Of a stretch of 64,000 nt of DNA, positions 1 to 64,000 are shown in pieces. Source of the stretch: a phage; assembly GCA_024672275.1 (NCBI GenBank), contig GCA_024672275.1_4536.1; one strand, given 5' to 3'. Position 1 is the first letter of the stretch; each line of letters begins with the position of its first letter. The position numbers were made by a program, and so were the translations under genes. The notes under the pieces are model-generated. The model ran no database searches. It was not told the DNA's origin and worked only from the letters and a program-made list of their open reading frames with translations.

Positions 1-34
1 AAAAAAACATCATTCATCACCTGGAGTTAAAATC

Positions 35-232
35 ATGGCAACATTGCACATAGTAGCGAAAGCAGGACAAATCAGCGTCGTGGTAAACGGTTTTACTGAG
101 TTCAGTCATCCCCAGGATGATCATGAAACGGTTTTATCTTTCATTGATTCCCTGTTAGAAATGGGAGTCATTACAGAAGACCAGCACGCTACAAAATGCA
201 AGCGCGTTAATCAAATTGCAGGAATAGAATAA
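35..232 (+). CDS. hypothetical small protein (65 aa)
   Basis: ATG at 35 preceded by purine-rich SD-like tract; same strand as following gene array; no recognisable motif. Confidence 0.45.
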   Translation: MATLHIVAKAGQISVVVNGFTEFSHPQDDHETVLSFIDSLLEMGVITEDQHATKCKRVNQIAGIE

Positions 233-238
233 AAAGTA

Positions 239-296
239 TTGACAACAAACAACAACCTGATAAGATGTATCACGTAGGGCGGCAATGGTGCCGCTC
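239..296 (+). promoter_or_regulatory. sigma70/sigA-type promoter + 5'-proximal GC hairpin cassette
   Basis: TTGACA 239-244, 16-nt spacer, TGn-TAAGAT 261-266, conserved CACGTAGGGCGG box, hairpin GCGGC/GCCGC 277-296 (20-mer TAGGGCGGCAATGGTGCCGC), 23 nt before ATG 320. Confidence 0.7.
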
Positions 297-319
297 ACAA
301 CAGAAGAGAGATTATAATC

Positions 320-592
320 ATGGCATCATATAGCGCAACAATGATCGTAGCTGGCACCACTGGTAAACCTATGAGCGGTGGCGGATCTTTCGCAAATATC
401 AACATTGACGGGCGTTTATCCCTGGACGCAGCGATCACCGTGGCGCGGGAAACATTTAAGAAAGAATGTAAATTCAATAAACAAGATTATCTCGGTTTTG
501 CTATTGAAAAAACCGCGCGCTTTGTTGATTATAAAAGCCCAAAAATGGTTGATACTACACTAAAAGCGCAAGATGTAGCGTTTTTACTTTAA
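320..592 (+). CDS. hypothetical protein (90 aa)
   Basis: ATG 320 directly downstream of promoter-hairpin cassette and purine-rich RBS; ORF track. Confidence 0.6.
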   Translation: MASYSATMIVAGTTGKPMSGGGSFANINIDGRLSLDAAITVARETFKKECKFNKQDYLGFAIEKTARFVDYKSPKMVDTTLKAQDVAFLL

Positions 593-595
593 GGC

Positions 596-651
596 TTGAC
601 ATTAACGAATAATTTGTTTATATGTTACATAAAGCGGGAATAGTTCCCGCT
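596..651 (+). promoter_or_regulatory. sigma70-type promoter + GC hairpin cassette
   Basis: TTGACA 596-601, 17-nt spacer, TATATG 619-624, hairpin AGCGGGAA-TAG-TTCCCGCT 633-651. Confidence 0.65.
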
Positions 652-668
652 ATTTGTAAGGTGGTAGA

Positions 669-926
669 ATGTTTTACATCAAATTAAAAGGTCACGTGAT
701 CGCGTTCAAAGATAACGCTTTTTACAGATTAGCAAAATATGCGTTAATACATCCCCACTATGTTTATATAAGGGGGCGTGATGAAATAAATATCTTTGAT
801 CAAACAACATGCGAAAACATCGAGATCCGCAAGGTTGGCGTACGTGATTATCGTACATCTTTCTACCCTTGCAAGGATTCAGCAAGTCTTTTTAAAGTAT
901 GCCAATTGTTGAAAAAAGGTGGTTAA
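669..926 (+). CDS. hypothetical protein (85 aa)
   Basis: ATG 669 after cassette; RBS GGTGG; ORF track. Confidence 0.6.
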   Translation: MFYIKLKGHVIAFKDNAFYRLAKYALIHPHYVYIRGRDEINIFDQTTCENIEIRKVGVRDYRTSFYPCKDSASLFKVCQLLKKGG

Positions 927-927
927 T

Positions 928-1485
928 ATGGGCCGCGAATATGTGATCCAGTCTTGGGTAAAACATGAAGCAGATGATCCGCGCATCATTCCCAATCATC
1001 TTATCGATGAATCCACGGGATATAGCGGTGAGCAAATAGGTAACAGATTAGCACGTAGTAACGGCAACGTAAAAGCGCGTTATGTGCGCCCTGGTTGGCT
1101 GGCAAATGGTAACGCTGATTTATCCAGTGCGGAAGATGCGAGCGACGGCGCGAAAGATAATCCTTTGTACAAAGTTGATCCGGCTTTTCGTGTCCTGGAT
1201 GAATACCCCAGCAAGATAGCGGCGCTCGATCAGGCCCTGGAAAGTAAGCGCATCACCTGGACCGCTTACAACATGGCAAAAAACGTACTTGATGGTAAAT
1301 TGATTCAAGCTGAAAGAAAATTAGCCAAAATTGCAGCCATAGCCCAGGAGGAAGACGAGGAGACAACGGAAGAGGAAGAGTACGAAGAGATCCCGCCGTT
1401 GTTGTGCGTTGATGCTTTTCCTGATTATCAGCCGACAGAGGAAGAAAAAAGGATCGCACTAGAAAACTTTGAAAATAGTCTTTGA
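928..1485 (+). CDS. hypothetical protein with acidic C-terminal tract (185 aa)
   Basis: Internal ATG 928 with RBS AAAAAGGTGG (track ORF begins at GTG 919); translationally coupled to 669..926. Confidence 0.6.
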   Translation: MGREYVIQSWVKHEADDPRIIPNHLIDESTGYSGEQIGNRLARSNGNVKARYVRPGWLANGNADLSSAEDASDGAKDNPLYKVDPAFRVLDEYPSKIAALDQALESKRITWTAYNMAKNVLDGKLIQAERKLAKIAAIAQEEDEETTEEEEYEEIPPLLCVDAFPDYQPTEEEKRIALENFENSL

Positions 1486-1540
1486 CATATCGCCGCCACT
1501 GGCATAATATTTACCACGTAGGGCGGCAATGGTGCCGCTC
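1482..1540 (+). promoter_or_regulatory. sigma70-type promoter + GC hairpin cassette
   Basis: TTGACA 1482-1487, N17, TAATAT 1505-1510, TTACCACGTAGGGCGG box, exact 20-mer hairpin 1521-1540. Confidence 0.7.
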
Positions 1541-1567
1541 ATAGTGAAATTATGCAAGAGGTTTACA

Positions 1568-1663
1568 ATGATTAATAAAGAAAATAGCTTGACGGTTGGA
1601 ACGATTAACGCTATCATTTTCGCCGTTCCATTTTGGGTTGTAGTAGCGGCTATTATTTTCTAA
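1568..1663 (+). CDS. small hydrophobic peptide (31 aa)
   Basis: ATG 1568 after cassette, RBS AGAGG; predicted single TM helix; below 60-aa ORF-track cutoff. Confidence 0.4.
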   Translation: MINKENSLTVGTINAIIFAVPFWVVVAAIIF

Positions 1664-1672
1664 AAAATATTC

Positions 1673-1733
1673 TTGACAACGTTTTTTAATCTGATAAGAT
1701 GTATCACATAGGGCGGCGGAATACTTCCCCGCC
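1673..1733 (+). promoter_or_regulatory. sigma70-type promoter + GC hairpin cassette
   Basis: TTGACA 1673-1678, N16, TGn-TAAGAT 1695-1700, hairpin GGCGGCGGAA-TAC-TTCCCCGCC 1711-1733. Confidence 0.7.
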
Positions 1734-1754
1734 AAAACAAAAAAGGGTAACACA

Positions 1755-2117
1755 ATGAGCAAGCAAATCAATACTATCATGTTTAATCTGGTATCTTTCC
1801 GCGATGATATGAAAAATTTACCACGTGAAACGGTTGATATTCATGTTTCAGCTTATCGCGCCCTTATTGACATGTTACCGCTAAAACGTGATCAACATGC
1901 CGCTAATATGATGCTTAATGCTATGCTTAAAAAGATGATTCAAACGGATCTCACCCTGGCGTATGAGTATCAAGGGCGCTTATATGCAACTTACAACAAG
2001 GCGGTACCTGGTCTGGGAAGTACCGAAGAGTTGCACGGCTTAAACCTGGATCAAAACACTTGGGATAGTATGCGCCGCGTTATGGTATGGGCTGAAAGCG
2101 GTAAAATTTACGAATAA
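1755..2117 (+). CDS. hypothetical protein (120 aa)
   Basis: ATG 1755 after cassette; ORF track. Confidence 0.6.
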   Translation: MSKQINTIMFNLVSFRDDMKNLPRETVDIHVSAYRALIDMLPLKRDQHAANMMLNAMLKKMIQTDLTLAYEYQGRLYATYNKAVPGLGSTEELHGLNLDQNTWDSMRRVMVWAESGKIYE

Positions 2118-2123
2118 AAACGG

Positions 2124-2183
2124 TTGACACTGTTTAAACTTCTGGTATAGTTTACCACATAGGGCGGGAAGTGGTTTCCCGCC
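2124..2183 (+). promoter_or_regulatory. sigma70-type promoter + GC hairpin cassette
   Basis: TTGACA 2124-2129, N16, TGn-TATAGT 2146-2151, hairpin GGCGGGAA-GTGGT-TTCCCGCC 2162-2183. Confidence 0.7.
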
Positions 2184-2205
2184 AACAATGAAAAAGGTTA
2201 TCATC

Positions 2206-2571
2206 ATGGCTATTAATATTAATGTTTCCTCTTATGCTACCCTGGCTGACACGGCTAAAATTGAATTATCCAGCATTGAGGCGGTGCATATTAGCGCCCG
2301 TCGCTGGTTTCAACAGTCCTACGGTAATACATATTTTTCTTTAATGGTTGACGTTGAGATCGGCGGTAAACTGATCGAGGTGGTTAACGTTCCGTTTCAA
2401 TATGGCTATGGTGATCATTTTGATACCGTCGCCCTGGAAGAATTTAGCAAGGTTGTTAATATGGAAGGTAAAGAGTTTTTACGCGGCGCGTATCTTTCCC
2501 GTTTTTGCCGTGACAATGGGATCACTGTATACAGTCATGCAAGCGATGTTAAACGTAAAAAAGATCTATAA
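2206..2571 (+). CDS. hypothetical protein (121 aa)
   Basis: Internal ATG 2206 with RBS AAAAAGG favoured over track start 2188; N-terminus MA.. like neighbouring genes. Confidence 0.55.
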   Translation: MAININVSSYATLADTAKIELSSIEAVHISARRWFQQSYGNTYFSLMVDVEIGGKLIEVVNVPFQYGYGDHFDTVALEEFSKVVNMEGKEFLRGAYLSRFCRDNGITVYSHASDVKRKKDL

Positions 2572-2577
2572 AAAGCA

Positions 2578-2637
2578 TTGACAACACGAATAAAAAGAGT
2601 AAACTGTATTACATAGAGAGCGGGAACACTTCCCGCC
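2578..2637 (+). promoter_or_regulatory. sigma70-type promoter + GC hairpin cassette
   Basis: TTGACA 2578-2583, N16, TAAACT 2600-2605, hairpin GCGGGAA-CAC-TTCCCGC about 2619-2637. Confidence 0.65.
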
Positions 2638-2660
2638 TCACTGAAAAAGAGAGAAAAATC

Positions 2661-2900
2661 ATGGCTAAATCTAAAATGTACAACGGTCACAAAAACAAAA
2701 CTCATTGGAATGTAAGCCTTTGGATTAATAACGATGAATCGTTATACCGGTTGGCCCAAGATTTTATTAACGCTAATGCTAATCGTAATGATGCGGCGCG
2801 GGATATGATGCTTTTTCTGGAACAAACTGGACAAGATAAAACGCCAGACGGTTTCAAATATAGCACTACTGCGATCCGTGCCGCGATGGTTGGAATGTAA
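2661..2900 (+). CDS. hypothetical protein (79 aa)
   Basis: ATG 2661 after cassette and AGAGAG RBS; ORF track. Confidence 0.6.
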   Translation: MAKSKMYNGHKNKTHWNVSLWINNDESLYRLAQDFINANANRNDAARDMMLFLEQTGQDKTPDGFKYSTTAIRAAMVGM

Positions 2901-2909
2901 TAAAAACAG

Positions 2910-2969
2910 TTGACAACGTTTAAAATTAGTGTAAGATGTATCACATAGGGCGGGAAGTGGTTTCCCGCC
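2910..2969 (+). promoter_or_regulatory. sigma70-type promoter + GC hairpin cassette
   Basis: TTGACA 2910-2915, N16, TAAGAT 2932-2937, hairpin identical to 2162-2183 copy (GGCGGGAAGTGGTTTCCCGCC) 2948-2969. Confidence 0.7.
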
Positions 2970-2990
2970 AAAACAGAGAGATTAAAGATT

Positions 2991-3218
2991 ATGGCTATCA
3001 ATATTGTTCGCGTATCCGGCACCGTTGGCACTTCCCAGGTCATTGCAGTTGTAACAAACAAAAAGATTAATGATGTATGTGAAAGCTTGAATAAGTGGGC
3101 TATTGCTAATTTTGGGGAATATGCAAGCGTTGAGTACATCGAATCCTACCAGGTGCCAACCATCAGCCTAACCGATCTCAACGTTGATCGCCTGTTATGC
3201 CTGGATGAATTAATCTGA
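2991..3218 (+). CDS. hypothetical protein (75 aa)
   Basis: ATG 2991 after cassette; ORF track. Confidence 0.6.
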   Translation: MAINIVRVSGTVGTSQVIAVVTNKKINDVCESLNKWAIANFGEYASVEYIESYQVPTISLTDLNVDRLLCLDELI

Positions 3219-3227
3219 AAAAGATTG

Positions 3228-3285
3228 TTGACACCGGAAAGAAAAAGAGTAAACTGTATTACGTAGGGCGGCAATAGTGCCGCTC
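3228..3285 (+). promoter_or_regulatory. sigma70-type promoter + GC hairpin cassette
   Basis: TTGACA 3228-3233, N16, TAAACT 3250-3255, hairpin GGCGGCAATAGTGCCGC (1 mismatch to 20-mer) 3266-3285. Confidence 0.7.
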
Positions 3286-3308
3286 ACAACAGAAGAGAGA
3301 TTATCACG

Positions 3309-3524
3309 ATGGCTAATATCCGTACACTGTTAAAAAATGCAAGTCAAGTTTTATTTTCAGATGACGAGTATTTCAATAAAGACATTACAGGCGTAAAAAA
3401 TCTTAAAGATGTAAAGGATGTGATAGGTATTCGCGGATCTTTACGTAAAGGTGACTACTACGGCAATAAAGTACAATATAAATTAAATCAGTCTTATGAT
3501 TTTACTTTGACAATTATTTCATAA
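3309..3524 (+). CDS. hypothetical protein (71 aa)
   Basis: ATG 3309 after cassette; ORF track. Confidence 0.6.
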   Translation: MANIRTLLKNASQVLFSDDEYFNKDITGVKNLKDVKDVIGIRGSLRKGDYYGNKVQYKLNQSYDFTLTIIS

Positions 3525-3530
3525 AACCGC

Positions 3531-3592
3531 TTGCAATCTTAATAAAATAAAGTAAACTGTATTACATCAAGGCGGCGGAATGGTCCACCGCC
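3531..3592 (+). promoter_or_regulatory. sigma70-type promoter + GC hairpin cassette
   Basis: TTGCAA 3531-3536, N16, TAAACT 3553-3558, hairpin GGCGGCGGAA-TGG-TCCACCGCC 3571-3592. Confidence 0.6.
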
Positions 3593-3616
3593 TAACAAAG
3601 AGAAGAGGAAAATATC

Positions 3617-3784
3617 ATGATCACTTTCGCTACCCGTGAAGCCGCTCGCAACGTTGCACGTAAAGTTAACGCCGCCAACCTGGGTGCTACTTTTAAAGCC
3701 CCGGTGAAAGATGAATCAGGAAAATGGATCTTCCCTGGTCTGCGTCATGCTGACAAGTTAGGTACTTTAAGCCTTAAAAAATAA
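3617..3784 (+). CDS. hypothetical small protein (55 aa)
   Basis: ATG 3617 after cassette, RBS AGAGGAAAA; below ORF-track size cutoff. Confidence 0.5.
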   Translation: MITFATREAARNVARKVNAANLGATFKAPVKDESGKWIFPGLRHADKLGTLSLKK

Positions 3785-3787
3785 TCG

Positions 3788-3824
3788 TTGACTTTTCGTT
3801 ATAGCGCCTTACAATGGGCGCTAT
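3788..3824 (+). promoter_or_regulatory. sigma70-type promoter with palindrome overlapping -10 (operator-like)
   Basis: TTGACT 3788-3793, N16, TACAAT 3810-3815; perfect inverted repeat ATAGCGCC/GGCGCTAT 3801-3824 straddles the -10 instead of lying downstream. Confidence 0.55.
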
Positions 3825-3858
3825 AGAGAAGAGAAACCACTACTAACAAGGAAACATC

Positions 3859-4080
3859 ATGATCACTTTCGCTATTGTCGCCGTTGTTGCTGGTCAGGTT
3901 TACATAAACGATACATTCACCACAGAAGACAAGGCCGCAGGAGACATAACCGCCGTTTACAATGAGTGCAAGGCAGTAGAAAGGATGTTAGCGCCTTGTA
4001 TGCTAATGAGTGAACGCCAGGACGGGATAACAGTATTTACTAACATTGAAACAGGGTACCAAATGGTAGTAACAAAATAA
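3859..4080 (+). CDS. hypothetical protein (73 aa)
   Basis: ATG 3859; ORF track. Confidence 0.6.
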   Translation: MITFAIVAVVAGQVYINDTFTTEDKAAGDITAVYNECKAVERMLAPCMLMSERQDGITVFTNIETGYQMVVTK

Positions 4081-4083
4081 AGC

Positions 4084-4141
4084 TTGACACGGATTTAATT
4101 TTCAGTAAATTGTTACACGTAGGGCGGGAATAGTTCCCGCT
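4084..4141 (+). promoter_or_regulatory. sigma70-type promoter + GC hairpin cassette
   Basis: TTGACA 4084-4089, N16, TAAATT 4106-4111, GTTACACGTAGGGCGG box, hairpin AGCGGGAA-TAG-TTCCCGCT 4121-4141. Confidence 0.7.
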
Positions 4142-4158
4142 AAAAAGAGAGAAAGACC

Positions 4159-4512
4159 ATGAAAGCACAAAATACAATTAAAGAGTACGTCCTTGCCGCT
4201 ATCGATTTTAATGATTACAGTATTACAACCGAAAAAGAGAAGATCGCGGAATTGATGCGCCGTTTTAATTCCGAGTACTGGTACCCTGATAACCAATCAC
4301 GTTTTAATTATAGTATTGTTAAAGCACTTGCATCATGGTTACAAGGTTTGCCATCAGATATCAATATCGCTTTCGAATATTGGGAAATTGATCGCTTGTT
4401 AACATCCTGGGGATACATTAAAGAGAATAGCAGCGATGATAAAATCCAACGAGAAAGGGAAAATTATTGGCTTTATATTGCAGGCGTGATCCTTGCTTGC
4501 TCTTATGAATGA
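4159..4512 (+). CDS. hypothetical protein (117 aa)
   Basis: ATG 4159 after cassette; ORF track. Confidence 0.6.
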   Translation: MKAQNTIKEYVLAAIDFNDYSITTEKEKIAELMRRFNSEYWYPDNQSRFNYSIVKALASWLQGLPSDINIAFEYWEIDRLLTSWGYIKENSSDDKIQRERENYWLYIAGVILACSYE

Positions 4513-4518
4513 TAAACC

Positions 4519-4572
4519 TTGACAATTTTACAAAACAGTTTAAATTAACAATATAGCGGCAATGGTGCCGCT
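4519..4572 (+). promoter_or_regulatory. sigma70-type promoter + GC hairpin cassette
   Basis: TTGACA 4519-4524, N16, TAAATT 4541-4546, hairpin AGCGGCAATGGTGCCGCT 4555-4572. Confidence 0.65.
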
Positions 4573-4591
4573 CATATGAAGAGGAAACAAA

Positions 4592-4738
4592 ATGAATACA
4601 TCTAATCGCGCAGAAAAAATTCAATCTTCCAAGATCCGCAAAGCCTGGAACGAGGAAGTGATCCGCAAAGGCGACAAGCGCAATAAAACAAAGCGCGGGA
4701 AGAGTGACAAATATAATTGGATGGATTTAGAGGATTAA
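4592..4738 (+). CDS. small basic protein (48 aa, K/R-rich)
   Basis: ATG 4592 after cassette; RBS AGAGGAAA; below ORF-track cutoff. Confidence 0.45.
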   Translation: MNTSNRAEKIQSSKIRKAWNEEVIRKGDKRNKTKRGKSDKYNWMDLED

Positions 4739-4744
4739 CATAAC

Positions 4745-4772
4745 AAGGGCGCACCAAGCGCCCTTTCTTTTT
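4745..4772 (+). terminator. rho-independent terminator
   Basis: Hairpin AGGGCGC-ACCAA-GCGCCCT followed by TTTCTTTTT; identical copy at 10451-10479. Confidence 0.7.
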
Positions 4773-4793
4773 ACATGTAGAGGATAAACAAAA

Positions 4794-4979
4794 ATGACTT
4801 TAAACGAGCTTAAAACAGCCTACAGCGCAACATTAAAAATAGCCGTGCGCTACCGTGACGAATACGGTTTTATTGCGCAGGGCGTGATCCTGGGCTTTTC
4901 TGACGATGGTTTGATCTATGTTGATGCACATCATAATAAGGTAAAACCTGAAAACGTCATTAGCATAAAATATCTTTAA
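4794..4979 (+). CDS. hypothetical protein (61 aa)
   Basis: ATG 4794 with RBS AGAGGA; ORF track. Confidence 0.5.
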   Translation: MTLNELKTAYSATLKIAVRYRDEYGFIAQGVILGFSDDGLIYVDAHHNKVKPENVISIKYL

Positions 4980-4985
4980 AAGTGG

Positions 4986-5045
4986 TTGACACCATAACTG
5001 GACCTGTTAAACTGTATTACATCAGGCGGGGAATAGTTCTCCACC
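4986..5045 (+). promoter_or_regulatory. sigma70-type promoter + GC hairpin cassette
   Basis: TTGACA 4986-4991, N16, TGn-TAAACT 5008-5013, imperfect hairpin GGCGGGGA-ATAGT-TCTCCACC 5025-5045. Confidence 0.6.
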
Positions 5046-5064
5046 ATACAAAAAGGTAAATATT

Positions 5065-5271
5065 ATGATCACCGCAAAACAAGAGAAAATCATTATCGAC
5101 GTTGCAGCCGTTGCCGCTATTGCTATTATTGGATCTTATTATGATACCCGTTTCCCGTCGGCTATGCATGAGGTCGCCGCCGTTGCATCAGTTGGCGTAC
5201 TGTTTTACGTTGGTAAACGCTATTTATCACCAATGATTAACAAGCTGACACCGTGGAAAAATAAAGGTTGA
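5065..5271 (+). CDS. hypothetical membrane protein (68 aa)
   Basis: ATG 5065; hydrophobic segment IIIDVAAVAAIAIIG; ORF track. Confidence 0.55.
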   Translation: MITAKQEKIIIDVAAVAAIAIIGSYYDTRFPSAMHEVAAVASVGVLFYVGKRYLSPMINKLTPWKNKG

Positions 5272-5325
5272 TCCTGTTTTATATTGTGTTATAGTTATCG
5301 TGTAGGGCGGCAATGGTGCCGCGCC
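5268..5325 (+). promoter_or_regulatory. sigma70-type promoter + GC hairpin cassette
   Basis: TTGATC 5268-5273, N16, TATAGT 5290-5295, exact 20-mer hairpin 5305-5322. Confidence 0.6.
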
Positions 5326-5342
5326 CTTTTGAGGATGCAATC

Positions 5343-5627
5343 ATGAGTAAAGCTAACACCGTGCTAATGTTTTCCCTGATTAATGATCCCGCTTACTTGT
5401 CCAACATGACGCAGGACGGTAACACATTAACGGCAACATTCACCAATAAGCTTGACCGGGTGATCATCGTCTCACTGAAAACAGTTAGTAAAGGCTTTTA
5501 CTCGTTAGCTTATCATTGGATCACCGATACCGATGAGACAAGCCAGGACTATAGCGCCCCTTTCCCTGAATCAATGGCACGGGAGATCATCGCCGCCGTT
5601 GTAAATGATGGTTTGTTTACTGCATAA
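5343..5627 (+). CDS. hypothetical protein (94 aa)
   Basis: Internal ATG 5343 with RBS GAGGAT; track start 5313 lies inside the promoter hairpin. Confidence 0.55.
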   Translation: MSKANTVLMFSLINDPAYLSNMTQDGNTLTATFTNKLDRVIIVSLKTVSKGFYSLAYHWITDTDETSQDYSAPFPESMAREIIAAVVNDGLFTA

Positions 5628-5644
5628 AATAATTTAGAAAAAGG

Positions 5645-5701
5645 CTTGCAATCATTTTGAGATAGTGTATATTTAATTCATAGGGCGGCGGGAATAGTTC
5701 C
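5645..5701 (+). promoter_or_regulatory. sigma70-type promoter + GC hairpin cassette
   Basis: TTGCAA 5645-5650, N16, TATATT 5667-5672, hairpin GGGAA-TAG-TTCCC within GGGCGGCGGGAATAGTTCCC 5682-5701. Confidence 0.55.
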
Positions 5702-5725
5702 CAAAGCAAACGAGAGGATTACACG

Positions 5726-5845
5726 ATGAGCAAGTACACAGTAGAATACACGGTAGAAAATCCGGCAGTATCCGAAGGTAAAAAGATGACATTTGCCATC
5801 AGTATAATCGCTTTCGTTGTCACTATCTTATCAATCATCTTATAA
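5726..5845 (+). CDS. small hydrophobic peptide (39 aa)
   Basis: ATG 5726 with RBS GAGAGGA; C-terminal TM helix; below ORF-track cutoff. Confidence 0.45.
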   Translation: MSKYTVEYTVENPAVSEGKKMTFAISIIAFVVTILSIIL

Positions 5846-5855
5846 GGTACATACC

Positions 5856-6017
5856 ATGAAAACAGCAGACATTATCAAAGAGATCGCCCTTGCCGCTGGT
5901 GTTGAAGTCGAGGAAGTGATCGCGCTCAATCTTACAGAAAACGATCTGCGCAACTATGAAGCGGAAAGCGTGAAAGCAAGCGGCGCGGTCCTGGTATATG
6001 ATCCGGCTAACAAGTAA
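5856..6017 (+). CDS. hypothetical small protein (53 aa)
   Basis: Internal ATG 5856 of track ORF 5817..6017; follows stop of previous peptide. Confidence 0.45.
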   Translation: MKTADIIKEIALAAGVEVEEVIALNLTENDLRNYEAESVKASGAVLVYDPANK

Positions 6018-6026
6018 GGGGATAAC

Positions 6027-6137
6027 ATGAATCCGAAAGATATGCAAGCATGGAAAGGGTACGACGATCTAAGCGCCTTGCGCAATAAGTCAAGCCGTAA
6101 CTTTAGACGGTTGGAAGCAAAGAAAAAGAAAAAATAG
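6027..6137 (+). CDS. hypothetical small basic protein (36 aa)
   Basis: ATG 6027 with RBS AAGGGG; ends TAG immediately before next promoter. Confidence 0.4.
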   Translation: MNPKDMQAWKGYDDLSALRNKSSRNFRRLEAKKKKK

Positions 6138-6138
6138 T

Positions 6139-6196
6139 TTGACAAGTCCGCCTAGTCTGATAATATATATCTTGTAGGGCGGCAATGGTGCCGCTC
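6139..6196 (+). promoter_or_regulatory. sigma70-type promoter + GC hairpin cassette
   Basis: TTGACA 6139-6144, N16, TGn-TAATAT 6161-6166, exact 20-mer hairpin 6177-6196. Confidence 0.7.
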
Positions 6197-6215
6197 ACAA
6201 GAAGAGAGAAAAATT

Positions 6216-6500
6216 ATGAAAATCACAAAAAGCCTAACTAATTATGCAGCACGTCGCGGATTATGTTTAACCGTTGAAAACTTAGGGAAAGAAGACTTTT
6301 TGTGTTTTTGGGAGCTTGAAAACGATTGCGAGTGGATGTTTTCCTATTCTATCTGCGAAGATCAAAACGGTTGTTTGTTAACCTGGCGCGGTAATATCTA
6401 TTTACCGGAAGAAATTAAAGAAGAGTTACCAGGTACGATCATGACAGAGAGACAGCTTAAGGAAGTGATCAATTTTGTAGGGCAAAACATTAAAAAATAA
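6216..6500 (+). CDS. hypothetical protein (94 aa)
   Basis: ATG 6216 after cassette; ORF track. Confidence 0.6.
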   Translation: MKITKSLTNYAARRGLCLTVENLGKEDFLCFWELENDCEWMFSYSICEDQNGCLLTWRGNIYLPEEIKEELPGTIMTERQLKEVINFVGQNIKK

Positions 6501-6501
6501 T

Positions 6502-6564
6502 TTGACAGTAGGCAAACAACGTAGTAAAGTTTATTACATAGAGCGGCGGAATGGTCCACCGCTC
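6502..6564 (+). promoter_or_regulatory. sigma70-type promoter + GC hairpin cassette
   Basis: TTGACA 6502-6507, N17, TAAAGT 6525-6530, hairpin GAGCGGCGGAA-TGG-TCCACCGCTC 6541-6564. Confidence 0.65.
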
Positions 6565-6585
6565 ACAACAGAAGAGAAACAAATC

Positions 6586-6756
6586 ATGATCCCGACTATG
6601 TTTTATGTATCGCGCAAAGGTCACAATATTTTTTGGTCTGAAGATTTAAATGAAGCTATGACGTTTGCCCGTGATCGTGTTGCTATCGGTGGCGTTAACA
6701 TCACCGTAACCGATGAAAATGGCATTGAATACTATAACGGCGACGATGAAGAATAA
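6586..6756 (+). CDS. hypothetical small protein (56 aa)
   Basis: Internal ATG 6586 downstream of hairpin and AGAAGAGA RBS; track start 6502 is the TTG inside the -35 box. Confidence 0.55.
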   Translation: MIPTMFYVSRKGHNIFWSEDLNEAMTFARDRVAIGGVNITVTDENGIEYYNGDDEE

Positions 6757-6763
6757 TTAATGA

Positions 6764-6784
6764 GGCGGGGGAGTATTCCCCGCC
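6764..6784 (+). promoter_or_regulatory. GC hairpin of cassette type without recognisable promoter
   Basis: Hairpin GGCGGGGGAG-TAT-TCCCCGCC 20 nt upstream of ATG 6804; no -35/-10 found upstream. Confidence 0.45.
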
Positions 6785-6803
6785 GTCAATAAAGAGGTAA
6801 ATC

Positions 6804-7073
6804 ATGAAAATATCATTGGACGTTGCAATCAAGGCCATCGAGTCCGGTTACATCCTGGTAAAAGATGATAAGGCTAAAATAGTGCATCATGTTAACAAGG
6901 AAACAGGCGAAAGCATGATCACATATAAAGCCGCCTACTTTCTCCAATCAGTAGCAGATCCGCGCGTACAACGCCAGGTTACGGCGACTATTGCTAAAAA
7001 ATTATGTGCTTTACAGGGTGCAAGTTTTAACGAGATCGCCCCGTGTTTTGAGTGGTCAAGCTTGAAAAAATAA
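6804..7073 (+). CDS. hypothetical protein (89 aa)
   Basis: ATG 6804 with RBS AAAGAGG; ORF track. Confidence 0.6.
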   Translation: MKISLDVAIKAIESGYILVKDDKAKIVHHVNKETGESMITYKAAYFLQSVADPRVQRQVTATIAKKLCALQGASFNEIAPCFEWSSLKK

Positions 7074-7074
7074 T

Positions 7075-7136
7075 TTGACAACAATTATAAATCGGGTAGA
7101 ATGTATTTCGTAGGGCGGGGCAATAAGGCAACGCCC
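7075..7136 (+). promoter_or_regulatory. sigma70-type promoter + GC hairpin cassette
   Basis: TTGACA 7075-7080, N16, TAGAAT 7097-7102, hairpin GGGCG..CGCCC 7113-7136. Confidence 0.6.
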
Positions 7137-7154
7137 ATTAATGAGGGTAGAATC

Positions 7155-7259
7155 ATGTTAGAGAAAATTTTCACGGTTGTAATAGTGGGCCTGGCGTTAT
7201 CGGTTGGAGTGGTTGCAACTATGGCTAATATGATCCTATCTTCCCACGGTATCGGTTAA
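7155..7259 (+). CDS. small hydrophobic peptide (34 aa)
   Basis: ATG 7155 with RBS GAGGG; predicted TM helix. Confidence 0.45.
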   Translation: MLEKIFTVVIVGLALSVGVVATMANMILSSHGIG

Positions 7260-7269
7260 GGTGAAACAA

Positions 7270-7431
7270 ATGATCACGAACAAAACAGGCAAAACGGAAT
7301 TTTTACGCGGCTTACAAGTTGGTAAGCCTGAGATCTGGCATTGCACGAAGTCCGCGCATAATGAAATGAAAGATTTTACCGCTACTTTACAACGTGTTAA
7401 AATATCTATCACACAGAAAAAGCCTTGTTAG
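7270..7431 (+). CDS. hypothetical small protein (53 aa)
   Basis: ATG 7270 with RBS AAGGTG; below ORF-track cutoff. Confidence 0.4.
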   Translation: MITNKTGKTEFLRGLQVGKPEIWHCTKSAHNEMKDFTATLQRVKISITQKKPC

Positions 7432-7480
7432 TAGTAGAAAACGAGATCCCGCAAACTATTATTATTGTCGAGCGTACAGC

Positions 7481-7867
7481 ATGAAAACAGAAATCATTAT
7501 TGAAATCATCAACGGCTATAAAGAAGCCTTTATTTTTGCTGAATCAGCAAGGGATCATGAAGGTAATTTTATTGATAACTTAGACGATTATGATTTTTCT
7601 CCTAGCGCGGACGAACGGATCGCCCAGGATGTAACAGCCTTTATTAATGCTAATCTTGCCGCTATCTCTGAGGCAATGAGCGACGGCGCAACAGCCAACC
7701 AGATCGGGAATGATTTACATTTTACCCGTAACGGTCACGGCGTAGGCTTTTGGGATCGCCCTGAGATATACACCACTAACACGGCGAACCGCCTAACCAA
7801 TGCAGCTAAGTTTATGCCGAACGTGTCGGCTTACATTGGTGAAGATAATTTGATTTATATTGAATAA
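7481..7867 (+). CDS. hypothetical protein (128 aa)
   Basis: Internal ATG 7481 of track ORF 7394..7867 (track start is GTG inside previous ORF); start uncertain, weak RBS. Confidence 0.5.
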   Translation: MKTEIIIEIINGYKEAFIFAESARDHEGNFIDNLDDYDFSPSADERIAQDVTAFINANLAAISEAMSDGATANQIGNDLHFTRNGHGVGFWDRPEIYTTNTANRLTNAAKFMPNVSAYIGEDNLIYIE

Positions 7868-7873
7868 AAAGTA

Positions 7874-7931
7874 TTGACACAGATCGCCAGTGTGCTAATA
7901 TTTACCACGTAGGGCGGCAATGGTGCCGCTC
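7874..7931 (+). promoter_or_regulatory. sigma70-type promoter + GC hairpin cassette
   Basis: TTGACA 7874-7879, N16, TGn-TAATAT 7896-7901, TTACCACGTAGGGCGG box, exact 20-mer hairpin 7912-7931. Confidence 0.7.
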
Positions 7932-7950
7932 ACTGTAAAAGGTAAACATT

Positions 7951-8142
7951 ATGAAAACTATCACCTATCTGGAATCGAATAACATGTTTTTTGCGCCCGT
8001 TGATGAAATCATCGAAGCATTAAACAACGAGGAAGGGATCAAAGGTTTATCTTATAGCCAACTTTTAGGAATGGTTGCAGCAAATGTAGAGCTTGCTTAC
8101 TATGTTGAAAATTTTGATGAAGCTGTAATCTTTACAAAATAA
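7951..8142 (+). CDS. hypothetical protein (63 aa)
   Basis: ATG 7951 after cassette; ORF track. Confidence 0.6.
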   Translation: MKTITYLESNNMFFAPVDEIIEALNNEEGIKGLSYSQLLGMVAANVELAYYVENFDEAVIFTK

Positions 8143-8145
8143 TCC

Positions 8146-8202
8146 TTGATCTAATCTCTTAAATAACTTATATTTAATGCGTAGGGCGGCAATGGTGCCG
8201 CC
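8146..8202 (+). promoter_or_regulatory. sigma70-type promoter + GC hairpin cassette
   Basis: TTGATC 8146-8151, N17, TATATT 8169-8174, exact 20-mer hairpin 8183-8202. Confidence 0.6.
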
Positions 8203-8220
8203 GATAATGAGGAAAGTAAA

Positions 8221-8520
8221 ATGGAAACTATCGCTATTGTTACCGTAGAAAAACTGGTTGTTGGTGATGTATTCGCGTTAATGGTGCCTAACAGCAGCAA
8301 GCTGGGCGCTTATGAAGTAATGGATCATAAAAATGAATCATTTGGCGACGGTTGCACAATGGCGGTAAAATCTTTAAAGGATGGAATTATCCGCCAGGCT
8401 AACTGGCACAAAGGGAATCAAGTCGGTTTAATATCAGCTAATTTCTTGCCAGAAGAGCAAACATTAGATCAACTATCAGGCGGTAAGACGTTAGCCGAAC
8501 TACTGGAAACAGCGATCTAA
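8221..8520 (+). CDS. hypothetical protein (99 aa)
   Basis: ATG 8221 with RBS GAGGAAAG; ORF track. Confidence 0.6.
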   Translation: METIAIVTVEKLVVGDVFALMVPNSSKLGAYEVMDHKNESFGDGCTMAVKSLKDGIIRQANWHKGNQVGLISANFLPEEQTLDQLSGGKTLAELLETAI

Positions 8521-8527
8521 TCGACAA

Positions 8528-8545
8528 GGGGGCGGCAACGCCCCC
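8528..8545 (+). promoter_or_regulatory. GC hairpin with GNRA-type loop, no recognisable promoter
   Basis: GGGGGCG-GCAA-CGCCCCC 30 nt upstream of ATG 8575. Confidence 0.4.
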
Positions 8546-8574
8546 ATTAAACGCAATAGAAAGAGGATAGACAC

Positions 8575-8859
8575 ATGAAAAAGATGATCGCAGTAGTTGC
8601 CCTGGTTGTTGGTATTAACGCGCCTGTAATGGCGAAAGAGTTGCCAGAATCCATCACGTTAACCGATATTAACGCAGTGAACCGGATCGGTGTTAATTAT
8701 CGCCTATGCCTTGCCGCTAAAACTTTCCAGGACGGCACAACAGAGTACTACGGATTCGAGGGTATCCGCTGCGGTGAGCTTTCACGCGACCTTAAGGAAG
8801 ATCCAGACCTTGAGGCCATACCGATGACCGTAAACGGTAAAGCCCAGGTAAACCGCTAA
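8575..8859 (+). CDS. secreted/periplasmic small protein (94 aa)
   Basis: N-terminal Sec-type signal peptide MKKMIAVVALVVGINAPVMA; RBS AGAGGA. Confidence 0.6.
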   Translation: MKKMIAVVALVVGINAPVMAKELPESITLTDINAVNRIGVNYRLCLAAKTFQDGTTEYYGFEGIRCGELSRDLKEDPDLEAIPMTVNGKAQVNR

Positions 8860-8882
8860 CCATGAGAAAGGTAATCATCACA

Positions 8883-8996
8883 ATGGGGATCGTAGTAGCA
8901 ACGCTGGCGCTAATCCCCTTCCTGATTAAATATGTGCTAATCAGTGTTGTTCTGGTAGTCAGTGACCTATTGGAAACGGTTGGCACCTGGTTTTAA
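8883..8996 (+). CDS. small hydrophobic peptide (37 aa)
   Basis: ATG 8883 with RBS AGAAAGG; alternative start ATG 8862; one predicted TM helix. Confidence 0.4.
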   Translation: MGIVVATLALIPFLIKYVLISVVLVVSDLLETVGTWF

Positions 8997-9008
8997 GGAG
9001 TAATAAAA

Positions 9009-9200
9009 ATGAATGCAGAACAAGTTAGAAAGGTATTAGCAGCGTTGCGGTATCACAACCATAGCAAGGTAAAGAATGATCCTGACTATGTGGATTCAAG
9101 CCTGGAAGAAGACACATTGCAAGCTATAAGCCATATGCAAAAATTGCTTAAGCGTATGACAGAAAAGAATAGATCTGATTATATAGGTGACGAGATCTAA
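9009..9200 (+). CDS. hypothetical protein (63 aa)
   Basis: ATG 9009 with RBS AAGGAG; ORF track. Confidence 0.55.
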   Translation: MNAEQVRKVLAALRYHNHSKVKNDPDYVDSSLEEDTLQAISHMQKLLKRMTEKNRSDYIGDEI

Positions 9201-9206
9201 AATAGC

Positions 9207-9264
9207 TTGCACAATGTATCGGATAGTGTAAGATGTATCACGTAGGGCGGCAATGGTGCCGCCC
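9207..9264 (+). promoter_or_regulatory. sigma70-type promoter + GC hairpin cassette
   Basis: TTGCAC 9207-9212, N16, TAAGAT 9229-9234, exact 20-mer hairpin 9245-9264. Confidence 0.65.
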
Positions 9265-9284
9265 ACTGAAAAAGGTAAATCATC

Positions 9285-9473
9285 ATGGCAATCGTAAAAG
9301 CAAAAGATCTCAAGGTCGGTATGGAACTGGACACGGGCGCGATGGTAGTGACCGTTATTATCATCGATGCGGATCTCGTAGAGCTTGAATTACAGGTTTA
9401 TGATCCTGATTGCGGGGAGGTTGACTTTTTATCTTTCCAGGAGAACGCCGAGGAAACGTATAACATCAACTAA
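9285..9473 (+). CDS. hypothetical protein (62 aa)
   Basis: ATG 9285 after cassette; ORF track. Confidence 0.6.
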   Translation: MAIVKAKDLKVGMELDTGAMVVTVIIIDADLVELELQVYDPDCGEVDFLSFQENAEETYNIN

Positions 9474-9492
9474 AACACTGATAAAAAACAAG

Positions 9493-9521
9493 GTTGACGA
9501 AAGTCAGCCTTTTTGTTATGC
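9493..9521 (+). promoter_or_regulatory. putative sigma70-type promoter followed by long structured leader
   Basis: TTGACG 9493-9498, N17, TATGCT 9516-9521; about 200-nt leader with GC-rich element GGGCGGCACTGGCAACGGGGGAGG before ATG 9729. Confidence 0.35.
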
Positions 9522-9728
9522 TTATTGAACGGGCGGCACTGGCAACGGGGGAGGTAATCACCGGAAGACCCCGCTATATATTGATAGCTAACATCTATCA
9601 AACAACAAAACATCAAAGAGATAAACTATCAAATCTTTACAATTCTACCTATTGACCAATAAATCACAACAGTTTAATATTGTTTTTAGAGGTTAAAATA
9701 TTCCCCAAACGAAAACAGGAAAAAGAAA

Positions 9729-9965
9729 ATGAAAGAAGTCATGATCCTCAAAAAATCACCTATTTTACGTGGCGGTTTTATCGCTTACTCTGATGATTTG
9801 TTAATTGCAACAGTTGCAAAAATACTAAAATCAGAAGATGACAGTAAAAACGGCGTTTATCGTATCTGTTTCACCCGTGGAAAATTACAAGGTAAGATCG
9901 CTTATGCCTTTGATTTACAAGATGTAAACGATAAAATATGCGCTGTTATTGATTATGCAAAATAG
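9729..9965 (+). CDS. hypothetical protein (78 aa)
   Basis: ATG 9729 with RBS ACAGGAAAAAG; ORF track. Confidence 0.55.
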   Translation: MKEVMILKKSPILRGGFIAYSDDLLIATVAKILKSEDDSKNGVYRICFTRGKLQGKIAYAFDLQDVNDKICAVIDYAK

Positions 9966-9977
9966 TTAATTTTCTTA

Positions 9978-10020
9978 TTGACACCGGATCACGCTTGCAT
10001 TATTATTTATCACGTAGGGC
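9978..10020 (+). promoter_or_regulatory. sigma70-type promoter with conserved box but no hairpin
   Basis: TTGACA 9978-9983, N17, TATTAT 10001-10006, conserved TTATCACGTAGGGC box retained but second hairpin arm absent. Confidence 0.6.
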
Positions 10021-10052
10021 AAATCATTTTAAACGGTAAACGAGGAATCACC

Positions 10053-10436
10053 ATGAGCAATATCATCAACCTGGCAGCGACTGTAAACGGTAAAGACTTT
10101 AACGGCGCTGTAGACCGTGATCCTATGTGGTGCTTATCAGTGTTTAAAGGCGACCTGGTTGAAGTTAGAACAACCGAAGGTTATAGCGACGATTATAAAT
10201 GCGAGATCCATTTACATAACTGGTACACGGGTAAAACTTATGCGCTGAATCACGCGTTTATCGGAAAAATCGAATATCGTGAGATGATCGACGAAGAAAC
10301 GGGGCAAGATTTTAGCGAAAACGTTTATATTCGTTCAGAAACATTGGCCGAACGTTTGATCGAGAAAATGAAAGCAAAAAATAAAATTAATTTATCTCAT
10401 TGGATTGATATAACAAACGATCCAGCTTATCAATAA
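10053..10436 (+). CDS. hypothetical protein (127 aa)
   Basis: Internal ATG 10053 with RBS ACGAGG; track start 9978 is the TTG of the -35 box. Confidence 0.6.
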   Translation: MSNIINLAATVNGKDFNGAVDRDPMWCLSVFKGDLVEVRTTEGYSDDYKCEIHLHNWYTGKTYALNHAFIGKIEYREMIDEETGQDFSENVYIRSETLAERLIEKMKAKNKINLSHWIDITNDPAYQ

Positions 10437-10450
10437 ATAACATTTCATAC

Positions 10451-10479
10451 CAGGGCGCACCAAGCGCCCTTTCTTTTTG
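10451..10479 (+). terminator. rho-independent terminator
   Basis: AGGGCGC-ACCAA-GCGCCCT + TTTCTTTTT; identical to 4745-4772; closes the + strand early-like array. Confidence 0.7.
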
Positions 10480-12057
10480 CCCGAACAATGTTGATAGCTT
10501 TCGCCTATGAAAAACCGACACAGAACAAAATTGAATAAATCGCGGTATCGAGCTAATCAACCATTAAACGAATAACCATACCTCCCAGGGTAACAGGCTG
10601 TTAGAGAGCCATTTATAGCGGTTAAAATCGATCAACAACCAACAACAAACCATCAAAAACACCCTTTTACCTCCTTTCTAGTGCAATGATAACCATTATC
10701 ATCTATACATGATTATATATGCAATATAAGTGCATAACTATAATGTTGATAATAGTTCGCAACAACTAACTAACCAACAACCTAAAACAATAAGCAAACT
10801 AATTATAATCAAAGGAATAATAGCAAGATGATTGATAACGACAAACAATCAAACCATGATGAATACTAAGCAAGATAACGATAACACGACAAAACAACCA
10901 ACTAACGAACAATAACAAACGAAATCATTAAAATAATAACTATTGCCATAATAGTGACTGAATGAATCATTACAAAACGAATCATTCCCAAGATCATCAT
11001 TAGCACGCTATGCCGGACACATAGCGAGCTAATAATAAGCCAACTACACCCCAACAATCATAACCATCGGTGATGGTTATTTCTTGTTACTGCGTAGCTT
11101 GCAATAATTGCAAGCGTAATGACGCTTACACTTATTGCGCTGGCTTATTATTAGCATTATATGTAATTACCAAGATCATAACATTAGCGCAATAACAATA
11201 ATCATTGTAATTGTTACAAGATGAGATTATTAGCATGGCAATAATTATTGGGGGGCAATGGGAGGATGATTATCATCATTCCGATACATTGCACACTATG
11301 CACATAATAGAATAAAAGTCAATAATTTTGGGGCGAAATGTTACCGCCACGGGCGGGAATGTTGAGCACTAAGAAAAGAGATAAACCTTAATCATGGGGG
11401 CGTAAATATCCGAGGATTGCCAACGGCGATCCGGTAGGATGTTGAGCAAGTTTTCTTAAACGTAAATAAAATCAGAAAATTCTTGATTTATTTTAGTTTT
11501 TATGTTAATAAACGTTTAAATAATAATCATTCTCATATGAATAATAGTCCGTCTGTCATGCGCGGGATCAGTTGACATTGTTCCGTCATATGATGAAGTT
11601 GCCAAACCATTGATAAATAAGCGTTTGTGTGATTTATAATCAAGTGGCCCACCTTGTCGCTATGTTGGCATGAGCCTTGCATAAGTCATTGAATACGAAT
11701 GATAATTATTCTCATTCGCATGATATTTGGGAATTGTCGCTGCGTGGACCTGACGGCCCGAAAATTCGCGTTAAGCACTTCTTACGTATGCGCCATGATT
11801 TTTGCCATATCATATTGATTCTATTAGATATTCTTGCCATGATTGCCATGAAACAGGGTGTGTCGAAATAATCTCTCCCCGTAGATATTTTGGGTTACTT
11901 TTTATACAAGAGTGGGGTGTCAAAAATAATCGATATATATGGGATAATTAATAGGAATCCCCTATGGTAATTCGATTGTAATTGCCGAAGATTGATCGTA
12001 TGATGTTGGTGATTGATGATTGCCATGAAAGATGGCTAACGATGAGAGGAGATTGTC
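10480..12057. other. ORF-free, strand-skewed, repeat-rich spacer between gene modules
   Basis: No credible ORF; 10600-11000 is A+C-rich with CAACAA/AAC repeats; ATTAGC/AATAAT repeats 10980-11260; direct repeats GGAATGTTGAGCA (11358, 11428), TTGCCATGAAA and GTGTC(G/A)AAA..AATC (11838-11870, 11913-12030). Confidence 0.5.
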
Positions 12058-12402
12058 ATGCAAGAGAGTAAAAATGTTCCCTTGAGTAGCTTACGTCTAA
12101 TGAAGTTTTACAAAGCTTGGCTTGCTGGTGAGGTAGAAGGTCACACAACGAGTGGTTTGTGCATATGTCTGATTAAGTATGTAGAGGGAACATACCCTGA
12201 TGAACTGTTACCTCGTCTACAACAGGAGATGAAATCACAGTTTATTAGTGCAGGATTGGATTACAATTTCCCGTTTAATGAAGGTGGTTATGAAGAATAC
12301 ACCTTCGAACATAAAAAACTTATTTGCCATAAAAACAAACATCGTATACAATGGGTGCTAGATAGAATTCAGGATTACGAAGGAGAGAAAAATGACAAAT
12401 AG
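12058..12402 (+). CDS. paralog family member 1 (FY..W / GLC.CL / PF / WV.DR motifs), 114 aa
   Basis: RBS GAGAGGAG + ATG; shares conserved motif set with 12392, 17031, 20375, 23213, 24518. Confidence 0.65.
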   Translation: MQESKNVPLSSLRLMKFYKAWLAGEVEGHTTSGLCICLIKYVEGTYPDELLPRLQQEMKSQFISAGLDYNFPFNEGGYEEYTFEHKKLICHKNKHRIQWVLDRIQDYEGEKNDK

Positions 12403-12760
12403 TATTCCGTTGAGCAGTGCAACATTGCTTCGCTTCTATAAAGCATGGATTGCCAACTATCCTGCAATGAATCGCACAACGAGTGGCTTATGTGGTTGTC
12501 TGGTAGATTATGTAAATGATTTTGTTGGTGAGACAACTAGAGAAGAAGATAGAAGATGGCGGGATAGTTTGTTAGACCGTTTGAAATATGAAATGAGGAA
12601 ACAATTTACATGTGCAGGGCTGGACTACAATCTTCCGTTCAATGCAGATTGCATGGATTACCTTTCAGAGTGTATAAACTTGGCGTGTCATACCAACACG
12701 TTACGTCTTCAATGGGTGAAAGATCGCATTGAAGATGCAAATAATTCTTGCATTGAATAA
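12392..12760 (+). CDS. paralog family member 2, 122 aa
   Basis: RBS GAAGGAGAG + ATG overlapping previous gene; motifs LRFYKAW, GLCGCL, PFN, LQWVKDR. Confidence 0.65.
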   Translation: MTNSIPLSSATLLRFYKAWIANYPAMNRTTSGLCGCLVDYVNDFVGETTREEDRRWRDSLLDRLKYEMRKQFTCAGLDYNLPFNADCMDYLSECINLACHTNTLRLQWVKDRIEDANNSCIE

Positions 12761-12819
12761 AAATGTCTGTATGATAGTTTGCATACCGCGCATAACAGAT
12801 AGCCAATGAGGAGATTGAA

Positions 12820-13029
12820 ATGTCAAATATGAAAACTGTATCCTTGTATTTAGCTAACACTGATCGTGTGCACACCCTTGCTAATGCAAGTCGTGTACTC
12901 GTGCAGTTCCGAAACTTAGCACCGTCCGTTGTGACAGGCAGTGAAACGTGTGTGATCGATTTCATCAATGAATATTTCCACGGGAATCCTGTTGCTCGTC
13001 ACTTCGTGGAGAATATGAAAGATGCATAA
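12820..13029 (+). CDS. hypothetical protein (69 aa)
   Basis: RBS GAGGAG + ATG; ORF track. Confidence 0.5.
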   Translation: MSNMKTVSLYLANTDRVHTLANASRVLVQFRNLAPSVVTGSETCVIDFINEYFHGNPVARHFVENMKDA

Positions 13030-13252
13030 CATGAAACGTATGAAAATTCGTATTGAGAATGATGGTGGTTATAAAGGATTGGCACATGCAAAATTTCCAC
13101 TTGTGTTGGAAGCTACAGTGGAATACAGTGGGCTTGCTCATGTGCGATTCTCGAAGATGATGGAAGTGCAGGACTGGTTTTGGGACGAGATAGATGCACG
13201 AGAAGGGGAAGATTATGTTTTCTTTCCTCACGAATATGAAATTGTCTATTAA
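13022..13252 (+). CDS. hypothetical protein (76 aa, start uncertain)
   Basis: ORF track; alternative in-frame ATGs at 13031/13040; overlaps upstream stop. Confidence 0.45.
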   Translation: MHNMKRMKIRIENDGGYKGLAHAKFPLVLEATVEYSGLAHVRFSKMMEVQDWFWDEIDAREGEDYVFFPHEYEIVY

Positions 13253-13264
13253 AGGTTGTGTGCA

Positions 13265-13504
13265 ATGATCACACCACAACAGAACGAAGCAGCAATGGAT
13301 CTTCTTGATAGTTTGTATTTCGATAATTGGTACTCCGAATGTGAATGGATGAATATGCAAACTCTGAAAGAGAAAACAGAAGCGTTGATTACAGTAGATC
13401 AATTTCTTGCAGAGACGGAAAGAATGAACTATGATATGGCATCTCGCGCACGACGCGTTTCCATTTTCAATAGAATGTTAGCATTATGGGGAGGTAGAAA
13501 ATGA
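13265..13504 (+). CDS. hypothetical protein (79 aa)
   Basis: Internal ATG 13265 with RBS AAAGG (track start is TTG 13256). Confidence 0.55.
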   Translation: MITPQQNEAAMDLLDSLYFDNWYSECEWMNMQTLKEKTEALITVDQFLAETERMNYDMASRARRVSIFNRMLALWGGRK

Positions 13505-13962
13505 GACAATTCACTATACTGGCAGCTTATGTGCAATGTGTTCACGATTATGTTAGTGCTCATACAGGTTTGCTGGAAGTTACCAGTAAAATTGAAGGTA
13601 ATATGGGTACTGTCTGTGTGCAACATACTTTATCCAATGTGCCGTTTAAAGTGTTCACTGTTGTAGCTGCCGATTACAATCGTGTAGATGTGCGTTTCTT
13701 GGATCATAATTTTCGTAACGCACTAGATAATATCGAAGATTATCTTCCCGTGAAACCTTTGTCATTTCCACCGAGTCGTGCAAATAATGTAGTGACAAAC
13801 CTTAATGAAAGGAATGTGACTATGCACAAAAAAGTCCGTCAACTGAAAACGCTGATGGAAATGCAAGAAGAGATTGAAAAAGAACTGAAAGAAGATTTTG
13901 GTATGCTTCCAAAAGACGCTTTGAAATGGTATGATGAGTTAGGAGGAGAAAGTTATGAATAA
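13501..13962 (+). CDS. hypothetical protein (153 aa)
   Basis: RBS GGGAGG + ATG overlapping upstream stop (ATGA). Confidence 0.6.
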   Translation: MRQFTILAAYVQCVHDYVSAHTGLLEVTSKIEGNMGTVCVQHTLSNVPFKVFTVVAADYNRVDVRFLDHNFRNALDNIEDYLPVKPLSFPPSRANNVVTNLNERNVTMHKKVRQLKTLMEMQEEIEKELKEDFGMLPKDALKWYDELGGESYE

Positions 13963-14149
13963 AGGAACTACTGTATATTTAGTGACTAAGAACACCCCAG
14001 GGTGGAGCCAATGCAGCACTGTTCCTTACAAGATCTGTGCAACATTAGAACTAGCACAACGCGCAGAAGCAGAAGTGGATGCCATGCAACACAGCTATGG
14101 TGAGATCATTCCTTTTACTCTTGAACAAGAAGGAGCACATCATGTTTAA
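13955..14149 (+). CDS. hypothetical protein (64 aa) consisting of a repeated about 50-aa domain
   Basis: RBS AGGAGGAG + ATG; domain VYLV..C..V...A...A...A....E shared with C-termini of 14142 and 14603 genes. Confidence 0.55.
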   Translation: MNKGTTVYLVTKNTPGWSQCSTVPYKICATLELAQRAEAEVDAMQHSYGEIIPFTLEQEGAHHV

Positions 14150-14597
14150 AGTAGGGTTTACTTATAAATTCAAAAGCGTTGCTGACCAAGGAGATATGGC
14201 AACACATGACAAAGCAAATATTGCTGTTTGCCAAGCGATTGGAAACGAAGTTTTCAAAGTTATGAATACAGATGATAAGTATGGTCATGTTCTTGAGTTT
14301 TATATCAATGGTACCCTCTATACAGCAGGTGTTACCCCAGGGTTTAATTCGTATACTTATTTGATTGATAACGAAGAATTTAAATATTTTGAAGAAGTAA
14401 AGGAGGAAACAATGGGTAAAGCAGAACCACAATGGCATGTTGTGATCGTAGGATCAGAGTGTGTAGATGTTTGTTCTAGTTTTGAAAAAGCTTCTGAAGT
14501 CGCTACAAAAGCTAAGAAGGATTATCCGTCGAAGACGGTTGAGATTTACGCTCGTGTTGCAGTAGCAAACGCCACAATCACTATTGATAAGGAGTAA
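14142..14597 (+). CDS. hypothetical protein (151 aa), MFK-start paralog with shared C-terminal domain
   Basis: Internal ATG 14142 with RBS GAAGGAG; N-terminus MFKVGFTYKF like next two genes. Confidence 0.6.
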   Translation: MFKVGFTYKFKSVADQGDMATHDKANIAVCQAIGNEVFKVMNTDDKYGHVLEFYINGTLYTAGVTPGFNSYTYLIDNEEFKYFEEVKEETMGKAEPQWHVVIVGSECVDVCSSFEKASEVATKAKKDYPSKTVEIYARVAVANATITIDKE

Positions 14598-14602
14598 AGC
14601 CA

Positions 14603-15061
14603 ATGTTCAAAGAAGGTCATGTCTACCGTTTCCAGGATGAAGATTATATGCGACTATATTCTACCTTTGATAACAGTATTGCTGCTATCATTGGAGAGAA
14701 TTTTTTCGAGGTGTTGAGCACTGATGCAAATGGTAATATCTTGTCAATGGTTGTAATAGGTATGAGAGACGGTATTATCACTGCTGGTGACGGGGATCGT
14801 TACATAATCAATTCTGCTCATATAGATTATTTTGTTGATGGTGGTGTTCGTGGTGGTCGTGGAAAACCCCAAGAAGAACCTGTTGATACAACAAAAGAAG
14901 AGTGGTATGTTGTAATGACTGATGACACCTGTATTTCTGGATTTGAAAGTTATGAAGAAGCCTTGAAAGAAGCAGCAGAGCATAAAATGGCTAATCCTAC
15001 AGAAGAGGTTGAAGTTTATAAACGTTTGGTTGTTGCTACCATCGGCGTATCTTTTGTTTAA
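14603..15061 (+). CDS. hypothetical protein (152 aa), MFK-start paralog
   Basis: RBS AAGGAG + ATG; C-terminal WYVVMTDD..C...FESYEEA domain parallels 14142 gene. Confidence 0.6.
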   Translation: MFKEGHVYRFQDEDYMRLYSTFDNSIAAIIGENFFEVLSTDANGNILSMVVIGMRDGIITAGDGDRYIINSAHIDYFVDGGVRGGRGKPQEEPVDTTKEEWYVVMTDDTCISGFESYEEALKEAAEHKMANPTEEVEVYKRLVVATIGVSFV

Positions 15062-15073
15062 AAGGGGAATGTT

Positions 15074-15511
15074 ATGTTTAAAGTTAATGCTGTTTACTGT
15101 TTCAAAAGTAAAGCTGCCTGTGAAGCTTTCTCTATGATCTCTGATGAAAATTTCAAAATGGCAGCTTTGATTGAAGGGTCTTGTTTCCGCGTCGAAGATG
15201 TTAGTGAATCAGGGTCCGTTTGCTCATTGACTTTATTGGACAGCGGAGATATTATTGAAGCTGGACAGTATCCGTTCAGGAGTTGGGAGATATTGTTAGC
15301 TCGCGGAGAGCGTAACTTTTTTATGTGCGTGTCTGCGGGGGAAGTTGTGAAAGAAACTAAAGATGTTTCTGTTTACAATTCTGAATTTATAAGTTATAGT
15401 GAGTATCAACATCTGGAAGGCATTGTTGGTCACTTGTTATCTCTGATTGACGTTGAATGTGACCTGCCTGAATCATTGAAAGAAGAGTTGAAAGCATTAG
15501 ATCTGTTATAA
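15074..15511 (+). CDS. hypothetical protein (145 aa), MFK-start
   Basis: RBS AAAGGGGAA + ATG; ORF track. Confidence 0.6.
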   Translation: MFKVNAVYCFKSKAACEAFSMISDENFKMAALIEGSCFRVEDVSESGSVCSLTLLDSGDIIEAGQYPFRSWEILLARGERNFFMCVSAGEVVKETKDVSVYNSEFISYSEYQHLEGIVGHLLSLIDVECDLPESLKEELKALDLL

Positions 15512-15538
15512 TGTTTCGCACAACGAAAGGAGAATAAG

Positions 15539-15838
15539 ATGAATCTGACCGAACAGTTACGCCGTATTGCAAAAGAAGCTTCCTTCAACTTCCCTGTTGA
15601 AGAAGTGATCGAGACATGCTTTGCTGAAGCACGAGCGGGAAACTCTTCAAGAAATTTCACGCCATCTGATTTTGGTCTGAATAATTCTCCCACTCACCCA
15701 GAGCAGATCTACAATCAGGTGAAGTGGATGGATGAAGCAGTAGCAATTCTTCGTGAGCGTGGGCTTGTTGTTTATAAAGAAATGGATCTGAACGGGGCAT
15801 ACGAGTGGATCACTATTGATTGGTCCGAGGTGAAATGA
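15539..15838 (+). CDS. hypothetical protein (99 aa)
   Basis: RBS AAAGGAGAA + ATG; ORF track. Confidence 0.6.
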   Translation: MNLTEQLRRIAKEASFNFPVEEVIETCFAEARAGNSSRNFTPSDFGLNNSPTHPEQIYNQVKWMDEAVAILRERGLVVYKEMDLNGAYEWITIDWSEVK

Positions 15839-16071
15839 TGAAAGGTAACAAGATGAAAGTTAATCAAGTGCCGAGCGCATACACTTTGTGGCTTGCGCGA
15901 GCGTTACACCAGACGATCAAAGACCCTAAGAAGCCAATGAAGAGCGGGAAGAAGTTTATGTCTAAGGGCAAAACAACCTTTGGCTTCACTCGTATGTCTG
16001 TTAAGATGAAAAGGCTGGGGTATAAGCCAAACTATGCGCGTTACCCTTCCGAATATAACTGGTTCGACTAA
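15835..16071 (+). CDS. hypothetical basic protein (78 aa)
   Basis: Internal ATG 15835 with RBS GAGGTG overlapping upstream stop; K/R-rich. Confidence 0.5.
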   Translation: MMKGNKMKVNQVPSAYTLWLARALHQTIKDPKKPMKSGKKFMSKGKTTFGFTRMSVKMKRLGYKPNYARYPSEYNWFD

Positions 16072-16083
16072 AAGGAGAAAGCA

Positions 16084-16557
16084 ATGGCAGGTTTGAAACT
16101 GGAAATGTTGACAAAGCAAGAATTTGTTCCCGAACATGGTGAAACTTACATTGCTTTCTTGATCAGTGATTTTTATGGGGATTTAGAATACGTTGAACTG
16201 GAATGTGAATTTCACTACCAGATGATCGACGCAGAAACTGGCTATTGCCTTTCTATGTCTGCGGTGTATAATGGGGATAACGGGATTCCTTTTCATACCG
16301 CAATGCGTTACGAAGCGAAAAACCGATTCAAACTTCTCACCGAAGAAGAGAAAGAGACATACAGGTATCACGAAGAAGAGGATCAACGCTTCTGGTGGGA
16401 GAAAACTTGGTTCCTGTCTGATCGCCGTAATCTCCAGATACACCCAGAAGAACTGGATGAAATGTCTATCGGGATTATGAAGAAGAAAGACTTCATGTTC
16501 CAGGTGAGAGAAGCTAATAAGTTCCGTATTGCAATTAAAGAGGAGAACAAAACATGA
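16084..16557 (+). CDS. hypothetical protein (157 aa)
   Basis: RBS AAAGGAGAAAG + ATG; ORF track. Confidence 0.6.
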   Translation: MAGLKLEMLTKQEFVPEHGETYIAFLISDFYGDLEYVELECEFHYQMIDAETGYCLSMSAVYNGDNGIPFHTAMRYEAKNRFKLLTEEEKETYRYHEEEDQRFWWEKTWFLSDRRNLQIHPEELDEMSIGIMKKKDFMFQVREANKFRIAIKEENKT

Positions 16558-16838
16558 AAACATCTATTCGCGTAAAACATGATCCAAACAGCAGTTACCC
16601 ATACGCGGATGTTGAACGTCATGAAGGAGACTATTACACCATAAAACGTAAAGTCCCAACTGATACAGGGTTTAACTTTGATGTTATTGCGCTGGATGAT
16701 CAAGGTGTTGATAATCTGGTGAATGCATTACTCGCATTGAAGGAAGTGCGATATGAAAATCAGACTAAAGGTAAAGTGGCTTTCGATTCTTGTGATCGTT
16801 TAGCCGAAGAGATTGCCGAATGGCGTGACACTAACTAA
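16554..16838 (+). CDS. hypothetical protein (94 aa)
   Basis: RBS AGAGGAG + ATG overlapping upstream stop. Confidence 0.6.
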   Translation: MKTSIRVKHDPNSSYPYADVERHEGDYYTIKRKVPTDTGFNFDVIALDDQGVDNLVNALLALKEVRYENQTKGKVAFDSCDRLAEEIAEWRDTN

Positions 16839-16853
16839 AACAGGAGAAAGATT

Positions 16854-17030
16854 ATGGCTACTTTTCAACAATTGAAAGATGTTTCACGTTTAGTAAGAAA
16901 AATCCGAGAAGCAGACGCTGCTGTGCGGAATGCATTAACGCCAGCAGAGCGTGAAGATCTTGAAGAGGAGGTGAAAACAGCCGAGAATGCTTTTGCTGTG
17001 TATCTTTCAACACTGTATACAGGAGGTTAA
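16854..17030 (+). CDS. hypothetical small protein (58 aa)
   Basis: RBS ACAGGAGAAAG + ATG; stop TAA abuts ATG 17031; below ORF-track cutoff. Confidence 0.5.
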   Translation: MATFQQLKDVSRLVRKIREADAAVRNALTPAEREDLEEEVKTAENAFAVYLSTLYTGG

Positions 17031-17345
17031 ATGTCAGAAGAACTTAAAGAATTTTATCAGGCATATCATAACTGGCTATTAGCTGGTGCTCCAGATAATA
17101 ATCCTTTCTGGCATGATAAAGGATTATGTAGTTGCCTCTACCTTTGGACTGGTGGTTACGATGATCTAAATTATGAAATGCAAATGCAATTTCGAGAAGC
17201 AGGGTTGTCTGAAGAATACCCGTTTGATGACGGAGACTGGTTTAAATATGATTTTGCACAAAGAAACGGGCTATTGCATTTGAATGCTGCCCGTATAAAA
17301 TGGGTAAAAGATCATGCTACACAGGAGGATGTGCAATGCCAATAG
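17031..17345 (+). CDS. paralog family member 3, 104 aa
   Basis: RBS ACAGGAGG + ATG; motifs LKEFYQAYHNWL, GLCSCL, PFD, RIKWVKDH. Confidence 0.65.
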   Translation: MSEELKEFYQAYHNWLLAGAPDNNPFWHDKGLCSCLYLWTGGYDDLNYEMQMQFREAGLSEEYPFDDGDWFKYDFAQRNGLLHLNAARIKWVKDHATQEDVQCQ

Positions 17346-17536
17346 TGTTTAGTTTCTTGATAATTGTTATGGTTGTTCTTTTCGCGGCATGGCTTTGGGA
17401 TTTTGACCCAGGAGCAGCGCAGCAAAGAGCTACAGACTGGAAAGAACAATGTATTGTGCTCAAACATGAACGAAATGCGGAGAAATTTCTTGACCTAGAG
17501 TGTGATCGCCTTGTAAGATACAAGCAAGATAAATAA
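17336..17536 (+). CDS. small membrane protein (66 aa)
   Basis: Internal ATG 17336 with RBS CAGGAGGAT; N-terminal TM helix PIVFSFLIIVMVVLFAAWLW. Confidence 0.55.
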   Translation: MPIVFSFLIIVMVVLFAAWLWDFDPGAAQQRATDWKEQCIVLKHERNAEKFLDLECDRLVRYKQDK

Positions 17537-17550
17537 CCTTGAGGTGCAAA

Positions 17551-17739
17551 ATGGTAATTGAGATTAAACTTGAATATGCTGGGGCTGTTGCTCTGATCGC
17601 ACAAACGCTTGGAGCAAAGATTGAAGAAGTGTATATCAATGCCTGGAGCGTAGAGATTGATGTTCCTATGGACAACATTGCTAATCGCTTGCTGGTGGCA
17701 GAGTGTGAACGCACCAACATAATCTACAAAGGAGCATAA
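17551..17739 (+). CDS. hypothetical protein (62 aa)
   Basis: Internal ATG 17551 with RBS GAGGTG. Confidence 0.5.
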   Translation: MVIEIKLEYAGAVALIAQTLGAKIEEVYINAWSVEIDVPMDNIANRLLVAECERTNIIYKGA

Positions 17740-17740
17740 T

Positions 17741-17962
17741 ATGAAAATTAGAGTTTGCGATGTATTGGGTTATGTTGGTTTTGAGAATGTTCAGATTCCT
17801 TTTGTTGTTGAAGCACATCTTGTTAGCGATGACATGACTACATTCTTTGTTACGATAGAAGAAATGTCCAAAGTTGAGGGATGGGAGTGGTTTGAAGAAG
17901 ATGTTTGGGAAGGTTGTGATTACGTATTTTTCTCTGATGAAGTGAATGTTCTTTCGGAGTAG
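17741..17962 (+). CDS. hypothetical acidic protein (73 aa)
   Basis: RBS AAAGGAG + ATG; ORF track. Confidence 0.55.
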   Translation: MKIRVCDVLGYVGFENVQIPFVVEAHLVSDDMTTFFVTIEEMSKVEGWEWFEEDVWEGCDYVFFSDEVNVLSE

Positions 17963-17964
17963 GT

Positions 17965-18171
17965 ATGTCTTGTTTTACAAAAGCAGTGTCCATATGTAAG
18001 AAACAATATGAAAGTGATTACGGAATATTTAATATTCCAGTGGATCATATAGAGTATTGTTCATGTGGTGGCAGAATGAAGAAAACAGTGATTTATGCGG
18101 ATAATGGAGATGAACTTGTTCCGGTTATGGTTTGCAAAGCTTGTCATTCTGTTAAAACATTAAAAGCGTAA
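17965..18171 (+). CDS. zinc-ribbon small protein (68 aa)
   Basis: Two Cys pairs (C-x-C-G-G ... C-K-A-C); ATG 17965. Confidence 0.5.
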   Translation: MSCFTKAVSICKKQYESDYGIFNIPVDHIEYCSCGGRMKKTVIYADNGDELVPVMVCKACHSVKTLKA

Positions 18172-18174
18172 GGA

Positions 18175-18215
18175 GTCGGGACACCCGACGATTGGAGCTA
18201 AAAATTTTGCGTACA
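18175..18215 (+). terminator. putative hairpin terminator
   Basis: Hairpin GTCGGG-ACAC-CCGAC right after stop 18171, followed downstream by A/T run; precedes gene with own RBS. Confidence 0.3.
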
Positions 18216-18266
18216 ACCCTTTCCGCCCAACAGGGGCGCGTCGGGTAAATAAAGAGGAGAGTTTAT

Positions 18267-18665
18267 ATGAAAAAGATCATTGTAGGTTTATTGTTACTCA
18301 TTGCATCACTTGGAACAGCAAATGCGTCTCAAGTTTATGAGTGTGTGTCAGAGGTGGTTGTTAAAAATCTGAAAGGTGAAGTTATTTCTGGTCCTAAGAA
18401 AATGGCTTCTGTTGTCATTAACAAAGATAACTCCTTTATCCTTAAAAATTCAGGTGGTGCTTTGATGAGTGGCATTCTGCAATACACAGGAGAAAAAAGT
18501 AAAGATGGTAGTGCTATGTACGGTTCACAACAGTTTATTGGCACTACTGAAGTAGTAATGATGCGCACAGAGTATCGAGACACTTTGGCTTGGTTTGCAT
18601 TTCTAAAAAATGATAAAACAATAACGAATGTTCTTACTCTAGAAGCTGATTGTACGCAACGATAA
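18267..18665 (+). CDS. secreted protein or lipoprotein (132 aa)
   Basis: Sec signal peptide MKKIIVGLLLLIASLGTANA; RBS AAAGAGGAG. Confidence 0.6.
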   Translation: MKKIIVGLLLLIASLGTANASQVYECVSEVVVKNLKGEVISGPKKMASVVINKDNSFILKNSGGALMSGILQYTGEKSKDGSAMYGSQQFIGTTEVVMMRTEYRDTLAWFAFLKNDKTITNVLTLEADCTQR

Positions 18666-18675
18666 GGGGGTATTT

Positions 18676-19131
18676 ATGACTAAAATGCGACATTATGCTG
18701 TAAACTGCAACGATGTTTGGCGTTTATGTCCTGATGATCCGACAGAAGGCACATTTGTAAGATATGAGGATTATAAAGAGTTATCGGATGCTGTGATCGC
18801 ATTGTTAACTGATATCCGTTCACGTTATCCAGGACAAGATTTCACTTGCCCTCACATCAAACTTCTTGCCCTTCTGGTAGAAGGGGAGGAACAAGTGGAA
18901 GATGGCTTCAAGCGTGTAGAGTATCAAGGTGAAACTTTAGAGGTTCCTGAATTTGTTAATTATATTGCAACAGATTCGAATGGCGAGCGTTATGGTTACA
19001 GTCATAAACCGGAGATTCCAGATTTCGCTTATGCGTGGCGTATTCCTTATCAAGTTTTTAATGCTGCGGATTACTGGTATTTAGGAGAAGGAGATAGCCG
19101 TAATTGGCGTGACTCCTTGGCTCAGGTTTAA
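18676..19131 (+). CDS. hypothetical protein (151 aa)
   Basis: RBS AAGGGGG + ATG; ORF track. Confidence 0.6.
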   Translation: MTKMRHYAVNCNDVWRLCPDDPTEGTFVRYEDYKELSDAVIALLTDIRSRYPGQDFTCPHIKLLALLVEGEEQVEDGFKRVEYQGETLEVPEFVNYIATDSNGERYGYSHKPEIPDFAYAWRIPYQVFNAADYWYLGEGDSRNWRDSLAQV

Positions 19132-19135
19132 TACT

Positions 19136-19399
19136 ATGAAAGAAACATTACCAGCAGCCTACCGTCTGAATGATGAACGTATTTGGGAGTGGACCGACGT
19201 TTCTTGTTTTTACCCTGAAATAGTTCAATATTGGCGAGCGAAAGGGTGTGTTGTAGTTATCAACCCTTGTGGACCAGTAGATGAAGATTGTTTGTATCTC
19301 AATGGAAAATGGCACAGTTATTGTCGCTGGCCTTTTGAGTGGATGTGTAAAGAAGATCTCCCAGAGGGTTGGGAGTATCCTAAAGCAAATAGGAGATAA
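19136..19399 (+). CDS. hypothetical Cys/Trp-rich protein (87 aa)
   Basis: Internal ATG 19136 (track start is GTG 19109 inside previous gene); weak RBS. Confidence 0.45.
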   Translation: MKETLPAAYRLNDERIWEWTDVSCFYPEIVQYWRAKGCVVVINPCGPVDEDCLYLNGKWHSYCRWPFEWMCKEDLPEGWEYPKANRR

Positions 19400-19400
19400 T

Positions 19401-19763
19401 ATGTCTAAAGATTTTGTTGAAGTATTTGTCAAAGATGAAGAAACTGGTTTAGGCACGGGTTTCATTTGTGAAGAAACTTTTAAGCGTGAACAAGAAAAAG
19501 CTATTCTTATGCACCGCTATGATCATGCACTAGAACAATGGAAAAATGCAGAACAAAAATGCAAAAACCTTTACGCAGAAAATAGAAAACTACAAGATCA
19601 AATGGAGTTGTTAGCTATCAGTTTACGATCTCTCATTTTGGCTGTAGAAGATGGCTTTAAAAATCCAGATGGTTTTCCTGTGAGCGATATTGAACATGAT
19701 TTGTATCTTGCTCGTGGTGCTTACTTTTATGTTAAACAGAAGTCTGTAGAAGGAGAGAAATGA
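19401..19763 (+). CDS. hypothetical coiled-coil protein (120 aa)
   Basis: Internal ATG 19401 with RBS AGGAGATAAT. Confidence 0.55.
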   Translation: MSKDFVEVFVKDEETGLGTGFICEETFKREQEKAILMHRYDHALEQWKNAEQKCKNLYAENRKLQDQMELLAISLRSLILAVEDGFKNPDGFPVSDIEHDLYLARGAYFYVKQKSVEGEK

Positions 19764-19936
19764 TGGAAGAAAAACTGGAACGTATTATCGAGTTAGCCAT
19801 GTCTATTGGCTACGACGATTGTTTTCTCCAAACCATTGGAGAATCAGAGAAAGATTACGACTCTTGGGTGAAAGAGTTGGAAGAACTCAAAACTTCCTTG
19901 ATTGCTGACTTTGCTGAAGCAGAGGAGGATGAATAA
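19763..19936 (+). CDS. hypothetical acidic small protein (57 aa)
   Basis: ATG overlapping upstream TGA (TGATG), RBS AAGGAGAG; ends in TAATG overlap with next gene. Confidence 0.5.
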   Translation: MEEKLERIIELAMSIGYDDCFLQTIGESEKDYDSWVKELEELKTSLIADFAEAEEDE

Positions 19937-20163
19937 TGTCGGATTATAACTGGTATGAACTTGAAGCTGTTTGTCAGTTTTATGATTCAATAGTTCTACG
20001 TGATCCAATCTGTCAAGAATTAAGTCGCCGTGCAAGTGCATTGGCAATCCGTGTTAAAATAAATGGTTGGGACGCAGATCTGGAAAAAGAATTGGAATTC
20101 CTTTTGGAAACAACTCGTGTCTTCCGTAAAGTATTCCCTCAATGGTTTAAGATGGAGGAATAA
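19936..20163 (+). CDS. hypothetical protein (75 aa)
   Basis: ATG 19936 with RBS GAGGAGGATGAA; ORF track. Confidence 0.55.
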   Translation: MSDYNWYELEAVCQFYDSIVLRDPICQELSRRASALAIRVKINGWDADLEKELEFLLETTRVFRKVFPQWFKMEE

Positions 20164-20165
20164 TC

Positions 20166-20378
20166 ATGTGGATTGTCCGTCTTAAGTATGATGGCAAGTT
20201 TCCGTGGGAGAAAGATGTTTGTGCCTGTGATTCGGCAGCACATGCCAAAGCAGCGGGTCAGGCAGTAGTTGACATGTATAACAACACTTCCGTTGATCCA
20301 GAAATGGGAGGTGTTACAATGAGCATGTTCACTTACTATTCTTTTGAGGTTTACTATCATGAAGGAGAGTGGAAATGA
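20166..20378 (+). CDS. hypothetical protein (70 aa)
   Basis: RBS GATGGAGGAA + ATG; ORF track. Confidence 0.55.
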   Translation: MWIVRLKYDGKFPWEKDVCACDSAAHAKAAGQAVVDMYNNTSVDPEMGGVTMSMFTYYSFEVYYHEGEWK

Positions 20379-20695
20379 GCGAAGAACTATTAACATTTTA
20401 CCGCACGTATTTGGCATGGTTGGAAGCTGGTGCTCCTGAAGGTGAACCGTTCACCCGTTGCACAGGATTGTGCTCGAACCTCTATGATTTTTACGATATA
20501 GGGGAAAACGAACGATACGAACCTGTACTGGATGAAATGCATGAGCAGTTCTACCGCAAAGGTTTGGTTATGGTGTTGCCTTTCAACAGTAATTTTGGAA
20601 AGTACACCTTAGAAGCGGAAAGAAGCCGTTGTCATTTGAATGTGGATCGTGTGAACTGGGTAAAAGAACGTGTAGCAGAAGAAATAATTGGTTGA
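20375..20695 (+). CDS. paralog family member 4, 106 aa
   Basis: Internal ATG 20375 with RBS GAAGGAGAG; motifs LLTFYRTYLAWL, GLCSNL, PFN, RVNWVKER. Confidence 0.65.
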   Translation: MSEELLTFYRTYLAWLEAGAPEGEPFTRCTGLCSNLYDFYDIGENERYEPVLDEMHEQFYRKGLVMVLPFNSNFGKYTLEAERSRCHLNVDRVNWVKERVAEEIIG

Positions 20696-20720
20696 CAGAA
20701 GGATCTATCTTTGTCACAAT
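20692..20720 (+). promoter_or_regulatory. putative internal promoter
   Basis: TTGACA 20692-20697 (overlaps stop of upstream gene), N17, CACAAT; shares TTGACAGAAG start with 21160 element. Confidence 0.35.
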
Positions 20721-20749
20721 CATCTCATCGAAACAGAGAGGAGAAAATC

Positions 20750-21163
20750 ATGAAACAGTTTATCTGCACCCGTTCCACTAACAGTGATATCCTTGTAGGT
20801 AAGGTTATCAAAGGAGAACTCTTCCATGCAAACGGTAAGAAATATATTCTGCTGAAAGATTCTTTCAACGGGGAATATCCGCGCTGCACTTTCTTCAATT
20901 ACAACACTCCGTTTGCTTTAGAAGGAGATGCTTGGGAATGGGCTGAACTCAATCCTTGTTGTGAGGAAGAAGAATCTATGTTCTTAGGTTTAAACGTTTA
21001 CCGTGTAGATTACACCATGTGCGGAGCGGAACATTCTGTTCGCGTAGAAGCCGAATCCAAACTACAAGCACCTTTCAAGGCGGGATTGACTTTGGGTCAT
21101 TGTTTGGCAAACATTGAAGATGTTGTGATCCAAAAGGTTGTTTTAGAGAAAGAGGCTATTTGA
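20750..21163 (+). CDS. hypothetical protein (137 aa)
   Basis: Internal ATG 20750 with RBS GAGAGGAGAAAA. Confidence 0.6.
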   Translation: MKQFICTRSTNSDILVGKVIKGELFHANGKKYILLKDSFNGEYPRCTFFNYNTPFALEGDAWEWAELNPCCEEEESMFLGLNVYRVDYTMCGAEHSVRVEAESKLQAPFKAGLTLGHCLANIEDVVIQKVVLEKEAI

Positions 21164-21188
21164 CAGAAGACGGCACAATATTTAAATA
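21160..21188 (+). promoter_or_regulatory. putative internal promoter
   Basis: TTGACA 21160-21165, N17, TAAATA 21183-21188. Confidence 0.35.
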
Positions 21189-21215
21189 TAAAGATTAACC
21201 ACAAAGGAGATAGAT

Positions 21216-21515
21216 ATGCAAGTTGAAGACCTGATCAAAATTTTGAATGAAGCCAAAGAGAAAGGTGCTATCAAGGACTGGAAACGTGAAACAAGTGAAG
21301 ACCTATCTCACTGTTGCCGAGAATTTTACATCGAAGGTATTGCTGACGATCATTATATTATCGAATGGTATATCAACTTAATGACTCTTAAGCACGGTTC
21401 GTTTGAGGTTTGGTTTGATGACATTGATGTAAATGGTTTTCATCCTGGCTATAAAATCGCTATGCAGTTGTCTTATCGTAGAGAAGTTGTAGCACATTTG
21501 GGTTTACATAATTAA
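21216..21515 (+). CDS. hypothetical protein (99 aa)
   Basis: RBS AAAGGAGA + ATG; ORF track. Confidence 0.6.
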   Translation: MQVEDLIKILNEAKEKGAIKDWKRETSEDLSHCCREFYIEGIADDHYIIEWYINLMTLKHGSFEVWFDDIDVNGFHPGYKIAMQLSYRREVVAHLGLHN

Positions 21516-21525
21516 GGAGAAAAGA

Positions 21526-21849
21526 ATGCAAGCAGTTGTTAACGAAGCTATTATGAACTTATCCTTCTTGTTAGCTGGTTTAGGAGGTGTTCTCATAGGT
21601 TTGGCTCTTATCTGGTGTATTCGTCGATTAATCGGGTACCGACAAAAAGGTGTTTCATGTTTTGTATCTTACAATTTTACAACTGCTTACAGCAATGAGG
21701 TTGGATCTGGCAATGCTCAAGCATTTTTACCAACATATCCTCCTACGGTGGAAGATATTCGAAACTTGGAAGTAGAACTTATGGGACTAAGTGATAACTA
21801 TACATCTCTCGTTATTCAAAATATTTTTCGACTAAAACAGGAGGCGTGA
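21526..21849 (+). CDS. membrane protein (107 aa)
   Basis: RBS TAAGGAGAAAAG + ATG; N-terminal TM helix LSFLLAGLGGVLIGLALIW. Confidence 0.6.
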   Translation: MQAVVNEAIMNLSFLLAGLGGVLIGLALIWCIRRLIGYRQKGVSCFVSYNFTTAYSNEVGSGNAQAFLPTYPPTVEDIRNLEVELMGLSDNYTSLVIQNIFRLKQEA

Positions 21850-22062
21850 ATGAAGGCACATTACCCTCATCCCTTTGATCCTAAAAACAAAGCCGTAATT
21901 CTTCGTCAGTGGCAACGGGTTTGTCGTACTAAATGTCCAATTAATAGCCAACACGATGTGGACAAGGACTATCTTGGGACATTTGTTGAATACACTTACA
22001 TAGACAAAAACAAGCGTAAACAACATGTCGAGGAATACTGCTTAAGAGTAGAATGGCTGTAA
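21850..22062 (+). CDS. hypothetical basic protein (70 aa)
   Basis: RBS CAGGAGG + ATG; ORF track. Confidence 0.55.
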   Translation: MKAHYPHPFDPKNKAVILRQWQRVCRTKCPINSQHDVDKDYLGTFVEYTYIDKNKRKQHVEEYCLRVEWL

Positions 22063-22074
22063 ATAATAAATACC

Positions 22075-22103
22075 TTGACAAGTGTTTATTCGTTTTGTAA
22101 AGT
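22075..22103 (+). promoter_or_regulatory. sigma70-type promoter upstream of recombinase gene
   Basis: TTGACA 22075-22080, N17, TAAAGT 22098-22103. Confidence 0.45.
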
Positions 22104-22132
22104 GAGAATACAGCAATGGTTTAGGAGTGGTT

Positions 22133-22804
22133 ATGAAAAAGTTTGTTGTTTACAGTCGTCTTTCTAAACAGAAAAAAGGTGAGGCACAATATGGTATGGA
22201 GAGCCAAGAGAACGATATCCGTTACTTCTTAGACTCTGTGCCTGATGCGGAAGTTATTGGTCAATTTTCTGAATACTATTCGGGTAAGGGCGATTGGAAG
22301 CAACGTAAAGAACTGGTTAAAGCGGTTGAAATGTGTAAAGCTACCGGAGCAACTTTATTGGTAGCTAAAGTTGACCGCTTGGGTCGTAACAACGCCTCCG
22401 TAGCAACTCTTCTGGAGATGATCGATGTTAAGATAGCCATCATGCCAGACGCAGATAAAATGGTTATACAGCTTCTATCTGTTCTGGCTGAACAAGAAGT
22501 TAGAGGTATTGCTGATCGTATTAAAAAGGGTCTTGCTGTAGCAAAAAGTAAAGGTGTTTTATTAGGTAGTGCTAATCCTAAAACTGCCGCTGCACGTAGA
22601 AAAGGAAAAATGGAATACAACTCTGTTAAAGCAGACGCTTTTGCAGAGACATTCCGTGAACGCTTGGAGATCCTTAGAGATTTAAATACACCTTACAAAA
22701 CTATTGCTGAAAAATTCAATAGTAAGAAAATAGCAACAGCACGTGGTGGTAAATGGGATGCTAAAACTGTTTCTCGTTTGTGTGCCAGACTTAACATTAA
22801 ATAG
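22133..22804 (+). CDS. small serine recombinase (resolvase/invertase family), 223 aa
   Basis: N-terminal catalytic motif VYSRLS (Ser nucleophile) and LLVAKVDRLGRN box; C-terminal HTH-like segment; ATG 22133 with RBS TAGGAGTGG. Confidence 0.75.
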   Translation: MKKFVVYSRLSKQKKGEAQYGMESQENDIRYFLDSVPDAEVIGQFSEYYSGKGDWKQRKELVKAVEMCKATGATLLVAKVDRLGRNNASVATLLEMIDVKIAIMPDADKMVIQLLSVLAEQEVRGIADRIKKGLAVAKSKGVLLGSANPKTAAARRKGKMEYNSVKADAFAETFRERLEILRDLNTPYKTIAEKFNSKKIATARGGKWDAKTVSRLCARLNIK

Positions 22805-22812
22805 GAGAGGAT

Positions 22813-23223
22813 ATGAAACAAGAAAATGAATCTGTAGATCACTTAATCATGCTGTCAGCCCTTTTTGCCGGATGGGACGTATTTTTTGAAAATTTGTTCA
22901 ATTCTGCTACAGATGGTTCCGATTTTATGCGGCAGTTTAAACGACGAACTGTTGAGGACTATGCTTTCTATTCAGGTCGGATTGAAAAAGGTTACGAAGA
23001 TACAAATACAACACTCACCATTAAAGTTTTAGATGTGATGTTTAGTGTTATAGATGCTATCGACGAAAGTCTTCCGATCCTAGACAATTGTAATACGAAA
23101 GCCTATGTTTACAAAATAGCTCGTGCTTATGTGTCTGCAAACAGTTGTCTTCTTTCCACGCAGATTGCCGTGAACAATCTTGCCAACTTGTTCGACGAAG
23201 GAGAAACTTTTTATGACAATTGA
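22813..23223 (+). CDS. hypothetical protein (136 aa)
   Basis: RBS ATAGGAGAGG + ATG; ORF track. Confidence 0.6.
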   Translation: MKQENESVDHLIMLSALFAGWDVFFENLFNSATDGSDFMRQFKRRTVEDYAFYSGRIEKGYEDTNTTLTIKVLDVMFSVIDAIDESLPILDNCNTKAYVYKIARAYVSANSCLLSTQIAVNNLANLFDEGETFYDN

Positions 23224-23578
23224 TTTGAAGTGTAAAAGGATTCTTTTAGATTTCTATAATAATTGGTTAGAACACCTCCGTCTCTTTCCAAGAGAAAGTG
23301 GTTACGCTGATGTTGGCTTATGCCGAGGTCTACGTATGTATATAAGTGATGAATTTCGGGCCGAGCATTCTTTAGCATATTCTGTTTATGGTATGCAATT
23401 AGCCAGTTTTGAAAACGCTGGTTTAGATACAACTTTCCCATTTAACACAGCAAAATCTTTTGAGCAAGAGTGTAAGGAAAAACGTTGCATGTTTAATGAA
23501 AAACGTGTACAGTGGGTTAAGGATCGAGTTAAACAATTGGAACAAGAGTTGGATTTCTTCTATGATGAGGCAGAATAA
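23213..23578 (+). CDS. paralog family member 5, 121 aa
   Basis: Internal ATG 23213 with RBS GAAGGAGAAA; motifs LLDFYNNWL, GLCRGL, PFN, RVQWVKDR. Confidence 0.65.
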   Translation: MTIDLKCKRILLDFYNNWLEHLRLFPRESGYADVGLCRGLRMYISDEFRAEHSLAYSVYGMQLASFENAGLDTTFPFNTAKSFEQECKEKRCMFNEKRVQWVKDRVKQLEQELDFFYDEAE

Positions 23579-23850
23579 TGGATAGACAAACCTTAAAAAC
23601 AATGGCAGATGCTACCAATTCCCCGTACTTTGAAAAAGTAAGTAAATTGGTAGCTCAAGCCGCAGAGGAAGGATATTATAACATAAACATCCACAACCCA
23701 AGTCTTATACTAGAAATGCCAAGTGATAAGAAGATACAAGAGAGTATTTGTGAAGGTATTGTTAGTTACTGGCGCGAGCGTGGGTGTGGTGCAAACATGG
23801 CTTTAGACAGTGCAAACATTGTAAGATATATAAATATTTCTTGGGGGTGA
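23578..23850 (+). CDS. hypothetical protein (90 aa)
   Basis: ATG overlapping upstream stop (TAATG), RBS GAGGCAGAA; ORF track. Confidence 0.55.
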   Translation: MDRQTLKTMADATNSPYFEKVSKLVAQAAEEGYYNINIHNPSLILEMPSDKKIQESICEGIVSYWRERGCGANMALDSANIVRYINISWG

Positions 23851-23854
23851 TTTT

Positions 23855-24466
23855 ATGATTCAATGCACTCATATCCAAATTACTTGGAGAGATGAACTTT
23901 ACCATTTGGGACAATTTACTGTAGGGGAAACATACCCTATCATTAAACATAATCCTAACATCGCAAACTTTGACAAGATGGTTCTTGTTGAGGACGATCT
24001 AGGTCAAACTTATTCTTTAGATCTAAAATATCCGTTTTCTTACGGCTACGATTGGATCGTTACTTTTGAAGACGTGGAGGAAAATAAAACAATGAACGAA
24101 AAAAATTCTTGGTATTATCGTTGTGAACTGCCGCCAGTAGGTGAAAAGGTTATCTTTGTTCCTGATTTGGAAAGATATTCTTGGGACAGTTCTTATTCTG
24201 TTCCTAAAGAAGGCACCGAAGTTGAAGTTATTGCACATCGCACAACTTCGCATGGTAACGACGTAGCAGTTGTTTTCTGGGATGATGAAGGTGCTGCTTG
24301 TGCAGGTGGCTTTGTTGCAGGTAATTTTGAACCCCTGCCAGATCCTTTAAAGGAGGCAATTTTAGGCGTAGCTTCTTTTGGACTCTCTTACACGTCTGCA
24401 CAAGAGATCGTAGAAGGTATTTTAAACGGTACCGTTCCAAACGAAATTTTTAAACAGATTAAATAA
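23855..24466 (+). CDS. hypothetical protein (203 aa)
   Basis: RBS GGGGGTGA + ATG; ORF track. Confidence 0.6.
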   Translation: MIQCTHIQITWRDELYHLGQFTVGETYPIIKHNPNIANFDKMVLVEDDLGQTYSLDLKYPFSYGYDWIVTFEDVEENKTMNEKNSWYYRCELPPVGEKVIFVPDLERYSWDSSYSVPKEGTEVEVIAHRTTSHGNDVAVVFWDDEGAACAGGFVAGNFEPLPDPLKEAILGVASFGLSYTSAQEIVEGILNGTVPNEIFKQIK

Positions 24467-24470
24467 CAGT

Positions 24471-24500
24471 TGCACCCCGTTCTGCGGGGTGTTATTGTAT
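24471..24500 (+). terminator. rho-independent terminator
   Basis: Hairpin CACCCCG-TTCTG-CGGGGTG followed by TTATTGTAT. Confidence 0.55.
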
Positions 24501-24517
24501 ATGTAAAGGAGGCGCTA

Positions 24518-24856
24518 ATGTATTACACTGAAGACTACATACTGTATAACTTTTTTAAAGGTTGGTTAGAATGGGCGGAAAAAGCTCCTGTTGGAGATTG
24601 TGTTTTTCCTTGGGATTCTCGTCAAGGTTTGTGTCGTTGTTTGGAAGATTGGCTTATAACCACAAACTACAACTCAGAAACTAAGAAATCTACATCACAG
24701 AGACTAAAAATGTTATTTGAAGAAGATGGTTTAGATCCGATTTATCCTTTCGGTGAGGAAAGTTTCCACAATGGTCTTTTCCTTGGCACTCAACATTATG
24801 ATAAAGATCGTGTAGATTGGGTAAAAGAAAAGGTAGCACAGTATGAATGGGGTTAA
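24518..24856 (+). CDS. paralog family member 6, 112 aa
   Basis: Internal ATG 24518 with RBS AAAGGAGG; motifs ILYNFFKGWLEW, GLCRCL, PFG, RVDWVKEK. Confidence 0.65.
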   Translation: MYYTEDYILYNFFKGWLEWAEKAPVGDCVFPWDSRQGLCRCLEDWLITTNYNSETKKSTSQRLKMLFEEDGLDPIYPFGEESFHNGLFLGTQHYDKDRVDWVKEKVAQYEWG

Positions 24857-25046
24857 GAATTATCACCGCTGGTTAGAAAGCTATCTTAAGAAATGCGAAC
24901 TTGGTGTTCCAGGTTATACTTACGACACGGACGAGATTCTTGATGAAATGGAAGTTTGGTTTAAAGAGCCTCGTGAACTATTGGCAAATATTCTAATGGC
25001 TTGGGATGGTACGGCACAAAGCATCGAAGGAGGTAGAAATGAGTAA
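24843..25046 (+). CDS. hypothetical protein (67 aa)
   Basis: ATG 24843 overlapping end of upstream gene; weak RBS. Confidence 0.45.
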   Translation: MNGVKNYHRWLESYLKKCELGVPGYTYDTDEILDEMEVWFKEPRELLANILMAWDGTAQSIEGGRNE

Positions 25047-25173
25047 GAAATTGTTTAATATTCGTGAGAATCGTGATGGATCGTTCTCTGTAGTCAATGA
25101 ATTTAACGTTTCGGTTGGGACTTTTATTACTAAACGTCAAGCAGAACAAGTAAGAGATACTTTAAACAAGTAA
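25039..25173 (+). CDS. hypothetical small protein (44 aa)
   Basis: RBS GAAGGAGG + ATG 25039; below ORF-track cutoff. Confidence 0.45.
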   Translation: MSKKLFNIRENRDGSFSVVNEFNVSVGTFITKRQAEQVRDTLNK

Positions 25174-25190
25174 GTTTTTAAGGGGGACTT

Positions 25191-25610
25191 ATGTTAGGTA
25201 AGATCAAAGCTTTTTTCAAACATATTATTGAAGGAAGTCCAACAGAAGGTGCATTAGGAAGATCTCTAACAGGAGAACCACTTGCCATAATTTCTATCAG
25301 TCGTCATGGTGGATATTCCATTCGACAAACACCTTTAGGTATAGAAGGTAGTATGCTTTCTTGGACAATATCTCAAGTTGGTGATAACAGACTTGCAGCT
25401 ATAGCGTTACTTCGTGGGGAGTATGACTATTGTTTATCAGCATCTTGTAAAAAGCACCTCATAGAGCACATTAGAGACAGAGTAGAAAGAGAAGGCGGAT
25501 ACTTCTTCGAAACTAAGAGAAACGAACAAGGAACTCTTGACTTCACTAAGGTTTACTGGGACAATCATACTCGTCAAACTGTTGAACAACTTCTGGAGGA
25601 AAGATGTTAA
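25191..25610 (+). CDS. hypothetical protein (139 aa)
   Basis: RBS AAGGGGGA + ATG; ORF track. Confidence 0.6.
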   Translation: MLGKIKAFFKHIIEGSPTEGALGRSLTGEPLAIISISRHGGYSIRQTPLGIEGSMLSWTISQVGDNRLAAIALLRGEYDYCLSASCKKHLIEHIRDRVEREGGYFFETKRNEQGTLDFTKVYWDNHTRQTVEQLLEERC

Positions 25611-25813
25611 AAGCTTTTGCTGTATACTCTACTGTAGGATTCTTTTATTGGATTATCGTTATTGTCGGATGTTGGTTAGGTTCTTGTGTTGTGATGGGAG
25701 AATGGTTAACATACAATGTATTCGAATGGGATGTAGTTTGTAGATCATTACTTGTTATATGGACTGCTATTGTTTGTTGGATAACTGTTAGTCTAACATT
25801 AGATCTATATTGA
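25604..25813 (+). CDS. small membrane protein (69 aa)
   Basis: RBS GGAGGAAAG + ATG; two predicted TM helices. Confidence 0.55.
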   Translation: MLKAFAVYSTVGFFYWIIVIVGCWLGSCVVMGEWLTYNVFEWDVVCRSLLVIWTAIVCWITVSLTLDLY

Positions 25814-26106
25814 TTAATAGATGGTAGATAGATGATCATAGTTTATCTACCTTCACTTACGTTTCATACCTCACTATCGTGAGTAACATGAAACATTATT
25901 ATATAGAAATCTACTACTCGCTATCGCTCGTAAACATATGTTTAGGGTACCATACTTTTTTGAAAAAGTCAATGGTGACTCACCTATCAATTATCTGTTT
26001 AAGATAAGTCTTACCTATCAATCTAACTCTTAACTAGTATTGCACCTATAGTAAGACTATTCCTATAGTTATTAACCCTCTTCTTCTGTAGAATGTAATT
26101 AGATCC
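25813..26106. repeat. intergenic region with nested inverted repeats and direct repeats
   Basis: Inverted repeats GGTAGAT..ATCTACC (about 25822-25850) and GTTTCAT..ATGAAAC (about 25861-25895); direct repeats CCTATCAAT (x2) and CCTATAGT (x2) about 25980-26080. Confidence 0.45.
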
Positions 26107-26135
26107 TTGACAAACTCACAAAACTTGTGTTACAT
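26107..26135 (+). promoter_or_regulatory. putative sigma70-type promoter
   Basis: TTGACA 26107-26112, N17, TTACAT 26130-26135; upstream of ATG 26174. Confidence 0.4.
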
Positions 26136-26173
26136 TGTGTCTCACAGGTGAATAATACCGAACAGGAGGAAGA

Positions 26174-26389
26174 ATGAGTTCCAATTTTCTATACAAAGCA
26201 AAAGATTCACGAGATGGAGAGAACCATTGGTGGTTGATCACAGAAGATGGTGTTATCATCCTACCGTGGGACGGAGAGACGAAAGTTCAAATATTAGAGA
26301 AAGTAAAAGGTGTTAGTTTTAATGTTAGTCATGACATAACAACTTTCAAAGCTTTTGCTATGAATCCTAATCTTGTTGCTGAATGGTAA
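26174..26389 (+). CDS. hypothetical protein (71 aa)
   Basis: RBS ACAGGAGGAAG + ATG; ORF track. Confidence 0.6.
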   Translation: MSSNFLYKAKDSRDGENHWWLITEDGVIILPWDGETKVQILEKVKGVSFNVSHDITTFKAFAMNPNLVAEW

Positions 26390-26402
26390 TCCAGGAGAAA
26401 AT

Positions 26403-26621
26403 ATGACTAAAATGTATGCAGCCGTTGATAAGCTGGATGGGTCTGATTCTGTTTTTATTTTGAATAAAATGGGTGTCTTAGTTTATGCCCGAACTTCTCA
26501 AAACATAGAACACCAAGTGGAAGCAGCACAAATTTTAGAGCAAATAACCCCTCCATACCTATACTCAAATGTTGAGCGTTTTAACGATGCACTTGGTTTG
26601 ACGTTAATAGCGGAATGGTAA
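26403..26621 (+). CDS. hypothetical protein (72 aa)
   Basis: Internal ATG 26403 with RBS CAGGAGAAAA. Confidence 0.55.
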   Translation: MTKMYAAVDKLDGSDSVFILNKMGVLVYARTSQNIEHQVEAAQILEQITPPYLYSNVERFNDALGLTLIAEW

Positions 26622-26623
26622 TA

Positions 26624-26821
26624 ATGGCGAAAATGTTGGAAATTGATAATGTCGTAACAATCACTACGTCCATACCTTGCCATCCTATGCCTTGCCCCTA
26701 TTGTGGTGGTGCAGGATATGTTATGGCGGATGTAGGTCAAATTTACGAGTGTAACCCGTGCAAAACCACAGGTTATATCGAAATAGAATCAGAGGAGAAA
26801 CACTATGAGCCAAAACGCTAA
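26624..26821 (+). CDS. zinc-ribbon small protein (65 aa)
   Basis: Internal ATG 26624; Cys pairs CPYCGG ... CNPCK. Confidence 0.5.
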   Translation: MAKMLEIDNVVTITTSIPCHPMPCPYCGGAGYVMADVGQIYECNPCKTTGYIEIESEEKHYEPKR

Positions 26822-27254
26822 AGAAAAAGAAGTAATCACGGTAATCCGTCAGATGGAAGGTGCCGAAAACAATGCTTTTGTTACTAAGATTCTTCTTAAT
26901 ATCTTTGAAGATATTATTTTAAACAATCCTGGTCATAAAGATTATCAGTATGATGTTATGATGGGTGCTTTGCTTGAGATTAACAAAAACACTTTTGCTG
27001 AATATGAGCAACACATGCTTTTACCAGAGGAAGATCAGGATTATTTGTTATCTGGTGCTTTAAGTGCACAAGAAAATTTCTACCACGTTCTTAATATGGC
27101 TTATGCAGATGAACTTGCTGTTTCCCTTGAAGAGCGTATTCAAATGGTTCGTGATGTGATGAATGAACAAATCCAAGAAGTTGAAGACTTGGTGGCAGAA
27201 CCTTTAGCAGAAATTCGTGCAGCTATTGAAAAACAAAAAGGAACTCAATCATGA
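26805..27254 (+). CDS. hypothetical protein (149 aa)
   Basis: RBS GAGGAGAAA + ATG; ORF track. Confidence 0.6.
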   Translation: MSQNAKEKEVITVIRQMEGAENNAFVTKILLNIFEDIILNNPGHKDYQYDVMMGALLEINKNTFAEYEQHMLLPEEDQDYLLSGALSAQENFYHVLNMAYADELAVSLEERIQMVRDVMNEQIQEVEDLVAEPLAEIRAAIEKQKGTQS

Positions 27255-27418
27255 TGCAAGTAGGTGATGTGGTTTGTCTTAAAGGTGCAAACAAACAAAT
27301 GACAGTAATAGAAAGTTATGGTGAATCTTGTAAAGTAACTTGGTTCGATGAAAACGGGGAATTGCAACACGCCATATTCGATCAAAAAGCTTTGAGGAAG
27401 GTTGAAGAAAAAGAATGA
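27251..27418 (+). CDS. hypothetical small protein (55 aa)
   Basis: ATGATG overlapping upstream TGA; ends in ATGA overlap with next gene; below ORF-track cutoff. Confidence 0.45.
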   Translation: MMQVGDVVCLKGANKQMTVIESYGESCKVTWFDENGELQHAIFDQKALRKVEEKE

Positions 27419-27678
27419 GACATCCGTCAATATTTTTCTGTTTTGTCGATCTTGAAAACGAGTCTTTAATCGTTGATAGTGAGGGTTACTTCACTTATTG
27501 GGAATCCGAGCACGAAACTATAAGTGTAGTGAAAGAAATTATGCAAACCAATCCAAATCTACCAGCGCATAAGTACGGTATTGCAAAAGTGTTTGTTACT
27601 AAAACAGAGTACACAAAAGAGCGAAGCACTTTGTACCATAATATTGAAGTGATTCACTATTTCAAAGATGTTATTTAG
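27415..27678 (+). CDS. hypothetical protein (87 aa)
   Basis: ATG 27415 overlapping upstream stop; ORF track. Confidence 0.55.
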   Translation: MRHPSIFFCFVDLENESLIVDSEGYFTYWESEHETISVVKEIMQTNPNLPAHKYGIAKVFVTKTEYTKERSTLYHNIEVIHYFKDVI

Positions 27679-27686
27679 GAGGTTAT

Positions 27687-28295
27687 ATGGAAGAGAAGAT
27701 TTGGGATGGTAAAGATCCTTTAGAAGTTGGACACGTAGCGCGTGTCAAAAAATCTACTACAGGTCCTGGTTTTTCTGGTTTGTATCATATACCAGAAGAA
27801 GGTCAGCACGTTACAATTTTGGCTCGTGACAAACAAAACGGAGCAACGCCTGTGTGGATTGTTCGTTGGTATGACAAAGATCTTAACATTTGCTTGTCAC
27901 CTATTATGGCTCATTTGCTGGAAGCCCCTTGCTCTGAAGAAGCTCTAATTTTTGTTTCAGCTTTTCAGAAAGCCACAGGTTTAACATTAGATGCAAAAGA
28001 TGTGCAAAAAGCATTTGACATTATTCAGGAAGACAACGATACTACATCTAACGACGAACTGGTTGAAGTTACAATCTTATCTTCAGCAGATATCCGAGAG
28101 ATTGATAATTGTGATTTTCCAATCACATTTAAAATGTCGCAGAAAGACATACAGTCATCTGGAAGTTGTTTTGGTATACCTCGTTGGTTTTTTGATTCTA
28201 TCAAAAATTCTACTACAGAGGGATCAGACTATGATCAAGATGACATGCTTTGGTTCTTAAAAAACCGAGAGATTGTTCTCTCACCACTTAAATAA
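27687..28295 (+). CDS. hypothetical protein (202 aa)
   Basis: RBS TAGGAGG + ATG; ORF track. Confidence 0.6.
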   Translation: MEEKIWDGKDPLEVGHVARVKKSTTGPGFSGLYHIPEEGQHVTILARDKQNGATPVWIVRWYDKDLNICLSPIMAHLLEAPCSEEALIFVSAFQKATGLTLDAKDVQKAFDIIQEDNDTTSNDELVEVTILSSADIREIDNCDFPITFKMSQKDIQSSGSCFGIPRWFFDSIKNSTTEGSDYDQDDMLWFLKNREIVLSPLK

Positions 28296-28304
28296 GGAGA
28301 AATA

Positions 28305-28406
28305 ATGGTTTCATTTATCGTAGGTGTAGTTGTAGGCTATCTTATTAACAAATATCAAGACGTTATCACGGCAAAAGTAAAAGACATTTTAGACTCATCT
28401 AAATAA
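28305..28406 (+). CDS. small hydrophobic peptide (33 aa)
   Basis: RBS AAGGAGAAA + ATG 28305; predicted TM helix. Confidence 0.4.
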   Translation: MVSFIVGVVVGYLINKYQDVITAKVKDILDSSK

Positions 28407-28412
28407 TCTATC

Positions 28413-28446
28413 AAAGCTGCATCTTCAATAGGTGCAGCCTTTTAAA
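28413..28446 (+). terminator. putative rho-independent terminator
   Basis: Hairpin GCTGCA..TGCAGC followed by CTTTT. Confidence 0.4.
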
Positions 28447-28458
28447 AGGAGATATGGC

Positions 28459-28632
28459 ATGACTAAACGCACTGATTTTAAATGTATGCATTGTGGGAAA
28501 TCTTTTGGGGATCATCAAGCTCGCACATTCAACTGTCCACGTAAAGGTCGCGGAAATTTTAAAGGTTTTAATCCCGCACATGTTTATTCTCCAGATTACG
28601 ATAAGCCAGAAGAAGAAAAATTTGTTATTTAA
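28459..28632 (+). CDS. zinc-finger small protein (57 aa)
   Basis: Internal ATG 28459 with RBS AAAGGAGA; CMHCG ... CPRKG motif. Confidence 0.5.
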   Translation: MTKRTDFKCMHCGKSFGDHQARTFNCPRKGRGNFKGFNPAHVYSPDYDKPEEEKFVI

Positions 28633-28644
28633 TAAGGAGGTCAT

Positions 28645-28926
28645 ATGGAACTCGTTCAAGAATTGTATAATGCTTTAGGAGCAAAAGGAAAAGATTGGCC
28701 CGAACATGCGCTTATTGCTATAAGAGACTCCGATGGTGAGATTAAGTTTTCAAGCGTAAGTAAAGAGCACATCGTAGAAACAAAACTGGGTATTTACATG
28801 CGTGGAACTTATTGCTTATTCAACACCAGAATGGTAGAAGCCCCTGTTATCGAGGATGGAACAAAAGATTGTCCCACAATCGTAACAAAATCTGAATATG
28901 AGAAGTTTTTCTACGCTAAGGCTTGA
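28645..28926 (+). CDS. hypothetical protein (93 aa)
   Basis: RBS TAAGGAGG + ATG; ORF track. Confidence 0.6.
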   Translation: MELVQELYNALGAKGKDWPEHALIAIRDSDGEIKFSSVSKEHIVETKLGIYMRGTYCLFNTRMVEAPVIEDGTKDCPTIVTKSEYEKFFYAKA

Positions 28927-28960
28927 CACAGAAACAATACTATAGGATAGTGATCCTATC
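28923..28960 (+). promoter_or_regulatory. putative promoter with operator-like palindrome
   Basis: TTGACA 28923-28928; palindrome GATAG-TGATC-CTATC about 28945-28960; -10 assignment ambiguous. Confidence 0.3.
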
Positions 28961-28967
28961 GTAGCAA

Positions 28968-28993
28968 TAGAACCCGCTTCGGCGGGTTTTTTC
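28968..28993 (+). terminator. rho-independent terminator (UUCG tetraloop)
   Basis: CCCGC-TTCG-GCGGG followed by TTTTTT. Confidence 0.65.
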
Positions 28994-29044
28994 ATATCTG
29001 TAGCAATAGGAGGTCGTGTGTTAAATAAAATCGAAGAAGGTTGT

Positions 29045-29248
29045 ATGGCATTTTTGGTAGATAACCCGTTTCCCTTTATGGTTAAGGTCCATGTAGGAGA
29101 GTATTTAGGTTATGACGAATGGGATTGTAGTATCAATAGTGAAATGCACCACTACCAACCAACAATACTTAAGACGGATCAAATGGCGCGTATTACAGTA
29201 GAGGATGAATTGATCATTGAGTTATACGAGAGAGCACTACACAAGTAA
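29045..29248 (+). CDS. hypothetical protein (67 aa)
   Basis: Internal ATG 29045 with RBS GAAGAAGG; alternative GTG 29018. Confidence 0.5.
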   Translation: MAFLVDNPFPFMVKVHVGEYLGYDEWDCSINSEMHHYQPTILKTDQMARITVEDELIIELYERALHK

Positions 29249-29287
29249 GCTAGAACCCACCTAAATCGAACAGAGACGCTCTAAAAT

Positions 29288-29320
29288 AGAAAAGGCACCC
29301 ACTTGGGTGCCTTTGTTTTA
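29288..29320. terminator. bidirectional rho-independent terminator at convergence point
   Basis: Hairpin GGCACCC-ACTT-GGGTGCC flanked by A-run upstream and T-run downstream; + strand block ends, - strand block begins. Confidence 0.65.
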
Positions 29321-29590
29321 TTCTTCGTTAGATTGCGTCTCAGACGCGTTAAATTCGGTTTCAGTACAACTTGCTAGGTAACTTATATTTTGCATCACTA
29401 CAACTACAGGTGTTTGAAGTTTATCTTCTAGCCCCGCAGCCACTTGAGCCAAGGCATTATCAATATTTGATTTCCTAACGCCTGTTCCATGTCCTGTTGC
29501 CAAGTAAAGATTACCTTCCCCTTTTTGTGTAGCATTGGCAAAGTAGTAAACGTAATGTGCAAGGTAGTAATCACGGATTTCTTCAGTCAT
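29318..29590 (-). CDS. hypothetical protein (90 aa)
   Basis: RBS AGGAG + ATG at 29590; ORF track. Confidence 0.55.
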   Translation of the reverse strand: MTEEIRDYYLAHYVYYFANATQKGEGNLYLATGHGTGVRKSNIDNALAQVAAGLEDKLQTPVVVVMQNISYLASCTETEFNASETQSNEE

Positions 29591-29605
29591 TTTATTCTCC
29601 TAATA

Positions 29606-29628
29606 AGAAAGGGGCCGAAGCCCCTTGA
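29606..29628 (-). terminator. UUCG-tetraloop hairpin terminator (family copy 1)
   Basis: AAGGGGC-TTCG-GCCCCTT on - strand followed by UUUCUUAUU and the next RBS; identical hairpin at about 41715 and 46005. Confidence 0.6.
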
Positions 29629-29633
29629 GTGGT

Positions 29634-30449
29634 TTATTTGTTTAAGTGGTCTTCGACCATTTTAATGAAACCTTCATTGCTGAAGGCTGTTGCAGCTTTT
29701 TCTCGGTAAACAAAAACTCCACGATCTTCATAGAGAAGTGTTTCTTCGTAATTAACTCCAGGGTTAACTACAACCATTTTTGTACCCATACTAAGTGCAG
29801 GAAATAATTCCCAATTAAAATTGATAACTTGGTTTGAACATCCTACTACTACAACCAAATCTTGCATGGTCAAAGTATCGAACAAGTGAGCCATATCTGC
29901 ATACAAAGGTGCAGCCTCACCAAAAAATACAACATTAGGCTTCACCCAGTTATAATCATCTATGTTTATACTATTGTAACCAATATCTACCAGTGTTTTG
30001 TAATCTCCAGGATGCATACGGTAAACTACTTCAGGAAGATATCCGTGTACGTGAATAACAGAATCTCTGTCTACACCTGCTCGCTCTAGTAGATCATCAA
30101 CGTTTGTTGTCAAGTTTACTATTTGGTTAGGATATTCCTTAAACCACTTTGCTATTTGAATATGTGCAGCATTAGGTTGTACATCTTTAAGCTCAACACG
30201 TCTTTTGTTATAAAATTCGTGTGTTTTGGCATACAAATCCATACCGTTCTCGTCTACACCACCGACCACTGGAAGATCTGGAGATGTTCTAACACGATAA
30301 CCTGCCTGGAAAGCTCCAATATCGCAGACCTCTTCTAAATCATATTCTTCCCATAAGGCACGACCACTATCGGTGTCTGTTCGGAATGTTCTAATCCCAC
30401 TATCTGCACTTAAACCTGCACCGCTTACAAAAATCACTCGTCTTGGCAT
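29634..30449 (-). CDS. Sir2-family NAD-dependent deacylase/ADP-ribosyltransferase-like protein (271 aa)
   Basis: Sirtuin motifs GAGLSADSGIRTFR, TTNVDDL, HVHG, VFFGE, LVVVGCS; no Cys4 zinc ribbon; RBS GAGGAGG. Confidence 0.6.
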   Translation of the reverse strand: MPRRVIFVSGAGLSADSGIRTFRTDTDSGRALWEEYDLEEVCDIGAFQAGYRVRTSPDLPVVGGVDENGMDLYAKTHEFYNKRRVELKDVQPNAAHIQIAKWFKEYPNQIVNLTTNVDDLLERAGVDRDSVIHVHGYLPEVVYRMHPGDYKTLVDIGYNSINIDDYNWVKPNVVFFGEAAPLYADMAHLFDTLTMQDLVVVVGCSNQVINFNWELFPALSMGTKMVVVNPGVNYEETLLYEDRGVFVYREKAATAFSNEGFIKMVEDHLNK

Positions 30450-30925
30450 TCTTCCTCCTCATAATCATCATAATCTTCGTCATCCAAATCGTACACTTCG
30501 TCTTGAGAATAACTCACTTCAAAGTAAATATCAAACTCCGCAAACAAACGTAGAATGTTGGACATGCTATAATAATTATCGTAGGCAGATTCAGCTTCAT
30601 AGTAAACATAAAGCAAATGGTTAGCCTTATCATCTTCCAAATATTTCCCGTCTGCATACGCATAGTCTGCATATGCTTTACCTGCATCTTCCACAAGAGA
30701 ACGATCAAGCAGAGTAGGAAATGGTTTCTCTTTTTCTTTTAGTTTGCTCACCAACCAGTGTGCAATATTATGCCAATCTGCATCCTCTCCGCTGAAGCAG
30801 CTTGCGACTTCGCCAAACTTGGCATCTCCTAAGTCCCCGCTGATAGTGATCATGGTTGAACTATTGTAACCACAAGTTTCGCAATTTGAACAACTGTTGT
30901 GCACATGAATTTCTACTTGAAACAT
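30434..30925 (-). CDS. hypothetical protein with N-terminal Cys cluster and acidic C-terminus (163 aa)
   Basis: Internal ATG 30925 with RBS GGGAGG; CSNCETCG motif. Confidence 0.5.
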   Translation of the reverse strand: MFQVEIHVHNSCSNCETCGYNSSTMITISGDLGDAKFGEVASCFSGEDADWHNIAHWLVSKLKEKEKPFPTLLDRSLVEDAGKAYADYAYADGKYLEDDKANHLLYVYYEAESAYDNYYSMSNILRLFAEFDIYFEVSYSQDEVYDLDDEDYDDYEEEECQDE

Positions 30926-30942
30926 ATTTCCTCCCATAAAAG

Positions 30943-30970
30943 AAAAGCCCCCTGAAACAGGAGGCTTTGT
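30943..30970 (-). terminator. putative rho-independent terminator
   Basis: - strand hairpin AGCCUCCUG..CAGGGGGCU followed by UUUCUUUU. Confidence 0.45.
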
Positions 30971-30983
30971 TCAGATGCTGGCA

Positions 30984-31637
30984 CTATACCAGACTTTGTA
31001 GGTATTTGTCAAGGGCTTCTTGATCGCCTTGACAAACATAGCAACGGAAGTCTTGAGCCGAAGGTTGTTTATTTTCATCCCAGTCCCAATAAACATTACC
31101 CTTATAACGTGAACCAGGAAACTCAAAAGAGGCTGTATGTGTAATGTATCCTGGGCCACCAGTGAAATCACAGAATGAGAATTGGGGGTATGCCGCCTTT
31201 ACTGCCTCAATAAACCAAGCTTTACGATCTAAGGCTTCATTGATGCTATATGCATGTCTCTCCATTTCTTCCCAAGTTTTCCAGACACTTCTCTCATCAG
31301 GAGAAAAGACAAGCCATTCTGGAAGGTAGAGAGTGTCATAGTAATCATCATATTCGATCTCGGAGGCGCACGAAGCTGACTCCTCCAGTTTTGAGTAATC
31401 AAAAGCAGAATATACCCACCAACCATCTTCCAGTAAGGCTTTGATAGGGACGAAGCCTTTATCAGCATATTGATCGAAGTGTTTGACACGGTGGCTTGTG
31501 CAGTCTTCAAACTCACATTCTAAACGATATGCACCTTTTCGACGAGCCTCAAGACCGTGTGTACTGAAAATAACAACACTTCCTTCACCATCATTACGAT
31601 CTACTTGATAAGCAACTACTGGTTTTGAATTTGACAT
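30984..31637 (-). CDS. hypothetical protein (217 aa)
   Basis: RBS AAGGAG + ATG at 31637; ORF track. Confidence 0.6.
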   Translation of the reverse strand: MSNSKPVVAYQVDRNDGEGSVVIFSTHGLEARRKGAYRLECEFEDCTSHRVKHFDQYADKGFVPIKALLEDGWWVYSAFDYSKLEESASCASEIEYDDYYDTLYLPEWLVFSPDERSVWKTWEEMERHAYSINEALDRKAWFIEAVKAAYPQFSFCDFTGGPGYITHTASFEFPGSRYKGNVYWDWDENKQPSAQDFRCYVCQGDQEALDKYLQSLV

Positions 31638-32320
31638 TATTTCTCCTTATCTAGAAGATTGTTAGACAAAAACACGGCACGAGCAAAACCACGTGCGGTT
31701 AGGGATCTAAGTTGTTTTGTTTTTGCACTAGCTCCACCTAAGCTTTTCCAACCCCAGAAGCAGCCTATATGATCTACTGGTTTCTTCACTGGTTGAACAA
31801 AACCATTGCCGTGCCAAATACAAGTTTTCTTTGTATACCCATCACGGGTAGGCATTTTAGGATGAAAGCTTCCTTCCTCTTCAAACAAATACCCACCATA
31901 CTCATAAGGATCAAAGTAAAAATCGGGTTTACGCCATAAGGTTGAAAGTTTACCTACTGGGTTTTCAATCATCCAAGGAACATTATATTTGTTACCCAAA
32001 GCTTCCACTACACGAATATTAGCTAAAGCTTCATCTAATTCCTCTGTGCTACGTTCGTGTTTGCTACCACTACCTGCTAACATAGTGCAAGGTGGAAATC
32101 CAAAAATAATATCGGGTTTAGGTATCCCATGATCTTCAGGGTTGAATGTAGAATCTATCCAGGCATTCACATAGGTTATGTTTGGGTGCTCCATCCTAAC
32201 CTCGTATTTACCGTGATCCCCTTCATCAGCGTTTACACAAAAACACTTGTGACCTGCTTCGGCATAACGTAACACCATGATCCCAGATCCGTCAAACATA
32301 GACAAAACTGTTTTACTCAT
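31637..32320 (-). CDS. C5-cytosine methyltransferase-like small protein (227 aa)
   Basis: Motif I-like FDGSG, motif IV-like GFPPCT, motif VI-like ENPVG; no obvious target-recognition domain; internal ATG 32320 with RBS GGAGGGG. Confidence 0.4.
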   Translation of the reverse strand: MSKTVLSMFDGSGIMVLRYAEAGHKCFCVNADEGDHGKYEVRMEHPNITYVNAWIDSTFNPEDHGIPKPDIIFGFPPCTMLAGSGSKHERSTEELDEALANIRVVEALGNKYNVPWMIENPVGKLSTLWRKPDFYFDPYEYGGYLFEEEGSFHPKMPTRDGYTKKTCIWHGNGFVQPVKKPVDHIGCFWGWKSLGGASAKTKQLRSLTARGFARAVFLSNNLLDKEK

Positions 32321-32708
32321 TACCCCTCCATTCAAGACAAGCCATAACTTTACGCCAATCACTTTCTGTAAGAAAAATCTCGTTTGCTTTCTTCCACAAA
32401 TCTAAATCGTGAAGGGTTGGAATACGATATGTTAGTTCACAGAATCTATGCTCTTCTTCTGTAATATAACCAAAATGCAGAGCCACATCGTGAAACCAAC
32501 ACCAACCATGCATCTCTCGAACAACATGGTCATGTTGAGACATTGTTTTATGCCGTAAACCTAACCAACAAGGAACAGATACTTTAGTAGTCTTTAATCT
32601 GTGATCAACAGTATTAGAGTATTCAATAATAGCTGTCAGTTTCAATCGTGCTTTTTCTAAATCCTCGTGCGTCACTTTGAAATAACTTTCTGAAAGATAT
32701 CCACACAT
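32313..32708 (-). CDS. hypothetical protein (131 aa)
   Basis: Internal ATG 32708 with RBS AAGGAGG. Confidence 0.5.
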   Translation of the reverse strand: MCGYLSESYFKVTHEDLEKARLKLTAIIEYSNTVDHRLKTTKVSVPCWLGLRHKTMSQHDHVVREMHGWCWFHDVALHFGYITEEEHRFCELTYRIPTLHDLDLWKKANEIFLTESDWRKVMACLEWRGNE

Positions 32709-32709
32709 A

Positions 32710-33651
32710 TTAATAACCTCCTTCAAAAGGCTTTACTACATGTTGATTAGCTTTAAAACGTTCAACATAATCGTTTTCGCCCATGTTTTCATATAGCTTA
32801 GTAACAACATAAAAGTTTTCCCAAGCATATTCCCTAAACCAACCACTAGTGATGGATGTGCAGACTTTAGATAAAGCCATTATAAAACTTTGCTTAGGGG
32901 TTGGACCTCCGATCTCTCCACCGAAAGGAATTTGTGAACGTTCCAAAGCCAAAACACACGCTTCTTCATAAACACCTAACAGGCGCACATGTTTTGGTTG
33001 AGCAAAAAACTTTTCTTTGCTGGTCATAACTTCACTTCCATCTTTCATATAAGATTTATATGCCGGAGCATCCATTACCGCGATTGCTTCATGGATAGAA
33101 TCATGATCATAAACATACGGAACCTCATCACCTTTAAAAAAGTCTTTACTTTTTACGTTTAAGTTCGGATGAGAGTAAGTGTATGTTTCTTTCTCACGCA
33201 ACTCATAAATACTCTTAAGATTTTCTGGGATCTTTGCGCCCAGTGACCGCATGAAATGAATATCTTTCATAGTTTTAAAGAAGTGAGGACTATCCTTTTT
33301 AAAACGATGACTCATTTTAAGAAGGTAGAGCACATCTAAAGGAGCAACAACATGTCCAGCGTAAGTTCGACGAACATCATCAGAATCTTCACAATAACTA
33401 ATCAAAGCTTCTGTGCTATCTCCTTGAGAAGCAATATCGTATTCCAAATGTGCACCAGCTATCATTTTGACATGGCCTTTGTTTCCTTTACGTTCTACAA
33501 GTTCAACAAACTCATCTTGAGAGAACATTTTTGATAATTCTTCCCACTCTTGTTCTGTACACAGGTAATCTAAATCTACACAAGGGCGATACAAGTCTTT
33601 TCCCATGTCCATAGCATGAATTTGCAATGCACGGCTACCAATTAACACCAT
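32710..33651 (-). CDS. hypothetical protein (313 aa), weak nucleotidyltransferase-like N-terminus
   Basis: RBS AGAGGAG + ATG; N-terminal GS...(19)...DLD pattern reminiscent of Pol-beta-type NTases (weak). Confidence 0.55.
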   Translation of the reverse strand: MVLIGSRALQIHAMDMGKDLYRPCVDLDYLCTEQEWEELSKMFSQDEFVELVERKGNKGHVKMIAGAHLEYDIASQGDSTEALISYCEDSDDVRRTYAGHVVAPLDVLYLLKMSHRFKKDSPHFFKTMKDIHFMRSLGAKIPENLKSIYELREKETYTYSHPNLNVKSKDFFKGDEVPYVYDHDSIHEAIAVMDAPAYKSYMKDGSEVMTSKEKFFAQPKHVRLLGVYEEACVLALERSQIPFGGEIGGPTPKQSFIMALSKVCTSITSGWFREYAWENFYVVTKLYENMGENDYVERFKANQHVVKPFEGGY

Positions 33652-33681
33652 AATATTTCTCCTCTATTGGTTGATAGGTTA

Positions 33682-33710
33682 AGTTTATCAAGCTTCCAGA
33701 TTCCTGTCAA
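33682..33710 (-). promoter_or_regulatory. sigma70-type promoter (- strand)
   Basis: On - strand TTGACA, N17, TAAACT immediately after terminator hairpin and upstream of ATG 33651. Confidence 0.5.
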
Positions 33711-33711
33711 T

Positions 33712-33737
33712 AAAAAACCCGCCGAAGCGGGTTATTA
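33712..33737 (-). terminator. rho-independent terminator (UUCG tetraloop)
   Basis: - strand AACCCGC-UUCG-GCGGGUU followed by UUUUUAUU. Confidence 0.65.
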
Positions 33738-33741
33738 TTTA

Positions 33742-34014
33742 CTAACACATTGAGGAAGAAGAGATCCAAACACCTCTTGTGGTTAAACCATTTTCATCCA
33801 ACTCTACACCATAATCTTCACAAATGAAATCAATATAGTGATCTGCGGCTGGCGTTCCTGTAGGGTAATAAGTTTCTCCGTTACCGTAGTCACCTATCCA
33901 AGCTTGTTCCTGAAACTGTTCACAAAGTTCTTCAATCTCCTTACGAAACTTTCTTTGTGCTTGTTCCATCTCTTTAACTTTCTTTTTTATCAGCAGTTCG
34001 CCTTCAGACTCCAC
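33742..34014 (-). CDS. small acidic protein, C-terminal W-x-SSS-x-C family (90 aa)
   Basis: RBS AAGGAGAG + GTG start; C-terminus GVWISSSSMC. Confidence 0.5.
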   Translation of the reverse strand: MESEGELLIKKKVKEMEQAQRKFRKEIEELCEQFQEQAWIGDYGNGETYYPTGTPAADHYIDFICEDYGVELDENGLTTRGVWISSSSMC

Positions 34015-34023
34015 AATCTCTCC

Positions 34024-34242
34024 TTAACAGCTACTACTGTGCCAAACGCCTTGAGAATTAACGACGAAACCATCATCACCTTCACCATAACAAGAAGAGG
34101 ATTGCCAATCTTCAAAACAGATTGCGTCATTTTCTAAACTAAGACCAAAACCAGCATCTTCAGCTTCTTTTGTAAGTTCGTCCACTAAAGCCATAATAGC
34201 TTGGGCTTTTTCAGTTAATTCTTCAACATTACGATCACTCAT
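34024..34242 (-). CDS. small acidic protein, C-terminal W-x-SSS-C family (72 aa)
   Basis: Internal ATG 34242 with RBS AGAGGAGAAA; C-terminus GVWHSSSC. Confidence 0.5.
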   Translation of the reverse strand: MSDRNVEELTEKAQAIMALVDELTKEAEDAGFGLSLENDAICFEDWQSSSCYGEGDDGFVVNSQGVWHSSSC

Positions 34243-34517
34243 TAGTATTTCTCCTCTGGTTGGAAAACTGAACGACAAGCCCACATACTAGCTTCTTTTA
34301 AATGTTTAATAGCACAACGGATTTGATCAATACGTTCGTATGCAAAATCTAATTCTTTCTCTGTGCCGTCAAAAGACCCATGATATGCTTCACAATACTC
34401 TTCCTCTAAAGCTTTGAAGATTAAACCTAAACGCTCTTCTGCATCTTTAATAGCGTTAACCTTGCCAATCTTATCGTCAGTATGCGCCTTATAACCTTTG
34501 ATATCTTCGATTCCCAC
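34242..34517 (-). CDS. hypothetical acidic protein (91 aa)
   Basis: GTG 34517 with RBS TAGGAGG preferred over track ATG 34556. Confidence 0.45.
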   Translation of the reverse strand: MGIEDIKGYKAHTDDKIGKVNAIKDAEERLGLIFKALEEEYCEAYHGSFDGTEKELDFAYERIDQIRCAIKHLKEASMWACRSVFQPEEKY

Positions 34518-34528
34518 TTTACCTCCTA

Positions 34529-34726
34529 TTAACAACTTAAAGAAGATGGATGCCAATTTGTTCCAGTATTCTCATTTTCATCTTCTGGATCATAATAACC
34601 ACCCATCCCATATTCAGGGGAGAAACGGAAACCTTTACCAGTCTCATCTGCTAACTGCTCTGCTTCCGCTAAAGCCTCATAAGCTGCTTTTACGGCTTCT
34701 TCTACTGTTTTAAACTTGGTCGTCAT
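34529..34726 (-). CDS. small acidic protein, C-terminal W-x-SS-x-SC family (65 aa)
   Basis: RBS AGGAGAGGAGAAA + ATG; C-terminus NWHPSSLSC. Confidence 0.5.
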   Translation of the reverse strand: MTTKFKTVEEAVKAAYEALAEAEQLADETGKGFRFSPEYGMGGYYDPEDENENTGTNWHPSSLSC

Positions 34727-35000
34727 AAAATTTCTCCTCTCCTAAAGACATGTTGACATGAAATGCACGATATGTAAATTCGTTGTCCGTTGTGTTTGAA
34801 TAAAACTCAAATTGAACAACACCATCTTGAGAAGACAGATACATGCCAATTTGAACTGTTCCTTCTGGTACCAGGTAAGCATACTCTGGACGTAGTGTTA
34901 CATTGTAAAAATAAAGTTCCCCAACACCCATTTCATCCCAAGCTTCCCAAGCGGTAACGAAGTTACTTTCAAAACTTGTTACTGATCTGAACTCTGCCAT
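34710..35000 (-). CDS. hypothetical protein (96 aa)
   Basis: RBS GAGGAGG + ATG; ORF track. Confidence 0.55.
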   Translation of the reverse strand: MAEFRSVTSFESNFVTAWEAWDEMGVGELYFYNVTLRPEYAYLVPEGTVQIGMYLSSQDGVVQFEFYSNTTDNEFTYRAFHVNMSLGEEKFYDDQV

Positions 35001-35491
35001 AAAACCTCCTCAATCTTGTAGTTTGACTCCATCTCCAACACATTTCCACGAACGTCTCTCCGAAGAAAGGCATAAGCTTTATTAGGTATTGTAGACTCAT
35101 ATTTAACCATATCTGGCACAGCAAAAGATACTACTACTCCTGCTGGGCTTCTGTCAAGAGCCTTATTAATATTTCTAAGGATATCGTTAGCCAAGATTTC
35201 TGCCAATTCTCCAAGAACAGTTTCGGTTATATCTTTATATCCCATTAAGTATTTGTTGATATCTTTCATCTCTGTATTGTTCAGAGTATAGTCCAAAGGA
35301 TAGAAATTCAAAGCGGAGTCACTTTTATGTGTCCACATGAAATGCACCCGATCAGAGCAGAATCGTAACCCTCTATGAAGAATATCTTCTACAACAGGGA
35401 GAATTTCTTTTGTCACATCATTAACCATGTTGTAATCTAAGATTTCTGCCAAGTTTGTTCTTTGTTCACCACGTTTACGTTTAGGAATCAC
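34979..35491 (-). CDS. hypothetical protein (170 aa)
   Basis: GTG start, weak RBS; ORF track. Confidence 0.5.
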   Translation of the reverse strand: MIPKRKRGEQRTNLAEILDYNMVNDVTKEILPVVEDILHRGLRFCSDRVHFMWTHKSDSALNFYPLDYTLNNTEMKDINKYLMGYKDITETVLGELAEILANDILRNINKALDRSPAGVVVSFAVPDMVKYESTIPNKAYAFLRRDVRGNVLEMESNYKIEEVLWQSSDQ

Positions 35492-36062
35492 TTGTTATTG
35501 CCCTCATTACCAAAGGTCGTAGAAAATCGTAAATCTCTTGTTTTGTTTTCCCACGAATGTTTAAACAAGGAACATTATTGGCTTTAGCTATCTTCCAAGC
35601 CGTAGCTGTTCCACCTTTTGCATCTCCATGTTTATCAGTATTAGCACAAGCCAACAAGAAACAGGATGGAGCAGGATTTTCCAAATCTCTACCTAACACT
35701 TGATGCACATTACGTTGGTGCAATTTTCTAGCACCCTGCTTAAGCTTTTCATAGGCTGGGTGAACATCTTTGATCCATTGCACAGAGATAGCATAGTTCA
35801 TTGTATCTGGTTTTGCAAGAACAATAACATCCCCTGGAATCTGATTACCTTTGAAATTTTCCCAAGGAACATAAATCTCCTTGTTAGTAGGATTTTCAGA
35901 CTCTTGGACACCTGTTTCAAAAGCAGAATCACTACCCTCTGCCTTCCCAGACCTTAATTTAAACCCAAGGTTTGAAAGCCATTTCCCTATGCCTACCATC
36001 AAAGCCCACTCTTCTTCGGATATATCTCTACTTCCAACTCCCGTATAGAACAGTTCTGCCAT
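35481..36062 (-). CDS. Rossmann-fold DprA/SLOG-like nucleotide-binding protein (193 aa)
   Basis: Internal ATG 36062 with RBS GAGGTG; GVGSRD ... SGKAEGSDSA pattern resembles DprA/SLOG motifs (weak). Confidence 0.35.
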   Translation of the reverse strand: MAELFYTGVGSRDISEEEWALMVGIGKWLSNLGFKLRSGKAEGSDSAFETGVQESENPTNKEIYVPWENFKGNQIPGDVIVLAKPDTMNYAISVQWIKDVHPAYEKLKQGARKLHQRNVHQVLGRDLENPAPSCFLLACANTDKHGDAKGGTATAWKIAKANNVPCLNIRGKTKQEIYDFLRPLVMRAITSDS

Positions 36063-36069
36063 AATCACC

Positions 36070-36378
36070 TCAACAAGTAATTTCAAAAGGTGTATAGGGT
36101 TCCGTATTTCTCATGATCCAAGGACTGCTAGGATTGCTCGGATCATAAGGACCAAAAGGTTTTATGGTAGGTTGTGTTTCTTTCTTCTGAATCTCTTCAA
36201 AAATACGACGAAGTTCAGAATATTCTTGATCCACCATAAGATTCGGTGCATCTGATTCTACAGCTTGCAGGTTATCTTCCTTAAGAACAATCTCACGAAC
36301 AAGATTAACATCTTCTGTTTCTAAGATAACTTCTTTACGGATATTGCCTACACTTTGAATAATTGTAACCTTATACAT
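36070..36378 (-). CDS. hypothetical protein (102 aa)
   Basis: RBS GAGGAGG + ATG; ORF track. Confidence 0.55.
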   Translation of the reverse strand: MYKVTIIQSVGNIRKEVILETEDVNLVREIVLKEDNLQAVESDAPNLMVDQEYSELRRIFEEIQKKETQPTIKPFGPYDPSNPSSPWIMRNTEPYTPFEITC

Positions 36379-37121
36379 TAATCCTCCTCAAGAGTTGAAT
36401 AAAATTGAAGACCACCGTCCATATCGAAATAAGCAAATGTTAAGTTATTATTGAACACAGATCCAGTATCCATATAAACACGATTCGCATTGATAATAGG
36501 TGTTTTTACATAAGAGTGTCCATGAAACACATAATCCACACCCATCACAACAGGAAGTTTCATTCCCTCTTTAGCACAATCCACCATATCTCTGTCCCAC
36601 ATAAGTGCTTCAGCAAAACGGTTTTCCTGTGTTTTTGTCATCTTCGAAGTGTATTCTGGAATATCTGTTACAGGGAGATATTCCAAAGAAGACGGATACC
36701 CACCATGAATAAACGCAAGTTTCATGCCTCTGTAGTTAACAATGAGAACAACAGGTAAATCTTCTGTCATCATTGCTAAGGCTGTAGCTCCTTCTTCACC
36801 ACATTCTTCAAGGACCGTATATCCTCCATTTTGATACCAACACTCGAAGTAGCTACGATCTCCTTCCAGCATACCTTTAATCATCATGTCTTCATGATTT
36901 CCACGAATAGCGTAGCGATTGTGTTTACGAGTAAATTCTAAAACACAACGAAAGTTTTGCTTTCCACGGTCAGTAAGATCTCCTAAAGATACAACTACAT
37001 CTGTATCTCGGATACCTAACTTTGCCTTTCCTTTTTCATACAAATTATAACAACCGTGTAGATCTCCAATTATAAAAAGATCTTGATCGCTTTTAACAGT
37101 AATTTCTCTGTGTATGATCAC
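36378..37121 (-). CDS. Ser/Thr protein phosphatase (calcineurin-like metallophosphatase), 247 aa
   Basis: PPP-family motifs GDLHG, GDLTDRG, GNHE; GTG start with RBS GAGGAGG. Confidence 0.75.
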   Translation of the reverse strand: MIIHREITVKSDQDLFIIGDLHGCYNLYEKGKAKLGIRDTDVVVSLGDLTDRGKQNFRCVLEFTRKHNRYAIRGNHEDMMIKGMLEGDRSYFECWYQNGGYTVLEECGEEGATALAMMTEDLPVVLIVNYRGMKLAFIHGGYPSSLEYLPVTDIPEYTSKMTKTQENRFAEALMWDRDMVDCAKEGMKLPVVMGVDYVFHGHSYVKTPIINANRVYMDTGSVFNNNLTFAYFDMDGGLQFYSTLEED

Positions 37122-37447
37122 TTATCCTCCTCAAAATCTAAGAAAATAAAAATATTCACCTTTCCTTCAATCTCTTGTTCTAAAACAAGATCGGCAAATT
37201 CTGCATAAGCTTTCTCTTCAACTTTTTCAATATGTTCTGCGGCATCTTTAAAAGGTGTATCCCCATCCACCTTTACTAATAAGAAAAGAGATCGCATTTC
37301 GACGCTTTTACTGTTACGAGGAAGGAAATCTACAGCTTCAACAATTCTCCAACCCAAATAGCCAGGGGTTTTATGAATCTCCCCTAAATACTTTTCTAAG
37401 ATTTTACGACCCTCGTCGATAAGGGCTTGTTCTGTAGTAATTTCCAT
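37118..37447 (-). CDS. hypothetical protein (109 aa)
   Basis: RBS GAGGAGGAAGG + ATG; ORF track. Confidence 0.55.
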   Translation of the reverse strand: MEITTEQALIDEGRKILEKYLGEIHKTPGYLGWRIVEAVDFLPRNSKSVEMRSLFLLVKVDGDTPFKDAAEHIEKVEEKAYAEFADLVLEQEIEGKVNIFIFLDFEEDK

Positions 37448-37457
37448 TCCTTCCTCC

Positions 37458-38030
37458 TCAAATTATTAACGAAACCGCATGACTAAATCTTGGTTCAGAT
37501 ATAACCTCTGCTACAGTCACATATGTATCGTGCAGCCAAAAAGATTCTACTCTACAAACACAAATACCGTTGATAATGAAATCTACACAGGATTTATTAT
37601 TTTCGCACACTTGTTGACTATAAACAACCCCTAAAGAGTCATAAAGTGATCTCACTGTTGCTACCATCTCATCTGTTTCGTCTTCCTGTGAAACAAAGAA
37701 AACGAATACAGACAAGTTATTAGCGAAAGTATTGCTATTCTCTACTTCAACCGACTTACAAGGTAAAAAGGAGTAATATTTACCGTTAGGTATCAATTTC
37801 GCCTCAACCTGGTTAAGTATGCTTTGAGATGGTTTTGTTACATAAAAAAGATTTTCTGTTGGGTTTTCAACATTGCTCCTTACTATGCAACGAGTGGGGT
37901 TCGAAGGATCAAAAACATGATCGAAATCGACACACACAGGTAAGTTAACAACTTTAAACTTTTTGCTAAGAATGCTTACTGCTGTAAAAATCAAACCAGC
38001 ATTTATTTTGCCAGTGAAAGTTGAACGCAT
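37458..38030 (-). CDS. hypothetical protein (190 aa)
   Basis: Internal ATG 38030 with RBS CGAGGAG. Confidence 0.5.
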   Translation of the reverse strand: MRSTFTGKINAGLIFTAVSILSKKFKVVNLPVCVDFDHVFDPSNPTRCIVRSNVENPTENLFYVTKPSQSILNQVEAKLIPNGKYYSFLPCKSVEVENSNTFANNLSVFVFFVSQEDETDEMVATVRSLYDSLGVVYSQQVCENNKSCVDFIINGICVCRVESFWLHDTYVTVAEVISEPRFSHAVSLII

Positions 38031-38044
38031 AACTACTCCTCGGA

Positions 38045-38239
38045 TCATTCTACCAAAGAGAATTCCGCCTCTTCCAGGTAGATTACAGACCTTGTTGCAT
38101 GATATTTAACGCTCCAGAAATTACCTTCGCGCCGTAAAAGTATCTCATTCACATCAAGATTGCTTAGAAAAACCATATAACTTAAAGCTTGTTGACGCGT
38201 TGAGAATTGTTTCTCTAAAAGTTCTTCTCCGCTCTGCAT
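38045..38239 (-). CDS. hypothetical protein (64 aa)
   Basis: RBS AAGGAGGG + ATG; ORF track. Confidence 0.55.
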   Translation of the reverse strand: MQSGEELLEKQFSTRQQALSYMVFLSNLDVNEILLRREGNFWSVKYHATRSVIYLEEAEFSLVE

Positions 38240-38284
38240 AATCCCTCCTTAAAATACTCCCTCCGAAAAGGGAGTATAAGTATA

Positions 38285-38488
38285 TCACGTAGTTGTTATG
38301 TTGTCTTCTTGGATACTAGAATCCACTTCTGCAAACATATCTTCTGCACTGTAATTATTTCCAGTCCAGCGTGATAAAAGGATAGCAGCAATCTCTTTCG
38401 CATGAGATTCGGACTCTGCATAAACGTTAGTCCCAGTGTCACCTTTTTTCTTTTCATGTGCATAAATGCAGTAATAATTGTAAGCCAT
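38285..38488 (-). CDS. hypothetical protein (67 aa)
   Basis: ATG overlapping upstream stop (TAATG); ORF track. Confidence 0.5.
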   Translation of the reverse strand: MAYNYYCIYAHEKKKGDTGTNVYAESESHAKEIAAILLSRWTGNNYSAEDMFAEVDSSIQEDNITTT

Positions 38489-38724
38489 TAATCTTCCCAG
38501 TCATTGCCCTCGGTAGAGTGAACTAAAGCTCGCACGATACCACCGTAATCTACTGCCTGATTTGCAGCATGTTCGGCATAAACTTCAATGGCTTTTTTGA
38601 AGAAAAGAGCAGTAGCTGCTTCAATATTATCCATTTCGCCATCTACGTCAGTAGAAAGTGAAAGGTTGAGGCTTTCATCTACTTCATCAAAATCAATAGC
38701 CACTGTCATAATTAGTTTACCCAT
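38488..38724 (-). CDS. hypothetical acidic protein (78 aa)
   Basis: RBS TAAGGAG + ATG; ORF track. Confidence 0.55.
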   Translation of the reverse strand: MGKLIMTVAIDFDEVDESLNLSLSTDVDGEMDNIEAATALFFKKAIEVYAEHAANQAVDYGGIVRALVHSTEGNDWED

Positions 38725-38736
38725 AGTTCACACTCC

Positions 38737-39246
38737 TTAAACAAAATAAAATGGTTGAGAGAGGCCCAAACGATTCTTTGGGTCGTATACATACCAAGCG
38801 TATGCTGTCTTATCTGTTCCACCTGCAACAAACGAAGGCCGTTCTGAAAGGACTATAAGGTTTGTTGGTGGATTCTTTTGATGGAACTCTCGTCGTTTCT
38901 TTGACTCCAAGAAGCCCAACCGAAGAAGATAAATACAAACATCCGCCTCTTTTAAGCTCTTTTCCAAGAACTCCATTGCTAACTTAAATGGAGGATTTGT
39001 GATTATAATGTCGGGACGATTTTCCCATTCATGACTAAAATAATCTTTACCTTCTTCAAGTTCGCAATATTCTGAACCTTCAGGAAAATGGCGATAAATC
39101 GCTTCAGCTTCACCTCTGCAAGGTTCTGCAAAAACCCAACCTTCTTCCTTTAGATTTTTGAAATCTATAACACTAAACAAACTATTGATTGCTTTTTGCG
39201 GTGTCGGATAATAATCGCTCGTTGGGCGATCATAATCTAATGCCAT
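38737..39246 (-). CDS. small methyltransferase-like protein with NPPF motif (169 aa)
   Basis: TNPPF resembles N6-adenine/amino-MTase motif IV (D/N-PP-Y/F); RBS AGAGGAG. Confidence 0.35.
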   Translation of the reverse strand: MALDYDRPTSDYYPTPQKAINSLFSVIDFKNLKEEGWVFAEPCRGEAEAIYRHFPEGSEYCELEEGKDYFSHEWENRPDIIITNPPFKLAMEFLEKSLKEADVCIYLLRLGFLESKKRREFHQKNPPTNLIVLSERPSFVAGGTDKTAYAWYVYDPKNRLGLSQPFYFV

Positions 39247-39664
39247 CTAAAATCTCCTCTTTTGTAATATTATCCAACTCTTTAAAGGATGAAATCTCGT
39301 TTAATAATCCTATTTGATCAGCTTCTAGAGGATAAGTGTTTTTATCTGTTTTTCTAGACAGAATATCTTCAACAAACTTATCAATAGCCAAAGAAGAATC
39401 ATAAAATTTTAAAAGTTGGTAATCCATAGGAGATATTTTGTCATCTCTTAGAAATATTTCTAACATGTTTTCAGGAGTGTCATGGTTTAGTTTATGTTCA
39501 CCAAAAATATTAACTTCATAAACATCTTTGCCAAACCAACGTTTCTTCTTTTCAACAGTATAGGTTTTTGCCACCAGACCATCTAAACAGTTTCTTGCCC
39601 TCTTACATGTTTGACGGTAAGAGTGGATAGCGCCTTCAACAAACTTAGCAGGAACTTGTAACAT
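39230..39664 (-). CDS. hypothetical protein (144 aa)
   Basis: RBS ATAGGAGA + ATG; ORF track. Confidence 0.55.
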   Translation of the reverse strand: MLQVPAKFVEGAIHSYRQTCKRARNCLDGLVAKTYTVEKKKRWFGKDVYEVNIFGEHKLNHDTPENMLEIFLRDDKISPMDYQLLKFYDSSLAIDKFVEDILSRKTDKNTYPLEADQIGLLNEISSFKELDNITKEEILDGIRL

Positions 39665-39685
39665 TATTAATCTCCTATGTTTAAG

Positions 39686-39706
39686 AAATGCCCCCGAAGG
39701 GGCAGT
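39686..39706 (-). terminator. rho-independent terminator
   Basis: - strand UGCCCC-UUCG-GGGGCA followed by UUUCUUAAA. Confidence 0.6.
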
Positions 39707-39709
39707 TTG

Positions 39710-40402
39710 TTAAATAGCGGTTCCTTCGAAATCCGCCACATTTACGAGATTAATATTTTCAGATTTAGAAGTCAAGTTGTTTTCTGCAACAGATTTTTCT
39801 TCAGTATCCGCCTCGTTACCTGCCACGTTACGAGGTTCTTCTTCACCGTAGGGATTACCGAATTTCAAAAGATTGATCAATTCTTCTTTGGAGAAGTTTT
39901 CTAAATCATCATCTGTTAATTCAATAATCTCGTCTTGTTCTTCAATAAATGTTTCACCACCAGAAAAAGCATCTCGCTTTTTAGCTACTTCCATAGCCTG
40001 TTCTGGTGTTGCCCCTGCATCAAGAGCAGCTAAAGCAAAATCTGACCCACTCCCTACTGCATAATATTCTTCATCAATCGGATATGCACGTGTTGGGTTG
40101 TTACCTTCGTGCAGGAAAATACGTCCGTCTGGATGAACAACAAGTGCAATAAACTCTTCATCTTCTTTATCTGGATCAGAGTGAATCATCAAACCAGGGA
40201 CAGCATCACGTGCTGCTTCGCACTGTAGATTTTGTTCAAACCATTGAAAGAAAGAAAGCACGGAGGTCAGACGACCAGCACCACCTACAAGGTAATCTCC
40301 AATTTTTCGGACCTTTTTGAAATTAATAGAATCTACACGTCCACCAAAAGTTACCTTACCGTCACTCAAAATCTTATTTTTGGTTGCAATAATTGTCGTC
40401 AC
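39710..40402 (-). CDS. HslV/proteasome beta-like Ntn-hydrolase protein (230 aa)
   Basis: GTG start giving N-terminus (M)TTIIATKN with Thr after initiator, followed by GG.......KKVRK...GGAG pattern like HslV; RBS GGAGGAAGAA. Confidence 0.45.
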   Translation of the reverse strand: MTTIIATKNKILSDGKVTFGGRVDSINFKKVRKIGDYLVGGAGRLTSVLSFFQWFEQNLQCEAARDAVPGLMIHSDPDKEDEEFIALVVHPDGRIFLHEGNNPTRAYPIDEEYYAVGSGSDFALAALDAGATPEQAMEVAKKRDAFSGGETFIEEQDEIIELTDDDLENFSKEELINLLKFGNPYGEEEPRNVAGNEADTEEKSVAENNLTSKSENINLVNVADFEGTAI

Positions 40403-40905
40403 TATTCTTCCTCCTCTGTTAATGTTTTAAGAACCGCTTTCCCGCCATTCACGTATTTGCAGATGTATTCTATCGCACGTAGCGTCTCTTTGTCAACAAA
40501 AATTTGATCAGACGTTGCGAGCGGGTTATTAAGAAGATCACTGCAATCACGAACAAGCAGTGCTTTCTTATTAAACAAATTACTTAAGAACAGTAACTTC
40601 GCCTCTTCTTCTGTTATGTGCAGAAGGCTAGGATCGGAGCCAGCTATTCCTATTATACAATCAAACAAGCTTTCTTTACTATCAGAAAGTTCTTGAAAAT
40701 GGTTTAAAAGCCAATCTTCTCCTAGACACCAACATTTAAACATTTCCAGTTTATCTCGGAGGGTCATATTCTCTAAAGTAAGAGCAATCTCTTTTTCAAT
40801 ATGGTTTACACAAATTTGACGAAATTCGTTAGGTTTTACGAGTCCCGTTTGATAGCACTCATCTATACCGCTTCTTCCGATAGCTATTGTTGCTACACCC
40901 ATCAA
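40402..40905 (-). CDS. hypothetical protein (167 aa)
   Basis: RBS AAGGAGG + ATG; ORF track. Confidence 0.55.
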   Translation of the reverse strand: MMGVATIAIGRSGIDECYQTGLVKPNEFRQICVNHIEKEIALTLENMTLRDKLEMFKCWCLGEDWLLNHFQELSDSKESLFDCIIGIAGSDPSLLHITEEEAKLLFLSNLFNKKALLVRDCSDLLNNPLATSDQIFVDKETLRAIEYICKYVNGGKAVLKTLTEEEE

Positions 40906-40937
40906 TCCTCCTTATAAATGGCTTCCCTGCCATGTTA

Positions 40938-41696
40938 TTAAATAAACACTTCAGTAATCAGTTTAGACAAACGTCCACGTTTATTATCGTCCGTTGTCAG
41001 TTCAACGTATCCAATAAAATCTACAATTGGCTCACGAACACCTTCTTCATTTTCTGGATATAAAAGTTCCAAAATTTGATGCAGACCATTGCTACGTTTT
41101 TTAATTGCATATGTCTGGCGAACATCGCCTAATACAATAACATGCGTATTAATACCTGCACGTTCAATAAGAAGTTTAAGTGTTTCTGTTGACATAAGTT
41201 GTGCTTCGTCAATAATGACGATTGTATTATCCAGGGTAGCCCCTAACAAATAGTTAGGAATATTCAATTCGATCTTACCTGATCCAATATCGTTTTCCAA
41301 TTTGTTGGCTGTCATGAATTGCTGGAAAATACGTTTTGTAGATTCATAGTGTGCTGCTAGTTTATCTGTTTTATCCCCCGACAAGAAACCAATCTGATCA
41401 TCTCCGACTTCAGTAGGGTTCTTGATAAAAAGTAGTTTACGGAAGTCTCCTGAACGAAGCATCTGCAAAGCTTTCCATAAAGCAACAGAGGTTTTACCAG
41501 TCCCTGCCGGAGCATTTACAACAGTCAGATCATTCCAAATCATGCTTTGAACAATCTTATTTTGGTCCCCTTCAGGCATAAATTCATCTAAACGGTAATC
41601 GTCATTACCTACCGCTTTTGCTGCATAACGGCTTTCAATCTTTGCTGAATTAGCCAGTTTCTGCCGTTGTGTTTTAGCTGCGGTTTTATTTCCCAT
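40938..41696 (-). CDS. phoH: PhoH-like ATPase (252 aa)
   Basis: Walker A APAGTGKTSVAL, Walker B IIDEAQ, PhoH-like C-terminus; internal ATG 41696 with RBS AAAAGGAG just after hairpin. Confidence 0.8.
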   Translation of the reverse strand: MGNKTAAKTQRQKLANSAKIESRYAAKAVGNDDYRLDEFMPEGDQNKIVQSMIWNDLTVVNAPAGTGKTSVALWKALQMLRSGDFRKLLFIKNPTEVGDDQIGFLSGDKTDKLAAHYESTKRIFQQFMTANKLENDIGSGKIELNIPNYLLGATLDNTIVIIDEAQLMSTETLKLLIERAGINTHVIVLGDVRQTYAIKKRSNGLHQILELLYPENEEGVREPIVDFIGYVELTTDDNKRGRLSKLITEVFI

Positions 41697-41711
41697 AGTA
41701 GCACTCCTTTT

Positions 41712-41735
41712 AGAAGGGGCCGAAGCCCCTTTATT
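41712..41735 (-). promoter_or_regulatory. UUCG-tetraloop hairpin (family copy 2), terminator/processing site
   Basis: Identical AAGGGGC-TTCG-GCCCCTT between lysozyme stop (41734) and phoH RBS; weak U-tract, so may be attenuator or stability element. Confidence 0.5.
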
Positions 41736-42234
41736 AGTTGTAAGCATCTAAAGTTCCAGAAGTCAGAACTTTAATTACTCGTTCAGCACGGTTTGGCGTC
41801 TGGCTATACCATCGGCTTTTACGCATGTTTTTACCTGCTTGAGTATAATATGCATTGCTGATTAAAGTCAAGCTATTTTGAAACCCTTCAGCACCTTTTA
41901 ACCCCAACTGGAAAACCATGTTGATTATTCCCAATTTACGAGTATCACTAACCTTATCATAGATTGGTGATAAGATAGTACTGTTTTTTATGTCTCTCTT
42001 CACTTTTGCAACATCATCAGCAAAGATTTGACGGGCTTCTTTTTCTGTGATAACTCCATTAGTCTTACGACCAAGAAGATTATCTAAGATTTGAATAGCC
42101 TTTGCTTTATCTTTTATTTTAGTCAGAAGGTGTCCTATGCCGACTGTCCAATAACCAAGATGGTCTTGATAAACAGTAAGCTTCAGTCCTTCATCGACTC
42201 GTAGCATATCAAACTCATCTACTACTTTAGCCAT
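41734..42234 (-). CDS. T4-type lysozyme (GH24 endolysin), 166 aa
   Basis: Near-colinear with T4 gene e lysozyme: catalytic region MLR.DEGL.L..Y.D..GYWTIGIGHLLTK, C-terminal SRWY.QTPNRA..VI. Confidence 0.9.
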   Translation of the reverse strand: MAKVVDEFDMLRVDEGLKLTVYQDHLGYWTVGIGHLLTKIKDKAKAIQILDNLLGRKTNGVITEKEARQIFADDVAKVKRDIKNSTILSPIYDKVSDTRKLGIINMVFQLGLKGAEGFQNSLTLISNAYYTQAGKNMRKSRWYSQTPNRAERVIKVLTSGTLDAYN

Positions 42235-42241
42235 TTACTTC

Positions 42242-42391
42242 CTATTCGTCGTCTCCTACTCCGTGATCCAACTCGTTAAACAACAGATGTTCTGGAGAAG
42301 TTTCACGTTTTGGTTTCGTTTTCTTTATGTTGGACTTCAGCTCATTTGCCAAAGCACGAGAAAAGATCTTACGTTTCTGTTTACTTTTCAT
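42242..42391 (-). CDS. small basic protein (49 aa)
   Basis: ATG 42391 with RBS GGAG; K/R-rich; below ORF-track cutoff. Confidence 0.35.
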   Translation of the reverse strand: MKSKQKRKIFSRALANELKSNIKKTKPKRETSPEHLLFNELDHGVGDDE

Positions 42392-42396
42392 AATTG

Positions 42397-42657
42397 TTAC
42401 TCCGCAATTTGAGCCATGAGATCACGCAGTTCGGTAAAACCGCCTACGTATGTTACCTCCCCGTTCACTTCAGACAGAATTTGTGGAAATGTGCGTGGAG
42501 GAACTCCGGTAAGATCAACAACTGTTTTAGTCATTGATTCTAAATCATAGTCTTGATCAAGACTTAAATATTCAAACTGTTTATTGCGCATGGTTAATAG
42601 TTGTTTTGACATTTCGCAAAATTGACAGTTAGGTTTACCAAAAATTACAAATTCCAT
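42397..42657 (-). CDS. glutaredoxin-like redoxin (NrdH/Grx-type), 86 aa
   Basis: Active-site CQFC in thioredoxin-fold context FGKPNCQFCE; location beside nrdAB. Confidence 0.7.
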   Translation of the reverse strand: MEFVIFGKPNCQFCEMSKQLLTMRNKQFEYLSLDQDYDLESMTKTVVDLTGVPPRTFPQILSEVNGEVTYVGGFTELRDLMAQIAE

Positions 42658-43499
42658 TACCTCTCCTTATTAAGTAATACTGCTAAAGACTGTTCAATAC
42701 CTTTATTTAAATCTGATTTTGTAAGATAGTGACTGGTTACTAATTGTGACTTCACCGGACGTGCTGCTGGAGCATTATAGGTTGAAGCTGATACCGCCGA
42801 TATCTTAACAGGTTCTGGCATCTGTGTCAAGATCTTTTCCGCAAACTCCGCCCAAGAAATAAAATGGCTTCCTGCAAAATGGTAAGTCTTAACAGACCTT
42901 GACCAACCTGTTTTTAATACTTCAAAAATAGCTTCTGCTAAATCTGGAGCATATGTTGGACAAGAGAACTGATCAGCAACAATAATAAAATCACGTTGTC
43001 CATCGTTATAGCGAGACAACATCGTTTTTAGAAAGTTATTTCCAAATTCACTATATACCGAGGCTGTTCGAATAATATATGCATTTGGGTTAACTCCTCG
43101 CACCATTTTTTCACCAAGTTCTTTCGTATACCCATAATTGTTTATTGGGTTAGGTGTAGTATCTTCAAAAATAGGATGAGAATAATTAAAAATATAGTCT
43201 GTAGAAATATGCACAAAATCAATTTTAAGTTTGCTGCACACTGCCGCAATATTCGCAGGTCCATAAGCATTAACAGCCAAAGCAGTAGCAAAATCATGTT
43301 CTGCTTTATCTACAGCCGTATAAGCGGCGCAATTAATAACACCATCTACATAATCTTCAATAATAGCGTTTCGCACAGCTTCAAAATTTGTAATATCTAC
43401 ACGTTCTTTAGGATAAATTAAAGATACATTTGAAGGAGCCACTTTACGTAAAGCTTGTCCCAGTTGTCCATTACCACCCAATACCAGATATGTTAGCAT
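42657..43499 (-). CDS. rmlD: dTDP-4-dehydrorhamnose reductase RmlD (280 aa)
   Basis: N-terminal Rossmann LVLGGNGQLG, YTAVDKAE, STDY..Y.K...E catalytic region; overlaps rmlC stop. Confidence 0.85.
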   Translation of the reverse strand: MLTYLVLGGNGQLGQALRKVAPSNVSLIYPKERVDITNFEAVRNAIIEDYVDGVINCAAYTAVDKAEHDFATALAVNAYGPANIAAVCSKLKIDFVHISTDYIFNYSHPIFEDTTPNPINNYGYTKELGEKMVRGVNPNAYIIRTASVYSEFGNNFLKTMLSRYNDGQRDFIIVADQFSCPTYAPDLAEAIFEVLKTGWSRSVKTYHFAGSHFISWAEFAEKILTQMPEPVKISAVSASTYNAPAARPVKSQLVTSHYLTKSDLNKGIEQSLAVLLNKER

Positions 43500-44059
43500 A
43501 CACCCTCACTACGCAACTGTTGAAAAGATTTAGCCATTGCATCTTTTGTTGATAAGATAGGTTTAAAACCTTCGTCAAAAATCATATCGAAGCCCCAATC
43601 GATCCCTATGTCAGGATCATCCCAACGTAAACTTTGTTCGCTAGAAGGGTCGTATGGAGTTGTGCATTTGTATTCAAAGATAGCGTCCATACTCAAAACT
43701 ATAAAACCATGTGCCAAACCAGGGGGAAGCCAAAACTGCGTATGGTGTCGTGCACGAAGAACAACACCGTCCCAAGCACCGTAAGTTGGACTATCTTTAC
43801 GTAAATCTACAGCGAAATCCAATACTTCTCCACTTACACAACGAACAAGCTTACCTTGCGGGTTATTTGTTTGAAAGTGCATTCCTCGCAAAACACCGAA
43901 GTTTGATTTAGACATATTGTCTTGAACGAAAGTTTGTTTACCAATGATATCTTCGTATTTTTGTTCATTGTATGTTTCTAAAAAGAAACCACGATCATCT
44001 TTATAAACGTCTGGTTTGATAATTACCGCACCTTCAATTTTTGTTTTTTCTACTTTCAT
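43493..44059 (-). CDS. rmlC: dTDP-4-dehydrorhamnose 3,5-epimerase RmlC (188 aa)
   Basis: Cupin signature DDRGFFLETYN, VQDN.SKS..GVLRG.HFQ, GKLVRCV.GEV.D.AVD.RK.SPT.G, DP.IGIDW. Confidence 0.9.
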   Translation of the reverse strand: MKVEKTKIEGAVIIKPDVYKDDRGFFLETYNEQKYEDIIGKQTFVQDNMSKSNFGVLRGMHFQTNNPQGKLVRCVSGEVLDFAVDLRKDSPTYGAWDGVVLRARHHTQFWLPPGLAHGFIVLSMDAIFEYKCTTPYDPSSEQSLRWDDPDIGIDWGFDMIFDEGFKPILSTKDAMAKSFQQLRSEGVC

Positions 44060-44068
44060 TTTCTCTCC

Positions 44069-44395
44069 TTACCAGACATGTTGAGAAATAATAGTTTCCG
44101 TTTTAATGTTATATTTTTCAAGTAGCTCTACATAGGCTTCTTTTGCATTCTCATTTACTTGCTCAAGATCTACAGCTACGCTTCCTTCTCCGCCTTCTAA
44201 ATAAATACCATATATGCAATAAGACTCATCAGCATCGTAGAAAGGAGAGATGCGACTTAAGTCAAGACCTTCTTGTAAGAACCAGTTAAAATCTCCATCA
44301 AATTCTTCTTCAATTCTAGGATCTTCTCCTACAACCTCTTCCCACTTATTAAAAGGTGCACCCTGTAACATACGCCATTCGATATCAATACCCAT
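44069..44395 (-). CDS. hypothetical acidic protein (108 aa)
   Basis: RBS AGGAGGAG + ATG; ORF track. Confidence 0.55.
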   Translation of the reverse strand: MGIDIEWRMLQGAPFNKWEEVVGEDPRIEEEFDGDFNWFLQEGLDLSRISPFYDADESYCIYGIYLEGGEGSVAVDLEQVNENAKEAYVELLEKYNIKTETIISQHVW

Positions 44396-44549
44396 TTTTC
44401 ATCTCCTCCTCTTCTTGAGCAGCTTTAATAATTGCTTCATAAATATCGTAAGCAATGCCTCCACAACATCTAGCTTCGAAAGCTATTGCTTCTGCAATAT
44501 GATCTGTTAATTCTCGTGGAATTCGGACATACTCTTTTTCACTCTCCAT
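44385..44549 (-). CDS. hypothetical small protein (54 aa)
   Basis: RBS GGAGGTAGAAG + ATG 44549; overlaps both neighbours; below ORF-track cutoff. Confidence 0.45.
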   Translation of the reverse strand: MESEKEYVRIPRELTDHIAEAIAFEARCCGGIAYDIYEAIIKAAQEEEEMKNGY

Positions 44550-44691
44550 CTTCTACCTCCAACCCTTCTTTTTCAAAGACTACTACTCGTCCTTCACCAT
44601 GACAATTCAGGCAAGGAAATGTTACCATAATTTCCACTTCCATCTGTCCAGTCCCACCACACACAGGACAAAAAATAAGTTTTTCAGCCAT
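44539..44691 (-). CDS. zinc-ribbon small protein (50 aa)
   Basis: RBS AAGGAGGAATA + ATG 44691 (TAATG overlap); CPVCGG ... CLNCHG. Confidence 0.45.
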   Translation of the reverse strand: MAEKLIFCPVCGGTGQMEVEIMVTFPCLNCHGEGRVVVFEKEGLEVEDGE

Positions 44692-44900
44692 TATTCCTCC
44701 TTAATTATTTCAAACTTGGCAACACCATTTACAATAATATGACCACAAGACATAACTCCTAGCCAAGGATCGCCGTTTTTCTTCAGGCGTTTACCGAATA
44801 CATCACAAAAACCATTCTTCATTTCGGAGGCTTCATAAGAAGCCCCTTTGTCAAAAACGTCTTTGAATGTGTCGATTATACCAACACATCTCAAAATCAT
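44691..44900 (-). CDS. hypothetical protein (69 aa)
   Basis: ATG overlapping nrdB stop (TAATG); ORF track. Confidence 0.5.
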   Translation of the reverse strand: MILRCVGIIDTFKDVFDKGASYEASEMKNGFCDVFGKRLKKNGDPWLGVMSCGHIIVNGVAKFEIIKEE

Positions 44901-45985
44901 TAGAAGTCAAGCTCCTCATCATCAGAGAGATCTTTGTTAGCTGAATTCAATTTGTAATTAGTTAACTGAATCTCTTGGGCTGCTGACTGAATCAAATCAG
45001 GATTCAACCATTTTTCCATCCAAGCTAAAGGACTATGTTTAGGTGCTTTAAACTTAGCTTTCATTTTCAATCGACGATAAATAGGAGCAGCATTGAAATA
45101 AACCCACTGTTTAGACAATTCAGCGTTAAGACCTACAATAAAACGACCTTCACTAAACAGGTAGTCACACCACTGTTCCTCTTGTTCAACAACAGTGTCG
45201 AGGATCAAAGTCAACTCTTCAATATTGTCTTCGTAAATTTTACGCCAAATTGGGTCATGCAGCAATGCATCAATTACAGCATAATCCATCTTAACATGCA
45301 AGATTTCATCTAGCATAATTTTCTGGATCAGTTTACAAGCCCCAACAAACAGTTGTTGTTCTGCCATAGCAAAAGTAGCAGAGAAGGAAGATATAAACTG
45401 AATACCTTCTAATCCAATCAGGGCTACCATCCCTTTAAGAATCAGCAGTCGAAGTTCATCGTTAGCTTCAATCAATCCTAGAGCATACTTATGACCAGCT
45501 TCTTCCAACTGACCCATGATATCAGCAATGATACCCATACGATTGAAAATTTTATCATTAATCATAATCTGATTGATGACTTCAATTGGATCTGGAGTAC
45601 ATTGACGGATTATTTCAGAATACGTTAACGCATGGAGAACTTCCATTTCACTCTGCTTCATCATCATAGCACAGGCTTCATTGTTACTCAAGAATGGAGA
45701 GAACAAAGTGATGATTGATTTTGCAAGAGAATCATTTTCCCATTGGAACGATAAGTTTTTAATCATAACATCATAGTTGTTTTTAGAACAAGCTACGAAA
45801 TCTTTACGTGTCTGATCCAGATTAACTTCGTTTTCATCCCAATCTTGTGCTTTTTGAAGTTTGTAGAGTTTGTGCATTTCTGGATAAGTTACGTTAACAG
45901 AATCAAAGATCCCTAATTGTTCCCCTAAAAATACTGGATATTTTCCTGTTTTGTAAACTTCGTTATGTAAATTAATTGCTGCCAT
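44900..45985 (-). CDS. nrdB: ribonucleotide reductase class Ia small subunit NrdB (361 aa)
   Basis: Colinear with E. coli NrdB: N-terminal PVFLGE...Y....KLYKLQKAQDW..NEV, di-iron ligand region, C-terminal acidic tail DDEELDF. Confidence 0.9.
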   Translation of the reverse strand: MAAINLHNEVYKTGKYPVFLGEQLGIFDSVNVTYPEMHKLYKLQKAQDWDENEVNLDQTRKDFVACSKNNYDVMIKNLSFQWENDSLAKSIITLFSPFLSNNEACAMMMKQSEMEVLHALTYSEIIRQCTPDPIEVINQIMINDKIFNRMGIIADIMGQLEEAGHKYALGLIEANDELRLLILKGMVALIGLEGIQFISSFSATFAMAEQQLFVGACKLIQKIMLDEILHVKMDYAVIDALLHDPIWRKIYEDNIEELTLILDTVVEQEEQWCDYLFSEGRFIVGLNAELSKQWVYFNAAPIYRRLKMKAKFKAPKHSPLAWMEKWLNPDLIQSAAQEIQLTNYKLNSANKDLSDDEELDF

Positions 45986-46001
45986 TTAAATCCTCCTCAA
46001 T

Positions 46002-46024
46002 AAAAGGGGCCGAAGCCCCTTTAC
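46002..46024 (-). terminator. UUCG-tetraloop hairpin terminator (family copy 3)
   Basis: Identical AAGGGGC-TTCG-GCCCCTT between nrdA stop and nrdB RBS; - strand U-tract UUUUAUU. Confidence 0.6.
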
Positions 46025-46051
46025 GTTTACCCTTCTTCACCTGTTCTCCTA

Positions 46052-48295
46052 CTACATTTTACAGGCACTACACCCTTCGTCTTCAGAATCTTCTTGTGCT
46101 AAAGAGTCTGCTGATTTTGTTCTACTATTAAGGTAATACAATGACTTGCCACCCAATCTGGCAAAATTCAGAATAAACTGCATCTCAGCTTTCACTGATA
46201 AACGTCCACCTACCAATTTAGAATAATCTAGCCAAGAATCACAAGAAATTCCTTGGTCCGTGAATTTGGTAAAGATACCATACATTTCTGCAAGATCTTT
46301 AGCCGGAGTATCCCAGGCGGATTGGTAGAACATTTTCAGTTTTTCGTAGTCTGGAACAATAAATAATACACTACCTTTCTGACTTTGTTTATACATGATA
46401 GTATCACGAACAGGATACAGAGAGTTAGTAGTATTGCTTACCAAACTGCTGGACTCATTAGGTGCAATAGCAGCCAAAACACTGTTACGGATACCACCTT
46501 GTTCAATGATTTCAGCACGTAAGCCTTCCCAGTCCATTTTAAGATCGAAATTACCGATACTATCTACTGTTTTAGCATAAGTATCAATTGGTAGCCAACC
46601 TTGAGGCCATTTGGTCTTATCGATCCACTCCGCATTACCTTTTTCCTTAGCCAGGCGCAGAGAGGCTTTTGCCAACCAAAAGTAATGACGTTCTGCAAGT
46701 TCATGCATTAATTTTTTAGCATAAGCATCTGAATAATTTACAAAATTACTTGCCAAGTAATGCGCTAAGTTTGTAATGCCTACACCAATAGATCTACGTG
46801 CTTTAGCAGTTATTTCGTTATGTTTAAATGGATAATCCATTGTTTCAATAACGTTGTCAATTGTCAATACAGCGTAGTATGCAACATCTTCATATTCTTC
46901 AGGTAATACACGACCAGCAACAATAGAAGATAAGAAACATAAAGCCAATTCTTGATCTTCAGTATTCTCACCAGTAAAGAGATCCGGCATATTGTGGAAA
47001 GCTTTAGTCGGTAAGAAAATCTCTTGACACAGATTTGATTGATACACCGTATCCAGGAAAGGTGTATGGTTGTTAACGTTGTCAGCAAAGAACATGTAAA
47101 TACGTCCTGTTTCTGCACGTTGAACAATAATCTCTGTCAGAAGATCACGAGCCTTAACAAATTTTTTCTTAATGCGACGACGGCTTACTTTGTCATAAAC
47201 TGCATCAAACTCTTCTTCACTTTTATACAAAGCTTCATAAAGTTCAGGAGCATCATCACAACTAACTAACATCCAATCTTCGTTTTTTGCTGCTCGACGC
47301 AAGAATGAACGGTTAACAACAATAGAATAATCCAGTTTGTCTACTCGTTTATCTATAGGTGTTGTTGGATTCTTCAGTCGAATCAGATCATCAAAGTCTG
47401 GTTCAAGTATGGTGAAGGTAACTGTAGCACTACCTCCACGGCTTGCTTGCTTCGAAGCTCCAACACTATCTTCCATCCATTTCAGATACGGAAGAAGACC
47501 ACCATGAATAATACGATTATTCTTAACACCTTGACCTGTGGCACGAGTTTGAAGATTAACACCAATACCTGCGTTATTCAACGTATACTCATGAGCTAAG
47601 TAGTTAGCAATGGCTAAAGACTCTGCCGTATCGTCTGCACGGAATAAACAACAAGACGCACTTCCTTTGATTGGAGTTCGTAGAGTTGTCAGATACGGCG
47701 ATGGCAGATTAATCTTAAGATCGCTAACATAAGTATAAAGTTTTTTAATATCTTCTATACGGCGTTCTTTTGGTTGGATCTCCATAACCTTCATTGCGAT
47801 ACCAATGAAAAGAAACTGTGGAGACTCATGCACAACATCGTTTACTGCATCTCGAATAAGATATTTATCTACCATCTGACGTAAAACAGAATAACCATAA
47901 GTTAGATTTTTATTATGCTTTACAATCTTACCGATTTCTTTGATCTCTTCATCAGTATAATCCATTTTAGCCCAATGTCCACGTTCTACCATATCATGAT
48001 AAAAGGTATTCAGTGAAGGGATACTGTGGTATCCCCCATGAGCCTGTTTGTAAATCATACCCAGAAGAAGTCTTCCTGCCATATCACTGTAAGCTTGTGT
48101 TTTCTTGTCAATACACGCTGCAATCATTGCTTTATGCAGATCACGTGTAGACACACCGTCATAACACCGCTTCACAGCTTCTAATTCAATTTCAGACCAG
48201 TTTAGTTTACCTGCTGCAAATTCAGACCACTTGCGAAGTTTTTCTGGATTAAACTCCTCTGTCTTACCGTTAGATTTAGTTACAAAACGAATCAA
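46052..48295 (-). CDS. nrdA: ribonucleotide reductase class Ia large subunit NrdA (747 aa)
   Basis: ATP-cone N-terminus (VTKSNGKTEEFNPEK), active-site region SNLCQEIFLPT, C-terminal redox Cys pair CSACKM; TTG start with RBS AGGGAGGAG. Confidence 0.95.
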   Translation of the reverse strand: MIRFVTKSNGKTEEFNPEKLRKWSEFAAGKLNWSEIELEAVKRCYDGVSTRDLHKAMIAACIDKKTQAYSDMAGRLLLGMIYKQAHGGYHSIPSLNTFYHDMVERGHWAKMDYTDEEIKEIGKIVKHNKNLTYGYSVLRQMVDKYLIRDAVNDVVHESPQFLFIGIAMKVMEIQPKERRIEDIKKLYTYVSDLKINLPSPYLTTLRTPIKGSASCCLFRADDTAESLAIANYLAHEYTLNNAGIGVNLQTRATGQGVKNNRIIHGGLLPYLKWMEDSVGASKQASRGGSATVTFTILEPDFDDLIRLKNPTTPIDKRVDKLDYSIVVNRSFLRRAAKNEDWMLVSCDDAPELYEALYKSEEEFDAVYDKVSRRRIKKKFVKARDLLTEIIVQRAETGRIYMFFADNVNNHTPFLDTVYQSNLCQEIFLPTKAFHNMPDLFTGENTEDQELALCFLSSIVAGRVLPEEYEDVAYYAVLTIDNVIETMDYPFKHNEITAKARRSIGVGITNLAHYLASNFVNYSDAYAKKLMHELAERHYFWLAKASLRLAKEKGNAEWIDKTKWPQGWLPIDTYAKTVDSIGNFDLKMDWEGLRAEIIEQGGIRNSVLAAIAPNESSSLVSNTTNSLYPVRDTIMYKQSQKGSVLFIVPDYEKLKMFYQSAWDTPAKDLAEMYGIFTKFTDQGISCDSWLDYSKLVGGRLSVKAEMQFILNFARLGGKSLYYLNSRTKSADSLAQEDSEDEGCSACKM

Positions 48296-48311
48296 CTTCT
48301 CCTCCCTATTA

Positions 48312-48554
48312 TTAATGCATATTCAAAACATCTACATCATAACCGAACTTCATTTCATTAAAAAGTCCATTAGCATATAGAAAACCTTCAAAATGAGTTA
48401 TGTCATCAAACCCTTTTGCTTTTGCTCGACGATCTGCTTCTTGTCTTTTAGGAGATAAACGTTTTGAAGTGTCTAGAATTACAGTTACATTACAACCAAC
48501 AGTTTCATCAAAATAGACTTCGATTTCACAGCCTTCATATTTATTATCAGTCAT
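48312..48554 (-). CDS. hypothetical protein (80 aa)
   Basis: Internal ATG 48554 with RBS GAGAGGG; track ATG 48566 overlaps upstream stop. Confidence 0.5.
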   Translation of the reverse strand: MTDNKYEGCEIEVYFDETVGCNVTVILDTSKRLSPKRQEADRRAKAKGFDDITHFEGFLYANGLFNEMKFGYDVDVLNMH

Positions 48555-48562
48555 TGTCCCTC

Positions 48563-48973
48563 TCATTGATTAGTATCATCTGCTTTCGCAGGATCATAAG
48601 AGTTACCGAAATCATCCATCTTAATATGTGACGCACCCCAACCTGTAAATTCTTCATCACCAAAATGAAAAATATCATTTTCTTGGTAGATTCGTTTAAA
48701 ACCACAATTAGGTGAAACAGGGAAAGTGAAAAGCGTTGTATTTGCAAACACTACTCGCTTATCGTTATTGCTTCGGATATTCACATTACGCTCAACAGAA
48801 TAGTGTGAATCTTCAGCCATACCCAGCATTACAAGCGACGCTCTAATAACAGCATTTTGTTTCTCGTGTGGGATATTACCATTGTGTTTATTTGATTCTA
48901 GTTTCCAGATAGGGGTAGACATTACAGTAGACATGCTTACGGTAGCCCAAGTTGTAGTATTTACTAATGACAT
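48563..48973 (-). CDS. dUTPase-like protein (divergent), 136 aa
   Basis: Internal ATG 48973 with RBS GAAGGAG; alignable to trimeric dUTPase motifs (SNKHNG..IP ~ RSG.G.KHG; LGMAEDSHY ~ GLIDSDY; RVVFANTTLFTFPV ~ RIAQMIFVPV) with substitutions. Confidence 0.45.
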   Translation of the reverse strand: MSLVNTTTWATVSMSTVMSTPIWKLESNKHNGNIPHEKQNAVIRASLVMLGMAEDSHYSVERNVNIRSNNDKRVVFANTTLFTFPVSPNCGFKRIYQENDIFHFGDEEFTGWGASHIKMDDFGNSYDPAKADDTNQ

Positions 48974-49027
48974 ATTTTCTCCTTCATTTTGAATGGGAGG
49001 ACTCACCTCCTCCCAGTATTGTGCTAT

Positions 49028-49055
49028 ATTATACTAAAACTAATACTAAAGTCAA
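49028..49055 (-). promoter_or_regulatory. sigma70-type promoter (- strand)
   Basis: On - strand TTGACT, N16, TATAAT upstream of dUTPase-like gene. Confidence 0.5.
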
Positions 49056-49071
49056 TAACTATTTAAACAGA

Positions 49072-50070
49072 TCACCATTTAGTATGATTTGTTAAAAGTT
49101 GACGATGTTGAATCCAGCCTTTGAAATTGCCAGACCAAAACTTACCATTACGATCTACATGGGTAATACCTGGTTCCCAAGAGTTAGAATCCCAAGGAGC
49201 ATTGATAAACAAATCTTCAAAACAGTTCTCTCCATATTGTTCGCATGTTTCTTGCATTGGAGTGGCTTGATGTTCAAACGGAGAAGCATGAACCTTGCGC
49301 CCAGTCAGCAAACGACCATAGATATCTAAAGCTTTATCTTTAGTTGCATTTAAACGACGATAGCTAACCTGTGCACAACACGAAGCTGAAATAGCTTTGG
49401 CTTCTTCCAAAGTAAGCACAACAACTTCTCCAGATTCATCTTGAACGTAGTATCCACCAAAAACAAAATGATCGTCACCTTCTGTGCCAATATTATCATA
49501 GAAATGGTCTACATAAGGTGTGTGCCATTGCCCTGGTTTCAGCACTTCTGGTGTAGATTCTTCATACTCTTTGTGCATCTCTTTAGCCAAAGCTTCGATA
49601 GTAGGATCGGCTTCTTTGTCATCACGTAGCCACCAGAAATTTTCATATTCTGTTGCTGTCAGAACTGTTTTAATTCGTTGGAAAGGTTCCAGAAGACGGT
49701 TTGCAACTTGTTTGTGGTACCCTGCCAAAGAGAATTCTTCTGCAAAACGTGCTGCACTAAGCGCGGCAAGATCCCACCACTCTTGAGCAGTATAACCTGC
49801 ATCAATAAGAGCGTCATGATCAACACCTTTATCCTGCATACCAGGTTGGTTAGCCCCAAAACGATAAGGACGAGCAGGTTGATTTCGCACCATTTCAATC
49901 AGTGTTTTAACAGGTATAGCACGGCTAGAAGCAGCATTACGACTGAACAGGCGGTGAGTCATCAATTCTGAATGAATAATACGTGGATATTCTAGTTCAA
50001 AAGTTACAATCTCTTTTCCGTCTTCAGTGATGGAATGCGCAATAATACTAGCCGAAATCTGTTTTGTCAT
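49072..50070 (-). CDS. thyX: flavin-dependent thymidylate synthase ThyX-like protein (332 aa)
   Basis: ThyX signature region FELEYPRIIHSELMTHRLFSRNAASSR matches FTFH...P.....RQ.RHR..S.N..S.RY pattern; extra C-terminal domain. Confidence 0.55.
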   Translation of the reverse strand: MTKQISASIIAHSITEDGKEIVTFELEYPRIIHSELMTHRLFSRNAASSRAIPVKTLIEMVRNQPARPYRFGANQPGMQDKGVDHDALIDAGYTAQEWWDLAALSAARFAEEFSLAGYHKQVANRLLEPFQRIKTVLTATEYENFWWLRDDKEADPTIEALAKEMHKEYEESTPEVLKPGQWHTPYVDHFYDNIGTEGDDHFVFGGYYVQDESGEVVVLTLEEAKAISASCCAQVSYRRLNATKDKALDIYGRLLTGRKVHASPFEHQATPMQETCEQYGENCFEDLFINAPWDSNSWEPGITHVDRNGKFWSGNFKGWIQHRQLLTNHTKW

Positions 50071-50079
50071 TTTTTCTCC

Positions 50080-50688
50080 TTAGTTTTTAAAATTGTTCAA
50101 AGTGTTAAAAACATCCAAACATGTTAGCCACTGATCTTCTAAACTTGTGATCACAACATTTGGTTTTTTCTTTAGTTCTTCTAGATGGTTATCTTTATAA
50201 GGCGTATTAAAATATATTTTAACCACTTCATCTGGAAAATATAGTAGGTTATCAGCCCTGTCATCTATTGCTATGTCACAAGGCAATAAGTATTTTTCTT
50301 TCGTAGCAAAAAAGCCGTTGCCAGATCCTTTGCTAAAATCAATCGTATCTAATGTTCTTAAAACATGCTTATGTTTAGAACTTAAGTGACCACCTTTTGT
50401 CACACTTGCGATCAAAAGATTGCTACCTTTTCTTGAAACATACTTTAAGAAATCTGGCATACCTGTAACAAAACCCATCGTATCATAGAGATGAGGATTA
50501 TCCAGAAATCCGTAAGGATCTATGTTGAACTCTTCCCTGAAACCAGGAAAATAGTTGGTAAGATCGTAATCTGCATTTTTTGTGAATGTGTCGATTTTAA
50601 CACCAAGGCCACTAATCTTATTCAACCATTCTAACCAAGCAACATCTAACGGAGCCACAACTAAATCCCAATCACATACTATCTGCAT
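50080..50688 (-). CDS. HAD-family 5'(3')-deoxyribonucleotidase-like protein (202 aa)
   Basis: N-terminal DxD motif (VCDWDLV) of HAD phosphatases; location in dNTP metabolism cluster. Confidence 0.4.
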   Translation of the reverse strand: MQIVCDWDLVVAPLDVAWLEWLNKISGLGVKIDTFTKNADYDLTNYFPGFREEFNIDPYGFLDNPHLYDTMGFVTGMPDFLKYVSRKGSNLLIASVTKGGHLSSKHKHVLRTLDTIDFSKGSGNGFFATKEKYLLPCDIAIDDRADNLLYFPDEVVKIYFNTPYKDNHLEELKKKPNVVITSLEDQWLTCLDVFNTLNNFKN

Positions 50689-50706
50689 AAAACCTCCTCT
50701 CTCTTT

Positions 50707-50735
50707 TAGTATAGTTATCTTATACTAACTTTCAA
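50707..50735 (-). promoter_or_regulatory. putative sigma70-type promoter (- strand)
   Basis: On - strand TTGAAA, N16, TATACT upstream of HAD gene RBS. Confidence 0.35.
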
Positions 50736-51300
50736 TTTCCTGCAATAGGATTTTGACTATTTGTTTACGGCGTTTTGCTACTGTGCTTTCAGGTTCTATT
50801 TTACGCTTCTTCAACCAAGCTTTATCTTTCTTAGCTCTACACAAAGCTATTGCTTCTTTTTCAGCTTTTGCTTCTTCAAAAGATATGCCTTGCTTGTCTG
50901 CATAAGCAAGAATAGAGTTGCACAATTTACAAACCATTCGCAAATCTTCTTCTTTCACATAGATTAAACGGAAAACAAAAAGAGGAATATCATCAAAACA
51001 TTGAAGTTGTTTTGCTGCGTGAATATGATCCACTTGGAAGTCTTTCATTCCTCCTCTATGTCCACATATTTCGCACTCACAATTCCAAACTTGTTTTGGT
51101 TTTCCAGTTTTCTTGTCTATCATCACATTGCCGTCTTTATCTACTCGATCAACTTTAAAACGCCTTGCATTGATAACCTTAATTTTATTAGGGTGTCTCA
51201 TCCATGCTTTTCTAAAACATCCCCTAAGATAAGTATAAAATTCAGCTTGTGTTTTCCAGGGTGTTCCTTCACCCCACATTATTTTTGGTTCACCTGCCAA
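50725..51300 (-). CDS. HNH endonuclease (homing-endonuclease-like), 191 aa
   Basis: HNH motif CECEICGHRGG...DHIH...CKLCN; start ambiguous (TTG 51300 or ATG 51279). Confidence 0.6.
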   Translation of the reverse strand: MAGEPKIMWGEGTPWKTQAEFYTYLRGCFRKAWMRHPNKIKVINARRFKVDRVDKDGNVMIDKKTGKPKQVWNCECEICGHRGGMKDFQVDHIHAAKQLQCFDDIPLFVFRLIYVKEEDLRMVCKLCNSILAYADKQGISFEEAKAEKEAIALCRAKKDKAWLKKRKIEPESTVAKRRKQIVKILLQEIES

Positions 51301-51347
51301 TATTGCTCACCTTTTTAGCTGTATATTCCCCTGGTGGGATATTGTGT

Positions 51348-51380
51348 TTAAAAAACAAAAGGCGGTCTAACCCCGCCTTG
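51348..51380 (-). terminator. rho-independent terminator
   Basis: - strand AAGGCGG-GGUUAGA-CCGCCUU followed by UUUGUUUUUU. Confidence 0.55.
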
Positions 51381-51467
51381 CACATTGTTTCTGGAATAGT
51401 CAAAGTTAGTAAAAGTTTATCACCTTTTCGGTTGAATATTTTATAAACTTCTCCTGCTCCATATTGT

Positions 51468-51869
51468 TTAGTATTGCTCGCCACTAATACGTTCCTTAAG
51501 TTGTTTAATAGCTTCAACTGCATCTACATAAGAAGAGTTATACATGTGTTTCAGTGCCACTCGGATTAAAGGATCTTTTGTGAAGAAATCAATAAGAAGC
51601 ATAGCTTGATCATGTTTAGCTGCATTTGTCATAGATGGATAATTTTCACGAACCATATACGTGTTATTTTGCATAAGGGTTCTTTCTAGTTCAATACAAT
51701 GAATAGCTTTATCTAGGTTAATCTGACGTTCACCTTTAATACGTGTTGCGTATTTTGCCAATTTGCAAAAACAAGGTGTACCACCAACCAAATAAGCTAG
51801 TTCAATAGGTTGCATTGCCATTTTTGTGTAGTGATCACCGTCAACCTGATTATCAAAAGCATTAGACAT
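51468..51869 (-). CDS. hypothetical protein (133 aa)
   Basis: RBS CAGGAGGAAA + ATG; ORF track. Confidence 0.55.
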   Translation of the reverse strand: MSNAFDNQVDGDHYTKMAMQPIELAYLVGGTPCFCKLAKYATRIKGERQINLDKAIHCIELERTLMQNNTYMVRENYPSMTNAAKHDQAMLLIDFFTKDPLIRVALKHMYNSSYVDAVEAIKQLKERISGEQY

Positions 51870-52089
51870 AATTTTCCTCCTGAATTCCTACTGCGCCTTC
51901 TTCTGGGTAGTCTGTATAATAAGCTACCCTACCTTGATAGATAACATCACCATCATCATTGTAGATTGCTGTATCTTCTTGAATTGTTATTTCAACGTCA
52001 AGTAAATCTGGGTCTTTCTCGATGGTATAGTTTAGACCTAACATTTCAAACAGTTCGAAAATTTCGTTACCTGTTAATGTAATGCTCAT
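51862..52089 (-). CDS. hypothetical acidic protein (75 aa)
   Basis: Internal ATG 52089 with RBS AAAGGAGGAAAT (track start 52134 lacks RBS). Confidence 0.5.
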   Translation of the reverse strand: MSITLTGNEIFELFEMLGLNYTIEKDPDLLDVEITIQEDTAIYNDDGDVIYQGRVAYYTDYPEEGAVGIQEENYV

Positions 52090-52175
52090 ATTTCCTCCTT
52101 TTATTGTGGTTAGCAGAGTATACACTAATATCAAATTTTTGTCAATAAAAAAGGGAGCAATAAGCTCCCTGATTA

Positions 52176-53135
52176 TTAGATTCCAATAATAGTTGCTGCT
52201 CGTTTATCTTTGGATCTGGTGTTTGCTCTACTACGTGACAAACCTCCACAAGATTCACAACGAATGATATCGAAAGAACTTACCGCAGTGTGGTATTGCT
52301 TACCAGTAACAACGTGAACATGATCACTGCCGCAACGAGAACAACGGACTTTCTCATCTGGGTAATAAGCGGATAAGTTAGGATGCTGTGGAATCCACGG
52401 AAGGATTTTCATATACAAATCACGGAGTGAAACAACATCGCCATCATTGTAAATCTGCATACGTTCAAAAGCATCACGATCACCTTCACAACATGCTTTC
52501 CATAAAGGGAACCCCTCGTTATCCAGTTTTTCACTTTCTGTTTCAAAATACGCTCCCATTTCTTTAAGAGAATTGGAAGGAAGTGCAAACTGTTTCTTAG
52601 CTGCCTTCAAGGTATCAACAACTACATAGTTAGAAGGTGGAGCCATATCATGATATGCGAAGCGTTGGTTAATGTATGCACGGTCAAACTTATACCCGTT
52701 GTGTGCCACAACTACATCTGCCTCGTTCAGAAGGTTCCAAAGATCTTGGCAAAGCTCCCAATCATCCGTATGATCAATATCAAAAAGAGGATAAGAAGAC
52801 AAGTTCTTACCTTCCACTTCGCCAGTATACAGGTCAGCAGAAGAGTAGGATAACAAATAACCTCTGCGAATCACCTGGTCTGGAGAAATGAAGGCTTTGA
52901 ATCGACGGAAAGTATATGCAATCTCTGGTGCAGTTTCAACATCAATAATTTTAATAACTGGTTGTTTCTTTTTAACTGGCTCTTGTTTACTTGCTCCAAA
53001 TCGTGCAAGGAAATCGTTCACTGTGCTTTTTCTTGTTGGACTACCTAAAACAATTGCTGCAATATTACGAGAAGACATACCCTCTGCACTCATACTAAGG
53101 ATATCTGCTTTCTGCTCTTCTGTTAATCTGCTCAC
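52176..53135 (-). CDS. DnaQ-like (DEDD) 3'-5' exonuclease with N-terminal HTH and C-terminal zinc ribbon (319 aa)
   Basis: Exo I IDVETAP, Exo II VVAHNGYKFD, Exo III YNDGD; C-terminal CSRCG...CESCG; GTG start with RBS CAGGAGG. Confidence 0.6.
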   Translation of the reverse strand: MSRLTEEQKADILSMSAEGMSSRNIAAIVLGSPTRKSTVNDFLARFGASKQEPVKKKQPVIKIIDVETAPEIAYTFRRFKAFISPDQVIRRGYLLSYSSADLYTGEVEGKNLSSYPLFDIDHTDDWELCQDLWNLLNEADVVVAHNGYKFDRAYINQRFAYHDMAPPSNYVVVDTLKAAKKQFALPSNSLKEMGAYFETESEKLDNEGFPLWKACCEGDRDAFERMQIYNDGDVVSLRDLYMKILPWIPQHPNLSAYYPDEKVRCSRCGSDHVHVVTGKQYHTAVSSFDIIRCESCGGLSRSRANTRSKDKRAATIIGI

Positions 53136-54250
53136 TCTGCCTCCTGTTGTGAGATGTATGACTGAAGCATACTCTCAAATGTTGTATCGTCATTATCCCA
53201 GCGTTTCATGTATACCAACTGGAAAATTGTTTCTATCCATTCATCTGTTGTCATATGGACTTCTTCTCCATCCCAAGAAGTAAAATTAACACCATCTGGG
53301 AACCACGAGTAGTAAGTATCTTTAACTGTTTGGAAAAGTTCTGCTTGAGTTTTACAAGCTGAAAGAAGATTAAAACAAGTAATATCTCCGAACTTAATAT
53401 CAAAATCTTGATAAGGTCGGATACTATCTGTTTTATCTCCCATTAGCATCTGATATGCTAACCAGTAACTGCCCCAACCTTTAACTTCTTTCTTTTTACC
53501 TTTATCTACAATCCATATATCGCCAATAGACTCGTCAATAAGAATTATATCTGGATTTTTAAATACTCCATCCTCTTTGTAGAAATTAAAAAGGATACTA
53601 GGAGTATGTAAACTATCTTTATCTATAGACACTACGATATAAGAAAATTTACCCGTCCTTTTATAATCTTTATAACCTTGGAAACCATACTTCTCTAACT
53701 CATCGTCAGCCTCTATTACAGTAACAACATCACCATTGTGGAACTCCACAAGATAATCTTTGGTTTCTGAAAGCTGAAGTGGTTTGATATCTAATCGTTC
53801 AGATTTATATTCTACAGGCATTTTGAAGGCGTGTCTGAAAGTTTTTCCTACGCCAATAACTCCGCAATATTTTTCTAAACGTAGATGTTTTAGAATACCT
53901 AAGACTTTTGTTTTAGCTGCTTGGAAGGTGTGTCCGATATCTTCTGGCGGGTATTGCTTATCAATGATTTCGAACTCTTCCTTTGTGAAGGGACGTTTGT
54001 TTTTGGAGGCTCTTTCTGCATTTGTATCTCCTAGCCAACCTCCAATTTTAGTCTTGCTTTTACCCCAAAACTCTGTCTTATTTTTAAATTCCTTTTGAGC
54101 ACCTGAAGGGATGTGCTTCGCAATGATTGTTCTTTTCTCTAACGCAGACGCTGCTTGGAAAGCGATCTGATCATAATCAATTGCAGCTATTGTTTCTTCG
54201 TTGACATATAAATGAAGATCTTCAGGTTTAATTAAAATATAACCGCTAAT
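53132..54250 (-). CDS. T4 RNase H-like 5'-3' exonuclease / flap endonuclease (about 372 aa) with non-canonical start
   Basis: C-terminal half (track ORF 53132..53821) has FEN motifs EADDE, VVSIDKDS, MLMGDKTDSIRPY; 146 stop-free in-frame codons upstream encode N-terminal IAAIDYDQIAF (cf. T4 RNase H ICLIDFSQIAL) but contain no ATG/GTG/TTG; candidate AUU start at 54250 after AGGGGG. Confidence 0.65.
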   Translation of the reverse strand: MSGYILIKPEDLHLYVNEETIAAIDYDQIAFQAASALEKRTIIAKHIPSGAQKEFKNKTEFWGKSKTKIGGWLGDTNAERASKNKRPFTKEEFEIIDKQYPPEDIGHTFQAAKTKVLGILKHLRLEKYCGVIGVGKTFRHAFKMPVEYKSERLDIKPLQLSETKDYLVEFHNGDVVTVIEADDELEKYGFQGYKDYKRTGKFSYIVVSIDKDSLHTPSILFNFYKEDGVFKNPDIILIDESIGDIWIVDKGKKKEVKGWGSYWLAYQMLMGDKTDSIRPYQDFDIKFGDITCFNLLSACKTQAELFQTVKDTYYSWFPDGVNFTSWDGEEVHMTTDEWIETIFQLVYMKRWDNDDTTFESMLQSYISQQEAE

Positions 54251-54262
54251 ATTTCCCCCTAA

Positions 54263-54472
54263 TTATTCATCGTCATCCTCTGTTGAGAATGTTTTAGTAT
54301 ACGGACATTGACGACTTTTCGGGATTGCTATAACTTCATCTTGGTTAGCGTTAGAATAGTAGCAATATTTTGTATTGCCATTAACTTCAGAATCAGACAA
54401 GATTAAAGTAATTTGACCTGCTGCTACTGTGAAACTAAAAGCTAAAAGAACGACTGTCAGAATCTTTTTCAT
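54263..54472 (-). CDS. secreted small protein (69 aa)
   Basis: Signal peptide MKKILTVVLLAFSFTVAAGQ; RBS AGGAGG; stop codon in frame with downstream FEN reading frame. Confidence 0.55.
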   Translation of the reverse strand: MKKILTVVLLAFSFTVAAGQITLILSDSEVNGNTKYCYYSNANQDEVIAIPKSRQCPYTKTFSTEDDDE

Positions 54473-54483
54473 AACGCCTCCTA

Positions 54484-54512
54484 AAAAGCCTACCTCATTA
54501 AGTAGGTAGGCA
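54484..54512 (-). terminator. rho-independent terminator
   Basis: - strand 8-bp stem GCCUACCU/AGGUAGGC followed by UUUUUAGGAGG. Confidence 0.6.
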
Positions 54513-54544
54513 TAATATCATAACTAATCCCGCAAGTCAAGAAC

Positions 54545-55423
54545 TTATTTAAGGATTGTTGCTTTGGTTAAATCTTCCATCAGACCTCGAATCTCATTGA
54601 AGCACAGAAGGACCGAAGCTTCAATACTACCTTCTTCGTCTGCAAAATATTTCGGAAAACGTAGTTTAGAAAGTTTAAACTCTTTATCCACTACAAAATC
54701 TACAACACCGTCATATTCAAGACCGATTGCAACAACATCTTTACCATCTTCTTTTAGTTCGACAGCTTTAGACTCGTATAGGGATTCTTTACTCCAAACA
54801 ACAACGCCCTCGCTATCCTCCATTTTGATATAATTTCCGAGAGTAATACGATCTGCTTCATGATTCTCCAGCAATTCACCAAAACCTTTTACAATAGCTT
54901 CTTCGTGCACACTAAAACCTACCGAAGGGAAAGTCCCCAGAACGGAACGGAGGAAAGAAGTAATCTCTTCTGCAACCTTTTTACTTCCATTAAGAACATA
55001 AAGAAGATTCGTAGTTTTATCCAAGACAACATAGTTAAAGAAATCTTCAGGTTCTGTTTCAGGCAATAGTGCAAATTCAATATCTTCCTTCATTGCTTTG
55101 ACTACTTCTTTATCGACATAAAACTCTTTACCTTCGCTCTCCATGTCCTGACGCATTTCTTCTAGACGTTCATTCAGAATACGTTTAACTTTCTTTTTAT
55201 CTACCTTCTTCACAGATTGACCTACATTAAGTAGTTCAAGATCTGAAAACTCTTTTACAAATTTAGAGTCATCTTCGAAACGAACAAGACCGATAGTGTG
55301 TGACTGGGAGCCTTCTGCTGTTACAAATTCCAGAGGAATATCTGTAATGCTGTTAAGGGATGCTACAGAAGCATTGTCACCAACAACCATAGGCAGAGCG
55401 GATTTAAAAGATTTTACAAACAT
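54545..55423 (-). CDS. RdgC-like recombination-associated protein (292 aa)
   Basis: Size and segment ITSFLRSVLGTFPSVGFS resembling RdgC LALLRKSLGSLPVVPLS; RBS ATAGGAGGAAA. Confidence 0.4.
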   Translation of the reverse strand: MFVKSFKSALPMVVGDNASVASLNSITDIPLEFVTAEGSQSHTIGLVRFEDDSKFVKEFSDLELLNVGQSVKKVDKKKVKRILNERLEEMRQDMESEGKEFYVDKEVVKAMKEDIEFALLPETEPEDFFNYVVLDKTTNLLYVLNGSKKVAEEITSFLRSVLGTFPSVGFSVHEEAIVKGFGELLENHEADRITLGNYIKMEDSEGVVVWSKESLYESKAVELKEDGKDVVAIGLEYDGVVDFVVDKEFKLSKLRFPKYFADEEGSIEASVLLCFNEIRGLMEDLTKATILK

Positions 55424-55453
55424 GTTTCCTCCTATTTAATACATCTCACATTA

Positions 55454-55470
55454 CCGCCCGTAAAGGGCGG
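55454..55470 (-). promoter_or_regulatory. GC hairpin upstream of RBS (- strand)
   Basis: CCGCCC-TTTAC-GGGCGG between stop 55480 and RBS of 55423 gene; resembles + strand cassette hairpins; no U-tract. Confidence 0.4.
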
Positions 55471-55479
55471 CTTACAACA

Positions 55480-56205
55480 TTACTTGTTAATAATACCTGC
55501 GATATTAGGTTTAATGAAACCTGACCACTTCATGATCTTACCTTTATCATCAAAGAACACATACACTTTCTGTTTTTCATTATAAACAGCATGGACACCA
55601 GTGTATGCCCCTTCTGGACGATTGGCATTTCGTTCTTCAATTGCAGCGCATTCTTGTGCAATGGCTGAATCGATATCTGAAGTTTTCCAAGTTTTCAGCA
55701 ACTGTTGTTTAGTTGGATACTTGGAATCATTACTTTTCAATACCTCTTTAATAACTTTCTTTTCTGGATATTTTGAACGGATCAGAGTGTCACGAGACAT
55801 ACGCATAATACCCGCAGCCATTAGCGCCATTTGAACTGGCTCTGTAAATGTTTGTTCCAAAGCATCGAAATCGGTATACACAGTTGGAGTAAAAACATCG
55901 CCTACAGCATAGTCCAAGAAATTCAGCGTATGTTCTTCACCAAAGAACATGTAAGTAAGATAACTGGATACTACAAAAATATCCGCTGCTGCATCCAAGA
56001 GTTCTACATGATCGTTTACTTTCGCGGCTGTTTCATACTCTTTAAGCTCTTCACGAACGAACCCGATTTGGGACATAAATAACTCTTGAGTGAATTCAGG
56101 TTGTTCACCACCTCGTGCTTTGGCATTCCAATCAATTACGTGCTTTGCTGCATTTTTGAAAAATTCAGTATCGAATTTAATATCTTTAAAAAAATTCTCG
56201 ATCAT
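55480..56205 (-). CDS. MazG-like all-alpha NTP pyrophosphohydrolase-like protein (241 aa)
   Basis: EE..E...A......VELLDAAADI pattern typical of MazG/HisE fold (weak); RBS TAAGGAGAAA. Confidence 0.35.
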   Translation of the reverse strand: MIENFFKDIKFDTEFFKNAAKHVIDWNAKARGGEQPEFTQELFMSQIGFVREELKEYETAAKVNDHVELLDAAADIFVVSSYLTYMFFGEEHTLNFLDYAVGDVFTPTVYTDFDALEQTFTEPVQMALMAAGIMRMSRDTLIRSKYPEKKVIKEVLKSNDSKYPTKQQLLKTWKTSDIDSAIAQECAAIEERNANRPEGAYTGVHAVYNEKQKVYVFFDDKGKIMKWSGFIKPNIAGIINK

Positions 56206-56218
56206 TGTTTCTCCTTAT

Positions 56219-56407
56219 TTAAAAATATTGTTTTGTAAATTCCACCAGATATACAACAACTGCACCCATTTGTGTACCTGCTGCACCGTAGACAATAATT
56301 AGACTAACCTTCTGCCACCATGTTGGGTGAGAGAAAGTTGATGCGCCAATTATACCACAAGCAACAATAGAAAGGAACACAAGAACCAGAATAACTTCAA
56401 TGCTCAC
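56219..56407 (-). CDS. small membrane protein, holin-like (62 aa)
   Basis: Two predicted TM helices; GTG start with RBS AAGGAGG. Confidence 0.45.
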   Translation of the reverse strand: MSIEVILVLVFLSIVACGIIGASTFSHPTWWQKVSLIIVYGAAGTQMGAVVVYLVEFTKQYF

Positions 56408-56418
56408 TGCAACCTCCT

Positions 56419-57048
56419 TTATGTTTTAATCTTGCCAAAATACAATACTTCAGCTTCCTGTCTTGCTGATATAGCATCTTCAATATCAGTAAATGCTCCA
56501 AGACGGATATCTTTTCCTTGATAGGATATACGAGCAATCCATCTTTTTTCTTTCTCGCTCCACACAACACCTGTTTTACCAGAAGTGTTGTTTTTCTGTT
56601 TTCGTGTATTGTATGACTGGACAGACCTTGTAGCCCAGCGACAATTTTCTTTACTGTAATCTTTTTCCGAGTCTATTCTGTCAAGAGATAAACCTTTAGG
56701 TCTATCTCCCATATCCTCAAAAAATGCAGAGAATGAATTTCTCCAAGCATCGCAGACCTTAATACCACGACCACCGTAGTATTCAAAGTGAGTATTGTTT
56801 TTGTTATAGCATCTCCCTAACATAGCTTCCCACGATTTGTATGCTCCTGTTTGTGTTGTTTGCGGTCTACACTTCGAACAATAAGAACTTTTATTCTTCC
56901 TAAGTGTTGCCATAGTTACCGTGCAAATATTACCACAATCACAAGAACAAGTAAAACGTCTTTTGCCATGCTTGTCCCTTTCAATCTCTTCTAAGACAGT
57001 ATAACAACCACATTTCTTACCTACAAGGTCTACTCTCTTGGCTCCCAT
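56419..57048 (-). CDS. homing-endonuclease-like protein with AP2-type DNA-binding repeats (209 aa)
   Basis: N-terminal Cys cluster; AP2-like repeats W.AMLGRC....YGGRGIKVCD.W and GVVWSEKEKRWIARISYQGKDIRLGAFTDIEDA; paralogous to 62751..63356. Confidence 0.5.
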   Translation of the reverse strand: MGAKRVDLVGKKCGCYTVLEEIERDKHGKRRFTCSCDCGNICTVTMATLRKNKSSYCSKCRPQTTQTGAYKSWEAMLGRCYNKNNTHFEYYGGRGIKVCDAWRNSFSAFFEDMGDRPKGLSLDRIDSEKDYSKENCRWATRSVQSYNTRKQKNNTSGKTGVVWSEKEKRWIARISYQGKDIRLGAFTDIEDAISARQEAEVLYFGKIKT

Positions 57049-58145
57049 GTTCCCTCCACCATTTCCCGTAAACGGACACCTGTTGGTTTAGTAGGTATTC
57101 CACCATCAGAAAACTCTTCATACTCAATCTCAACAAATTTACCAATTAACATTTCGGCATTCTCTGCTTTACGATAATTGATAGTCTCATGAGCATCTTT
57201 ACGCATTAAGAATTCGACTACTTTACCATTTTCCATCTCACCTGTCAACACTCCATCGCCATTTTTATCACTTTTTGAATTTGTTACTTTAACTTCAAGG
57301 GTATGGCGAGGCTTACGTTTAATAACGTCATAAGAACGTTTATCAAATTCGTAAACTCCGTGAGCATTACGATATACTACACCTTCAGCTTTCTCAAGTA
57401 AAGCTTTTTCATAGAAAGCATCAAACTGTTCTTGGTTTTCAATATACTCTGTATGAACTACACAAATAAGCTCGTCAAGACCATAATCTTCAACTACTGC
57501 CTTAAGAGCAGCAAGAACATCAACACGTTTTTCAAACGGTAGATCTGGAACTGGAATATCGTATACGTAATAGTTCAGCAAAGGTGTATTTGCATTATGC
57601 TTCTTCCAGGCACTGTTAATTTGTTGTAGACTAAGGACACCTAACCCAGCAAACACTTCACCATCAAGAGGATGACCAACAACTTCACTAATAAAGTTTG
57701 GAATACCTTTCCAATGAGGTGGCAGGTTATACACTTCCCCAGCTTTTGATAAACACTCTCCTTTCATGTTAATCATAGAACGTAACCCGTTCAGTTTGTA
57801 TTGTGCATAACCAGGGAACACAACCCTTTCAGGATAATCTTTATAATCCTGGCATTTCATTGGTGTGGAAGGAACATGGTTTTCAGCTTCTTCTTTTGTT
57901 TTATAATAGCCATTCTTTAACTGTTTTGTCCATTTGGCAAAAGCTTCAAGTTCAGCTTGTTCTTCTGGTGTTGTTTCATTGGAACGACCAATGTTTTTTG
58001 CTTCTGCTGTATAAGATTTTTCTGTGATTTTTCCACCTACCCTTCCATGAGCTACAGTAACAACTGCACCATCTGTATACACTGTCCACTGTTTAAGTTT
58101 TCCTTTTGAATCTTTACCATACAGCGTTTGATTTGTTTGTTGCAT
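57030..58145 (-). CDS. ATP-dependent polynucleotide ligase-like nucleotidyltransferase (371 aa)
   Basis: Motif I variant YAQYKLNGLR (KxNG), motif IV-like EGVVYR, motif V-like KRKPR; internal ATG 58145 with RBS GGGAGGA. Confidence 0.5.
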   Translation of the reverse strand: MQQTNQTLYGKDSKGKLKQWTVYTDGAVVTVAHGRVGGKITEKSYTAEAKNIGRSNETTPEEQAELEAFAKWTKQLKNGYYKTKEEAENHVPSTPMKCQDYKDYPERVVFPGYAQYKLNGLRSMINMKGECLSKAGEVYNLPPHWKGIPNFISEVVGHPLDGEVFAGLGVLSLQQINSAWKKHNANTPLLNYYVYDIPVPDLPFEKRVDVLAALKAVVEDYGLDELICVVHTEYIENQEQFDAFYEKALLEKAEGVVYRNAHGVYEFDKRSYDVIKRKPRHTLEVKVTNSKSDKNGDGVLTGEMENGKVVEFLMRKDAHETINYRKAENAEMLIGKFVEIEYEEFSDGGIPTKPTGVRLREMVEGTWEPRE

Positions 58146-58366
58146 TAGTCCTCCCATTTAAAAACTGAAATTTTCAATCTGTTACACACTTCATCCAAAT
58201 CTGCGTCGAGTAACGTTGTAGATGTTGCCAACATATAATCAATGCTTGTGAAACCTTGCCCTTTGGCATAGTCAAGCATATCTTCATACATATCTTCAAG
58301 ATCACCGTCATCAAAAGTAGCTAGAAAATCCTCGTCCCCACTACGAACATAAAATGCAGTACTCAT
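58145..58366 (-). CDS. hypothetical acidic protein (73 aa)
   Basis: ATG overlapping upstream TGA; ORF track. Confidence 0.5.
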   Translation of the reverse strand: MSTAFYVRSGDEDFLATFDDGDLEDMYEDMLDYAKGQGFTSIDYMLATSTTLLDADLDEVCNRLKISVFKWED

Positions 58367-58554
58367 TCATCTTCATCCCAAGATTCAAAAACGCAGCAAT
58401 CATCGGTTTCTATAATACCAACACGTCCGCAGGTATTGCAAGTGATTTTATCACCGTAGAATAAATAATTTTTATCACCCTCTGTGTTTACAGTTATGTC
58501 ATTACTACCACAAGGGCAAGTCAGCCAACCAACAACAACGATATCTTTTTTCAT
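58363..58554 (-). CDS. zinc-ribbon small protein (63 aa)
   Basis: CPCGSN ... CNTCG; RBS AAGGAGGGATT. Confidence 0.5.
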   Translation of the reverse strand: MKKDIVVVGWLTCPCGSNDITVNTEGDKNYLFYGDKITCNTCGRVGIIETDDCCVFESWDEDE

Positions 58555-58563
58555 AATCCCTCC

Positions 58564-58890
58564 TTAAGCGTTAAGTTCGTTGTTGAGTTCGTAAATCTCT
58601 TCTTGAAGAGCATCAATCTCTTCCTCCAAACGGGAGATCTCTTCTTTTAGATATACCATTTCGGATTCTTTCTCTTCTAATTCATTTTCAAATTTTACTT
58701 TATTAGCCTCATTTTCATAATGCAGTTCAGCGTAATCATCACGCATTTGTTCAATAAGATGAATCAGAGACAAGATATAATTGTCTCCCGTTTCATCACG
58801 CCACTCTTCACCGTGACGGAGAACGGTAATTCGTCCAGTATCTTCATCTAAAATTGTCTCATATTTACGATCATCTGTATAAATCTGCAT
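58564..58890 (-). CDS. hypothetical coiled-coil protein (108 aa)
   Basis: RBS AAGGAGAAATA + ATG; heptad-rich C-terminus. Confidence 0.55.
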   Translation of the reverse strand: MQIYTDDRKYETILDEDTGRITVLRHGEEWRDETGDNYILSLIHLIEQMRDDYAELHYENEANKVKFENELEEKESEMVYLKEEISRLEEEIDALQEEIYELNNELNA

Positions 58891-58899
58891 TATTTCTCC

Positions 58900-59304
58900 T
58901 TATTGAAGTTTAAGTGAACCACGAAGACGTTTCTCTTGCTGATCACGGATATATTGTGGAACCTCGTGAATTGAATCATTACCGTGCCTATTTTCAACAA
59001 CTAAAGAGATAACTTGATAACCAAATTCTTCAGCAAGAGCTAGATAAGGTTTAAGTTCTTTCTCTGTGGTTGAAGTATTAGAAACAATAATCTTGTTAAG
59101 ATTAGATGCCATAGCATCACGAACAATACCCTGACACCATGCGTGTGCTTTACCTACATTTTCTGGCTTCCAATCGTAAACACCACTCTCTGTGTAATGA
59201 TATTGATCTGCCTCACAGATAGGCCAATAACCTTCAGAAATAATTTCTGCTACTGTAGATTTACCAGCACCTGAAACACCACGTAAAATGATAAGTTGTT
59301 TCAT
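58900..59304 (-). CDS. P-loop polynucleotide kinase-like protein (134 aa)
   Basis: Walker A GVSGAGKST at N-terminus as in T4 Pnk kinase domain; directly follows RNA ligase gene. Confidence 0.55.
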   Translation of the reverse strand: MKQLIILRGVSGAGKSTVAEIISEGYWPICEADQYHYTESGVYDWKPENVGKAHAWCQGIVRDAMASNLNKIIVSNTSTTEKELKPYLALAEEFGYQVISLVVENRHGNDSIHEVPQYIRDQQEKRLRGSLKLQ

Positions 59305-60237
59305 TTATCCTCCAAAAAAGTTTTCGATTTTTTCACGTCGCTCTTGCTGATTTAAAGCAGCCCATTGAATCTTCGTAAAATTATTTCGAATCCATTCTAA
59401 CAAAGCGTAATATTCTTCGTCAACCATTTGTTTGGCATTTTTTGGATTATCCCAAATCAGATCCCACTTTTTATCTCCACCGCGCATAAGAAACTTCTTA
59501 GTAAGATAGTGTGGTGATTTAATTTTTAAAAGTAAGTTGAACGGATAGTTTGTTTCACGAACTACAAACCCTTCGTGTTTACAATGTTTAGACATTTCAA
59601 CAACATCTGAAAACTTAACCATTGGATGAACTTCAGGACGCTTAAATTTGGTGACAGAAGCAATTCCATCAAGAGCACCTTCAGGTAACATAAAACTTGT
59701 CCCATCAGGATTTTGAATTCTGGCACCAATTAAGTATGCACCTGGTTCTTCTTCGACAATATGCGGATCAGAAGGATCACAGATTTCAAACAGGAAAGTT
59801 GCTTTTGCACTCTCTGCCCATTTGATGAAATGTTCTATGTCATCGCACTCTGAAACAATATGATTCTTTGCAATACTTGCAAAATCTGATTCAAGGCTTC
59901 CTGTTGTCGATACAATAAGTTGACCTTTATATACACCTACAGAGGCCATAAAACCATTTACTTTACGAACCACATCTACAAGTTCATCCGCTGGTAGATC
60001 TGTGCCATTCTCAAAACGATTAAAAATCTTAGTGAAAGGCCAAATAACAACATTGTCATCAGCATCAACAACGATTCCGCGACATTCTAGAAGACGAGAA
60101 TCAATGCTCCATAAGTTATCCCAGAAAACTTTGTTCTTATACTTAAGAACAGATAGGCCAGAATACTCTCCTTCTTTATATGTTTTCTTATGAACTAAAC
60201 CTTTTTCAACCAAATCGTCGCAATTAAATTTAGTCAC
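59305..60237 (-). CDS. RNA ligase, T4 Rnl1-like (310 aa)
   Basis: Colinear with T4 RnlA N-terminal half: LLECRGIVVDADDNVVIWPFTKIFN (cf. [29 protein letters not shown]), motif I KVNG, EGFVVRE, LLLKIK; GTG start with RBS AAAGGAGAG. Confidence 0.75.
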   Translation of the reverse strand: MTKFNCDDLVEKGLVHKKTYKEGEYSGLSVLKYKNKVFWDNLWSIDSRLLECRGIVVDADDNVVIWPFTKIFNRFENGTDLPADELVDVVRKVNGFMASVGVYKGQLIVSTTGSLESDFASIAKNHIVSECDDIEHFIKWAESAKATFLFEICDPSDPHIVEEEPGAYLIGARIQNPDGTSFMLPEGALDGIASVTKFKRPEVHPMVKFSDVVEMSKHCKHEGFVVRETNYPFNLLLKIKSPHYLTKKFLMRGGDKKWDLIWDNPKNAKQMVDEEYYALLEWIRNNFTKIQWAALNQQERREKIENFFGG

Positions 60238-60238
60238 A

Positions 60239-60790
60239 TTACTCTCCTTTGATTATTTTGTGATGGTCTACAGTCACGATATCTCGTTTACCCATCATAG
60301 AAATTATCTCATCAAAATGCAAGATTTTTCCGTGTGCATCCCAACCCACATCTAACATTTTACCATAAGCTTCATCAGGGAAAGATCCGTGGGAATGCCC
60401 GTGTAGCATGATTGATCCACGCCCTTGTTTATTCCAGGAGGCTATAGGGTAATGGCTTAAGACGAAGAACAGCTTCTGATATTTCACTTCGTCATAATAC
60501 ACCACTTCTCCATACTCTGCAAGCACTTCTCGGTGTTTGCTGTAATCATGGTTCCCAACACAGTAGGTGATATCTCCTTGGAGACGGGAAGCAATTTTAC
60601 GGGTATCTTCTTCAGTTCCGAAACAGAAGTCGCCCAAATGCCACATCTTAACACCAGGAGTAGTAGCACATTTGTTCCATGCTTCGATCAAGGCTTCTGT
60701 CATGTGGTCCATATCTTCCCACGGACGATATTCAGGAGCAAACTCTCGAATACGTTTATGCATAAAATGCAAATCGCTTGTAATAAACAT
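60239..60790 (-). CDS. calcineurin-like metallophosphoesterase, candidate polynucleotide 2',3'/3'-phosphatase (183 aa)
   Basis: MPE motifs SDLHFMH, HLGDF, GNHD, LHGHSHG; immediately upstream of RNA ligase and kinase. Confidence 0.6.
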   Translation of the reverse strand: MFITSDLHFMHKRIREFAPEYRPWEDMDHMTEALIEAWNKCATTPGVKMWHLGDFCFGTEEDTRKIASRLQGDITYCVGNHDYSKHREVLAEYGEVVYYDEVKYQKLFFVLSHYPIASWNKQGRGSIMLHGHSHGSFPDEAYGKMLDVGWDAHGKILHFDEIISMMGKRDIVTVDHHKIIKGE

Positions 60791-61146
60791 TAGTATAATC
60801 CCTCGCTAAATAATTCATGGTCGTGACCATTACGCTCATGGTCGATCTGGTCCGCATTTTCCGCGATGATGTAAGCATCCGCACGACTCCACCAATTGTA
60901 ATACTGATCGATAAAGCCTTGATTATCTGGTGTGCACAAAGTTTTGTTGATTACACCTGCTTCTTTCAACACGCTTAACTGTGCATATAGTACAGGATTT
61001 GCATGTCGAACACAAGGAATAATTAACTCTTCACCATTATTCAAAATATACTTATTCGCAGCACAGACGATAACACGTTGCGCATAATGACCCTCACCAA
61101 TCCAGGTAAGAGGTTGGTAACAAATGTTGTTTTCAATACCACTCAT
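60790..61146 (-). CDS. hypothetical protein (118 aa)
   Basis: RBS GAGGAGGATT + ATG; ORF track. Confidence 0.55.
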   Translation of the reverse strand: MSGIENNICYQPLTWIGEGHYAQRVIVCAANKYILNNGEELIIPCVRHANPVLYAQLSVLKEAGVINKTLCTPDNQGFIDQYYNWWSRADAYIIAENADQIDHERNGHDHELFSEGLY

Positions 61147-61296
61147 TGTTTCCTAATCCTCCTCTCTTAAGTTATCCTCGAAAAAACTAGTGTCTGGAAG
61201 TAAAAGATCATTACTTGTGTCGGGCCAATCCTCTTCTTCTCGGTAGATAAAGTAACCTTCGTCCTCTTCTTGTTCCGACCAAACCGAATGATGCAT
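61147..61296 (-). CDS. hypothetical acidic small protein (49 aa)
   Basis: RBS TAAGGAGAAAAC + ATG about 61296; fills gap between flanking genes; below ORF-track cutoff. Confidence 0.4.
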
Positions 61297-61305
61297 GTTT
61301 TCTCC

Positions 61306-61650
61306 TTAGTAGTGCACACGAATCATTTTAATACCATAACGCAGCATGGATTCTTTTGCAAGCATGAATTTATCCCCAGCGGCGGGATTAGAAGTATGCA
61401 CGAAAATGGTAGGTGAACCAAAGCAAGGTTTACCAAACGCCAGAAGTTCTTCCAGGTGCAGGAAAACATCATACCCATCTTGGTCTGACTCCATACCTAA
61501 ATCATTGTCAAAAGACCACTCGGTTACTCTTCGATACAGTTTAGCAGGATCATTGAGAAAGGTCATAGCTTCTTGTGACGTTTTAAACCAAATTGCGTCT
61601 TCCTGTCCATAGTCGGCTGGGTTCCGCATATCATCTATCCAAACTTTCAT
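61306..61650 (-). CDS. hypothetical protein (114 aa)
   Basis: RBS AAAGGAGG + ATG; ORF track. Confidence 0.55.
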   Translation of the reverse strand: MKVWIDDMRNPADYGQEDAIWFKTSQEAMTFLNDPAKLYRRVTEWSFDNDLGMESDQDGYDVFLHLEELLAFGKPCFGSPTIFVHTSNPAAGDKFMLAKESMLRYGIKMIRVHY

Positions 61651-61660
61651 ATAACCTCCT

Positions 61661-62131
61661 TTAAGCTGGCATGATCAAAAAAGAACTTTCCACTTCAAAA
61701 TGCCAATCATCAACAAGCCCTGATTCCCAATCTTTCTCTTCATGGAAAGAGCAAATCCAACGGTACATACCTGGCGGTGTATTCTCAACATCTTCTGGCA
61801 ACCCATAATCCAAAGCTGTCTTACCGTTCTCTGTAAAACCAGGATGGAGATTAGGAGCTTTCAGTACAGAAACCATACCTCCAACATCCACAGCTACGAT
61901 CCACTCTGTCATGTATGGGCTGTCATATTGAGGCTCATCAGAACCTACCTCAACAGCCTCTGTGCGTAAGATGATAATAGCCTGCTCTGTGATTGGGGCT
62001 TTGACAATATACCCGTGATCCTCAAAAAGATCGATAACCTCGAACTCATCGCCGTTTTCTACACCATAACTCTTATTCAAAGAGATAAACTTCGGGTTAT
62101 CATCGTAAGCTTTAGTTACTTTAATTCTCAT
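61661..62131 (-). CDS. hypothetical protein (156 aa)
   Basis: RBS GAAGGAGG + ATG; ORF track. Confidence 0.55.
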   Translation of the reverse strand: MRIKVTKAYDDNPKFISLNKSYGVENGDEFEVIDLFEDHGYIVKAPITEQAIIILRTEAVEVGSDEPQYDSPYMTEWIVAVDVGGMVSVLKAPNLHPGFTENGKTALDYGLPEDVENTPPGMYRWICSFHEEKDWESGLVDDWHFEVESSFLIMPA

Positions 62132-62334
62132 TTTTCCTCCTTCACTTTAACCTCAAATTCTACAGGATTACCCTCAATGTAAAAACACTGATACTCTGCC
62201 TTATCATCCTCATCATGAGGCCAAGTTACCAAAGAGTTATAGCAATCTTCTGGTGCTTTGAAGATGGTTTTAGTCTCCACAGTAACATTCCCATTGAGTG
62301 TTGCCAATACCACCCACCCAGCTACAGGGATCAT
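62128..62334 (-). CDS. hypothetical protein (68 aa)
   Basis: Internal ATG 62334 with RBS GTGGAGG. Confidence 0.5.
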   Translation of the reverse strand: MIPVAGWVVLATLNGNVTVETKTIFKAPEDCYNSLVTWPHDEDDKAEYQCFYIEGNPVEFEVKVKEEK

Positions 62335-62513
62335 AGTGCCTCCACTTTCCACGTTTTACCATTATCAACCAAGGTCTTTGCTACAGCATACTCCTTCCCA
62401 TTAACAAGGAAATAATAAACGATAAAAGATTTCCCGATTGTTACTGTCTTAGTAACCTCTACACGTTTAACACCTTGCATGTATTTTGCCTTACCGGAAT
62501 AGAGTAAAATCAT
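62331..62513 (-). CDS. hypothetical protein (60 aa)
   Basis: RBS AGAGGAAT + ATG; ORF track. Confidence 0.5.
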   Translation of the reverse strand: MILLYSGKAKYMQGVKRVEVTKTVTIGKSFIVYYFLVNGKEYAVAKTLVDNGKTWKVEAL

Positions 62514-62791
62514 TTTGCATTCCTCTTGTTGTTGATAACATCCATAGCAGTATATGGTTTATTAGTGCCATGATACTCCAGAATCATTGGAGAGCCTTCT
62601 TGCACTACTTCAAAGATACCATAAACAGAACTTTCAGCAAATACCATTTGCTTCGTGCCTTCATCGTTTACAACGAGAGAAAACTTCTTGCCTGTCCCGT
62701 TGAGGATCTCATATTTCTTGCCAGCAGTGAATAATCCAGAGTACCACTCATTATCTGTTGCTTTTACACACTTCAGGAAAGTCTTGATCAT
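62510..62791 (-). CDS. hypothetical protein (93 aa)
   Basis: RBS AGAGGAGATAAA + ATG; ORF track. Confidence 0.55.
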   Translation of the reverse strand: MIKTFLKCVKATDNEWYSGLFTAGKKYEILNGTGKKFSLVVNDEGTKQMVFAESSVYGIFEVVQEGSPMILEYHGTNKPYTAMDVINNKRNAK

Positions 62792-63356
62792 TTCTTTTTA
62801 TCTCCTCTTTTAATCTATCTACTATACGAACATCATAGACGCCCTCTGTATACATGTCAATAACTTCTTCAAGATAAACTTTTTTAGCTTTTCTGTAAGC
62901 TTCTTTTGCTGCCTCTTCTGTAGAAAAACTTCCAAGATAGAAGCCCTTACCGAACTTACGGATGCTCGCTTGGTAGACCTTATCTCTCTTGTGATATGTA
63001 ACACCCCTATAAGATGTCGAACCCATAAGTGCAAAATTCACATACTCTGGTATAAAGACACACGTGCTTGGTGAATAAACTTTAGAATCGGAAAGAAAAT
63101 CCTTATCTAAAACTTTACCTTCCCAAGATTGACTCTCCATCCAGTTTTTGAAGTTAGAGAAGACCAACCATTCATCACAAACTTGAGCATTTTTGTATGC
63201 TGGCATCCTTGCCAACTGCTTCTCACAGTAACACCTACGCAACATATCCGTCCATCTCTCGTAATAAGGGCATGTCTTCCTTTTACCATCTTCTCCCCAA
63301 AAAGTAACTGGAACTTTTGAATCATTTATTCCTTTTCCGAACACTAGTTTTTTCAT
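62751..63356 (-). CDS. homing-endonuclease-like protein with AP2-type DNA-binding domain (201 aa)
   Basis: AP2-like segment YRGVTYHKRDKVYQASIRKFGKGFYLGSFSTEEAAKEAY; W..MLRRCY box shared with 56419..57048. Confidence 0.5.
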   Translation of the reverse strand: MKKLVFGKGINDSKVPVTFWGEDGKRKTCPYYERWTDMLRRCYCEKQLARMPAYKNAQVCDEWLVFSNFKNWMESQSWEGKVLDKDFLSDSKVYSPSTCVFIPEYVNFALMGSTSYRGVTYHKRDKVYQASIRKFGKGFYLGSFSTEEAAKEAYRKAKKVYLEEVIDMYTEGVYDVRIVDRLKEEIKRNDQDFPEVCKSNR

Positions 63357-63675
63357 AAATTTTTAATACTCCGTTTTCTTTTGCACAGGTTGGTACTGTC
63401 TTAAGTCCTCTTCGTTTTGCATCTGGAAGATTGAGTGTCCACCATCCGAACCAATAAATTTGGTCTGCCGTGAGTGGTTCAGCCATTGGATCTGCCTCCT
63501 GCTCCTCAAGACGTTGCAACGCTTCTTCAATCTTCTCGATTGGTGTGTCAAAGACGAATGCCTCCGTATCAAATTTATCTTTCTTAGGAACTGATTTAGC
63601 TACTTTGAGAACCTCGTTTTTCGGTTTCTTAGTAACGTTCTTTGGCTTTGATAACTTCTTCGGTGTTTTCGCCAC
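63322..63675 (-). CDS. hypothetical protein with basic N-terminus (117 aa)
   Basis: GTG start with RBS GGAGGTAGTAA; K-rich N-terminal 40 aa. Confidence 0.5.
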   Translation of the reverse strand: MAKTPKKLSKPKNVTKKPKNEVLKVAKSVPKKDKFDTEAFVFDTPIEKIEEALQRLEEQEADPMAEPLTADQIYWFGWWTLNLPDAKRRGLKTVPTCAKENGVLKIYEKTSVRKRNK

Positions 63676-63868
63676 TTACTACCTCCATACGATCTAAAAA
63701 GTCATTCACAAATCTCCAGTAACGTTGACCTGTTCTAAGATCTTCATAGATAACCACAGGATCAAACACTTTAGATATTCCGGCAGGTTTTGGAAATTCC
63801 ACTACTGTATATAAACCACCTTTTGCTACACAAGAATAGGTTACGCCTGTAATTGGATAGTTGCTCAT
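63629..63868 (-). CDS. hypothetical protein (79 aa)
   Basis: ATG overlapping upstream TGA (ATGA); ORF track. Confidence 0.5.
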   Translation of the reverse strand: MSNYPITGVTYSCVAKGGLYTVVEFPKPAGISKVFDPVVIYEDLRTGQRYWRFVNDFLDRMEVVSGENTEEVIKAKERY

Positions 63869-64000
63869 TTCTTTACGTACTCCATGATTGGGGTATGGTC
63901 GCCAGTAAGCGTAACACGGCTGTAGGACACATCTTGTGTCTTCAGTGTATCAATCCACTCTAAGAAGTGTTCTTTCGCTTCTGTGTAGTTCTGTGTGCCT
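63865..64000 (-). CDS. hypothetical protein, 3' end only (continues beyond window)
   Basis: Stop-free - strand frame from window edge to TGA at about 63865 that overlaps ATG of next gene. Confidence 0.4.
   Translation of the reverse strand, partial: GTQNYTEAKEHFLEWIDTLKTQDVSYSRVTLTGDHTPIMEYVKK

Follow-up and report, generated by a model that had tools for sequence, protein, structure and literature searches.

The window, i.e., the whole stretch of 64,000 nucleotides that was analysed, comes from a phAPEC8-like myovirus (Phapecoctavirus), a coliphage. Between positions 239 and 9284, on the + strand, there is an array of 20 complete cassettes, each of which comprises, in order, an A-tract, a near-consensus sigma-70 promoter, a box (YAC-R-TAGGG), a GC hairpin, an open purine-rich leader, a Shine-Dalgarno (SD) sequence and an ATG. 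Four partial copies bring the catalogue to 24 elements, a full element being one with promoter, box and hairpin: E10, in which the hairpin straddles the -10 hexamer (3788); E22, which has a box without a hairpin (9978); and two hairpin-only elements (6768-6797 and 8526-8548). This total agrees with the array of about 24 cassettes claimed in a preliminary description. The same description held that nearly every small gene has its own promoter, which is overstated, as about 12 of the 34 ORFs lack one and several cassettes each drive two or three genes. It also cited GGGGGCG/CGCCCCC among the promoter-bearing copies; the hairpin is indeed present, at 8527, but there is no promoter there. The elements are as follows (promoters as -35 hexamer, spacer length and -10 hexamer; hairpins as 5′ arm, loop and 3′ arm; "exact 20-mer" denotes TAGGGCGGCAATGGTGCCGC).

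239..319, + strand: E01, TTGACA-16-TAAGAT, TG-extended; box CACGTAGGGCGG; hairpin GGGCGGCA/ATGG/TGCCGCTC; leader to ATG at 320; leader z -4.1; CM 56 bits
596..668, + strand: E02, TTGACA-17-TATATG; degenerate box ACATAAAG; hairpin AGCGGGAA/TAG/TTCCCGCT; drives ORFs 669 and 928; z -2.75
1482..1567, + strand: E03, exact 20-mer; drives a hydrophobic 31-aa ORF (1568-1663)
1673..1754, + strand: E04, box CACATAGGGCGG; hairpin GGCGG(C)GGAA/TAC/TTCCCCGCC with a bulged C
2124..2205, + strand: E05, TTGACA-16-TATAGT; hairpin GGCGGGAAG/TGG/TTTCCCGCC; extra gene cassette at this joint in relatives
2578..2660, + strand: E06, box ACATAGAGAG; hairpin GAG.GCGGGAA/CAC/TTCCCGCCTC; z -4.5
2910..2990, + strand: E07, hairpin identical to that of E05
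3228..3308, + strand: E08, mosaic of E06-type promoter with E01-type hairpin and leader; loop ATAG; families D2 and D4
3531..3616, + strand: E09, TTGCAA-16-TAAACT; box ACATCAAGG; hairpin with a CxA internal mismatch
3788..3858, + strand: E10, hairpin TATAGCGCC/..TACAAT../GGCGCTATA across the -10 (as in classical PeSLs); box-like TATAGAG; leader lacking a hairpin; joint of an indel in relatives
4084..4158, + strand: E11, box CACGTAGGGCGG; hairpin GGCGGGAA/TAG/TTCCCGCT
4519..4591, + strand: E12, truncated box ATATAGCGG; hairpin AGCGGCA/ATGG/TGCCGCT; drives a T7 gp1.1-like ORF
4745..4765, + strand: true intrinsic terminator, hairpin and T-run, with a 97% identical twin at 10452 (terminator scan)
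4986..5064, + strand: E13, box ACATCAGG; hairpin GG.GGGGAA/TAG/TTCTCC.CC
5268..5342, + strand: E14, weak -35 TTGATC; exact 20-mer; leader z -0.9
5646..5725, + strand: E15, TTGCAA-16-TATATT; box present; hairpin degraded, 3′ arm lost; drives three ORFs; z -0.7
6139..6215, + strand: E16, exact 20-mer; helix extendable to 12 pairs; z -5.0
6502..6585, + strand: E17, box ACATAGAGCGG; hairpin with a CxA mismatch; z -5.2
6768..6797, + strand: H1, hairpin only, no promoter, GAGGCGGGGGAG/TAT/TCCCCGCCGTC; forms the left edge of ORF 6804-7073, an ORF missing from most relatives
7075..7154, + strand: E18, TTGACA-16-TAGAAT; box; hairpin GGGCG..GC/AATAAG/GC..CGCCC
7874..7950, + strand: E19, exact 20-mer; left partner in the recombination removing ORF 7951-8142 in relatives
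8146..8220, + strand: E20, weak -35 TTGATC; exact 20-mer; right partner in the E19/E20 recombination
8526..8548, + strand: H2, hairpin only, no promoter, GGGGGCG/GCAA/CGCCCCC; in all relatives an extra gene is inserted here, between two such hairpins
9207..9284, + strand: E21, TTGCAC-16-TAAGAT; exact 20-mer
9978..10052, + strand: E22, TTGACA-17-TATTAT; box CACGTAGGGC; no hairpin
10452..10470, + strand: true intrinsic terminator closing the array (terminator scan)

The element is, by its sequence, restricted to the array. The exact 20-mer is present in seven copies from 275 to 9262 (expected by chance, 0) and TAGGGCGG in 14 exact copies inside 275-9250, all on the + strand. A covariance model gave 15 matches in the window, all on the + strand from 267 to 9266, and zero matches outside 267-9266; the element was not found in the remaining 54 kb of the window, nor in the rest of one relative's genome. 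The density of promoters followed by a 5′ hairpin is 1.43/kb in the array, all on the + strand, and about 0.1/kb in what remains of the window and of the relative's genome. All 20 array proteins scanned fell into PHROGs of unknown function, the only Pfam matches among them being DUF7249 and T7 gp1.1. The likeness to a host-takeover or anti-defence gene array, put forward in the preliminary description, found no support in these matches.

The promoters are near-consensus, as described previously: the spacer is 16 nt (n = 16) or 17 nt (n = 6), and 7 of 22 carry the extended TG. The box carries 1.0-1.6 bits of information per position, which is near that of the -35 and -10 hexamers, with 0.1-0.4 bits in the spacer. 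Among box copies, T at +2 and A at +3 never change; all 50 distinct copies have a purine at the putative +1, and 46 of 47 have a pyrimidine at -1. The single variable base of the box is always a purine following a pyrimidine, and thus fits +1. The most likely start of transcription is this conserved purine, 8 nt past the -10, in the context Y-1 R+1 U+2 A+3, and we infer that the box is part of the start-site/initial-transcribed region of the promoter. No start-site maps or mRNA half-lives for the phAPEC8-like phage group were found in the searchable literature. This group of phages is not known to encode an RNA polymerase of its own.

The stem of the hairpin begins 9.25 ± 1.8 nt past the -10 hexamer, comprises 7-12 pairs (mean dG -14.1 kcal/mol), and is separated from the ATG by 19 ± 3.7 nt (range 8-27). 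This places it within the predicted transcribed leader, near the predicted +1, in line with the earlier suggestion of a hairpin a few nucleotides from the 5′ end of the transcript. Compared with shuffled sequences, 18 of 20 leaders fold with z <= -2, which indicates a structural bias; in every leader the hairpin is 5′-proximal and the SD/ATG region is open. In copies starting with G, a GU..AC pairing lengthens the helix to nucleotide 1.

That complementarity is kept where the stem sequence has changed, as had been claimed, was borne out: 94.6% of cells are paired, and the covariation score was reached by none of 500 shuffles. The lower stem GCGG/CCGC is invariant, so this covariation rests mainly on one pair and on differences from paralogue to paralogue, and these differences may stem from block conversion. 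A palindrome in DNA would give an identical covariation signal. The upper stems and the loops are free to vary (ATGG, TAG, CAC, TAC, GTGGT, AATAAG, ACAA and others), stem length varies too, and unrelated stem sequences are found at the same position in phages FV3, SSBI34 and slurp01. Box and hairpin are separable modules, as a box without a hairpin and hairpins without a box both occur.

These features can probably be explained as composite early-expression cassettes, in which a hairpin shapes the mRNA 5′ end and the repeats double as recombination joints. The UP-like A-tract holds the upstream stop codon and is followed by the near-consensus sigma-70 promoter, which would be read by unmodified host RNA polymerase, presumably early in infection. 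The nascent RNA would almost at once form the GC hairpin (roughly +1/+5 to +25), leaving the purine-rich leader, SD and ATG unpaired. The hairpin may limit access of RppH and RNase E to the mRNA 5′ end, and may also shield the ribosome-binding site from RNA that reads through from upstream. The near-identical copies, about 20 in direct orientation, for that very reason also serve as recombination joints, at which single-gene cassettes are lost, gained, re-paired and traded, also between phage subfamilies.

Stabilisation of mRNA by the hairpin is plausible. RppH and RNase E depend on two or more unpaired 5′ nucleotides and prefer at least three, and RppH is blocked by a 5′-terminal stem-loop and disfavours a pyrimidine at nucleotide 2 (PMC8833179). 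In the predicted leaders the number of unpaired 5′ nucleotides is 0-4, varying with the copy and the true start site; if the conserved purine is +1, it is 3-4 in most copies. As this is tolerated by RppH and RNase E, 5′-end protection may be weak, and protection from 5′-end-dependent decay is a borderline case on these predicted leaders. A purely structural stabiliser would leave the sequence conservation of the box unexplained.

Possibly, though we consider it unlikely, box and hairpin together form a specific binding site (either in RNA or, as an operator at +1 to +25, in DNA) for a phage or host factor controlling the whole early array. Such a factor could, for instance, shut the array off at a set time, target its mRNAs for cleavage, control their translation or act in antitermination. 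More of the primary sequence is conserved than a stabiliser would need (information in the box at the level of the -35/-10, an invariant lower stem), a Salmonella phage from another subfamily shares 27 identical nt, the element is confined to one co-oriented gene array, and a palindrome at +1 is in the classic position of an operator. Nevertheless, the freely varying upper stems, loops and stem lengths are a poor fit to one sequence-specific dimer or loop-reading protein. A box without hairpin and hairpins without box also speak against a joint site. Matches to a boxA-like partner were at chance level, there was no Rfam match at E <= 1, and no candidate RNA-binding or regulator domain was seen in the array proteins scanned.

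It is quite improbable that the hairpins are classical PeSL-like terminators or attenuators of transcription from the upstream cassette, each gene being expressed mainly from its own promoter. Most cassettes have no canonical terminator between them, so read-through must be handled somehow; PeSL stem-loops lacking obvious T-runs cut downstream lacZ as much as rrnB T1 (PMC2839356), and E10 has its hairpin in the classical PeSL position across the -10. Against this, the hairpin sits 3′ of the cassette's own promoter and would attenuate its own transcript equally, and it keeps a fixed distance from the -10 (9.3 ± 1.8 nt), whereas PeSL stem-loops take five different positions. The earlier view that the hairpins are not terminators stands, because the sequence following them is A-rich, without U-tracts, whereas the phage ends its units with canonical terminators of hairpin and T-run. 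A terminator scan of the + strand flagged no cassette hairpin, and flagged three true terminators (4745, 9490 and 10452).

Alignment of the sequences of relatives shows the repeats as recombination joints for gene gain and loss. In P3322 (locus L003) and ECO340P2 (L005), ORF 7951-8142 is replaced by a chimeric cassette consisting of the E19 promoter, a shared 21-mer and the E20 leader. In the rV5-like phage FV3, an ORF is inserted between two direct copies of TAGGGCGG, and 96% identity resumes exactly at the box; the promoter part of E18 and its box-to-ORF part match separate places in FV3. Cassettes are mosaics of sub-modules, and hairpin tops have been swapped at orthologous sites between phages that are 95-98% identical. 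Junction ends lie in cassettes in 20 of 28 cases, with cassettes making up 23% of the sequence (p = 7e-8); under an intergenic-only null, junctions were not enriched in the box/hairpin core (7/26, p = 0.37).

The joints at base level inside the repeats, also across subfamilies, the mosaic cassettes with swapped hairpin tops, and the occurrence of one design in three unrelated phage lineages could be taken to mean that the repeats are primarily a recombination system (integron-like, or the boundary of a selfish mobile cassette), with an incidental role in expression. This is very unlikely: the constant register with the -10 and a ribosome-binding site that is always open speak for selection on expression, each cassette, unlike those of integrons, has its own promoter, the hairpins are 16-28 nt without attC architecture, and junctions in the core are not enriched over other intergenic sequence. 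No integrase or recombinase was found beside the array, and none is named in the listed two-thirds of a relative's annotation.

That the 20-mer is itself a phage-specific promoter, as the phAPEC8 GenBank record would have it (GTAGGGCGGCAATGGTGCCG and GGGCGGCGGGAATAGTTCCC are tagged "putative promoter determined with PHIRE"), can hardly be correct, given that PHIRE reports merely repeated 20-mers, that a complete sigma-70 promoter lies immediately 5′ of this GC-rich palindrome, itself 15-25 nt from the ATG, and that rV5 has host-type promoters throughout its genome, its host polymerase possibly being unmodified (PMC3606486).

The preliminary description could not match the array to a described element. 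There are precedents: the phAPEC8 record (GenBank JX561091) already annotates the same 20-mer at the same loci, albeit under a promoter label, whereas the 20-mer is 3′ of a complete sigma-70 promoter and forms the leader hairpin. As in integron attC arrays, single-gene cassettes are co-oriented, bounded by repeated imperfect palindromes, and gained and lost; unlike integron cassettes, they have their own promoters and no integrase was found, and the hairpins, much shorter than attC sites, are without their architecture. The stabilising 5′-terminal stem-loops of E. coli mRNAs, of the type of the ompA 5′ UTR hairpin (RppH/RNase E decay, PMC8833179), are similar in that a stable hairpin of variable stem sequence, at or near the predicted 5′ end, is followed by an unstructured leader. 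They differ in that many copies here leave 3-4 unpaired nucleotides, by the predicted start site, and have a conserved lower stem and a preceding box, neither of which is required of a pure stabiliser.

The closest known system is that of the promoter-early stem-loop (PeSL) cassettes of T4-like phages (RB49/phi1, PST/T4 and nt-1/KVP40), in which promoter and stem-loop mediate shuffling [Arbiol et al. 2010, PMC2839356; Comeau et al. 2014, PMC4122927]. In PeSL cassettes the stem-loop is found upstream of the promoter, within it or overlapping with it, whereas here it is fixed in the transcribed leader (E10 alone has the classical arrangement), is without terminator features, and follows a conserved start-site box. 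The lineages also differ, the present design being common, by sequence comparison, to three lineages of coliphages: Stephanstirmvirinae, Vequintavirinae and a jumbo Asteriusvirus. Both systems share an upstream stop codon in an AT-rich tract, an early sigma-70 promoter close to consensus, a stable GC stem-loop, an SD and an ATG; both are clustered in a variable region rich in small ORFans; and in both, indels among close relatives are bounded by the elements, with chimeric elements remaining at the junctions.

Anchoring on promoter hexamers recovered 20 full cassettes, each made up of a promoter, a box (the conserved start-site motif YAC-R-TAGGG) and a hairpin, in the numbered series E01-E22 (239-10052, plus strand of the window). 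This bears out the array put forward in the preliminary description, although its statement that nearly every gene there has its own promoter was somewhat overstated, about 12 ORFs being without one. The exact 20-mer TAGGGCGGCAATGGTGCCGC, a repeat within box and hairpin, occurs seven times between 275 and 9262, on the plus strand only, with 0 expected by chance, and TAGGGCGG occurs exactly 14 times in the window, confined to the same stretch. There are 22 sigma-70 promoters with scores of 9-11 out of 12, built of TTGACA-like and TAnnnT hexamers separated by 16 nt, sometimes 17 nt, and seven of the 22 carry an extended TG. The -10 hexamer is followed by a discriminator (e.g. GTATCAC), then R-TAGGG, then the GC hairpin. 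The distance from the -10 to the stem is 9.25 ± 1.8 nt (5-11 nt in 20 of 21 copies), and that from the stem to the ATG is 19 ± 3.7 nt; across the 20 hairpins, stems comprise 7-12 pairs and the mean ΔG is -14 kcal/mol. In addition, there are four partial elements:

3788, plus strand: E10, promoter cassette with a hairpin across its -10
9978, plus strand: E22, promoter cassette with the box present and the hairpin absent
6768-6797: hairpin-only module, without promoter
8526-8548: hairpin-only module, without promoter

In E10 (3788-3858) the 9-bp hairpin (TATAGCGCC...GGCGCTATA) holds the -10 hexamer TACAAT in its loop, unlike the other 20 copies; extrusion of this hairpin would block the promoter.

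The cassettes are restricted to the array. A descriptor consisting of a promoter followed by a hairpin of -9 kcal/mol or lower has a density of 1.43/kb in the array, on the plus strand only, and of about 0.1/kb elsewhere, both in the other 53.5 kb of the window and in about 85 kb of phage anhysbys, a relative, beyond the window. A covariance model trained on ten cassette copies gave 15 matches in the window, all on the plus strand (267-9266); outside the array it gave 0 matches, whether in the window or in the genome of the relative. One further member of the family precedes a TerC-like gene on the other strand of anhysbys. In IMG/VR, the exact 20-mer is found in phAPEC8-like contigs and, once in each and directly after a stop codon, in three related high-GC contigs (36-61 kb, 55-58% GC); these three have 0 matches among phage records and were set aside as unrelated, and their 20-mer is taken to be a coincidental or independent hairpin outside the cassette family. 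At 110089-110135 of anhysbys (10089-10135 of locus L007), a consensus promoter is followed by ...GATGTAGGGCGT, which runs straight into the tRNA-Gly of the phage tRNA cluster; the likeness to the box may have arisen by chance from the tRNA 5' end. Other strong promoters of the window, on the minus strand, have hairpins of unrelated sequence (-35 at about 49055, 54540 and 31012). The first has TGGGAGGA..TCCTCCCA 12 nt past the -10, and those at 54540 and 31012 have a hairpin plus T-run, i.e., a terminator-promoter overlap in the true style of PeSLs, the promoter-early stem-loop cassettes of T4-like phages.

Per position, the information content across the 20 paralogous cassettes is 0.1-0.4 bits in the promoter spacer and 1.0-1.6 bits in the box, the latter approximately equal to that of the -35 and -10 hexamers; it is about 1 bit in an A-tract at -45 to -39. 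The box is thus constrained in its own right, rather than being a mere by-product of recent duplication. In base counts over 52 distinct copies, taken from the window and from related phages, the variable position of the box is a purine in 50 of 50 (G in 29, A in 21), the base before it is a pyrimidine in 46 of 47, and the T and A which follow are invariant. The variable purine sits 8 nt past the -10, and a pyrimidine at -1 with a purine at +1, 8 nt after the -10, is the usual start-site context in E. coli. Thus, on both context and distance, the conserved purine is predicted to be the likely +1. A literature search covering the motif, Phapecoctavirus promoters and rV5/Vequintavirinae transcriptomes yielded no start-site or transcriptome data for this phage group, and no paper on the box/hairpin architecture. 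Since box and hairpin occur separately, both in phage SSBI34 and in the window (E22 and E10 have a box without a leader hairpin, and two hairpins have neither box nor promoter), the box can be read as part of the start-site and initial-transcribed region of the promoter. The hairpin would then be an element of the leader, with its 5' arm sharing the G-run of the box. As for the idea of a sigma-70-dependent pause at the box, TAGGGC shares only T and A with a -10-like hexamer and the final T is missing.

Folding of the leaders from the predicted +1 to the ATG gave structures more stable than dinucleotide shuffles in 18 of 20 cases (z -2.1 to -5.2), and in every folded leader the hairpin is 5'-proximal and the SD and ATG are unpaired. 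Depending on the copy, 0-4 nucleotides are unpaired at the predicted 5' end; in G-initiated copies the helix is extended to nucleotide 1 by GU...AC, with A3 bulged. The preliminary description held that stems change in sequence while keeping their complementarity. A first MAFFT alignment of all copies was structurally inconsistent because of unequal stem lengths and was replaced by an alignment guided by the covariance model; in this model-fitted alignment, 94.6% of cells are paired and 0 of 500 shuffles match the score or the count of double changes, which upholds that view. The covariation is narrow, consisting mainly of one C:G to G:C exchange among 11 distinct sequences, and the lower stem GCGG/CCGC is invariant. 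Stronger support for a conserved structure comes from other phages, where unrelated stems occupy the same position (GGGCGAC/GTCGCCC, GGGGCAA/TTGCCCC, GGGGAG/CTCCCC and GGGGAGAA/TTCTCCCC). Comparison of plus- and minus-strand folding (G:U versus C:A), with hairpin picking biased to the plus strand, does not separate RNA structure from DNA palindrome; stems of the E09, E13 and E17 type have CxA mismatches, favouring the opposite strand. Rfam gave 0 matches at E ≤ 1 over positions 1-12000.

As the preliminary description held, the cassette hairpins do not qualify as intrinsic terminators: an intrinsic terminator requires a U-tract directly after the hairpin, the cassette tails are A-rich instead, and none was flagged by a terminator scan on the plus strand. 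Canonical terminators with a hairpin and T-run were flagged at 4745, 9490 and 10452. Those at 4743-4772 and 10449-10478 are 97% identical 30-mers (ACMAGGGCGCACCAAGCGCCCTTTCTTTTT), so the terminators are also repeated modules. The GenBank record of phAPEC8 begins at the terminator at 4743-4772. A non-coding gap of 250 nt (9480-9728) lies at the end of the array; it opens with a terminator overlapping a promoter-like site (9490-9522) and holds a second promoter-like site at 9652. Parts of the gap (GGGCGGCAC(C)TGGC.ACGGGGG...) are also found in phage FV3, and 27 nt in phage SSBI34. A small RNA in this gap was considered and rejected, with no significant fold (z -0.6) and no Rfam match.

The first 10.5 kb of the window are 94-98% identical to phAPEC8-like myoviruses (Phapecoctavirus, Stephanstirmvirinae; genomes of about 150 kb), and anhysbys is collinear with positions 2-9007 at 98% identity. 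The arbitrary start of the phAPEC8 record falls inside the array region. Records named "Campylobacter phage" (B15, C3, A140) are up to 96-97% identical to this coliphage array over 9 kb, and one Serratia phage record and one Acinetobacter phage record likewise match it; the host labels on these records look doubtful. The array comprises about 34 small ORFs, all in one orientation, and its gene content differs between relatives. All 20 array proteins scanned fell into PHROGs of unknown function. Pfam recognized only a DUF7249 protein (2661-2900) and, as the sole named family, Phage_1_1 (T7 early protein gp1.1) in a 48-aa ORF at 4592-4738 (E 5e-13). Hydrophobic peptides of 31-44 aa are encoded by cassettes at 1568-1663, 5726-5845, 7155-7259 and 8862-8996, and are likely to be single-pass membrane peptides; the ORF at 7155-7259 has about 96% DNA identity in the rV5-like phage FV3. 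ORFs 3617 and 3859 have identical first 16 nt (ATGATCACTTTCGCTA), ORF 5065 shares the first 9 nt (ATGATCACC) with both, and the start ATGGCTA is also found at ORFs 2206, 2661, 2991 and 3309. Thus, cassette homology reaches into the first codons, by N-terminal recombination, paralogy or selection on the start region. The label "early, accessory" fits the promoters and the variability of these genes; the label "host takeover or anti-defence" in the preliminary description has no direct support. In anhysbys, a non-coding region of 1.3 kb (L001 42922-44268) precedes the array, just upstream of the position where the window starts. It contains AT-rich iterated motifs (AAAGTTGAAAACCAAAATTTAAAGTTTA...) plus an annotated repeat, may be an origin or terminal region, and has NADAR, CapR-domain and AAA ATPase genes just upstream of it.

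Collinearity with six relatives is broken at 14 distinct junctions, which give 28 junction ends. Cassettes account for 23% of the sequence and hold 20 of these ends (p = 7e-8). With an intergenic-only null, there is no enrichment of junctions in the box/hairpin core (7 of 26, p = 0.37), so the case for recombination rests on individual base-level joints. In phages P3322 and ECO340P2, the ORF at 7951-8142 is missing and a single chimeric cassette combines the E19 promoter, the shared GTAGGGCGGCAATGGTGCCGC and the E20 leader, the product to be expected from crossing-over of the copy at 7910 with the one at 8182. In phages that are 95-98% identical, the top of the hairpin has been swapped at orthologous promoters with identical flanks (GCGG-CAATGGTG-CCGC versus GCGG-GAAGTGGTTTC-CCGC). 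In FV3, which belongs to a different subfamily, an E18-type promoter through box is 93% identical to the window, and a second segment, starting exactly at TAGGGCGG, is 96% identical over 187 nt. Between these two segments, flanked by two direct copies of the box, lies ORF161; ORF161 and ORF162 are the sole genes there without annotation as shared with rV5. Within the window, too, cassettes are mosaic, e.g., in E08 the promoter is of the E06 type, and the hairpin and leader are of the E01 type. Their part in recombination is best taken as an outcome of having about 20 direct repeats. It is of evolutionary importance, and the base-level evidence of exchange between subfamilies helps explain the turnover of ORFan repertoires.

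The cassette design extends to other lineages. It is present in Vequintavirinae (FV3, SSBI34); Salmonella phage SSBI34 has about nine strong promoters whose -10 is followed, at the spacing seen in the window, by CA(C/T)ATAG(G/A), and in only three of them does this box continue into a hairpin. The jumbo phage slurp01 (Asteriusvirus, 348 kb) has the design as well, in its array of small genes. There, a perfect TTGACA-16-TATAAT leads to ...TTTACAT(C/A)RRG, then to a GC hairpin whose apex is A/U-rich, and then to a leader rich in purines; one near-exact copy of the phAPEC8 type is present too. The Klebsiella T5-like phage Torridgeon was rejected, having promoter similarity only and no hairpin.

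The best-supported reading is that of a composite early-expression cassette. Host RNA polymerase would start at the conserved YR, and the 5' end of the mRNA would fold immediately into the GC hairpin, leaving the ribosome-binding site open. It is plausible that the hairpin protects the mRNA 5' end. The RppH/RNase E pathway needs at least 2 unpaired 5' nucleotides and prefers 3 or more, and RppH is blocked by a 5'-terminal stem-loop and disfavours a pyrimidine at position 2 (PMC8833179). The predicted leaders begin R-U-A-G, with U at +2 invariant, and with 0-4 nucleotides unpaired, protection would be borderline for many copies; a stabilising 5'-terminal stem-loop would leave fewer than about 2-4 nucleotides unpaired at the actual 5' end. 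Equally, as there are almost no terminators between cassettes, the hairpin may act as a structural insulator of the downstream ribosome-binding site in read-through transcripts. A broader possibility, which seems rather unlikely, is that box and hairpin form a dedicated cis-signal common to three unrelated coliphage lineages, the phAPEC8-like, rV5-like and 121Q/PBECO4-like jumbo phages, with a common host or phage factor reading an RNA 5'-end mark or a structure-specific recombination target, and the cassettes serving as a horizontally mobile "plug-and-play" system of expression and gene exchange, i.e., an integron without an integrase. The loops differ widely across all phages with the cassette design, which argues against a loop-reading protein.

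The start-site box and leader hairpin give a defined signature for early accessory genes in a large group of myoviruses of E. coli, Salmonella and Klebsiella that is used in therapy. About 20 natural variants in one promoter frame, with different stems and 5' overhangs, are a ready allelic series for studying how 5'-proximal hairpins act on translation, insulation and the decay of mRNA in E. coli. The cassettes are also a source of compact, strong expression parts. In the GenBank record of phAPEC8, the sigma-70 part is labelled "host dependent promoter (MEME)" and GTAGGGCGGCAATGGTGCCG and GGGCGGCGGGAATAGTTCCC are labelled "putative promoter determined with PHIRE". Thus, the repeat had already been spotted in 2012, but was named a promoter; that database label, which may have been copied into related records, can now be corrected. 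The rV5 paper lists promoters and terminators, and nothing further (PMC3606486).

With regard to known systems, an integron reading was rejected. Integron arrays are characterised by cassettes without promoters, by attC sites that measure 57-141 nt and by a tyrosine-recombinase integrase encoded next to them, whereas here the cassettes have their own promoters, the hairpins are only 16-28 nt, the genes adjoining the array encode an AAA ATPase, a CapR-domain protein and a NADAR protein with no integrase or recombinase gene among them, and no integrase is named in the two-thirds of the relative's genome listed in its annotation. A lambda nut or rrn boxA-boxB site was rejected, boxA-like matches being at chance (94 versus 94.8 expected) and none cassette-associated. 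The 5'-terminal stabilising stem-loops are defined by a longer mRNA half-life that depends on RppH/RNase E.

The closest described system is the PeSL, of which the array cassettes are a variant rather than strict members. A PeSL begins with an AT-rich tract that includes the upstream stop codon; next come a consensus sigma-70 promoter, a GC stem-loop, an SD and an ATG. Its stem-loop falls into five positional classes, being located before, within or across the promoter, and acts as a terminator or attenuator of transcription from upstream. PeSLs cluster in hyperplastic ORFan regions, where they mediate deletions, insertions and mini-circle formation (PMC2839356, PMC4122927). The array cassettes share the near-consensus early sigma-70 promoter, the AT-rich tract containing the upstream stop codon, the stable GC-rich stem-loop in the same intergenic module, the concentration in a hyperplastic region of small ORFans (the 10-kb array), and the element-bounded indels or replacements between close relatives with chimeric elements at the junctions. 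Unlike PeSLs, they keep the hairpin at a single position within the transcribed leader, and it has no terminator features; E10 alone has the classical placement, with the stem-loop overlapping the -10. Encapsidated mini-circle excision is a feature of PeSLs. Thus, the cassettes are a real, well-delimited family of regulatory repeats, PeSL-like and partly anticipated by a mislabelled annotation, which is distinguished by a fixed leader hairpin, a start-site box and clear evidence of cassette exchange within and between phage lineages, and which extends the idea of repeated promoter cassettes driving modular gene shuffling beyond T4-like phages.

Follow-up and report, generated by a model that had tools for sequence, protein, structure and literature searches.

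A long gap in a series of short gene cassettes

Why is one small phage gene preceded by a long non-coding stretch, when its neighbours have short leaders? The gap at positions 9474-9728 (255 nt) extends from the stop codon of ORF 9285-9473 to the ATG of ORF 9729-9965 and is approximately 3-fold longer than the gaps nearby. The original prediction, made from the sequence, took it for a structured leader that could be riboregulatory or encode a small RNA. Here, we analysed this gap in the context of the whole stretch of 64,000 nt, referred to as the window, and of related phage genomes. With somewhat better than even confidence, we favour a plainer explanation, in which the interval consists of standard phage transcription signals around a vestigial cassette without a gene, that is, an orphan promoter followed by a vestigial leader.

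The window is of the type of a Phapecoctavirus-like (rV5/phAPEC8-type) E. coli phage. A megablast search with positions 9200-10000 returned 111 phage records, nearly all from E. coli myophages of the Stephanstirmvirinae (Phapecoctavirus and Justusliebigvirus); since none of the 111 covers 80% or more of the query, the gene combination of the window is a new mosaic. Positions 1-10470 form a series of small plus-strand genes, and 13 cassettes within positions 1-10100 share a near-identical promoter and TATCACGTAGGGC module. The order in this module is an A-tract, TTGACA, 17 nt, TAnnnT, the TATCACGTAGGGC start region, usually a 5' hairpin (for example, GGGCGGCA-ATGG-TGCCGCTC), a Shine-Dalgarno sequence and ATG. 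The leaders of neighbouring cassettes are indeed as short as had been predicted, with 40-48 nt from start to ATG wherever the start codon was correctly picked. No tRNA or tmRNA was found within the 64-kb window. ORF 9729 itself encodes 78 aa of no known family, and its cassette is present only in a subset of relatives.

A blastn search with the gap found ~142 phage records belonging to two subfamilies, with one place per record. Conservation of the leader in related phages, which the original prediction had proposed as a check, was therefore observed. The shared part, hereafter called the block, corresponds to window positions 9509/9510-9656 and runs from the T-run of a terminator to the -35 element of a promoter (P2, described below). 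Vequintavirus genomes (FV3, RudolfGeigy and others) carry a short form of the block and share its first 55 nt (9508-9564).

A terminator overlapped by a putative promoter

The gap begins with the intrinsic terminator of gene 9285-9473 (plus strand, 9482-9516), composed of an A-tract, a 9-bp hairpin at 9490-9511 and a T-run at 9512-9516. In the pattern scan, the hairpin is followed by TTTTGTT and has a stop codon upstream, at 9471-9473. It folds at -13.9 kcal/mol (z = -4.83), and 0 of 200 shuffles fold as well. All that is expected of an intrinsic terminator is found here, namely a stable G+C-containing hairpin, a T-run directly after it and a position 3' of a stop codon. Because of the A-tract upstream of the hairpin, this terminator may work in both directions. 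In Schickermooser and phAPEC8, the counterpart hairpins carry an ARNold terminator annotation. The hairpin at this place differs among relatives, and one variant is compensated (CAGGGC/GTCCTG versus TAGGGC/GTCCTA).

A promoter had been predicted near 9493, and the consensus scan does find a promoter-like site there, P1 (plus strand, 9494-9522), with the -35 element TTGACG at 9494-9499, a 17-nt spacer, an extended TG at 9514-9515 and the -10 element TATGCT at 9517-9522 (9 of 12 matches). The promoter is likely real, but the same TTGACG falls within the terminator hairpin. The -10 element reads TATNNT in 18 of 18 homologues and the invariant ACGGGCGGCA lies 6-7 nt further on. Moreover, four unrelated sequence types occur upstream of the T-run (the hairpin of the window, CAGGGCTTG...GTCCTG hairpins, GGGGTTGACTTGTTCGGCCCC hairpins and a hairpin-less Justusliebigvirus sequence), each with TTG 16-18 nt before the -10. 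Such a recurrence of a suitably placed TTG in four unrelated contexts would be unlikely to arise by chance. P1 is probably a real promoter, with a transcription start expected at ~9529, and its transcript would bear a 5' extension of ~200 nt ahead of ORF 9729.

The pattern scan detected no terminator-like site between 9523 and 10451. Of the two features expected of a small-RNA gene, the locus has its own promoter-like site, P1, while a 3' end signal before the next gene is lacking; with no terminator between P1 and the ATG to define a 3' end, the proposal of a small RNA was not supported. In the literature searched for Vequintavirinae or Stephanstirmvirinae, we found no transcriptome, transcription start map or sRNA report.

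The GC-rich element resembles part of an early-gene leader

The original prediction described a GC-rich string followed by A/C-rich sequence, and this description proved accurate, with the string at 9531-9574 and the A/C-rich tract after it. In alignments, the element (plus strand, 9529-9574) begins with the invariant ACGGGCGGCAC at 9529-9539, which is followed by a variable G-rich stretch, a Shine-Dalgarno-like GGAGGT (9550-9555), the invariant AATCAC (9556-9561) and a C. GGA stands at 9563-9565, the place of the ATG in standard leaders, and is followed by a C-rich tail that varies. The ATG position is occupied by GGA, GGG or AGG in 18 of 18 homologues.

We compared this element with the ten genuine leaders of the same window, in one short alignment on which its homology to leaders rests. 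GGGCGGCA followed by (C)CTGG corresponds to the 5' arm plus loop of the hairpin found in standard leaders, and GGGCGGCA with TGG is located at nearly the same distance from the -10 as in standard leaders. A second invariant island, G.AG..AATCACC, aligns with GAGATTATCACG-ATG (3309) and GAGGAATCACC-ATG (10053) of genuine leaders. No TGCCGCYC partner, which would form the 3' hairpin arm, is present after GGGCGGCA in the element. Compared to a standard cassette, the block thus has one hairpin arm only, and the start codon and a conserved ORF are absent. We infer that the GC-rich element is the vestigial leader of a cassette that was lost or never completed. There is no second copy of it in the window, and relatives have it at one place per genome.

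The A/C-rich tract and the promoter of ORF 9729

The GC-rich element is followed by an ATATA core (plus strand, 9575-9580; TATATA in the window), invariant in 18 of 18 homologues, and by a 7-bp perfect inverted repeat, TTGATAG-N7-CTATCAA (9581-9601, no strand assigned), which can be read as a weak RNA hairpin or as a DNA palindrome. Its fold (-4.7 kcal/mol, z = -7.25) indicates a true inverted repeat that is weak as RNA, and no T-run follows it. Its arms, unlike its free spacer, are conserved; the sole changes in the arms break end pairs, and none is compensated. Related copies are found at 10491, 10832 and 33671.

The A/C-rich, G-poor tract (plus strand, 9602-9651) was delimited by its composition and conservation and contains a second CTATCAA at 9626-9632. 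Positions 9580-9651 comprise 34 A, 15 C, 4 G and 19 T. In 78-nt windows the C/G ratio is 3-4.75, corresponding to the 98th-99.9th percentile, i.e., the top 1-2% of the plus strand. A rut-like composition is therefore present (an untranslated stretch of ~80 nt with C>G and little structure, the weak 7-bp hairpin only), a likeness of composition alone. The last ~30 nt of the tract, directly upstream of the P2 -35 element, are nearly invariant. Of the 12 long-form homologues that allowed the measurement, 11 have a distance of 96 nt from AATCAC to the TTGAC of P2.

P2, the promoter of the ORF 9729 cassette (plus strand, 9652-9680), was found by the pattern scan and consists of TTGACC starting at 9652, a 17-nt spacer and TAATAT ending at 9680; in the consensus scan, P1 and P2 both satisfy the sigma-70 hexamer rule with a spacing of 16-18 nt. 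Transcription from P2 would start at ~9687, leaving an ordinary 5' UTR of ~42 nt (plus strand, 9687-9728) with a Shine-Dalgarno-like AGGAAA before ORF 9729 (plus strand). With P2 and this 42-nt leader, ORF 9729 is predicted to be independent of the 200-nt leader. The long non-coding gap is thus real, at 255 nt, but the leader that P2 would give the gene is of ordinary length. P2 is kept together with ORF 9729 in ETEC-TG, alia and A145, and is swapped for a standard TTGACA...TATCACGTAGGGC promoter where another gene follows the block, with a mosaic junction between phages at the P2 -35 element. In the Vequintavirus short form, the ATATA core begins an A/T-rich stretch directly upstream of P2, and the P1-P2 interval is fully explained by a 55-nt pseudo-leader plus an A/T-rich stretch like those upstream of other promoters.

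The block lies between different genes in related phages

The flanks of the block differ between phages on both sides, and the gene cassettes around it are always swapped ones. Three arrangements emerged when the homologues were mapped onto the window. In ETEC-TG, alia and A145, the ORF 9729 cassette comes after the block; in AMO3598, 92CQ, SD2, phAPEC8 and Schickermooser, the block leads to the next promoter (9976 in the window), with various genes; and in ECGD1 and the IMG/VR sequence L080, it is joined directly to 10472, with no gene after it. In FV3 and A7_1, as in phAPEC8 and Schickermooser, the block joins other genes. In AMO3598, 92CQ, phAPEC8, Schickermooser and ECGD1, no ORF 9729 cassette separates the block from the next promoter. 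Since its downstream partners differ, the block is not the leader of ORF 9729; judged by these alignments, it is a constant element flanked by cassettes that can be exchanged, and the breakpoints fall in repeated promoter sequences. It should be noted that IMG/VR provided only 2 true homologues and that 5 of 99 loci from a loose pattern scan for homologues were real.

When both are compared in one and the same pair of genomes, the block is less conserved than neighbouring genes are at their third-codon positions: it shows 89.3% identity to ETEC-TG, versus 99% for third positions of ORF 9729, and 85.5% identity to alia, versus 92-99% for those of flanking genes. Variation is densest in the middle and 3' part of the GC-rich element, and A141 is a chimera of two alleles, indicating that recombination occurs inside this element. 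ACGGGCGGCA, AATCAC and ATATA are invariant in all 18 aligned sequences, and AATCTTTA is invariant across 12 long-form sequences. These invariant islands, together with the fixed 96-nt spacing, suggest some sequence-specific constraint.

Phage genomes usually lose useless DNA. The retention of the block as a single copy in ~142 genomes counts against reading it as vestigial.

An ORF-free region of ~1.6 kb extends from 10472 to 12057 and probably contains the physical genome ends. The last 329 bp of the Schickermooser record are identical to its first 329 bp and map to window positions 11445-11773, and a 328-bp terminal repeat is described for this phage by Korf et al. (PMC6563267). The block would probably lie ~2.1 kb from the right genome end. 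The rV5 paper also shows a 'non-coding' box (PMC3606486).

Search for RNA structure, coding capacity and other functions

Rfam gave no match at gathering thresholds over the whole window, and at E-values up to 10 on positions 9400-9800 the best matches reached 12-22 bits against thresholds of 35-249. In the absence of an Rfam match, a riboswitch or known RNA family was rejected. The whole gap folds with z = -2.19, mostly owing to the terminator hairpin. The leader had been called structured; however, the GC-rich element has no excess stability over its dinucleotide shuffles, 136 of 200 of which are as stable (z = +0.48), and 13 homologues of the element gave z from +1.43 to -1.80, FV3 excepted (-3.95), with best predicted structures that differ. 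RNAalifold on 16 sequences of the element yielded -3.4 kcal/mol and 7 pairs, none of them compensated. For the whole block in 12 long-form sequences, it yielded -10.3 kcal/mol with 2 of 23 pairs compensated, both in one helix (GGAGGT/ACCCC versus GAAGAT/ATCTT), and a covariation score of 0.168, compared to 0.07-0.12 for slid partners; the slid controls reach 3 compensated pairs. This helix, which seemed compensatory in the 12 sequences, was rejected since slid controls equal it; it is also broken in phAPEC8 and in the metagenomic haplotypes L173 and L206, where GAAGAT occurs with ACTCC or ACCCC and A is opposite C.

A stable conserved fold of the GC-rich element was thus rejected on either strand, with no excess folding and no robust covariation, and structure prediction revealed no conserved fold of the leader in the window or in most homologues. 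The idea of a riboregulatory leader fares no better, given that an Rfam match and excess stability are lacking, that covariation is absent or marginal and that the block precedes different genes or none. A put-type antiterminator was not supported either, as two conserved stem-loops after the promoter were not found.

No conserved ORF was found either. The frame at 9494/9518-9655 contains stops in alia, SD2, A145, A7_1, LTH01, ECGD1 and L080, is frameshifted in 92CQ and is broken in at least 8 homologues overall; a 2-nt indel in the GC-rich element shifts the upstream part of the frame between alleles. With tblastn, no wider protein family was detected, matches being restricted to the same locus, which most annotators left empty. 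The broken frames and these same-locus matches led us to reject a relic of a gene still alive elsewhere. Host mimicry or antisense action on the host was rejected, with no match to E. coli genomes even at E = 10. Candidate minus-strand promoters at TAGAAT (9647-9642) and GATAGT (near 9625) are not conserved among homologues, and a replication origin was not supported by skew, as the GC skew merely tracks the direction of transcription, without a switch here.

Alternative explanations

A functional RNA with little structure, either a non-coding RNA or a long regulatory leader, transcribed from P1 and acting by sequence rather than by fold, seems unlikely to us, although it draws on several of the above observations. 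It could be a Rho-loading (rut-like) attenuator deciding whether P1 transcription reaches the downstream cassettes, or a decoy or sponge for a factor, or for a complementary hairpin arm, acting on early mRNA 5' ends. P1 is conserved, the invariant islands are set within an otherwise variable element, and one of them, ACGGGCGGCAC, is the 5' arm of the hairpins of other early mRNAs. The tract is untranslated, and its C/G ratio of 3-4.75 is exceeded, in the plus-transcribed 28 kb, only where the ORF-free terminal region begins; in ECGD1 and L080, which have no gene after the block, a P1 transcript can only be non-coding. However, a 3' end signal and structure are lacking, few nearby sequences vary as much as the centre of the element, C accounts for only ~21% of a tract that is rich in A and not in C, the A/C-rich tract is missing altogether from the short Vequintavirus form, and there is no complementarity to E. 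coli genomes. In a version that we consider very unlikely, P1 drives a conserved, essentially unstructured RNA whose invariant 5' end would be a free copy of the 5' hairpin arm of most early mRNAs and whose tail would be G-poor and A/C-rich. Such an RNA would act by sequence, sequestering an early-mRNA 5'-end factor, loading Rho or Hfq, or activating the ORF-free terminal region for replication or packaging, and in ECGD1-type genomes, with no gene after the block, a non-coding role would be the only one possible for P1.

Conservation of the DNA itself leads to a different proposal, which we regard as quite unlikely: a control region bound by a phage or host protein, whose sites would be the palindrome, a third CTATCAA half-site, the IHF-like TATCAAATCTTTA and the 30 invariant bp ahead of P2. 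This protein would regulate P1 or P2, or serve replication or packaging near the genome end ~2.1 kb downstream. Conserved palindrome arms around a free spacer, without compensatory changes, would fit such binding, as would the spacing to P2, fixed at 96 nt. The palindrome has 4 copies with at most 2 mismatches in 64 kb, three of them within 9.5-10.9 kb, and sites with at most 3 mismatches number 12 versus 4.9 expected; the block is, moreover, always just upstream of the ORF-free terminal region that holds the terminal repeat. Yet the motifs are short and A/T-rich, the Vequintavirus form is devoid of the palindrome and its surrounding tract, and GC skew has no origin-like switch here. Highly improbable, in our view, is a minus-strand sRNA of ~85 nt antisense to the GC-rich element, starting from TTGATA (9601-9596)-N15-TATATA (9580-9575) and ending at hairpin 9511-9490 and the T-run 9489-9482. 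The A-tract beside the hairpin on the plus strand gives the terminator a bidirectional look in the window, and TATATA and CTATCAA are conserved in the long form, but a spacer of 15 nt would suit a promoter poorly, the short form has no such -35 element, and reverse-strand folds are no better than forward ones. The block is also kept in Justusliebigvirus-type sequences, which have no hairpin, and in RudolfGeigy-type sequences, which have no minus-strand T-run. We give hardly any credence to a small protein, be it the 45-53 aa ORF at 9494/9518-9655 or the 30-53 aa CDSs annotated in ETEC-TG, RudolfGeigy, AMO3598 and 92CQ. The window, Schickermooser, phAPEC8, L101 and AMO3598 keep the frame open, but its ATG exists only where the -10 reads TATGCT and has no Shine-Dalgarno sequence at a usable distance; the allelic 2-nt indel, the in-frame stops or frameshift in at least 8 homologues, the restriction of homologues to one locus and the empty annotation of most records speak against it as well.

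Proposed organization and its implications

We therefore return to the orphan promoter and vestigial leader as the preferred explanation. In this scheme, the hairpin at 9490-9511 would end the upstream transcription unit, with termination at 9512-9516, and P1, built into and just after this hairpin, would restart transcription at ~9529. The first 45 nt of the P1 transcript would be a degenerate copy of the standard early-gene leader, which keeps the 5' hairpin arm, the purine-rich Shine-Dalgarno-like box and AATCACC and is devoid of the 3' arm and of a start codon. P1 transcripts would then cross the A/C-rich, G-poor tract untranslated and enter the following cassette, whose gene is ORF 9729 here but differs or is missing in other phages; this cassette would use P2 and its 42-nt leader for an ordinary mRNA. 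ORF 9729 would thus stand behind tandem promoters, and the 'long leader' would be a conserved landmark module for cassette exchange rather than a dedicated riboregulator. The scheme supposes, from sequence, that P1 and P2 fire and that the GC-rich element descends from a genuine leader. The untranslated tract would have no specific function beyond that of a spacer or P2 upstream region, and may also attract Rho.

Overall, the finding is a previously unannotated but ordinary combination of a terminator, an orphan promoter, a vestigial leader and a second promoter. If this reading is right, the small CDSs annotated inside the block in ETEC-TG, RudolfGeigy, AMO3598 and 92CQ are probably spurious, and an unannotated promoter overlaps an annotated terminator. 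The block would likewise illustrate how rV5/phAPEC8-type phages exchange small early genes at repeated promoter sequences, the exchange breakpoints being the T-run and -10 of P1 and the -35 of P2. That it is kept in ~142 genomes leaves room for a sequence-specific function.

Comparison with known systems

Early-gene cassettes of this kind are comparable to the promoter-gene-terminator 'morons' of other phages. The block shares with the early cassettes of its own phage a sigma-70-type promoter, GGGCGGCA and TGG equally far from the -10, the purine-rich box and AATCACC (as in GAGGAATCACC-ATG of the 10053 gene), the strand and the position after a terminator. It differs from them in having neither TATCACGTA nor the 3' hairpin arm, in showing GGA, GGG or AGG for ATG without a conserved ORF, and in the ~75 nt of A/C-rich sequence that, in the long form, precede the next promoter.

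The HK022 put RNA is a cis-acting antiterminator transcribed immediately downstream of early promoters and needs two conserved stem-loops. The block is likewise a conserved transcribed element (if P1 fires) right after a promoter in a terminator-rich region, but has no conserved stems. The E. coli rho leader and the Salmonella mgtA and corA leaders are Rho-dependent attenuators located in long untranslated leaders. Like these, the block offers, downstream of a promoter, an untranslated G-poor tract of ~70-80 nt with C>G and little predicted structure; the likeness is by composition only, as the tract is A-rich rather than C-rich and is missing in the Vequintavirus form.

At T4 oriF and oriG and the T7 primary origin, a promoter and an A/T-rich unwinding element lead to an R-loop primer. 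A predicted promoter, a G-rich segment of its transcript and a stretch of ~75% A+T are also found here, near a large ORF-free region with a terminal repeat, whereas a skew switch is not, and the short form is without most of the A/T-rich tract. Finally, E. coli gal P1/P2 and rrn P1/P2 are tandem promoters feeding one gene, and the present locus similarly has two co-oriented predicted sigma-70 sites, 158 nt apart (~90 nt in the short form), before one coding region. It differs from gal and rrn in that the upstream promoter travels with the block rather than with the gene, and the genes downstream vary among phages.

Sequences surrounding the conserved non-coding block

The pseudo-leader, a GC-rich element at 9529-9574 within the conserved non-coding block (9509-9656), carries GGA where standard leaders have ATG. 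Its closest match, when taken as GGAGGTAATCACC-GGA, is the ribosome-binding region GAGGAATCACC-ATG of the gene at 10053-10436, which comes next after ORF 9729 (9729-9965, plus strand) and belongs to the Pfam family Phage_30_8 (PF06019, E = 1e-28).

In several relatives, GenBank annotates CDSs for 'hypothetical proteins' of 30-53 aa inside the block: ETEC-TG (1541-1648 of the homologous locus), RudolfGeigy (1206-1295), AMO3598 (616-750 and, on the minus strand, 507-656) and 92CQ (574-732). Among the homologues these annotated frames lack conservation, and they are probably spurious calls. The block also occurs in records under another label: several of the 'UNVERIFIED Campylobacter phage' entries MG0656xx (e.g., loci L130 and L135) are rV5- or Justusliebigvirus-type coliphage genomes, and their Campylobacter host label looks doubtful.

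Two Vequintavirinae, LTH01 (770-1050) and A7_1 (about 1390-1700), possess ~300 nt devoid of any plausible plus-strand ORF, located between the standard promoter that follows the block and the next promoter. This stretch may specify another non-coding transcript.

The ORF-free region and the probable genome ends

Window positions 10472-12057 form a 1.6 kb region without ORFs. In its 5' part, at about 10580-10950, CAACAA-type repeats are abundant, and the composition of the window shows here the strongest C-over-G skew of the plus-transcribed half. Based on homology with the 329-bp direct terminal repeat of Schickermooser, a related coliphage, the physical genome ends would map to 11445-11773, and the window would therefore contain the junction of both ends.

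The palindrome TTGATAG-N7-CTATCAA was observed without mismatch at 9581-9601, with one mismatch at 10491-10511 and 33671-33691, and with two at 10832-10852; three of these copies lie within or flank the ORF-free terminal region. Only about 60 nt separate the first two copies in ECGD1 and in an IMG/VR relative (L080).

By matching to the consensus AATGATAATCATTATC, Fur-box-like sequences were located at 10685-10703, 11262-11280, 11519-11534 and 11698-11716, the best match being AATGATAACCATTATC (1 mismatch). Counting matches with ≤3 mismatches over the 64-kb window, we found 7 of the 10 clustered in the 1-kb stretch that holds these sites (1.7 expected per window). Since two of the sites sit inside the putative terminal repeat, these sequences may alternatively be repeats associated with it.

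Early promoters and 5' hairpins

Across 13 early promoters (268-10020), the start region TATCACGTAGGGC is almost invariant and is followed by the 5' hairpins, whose stems are distinguished by compensated changes (GGCGGCA/TGCCGC, GGGAAG/TTCCCG and GGCGGAA/TTCCCCGCC). The early mRNAs thus look as if they carry a real, conserved 5' stem-loop. In the annotation of the related coliphage phAPEC8, part of it is labelled as a PHIRE 'promoter'.
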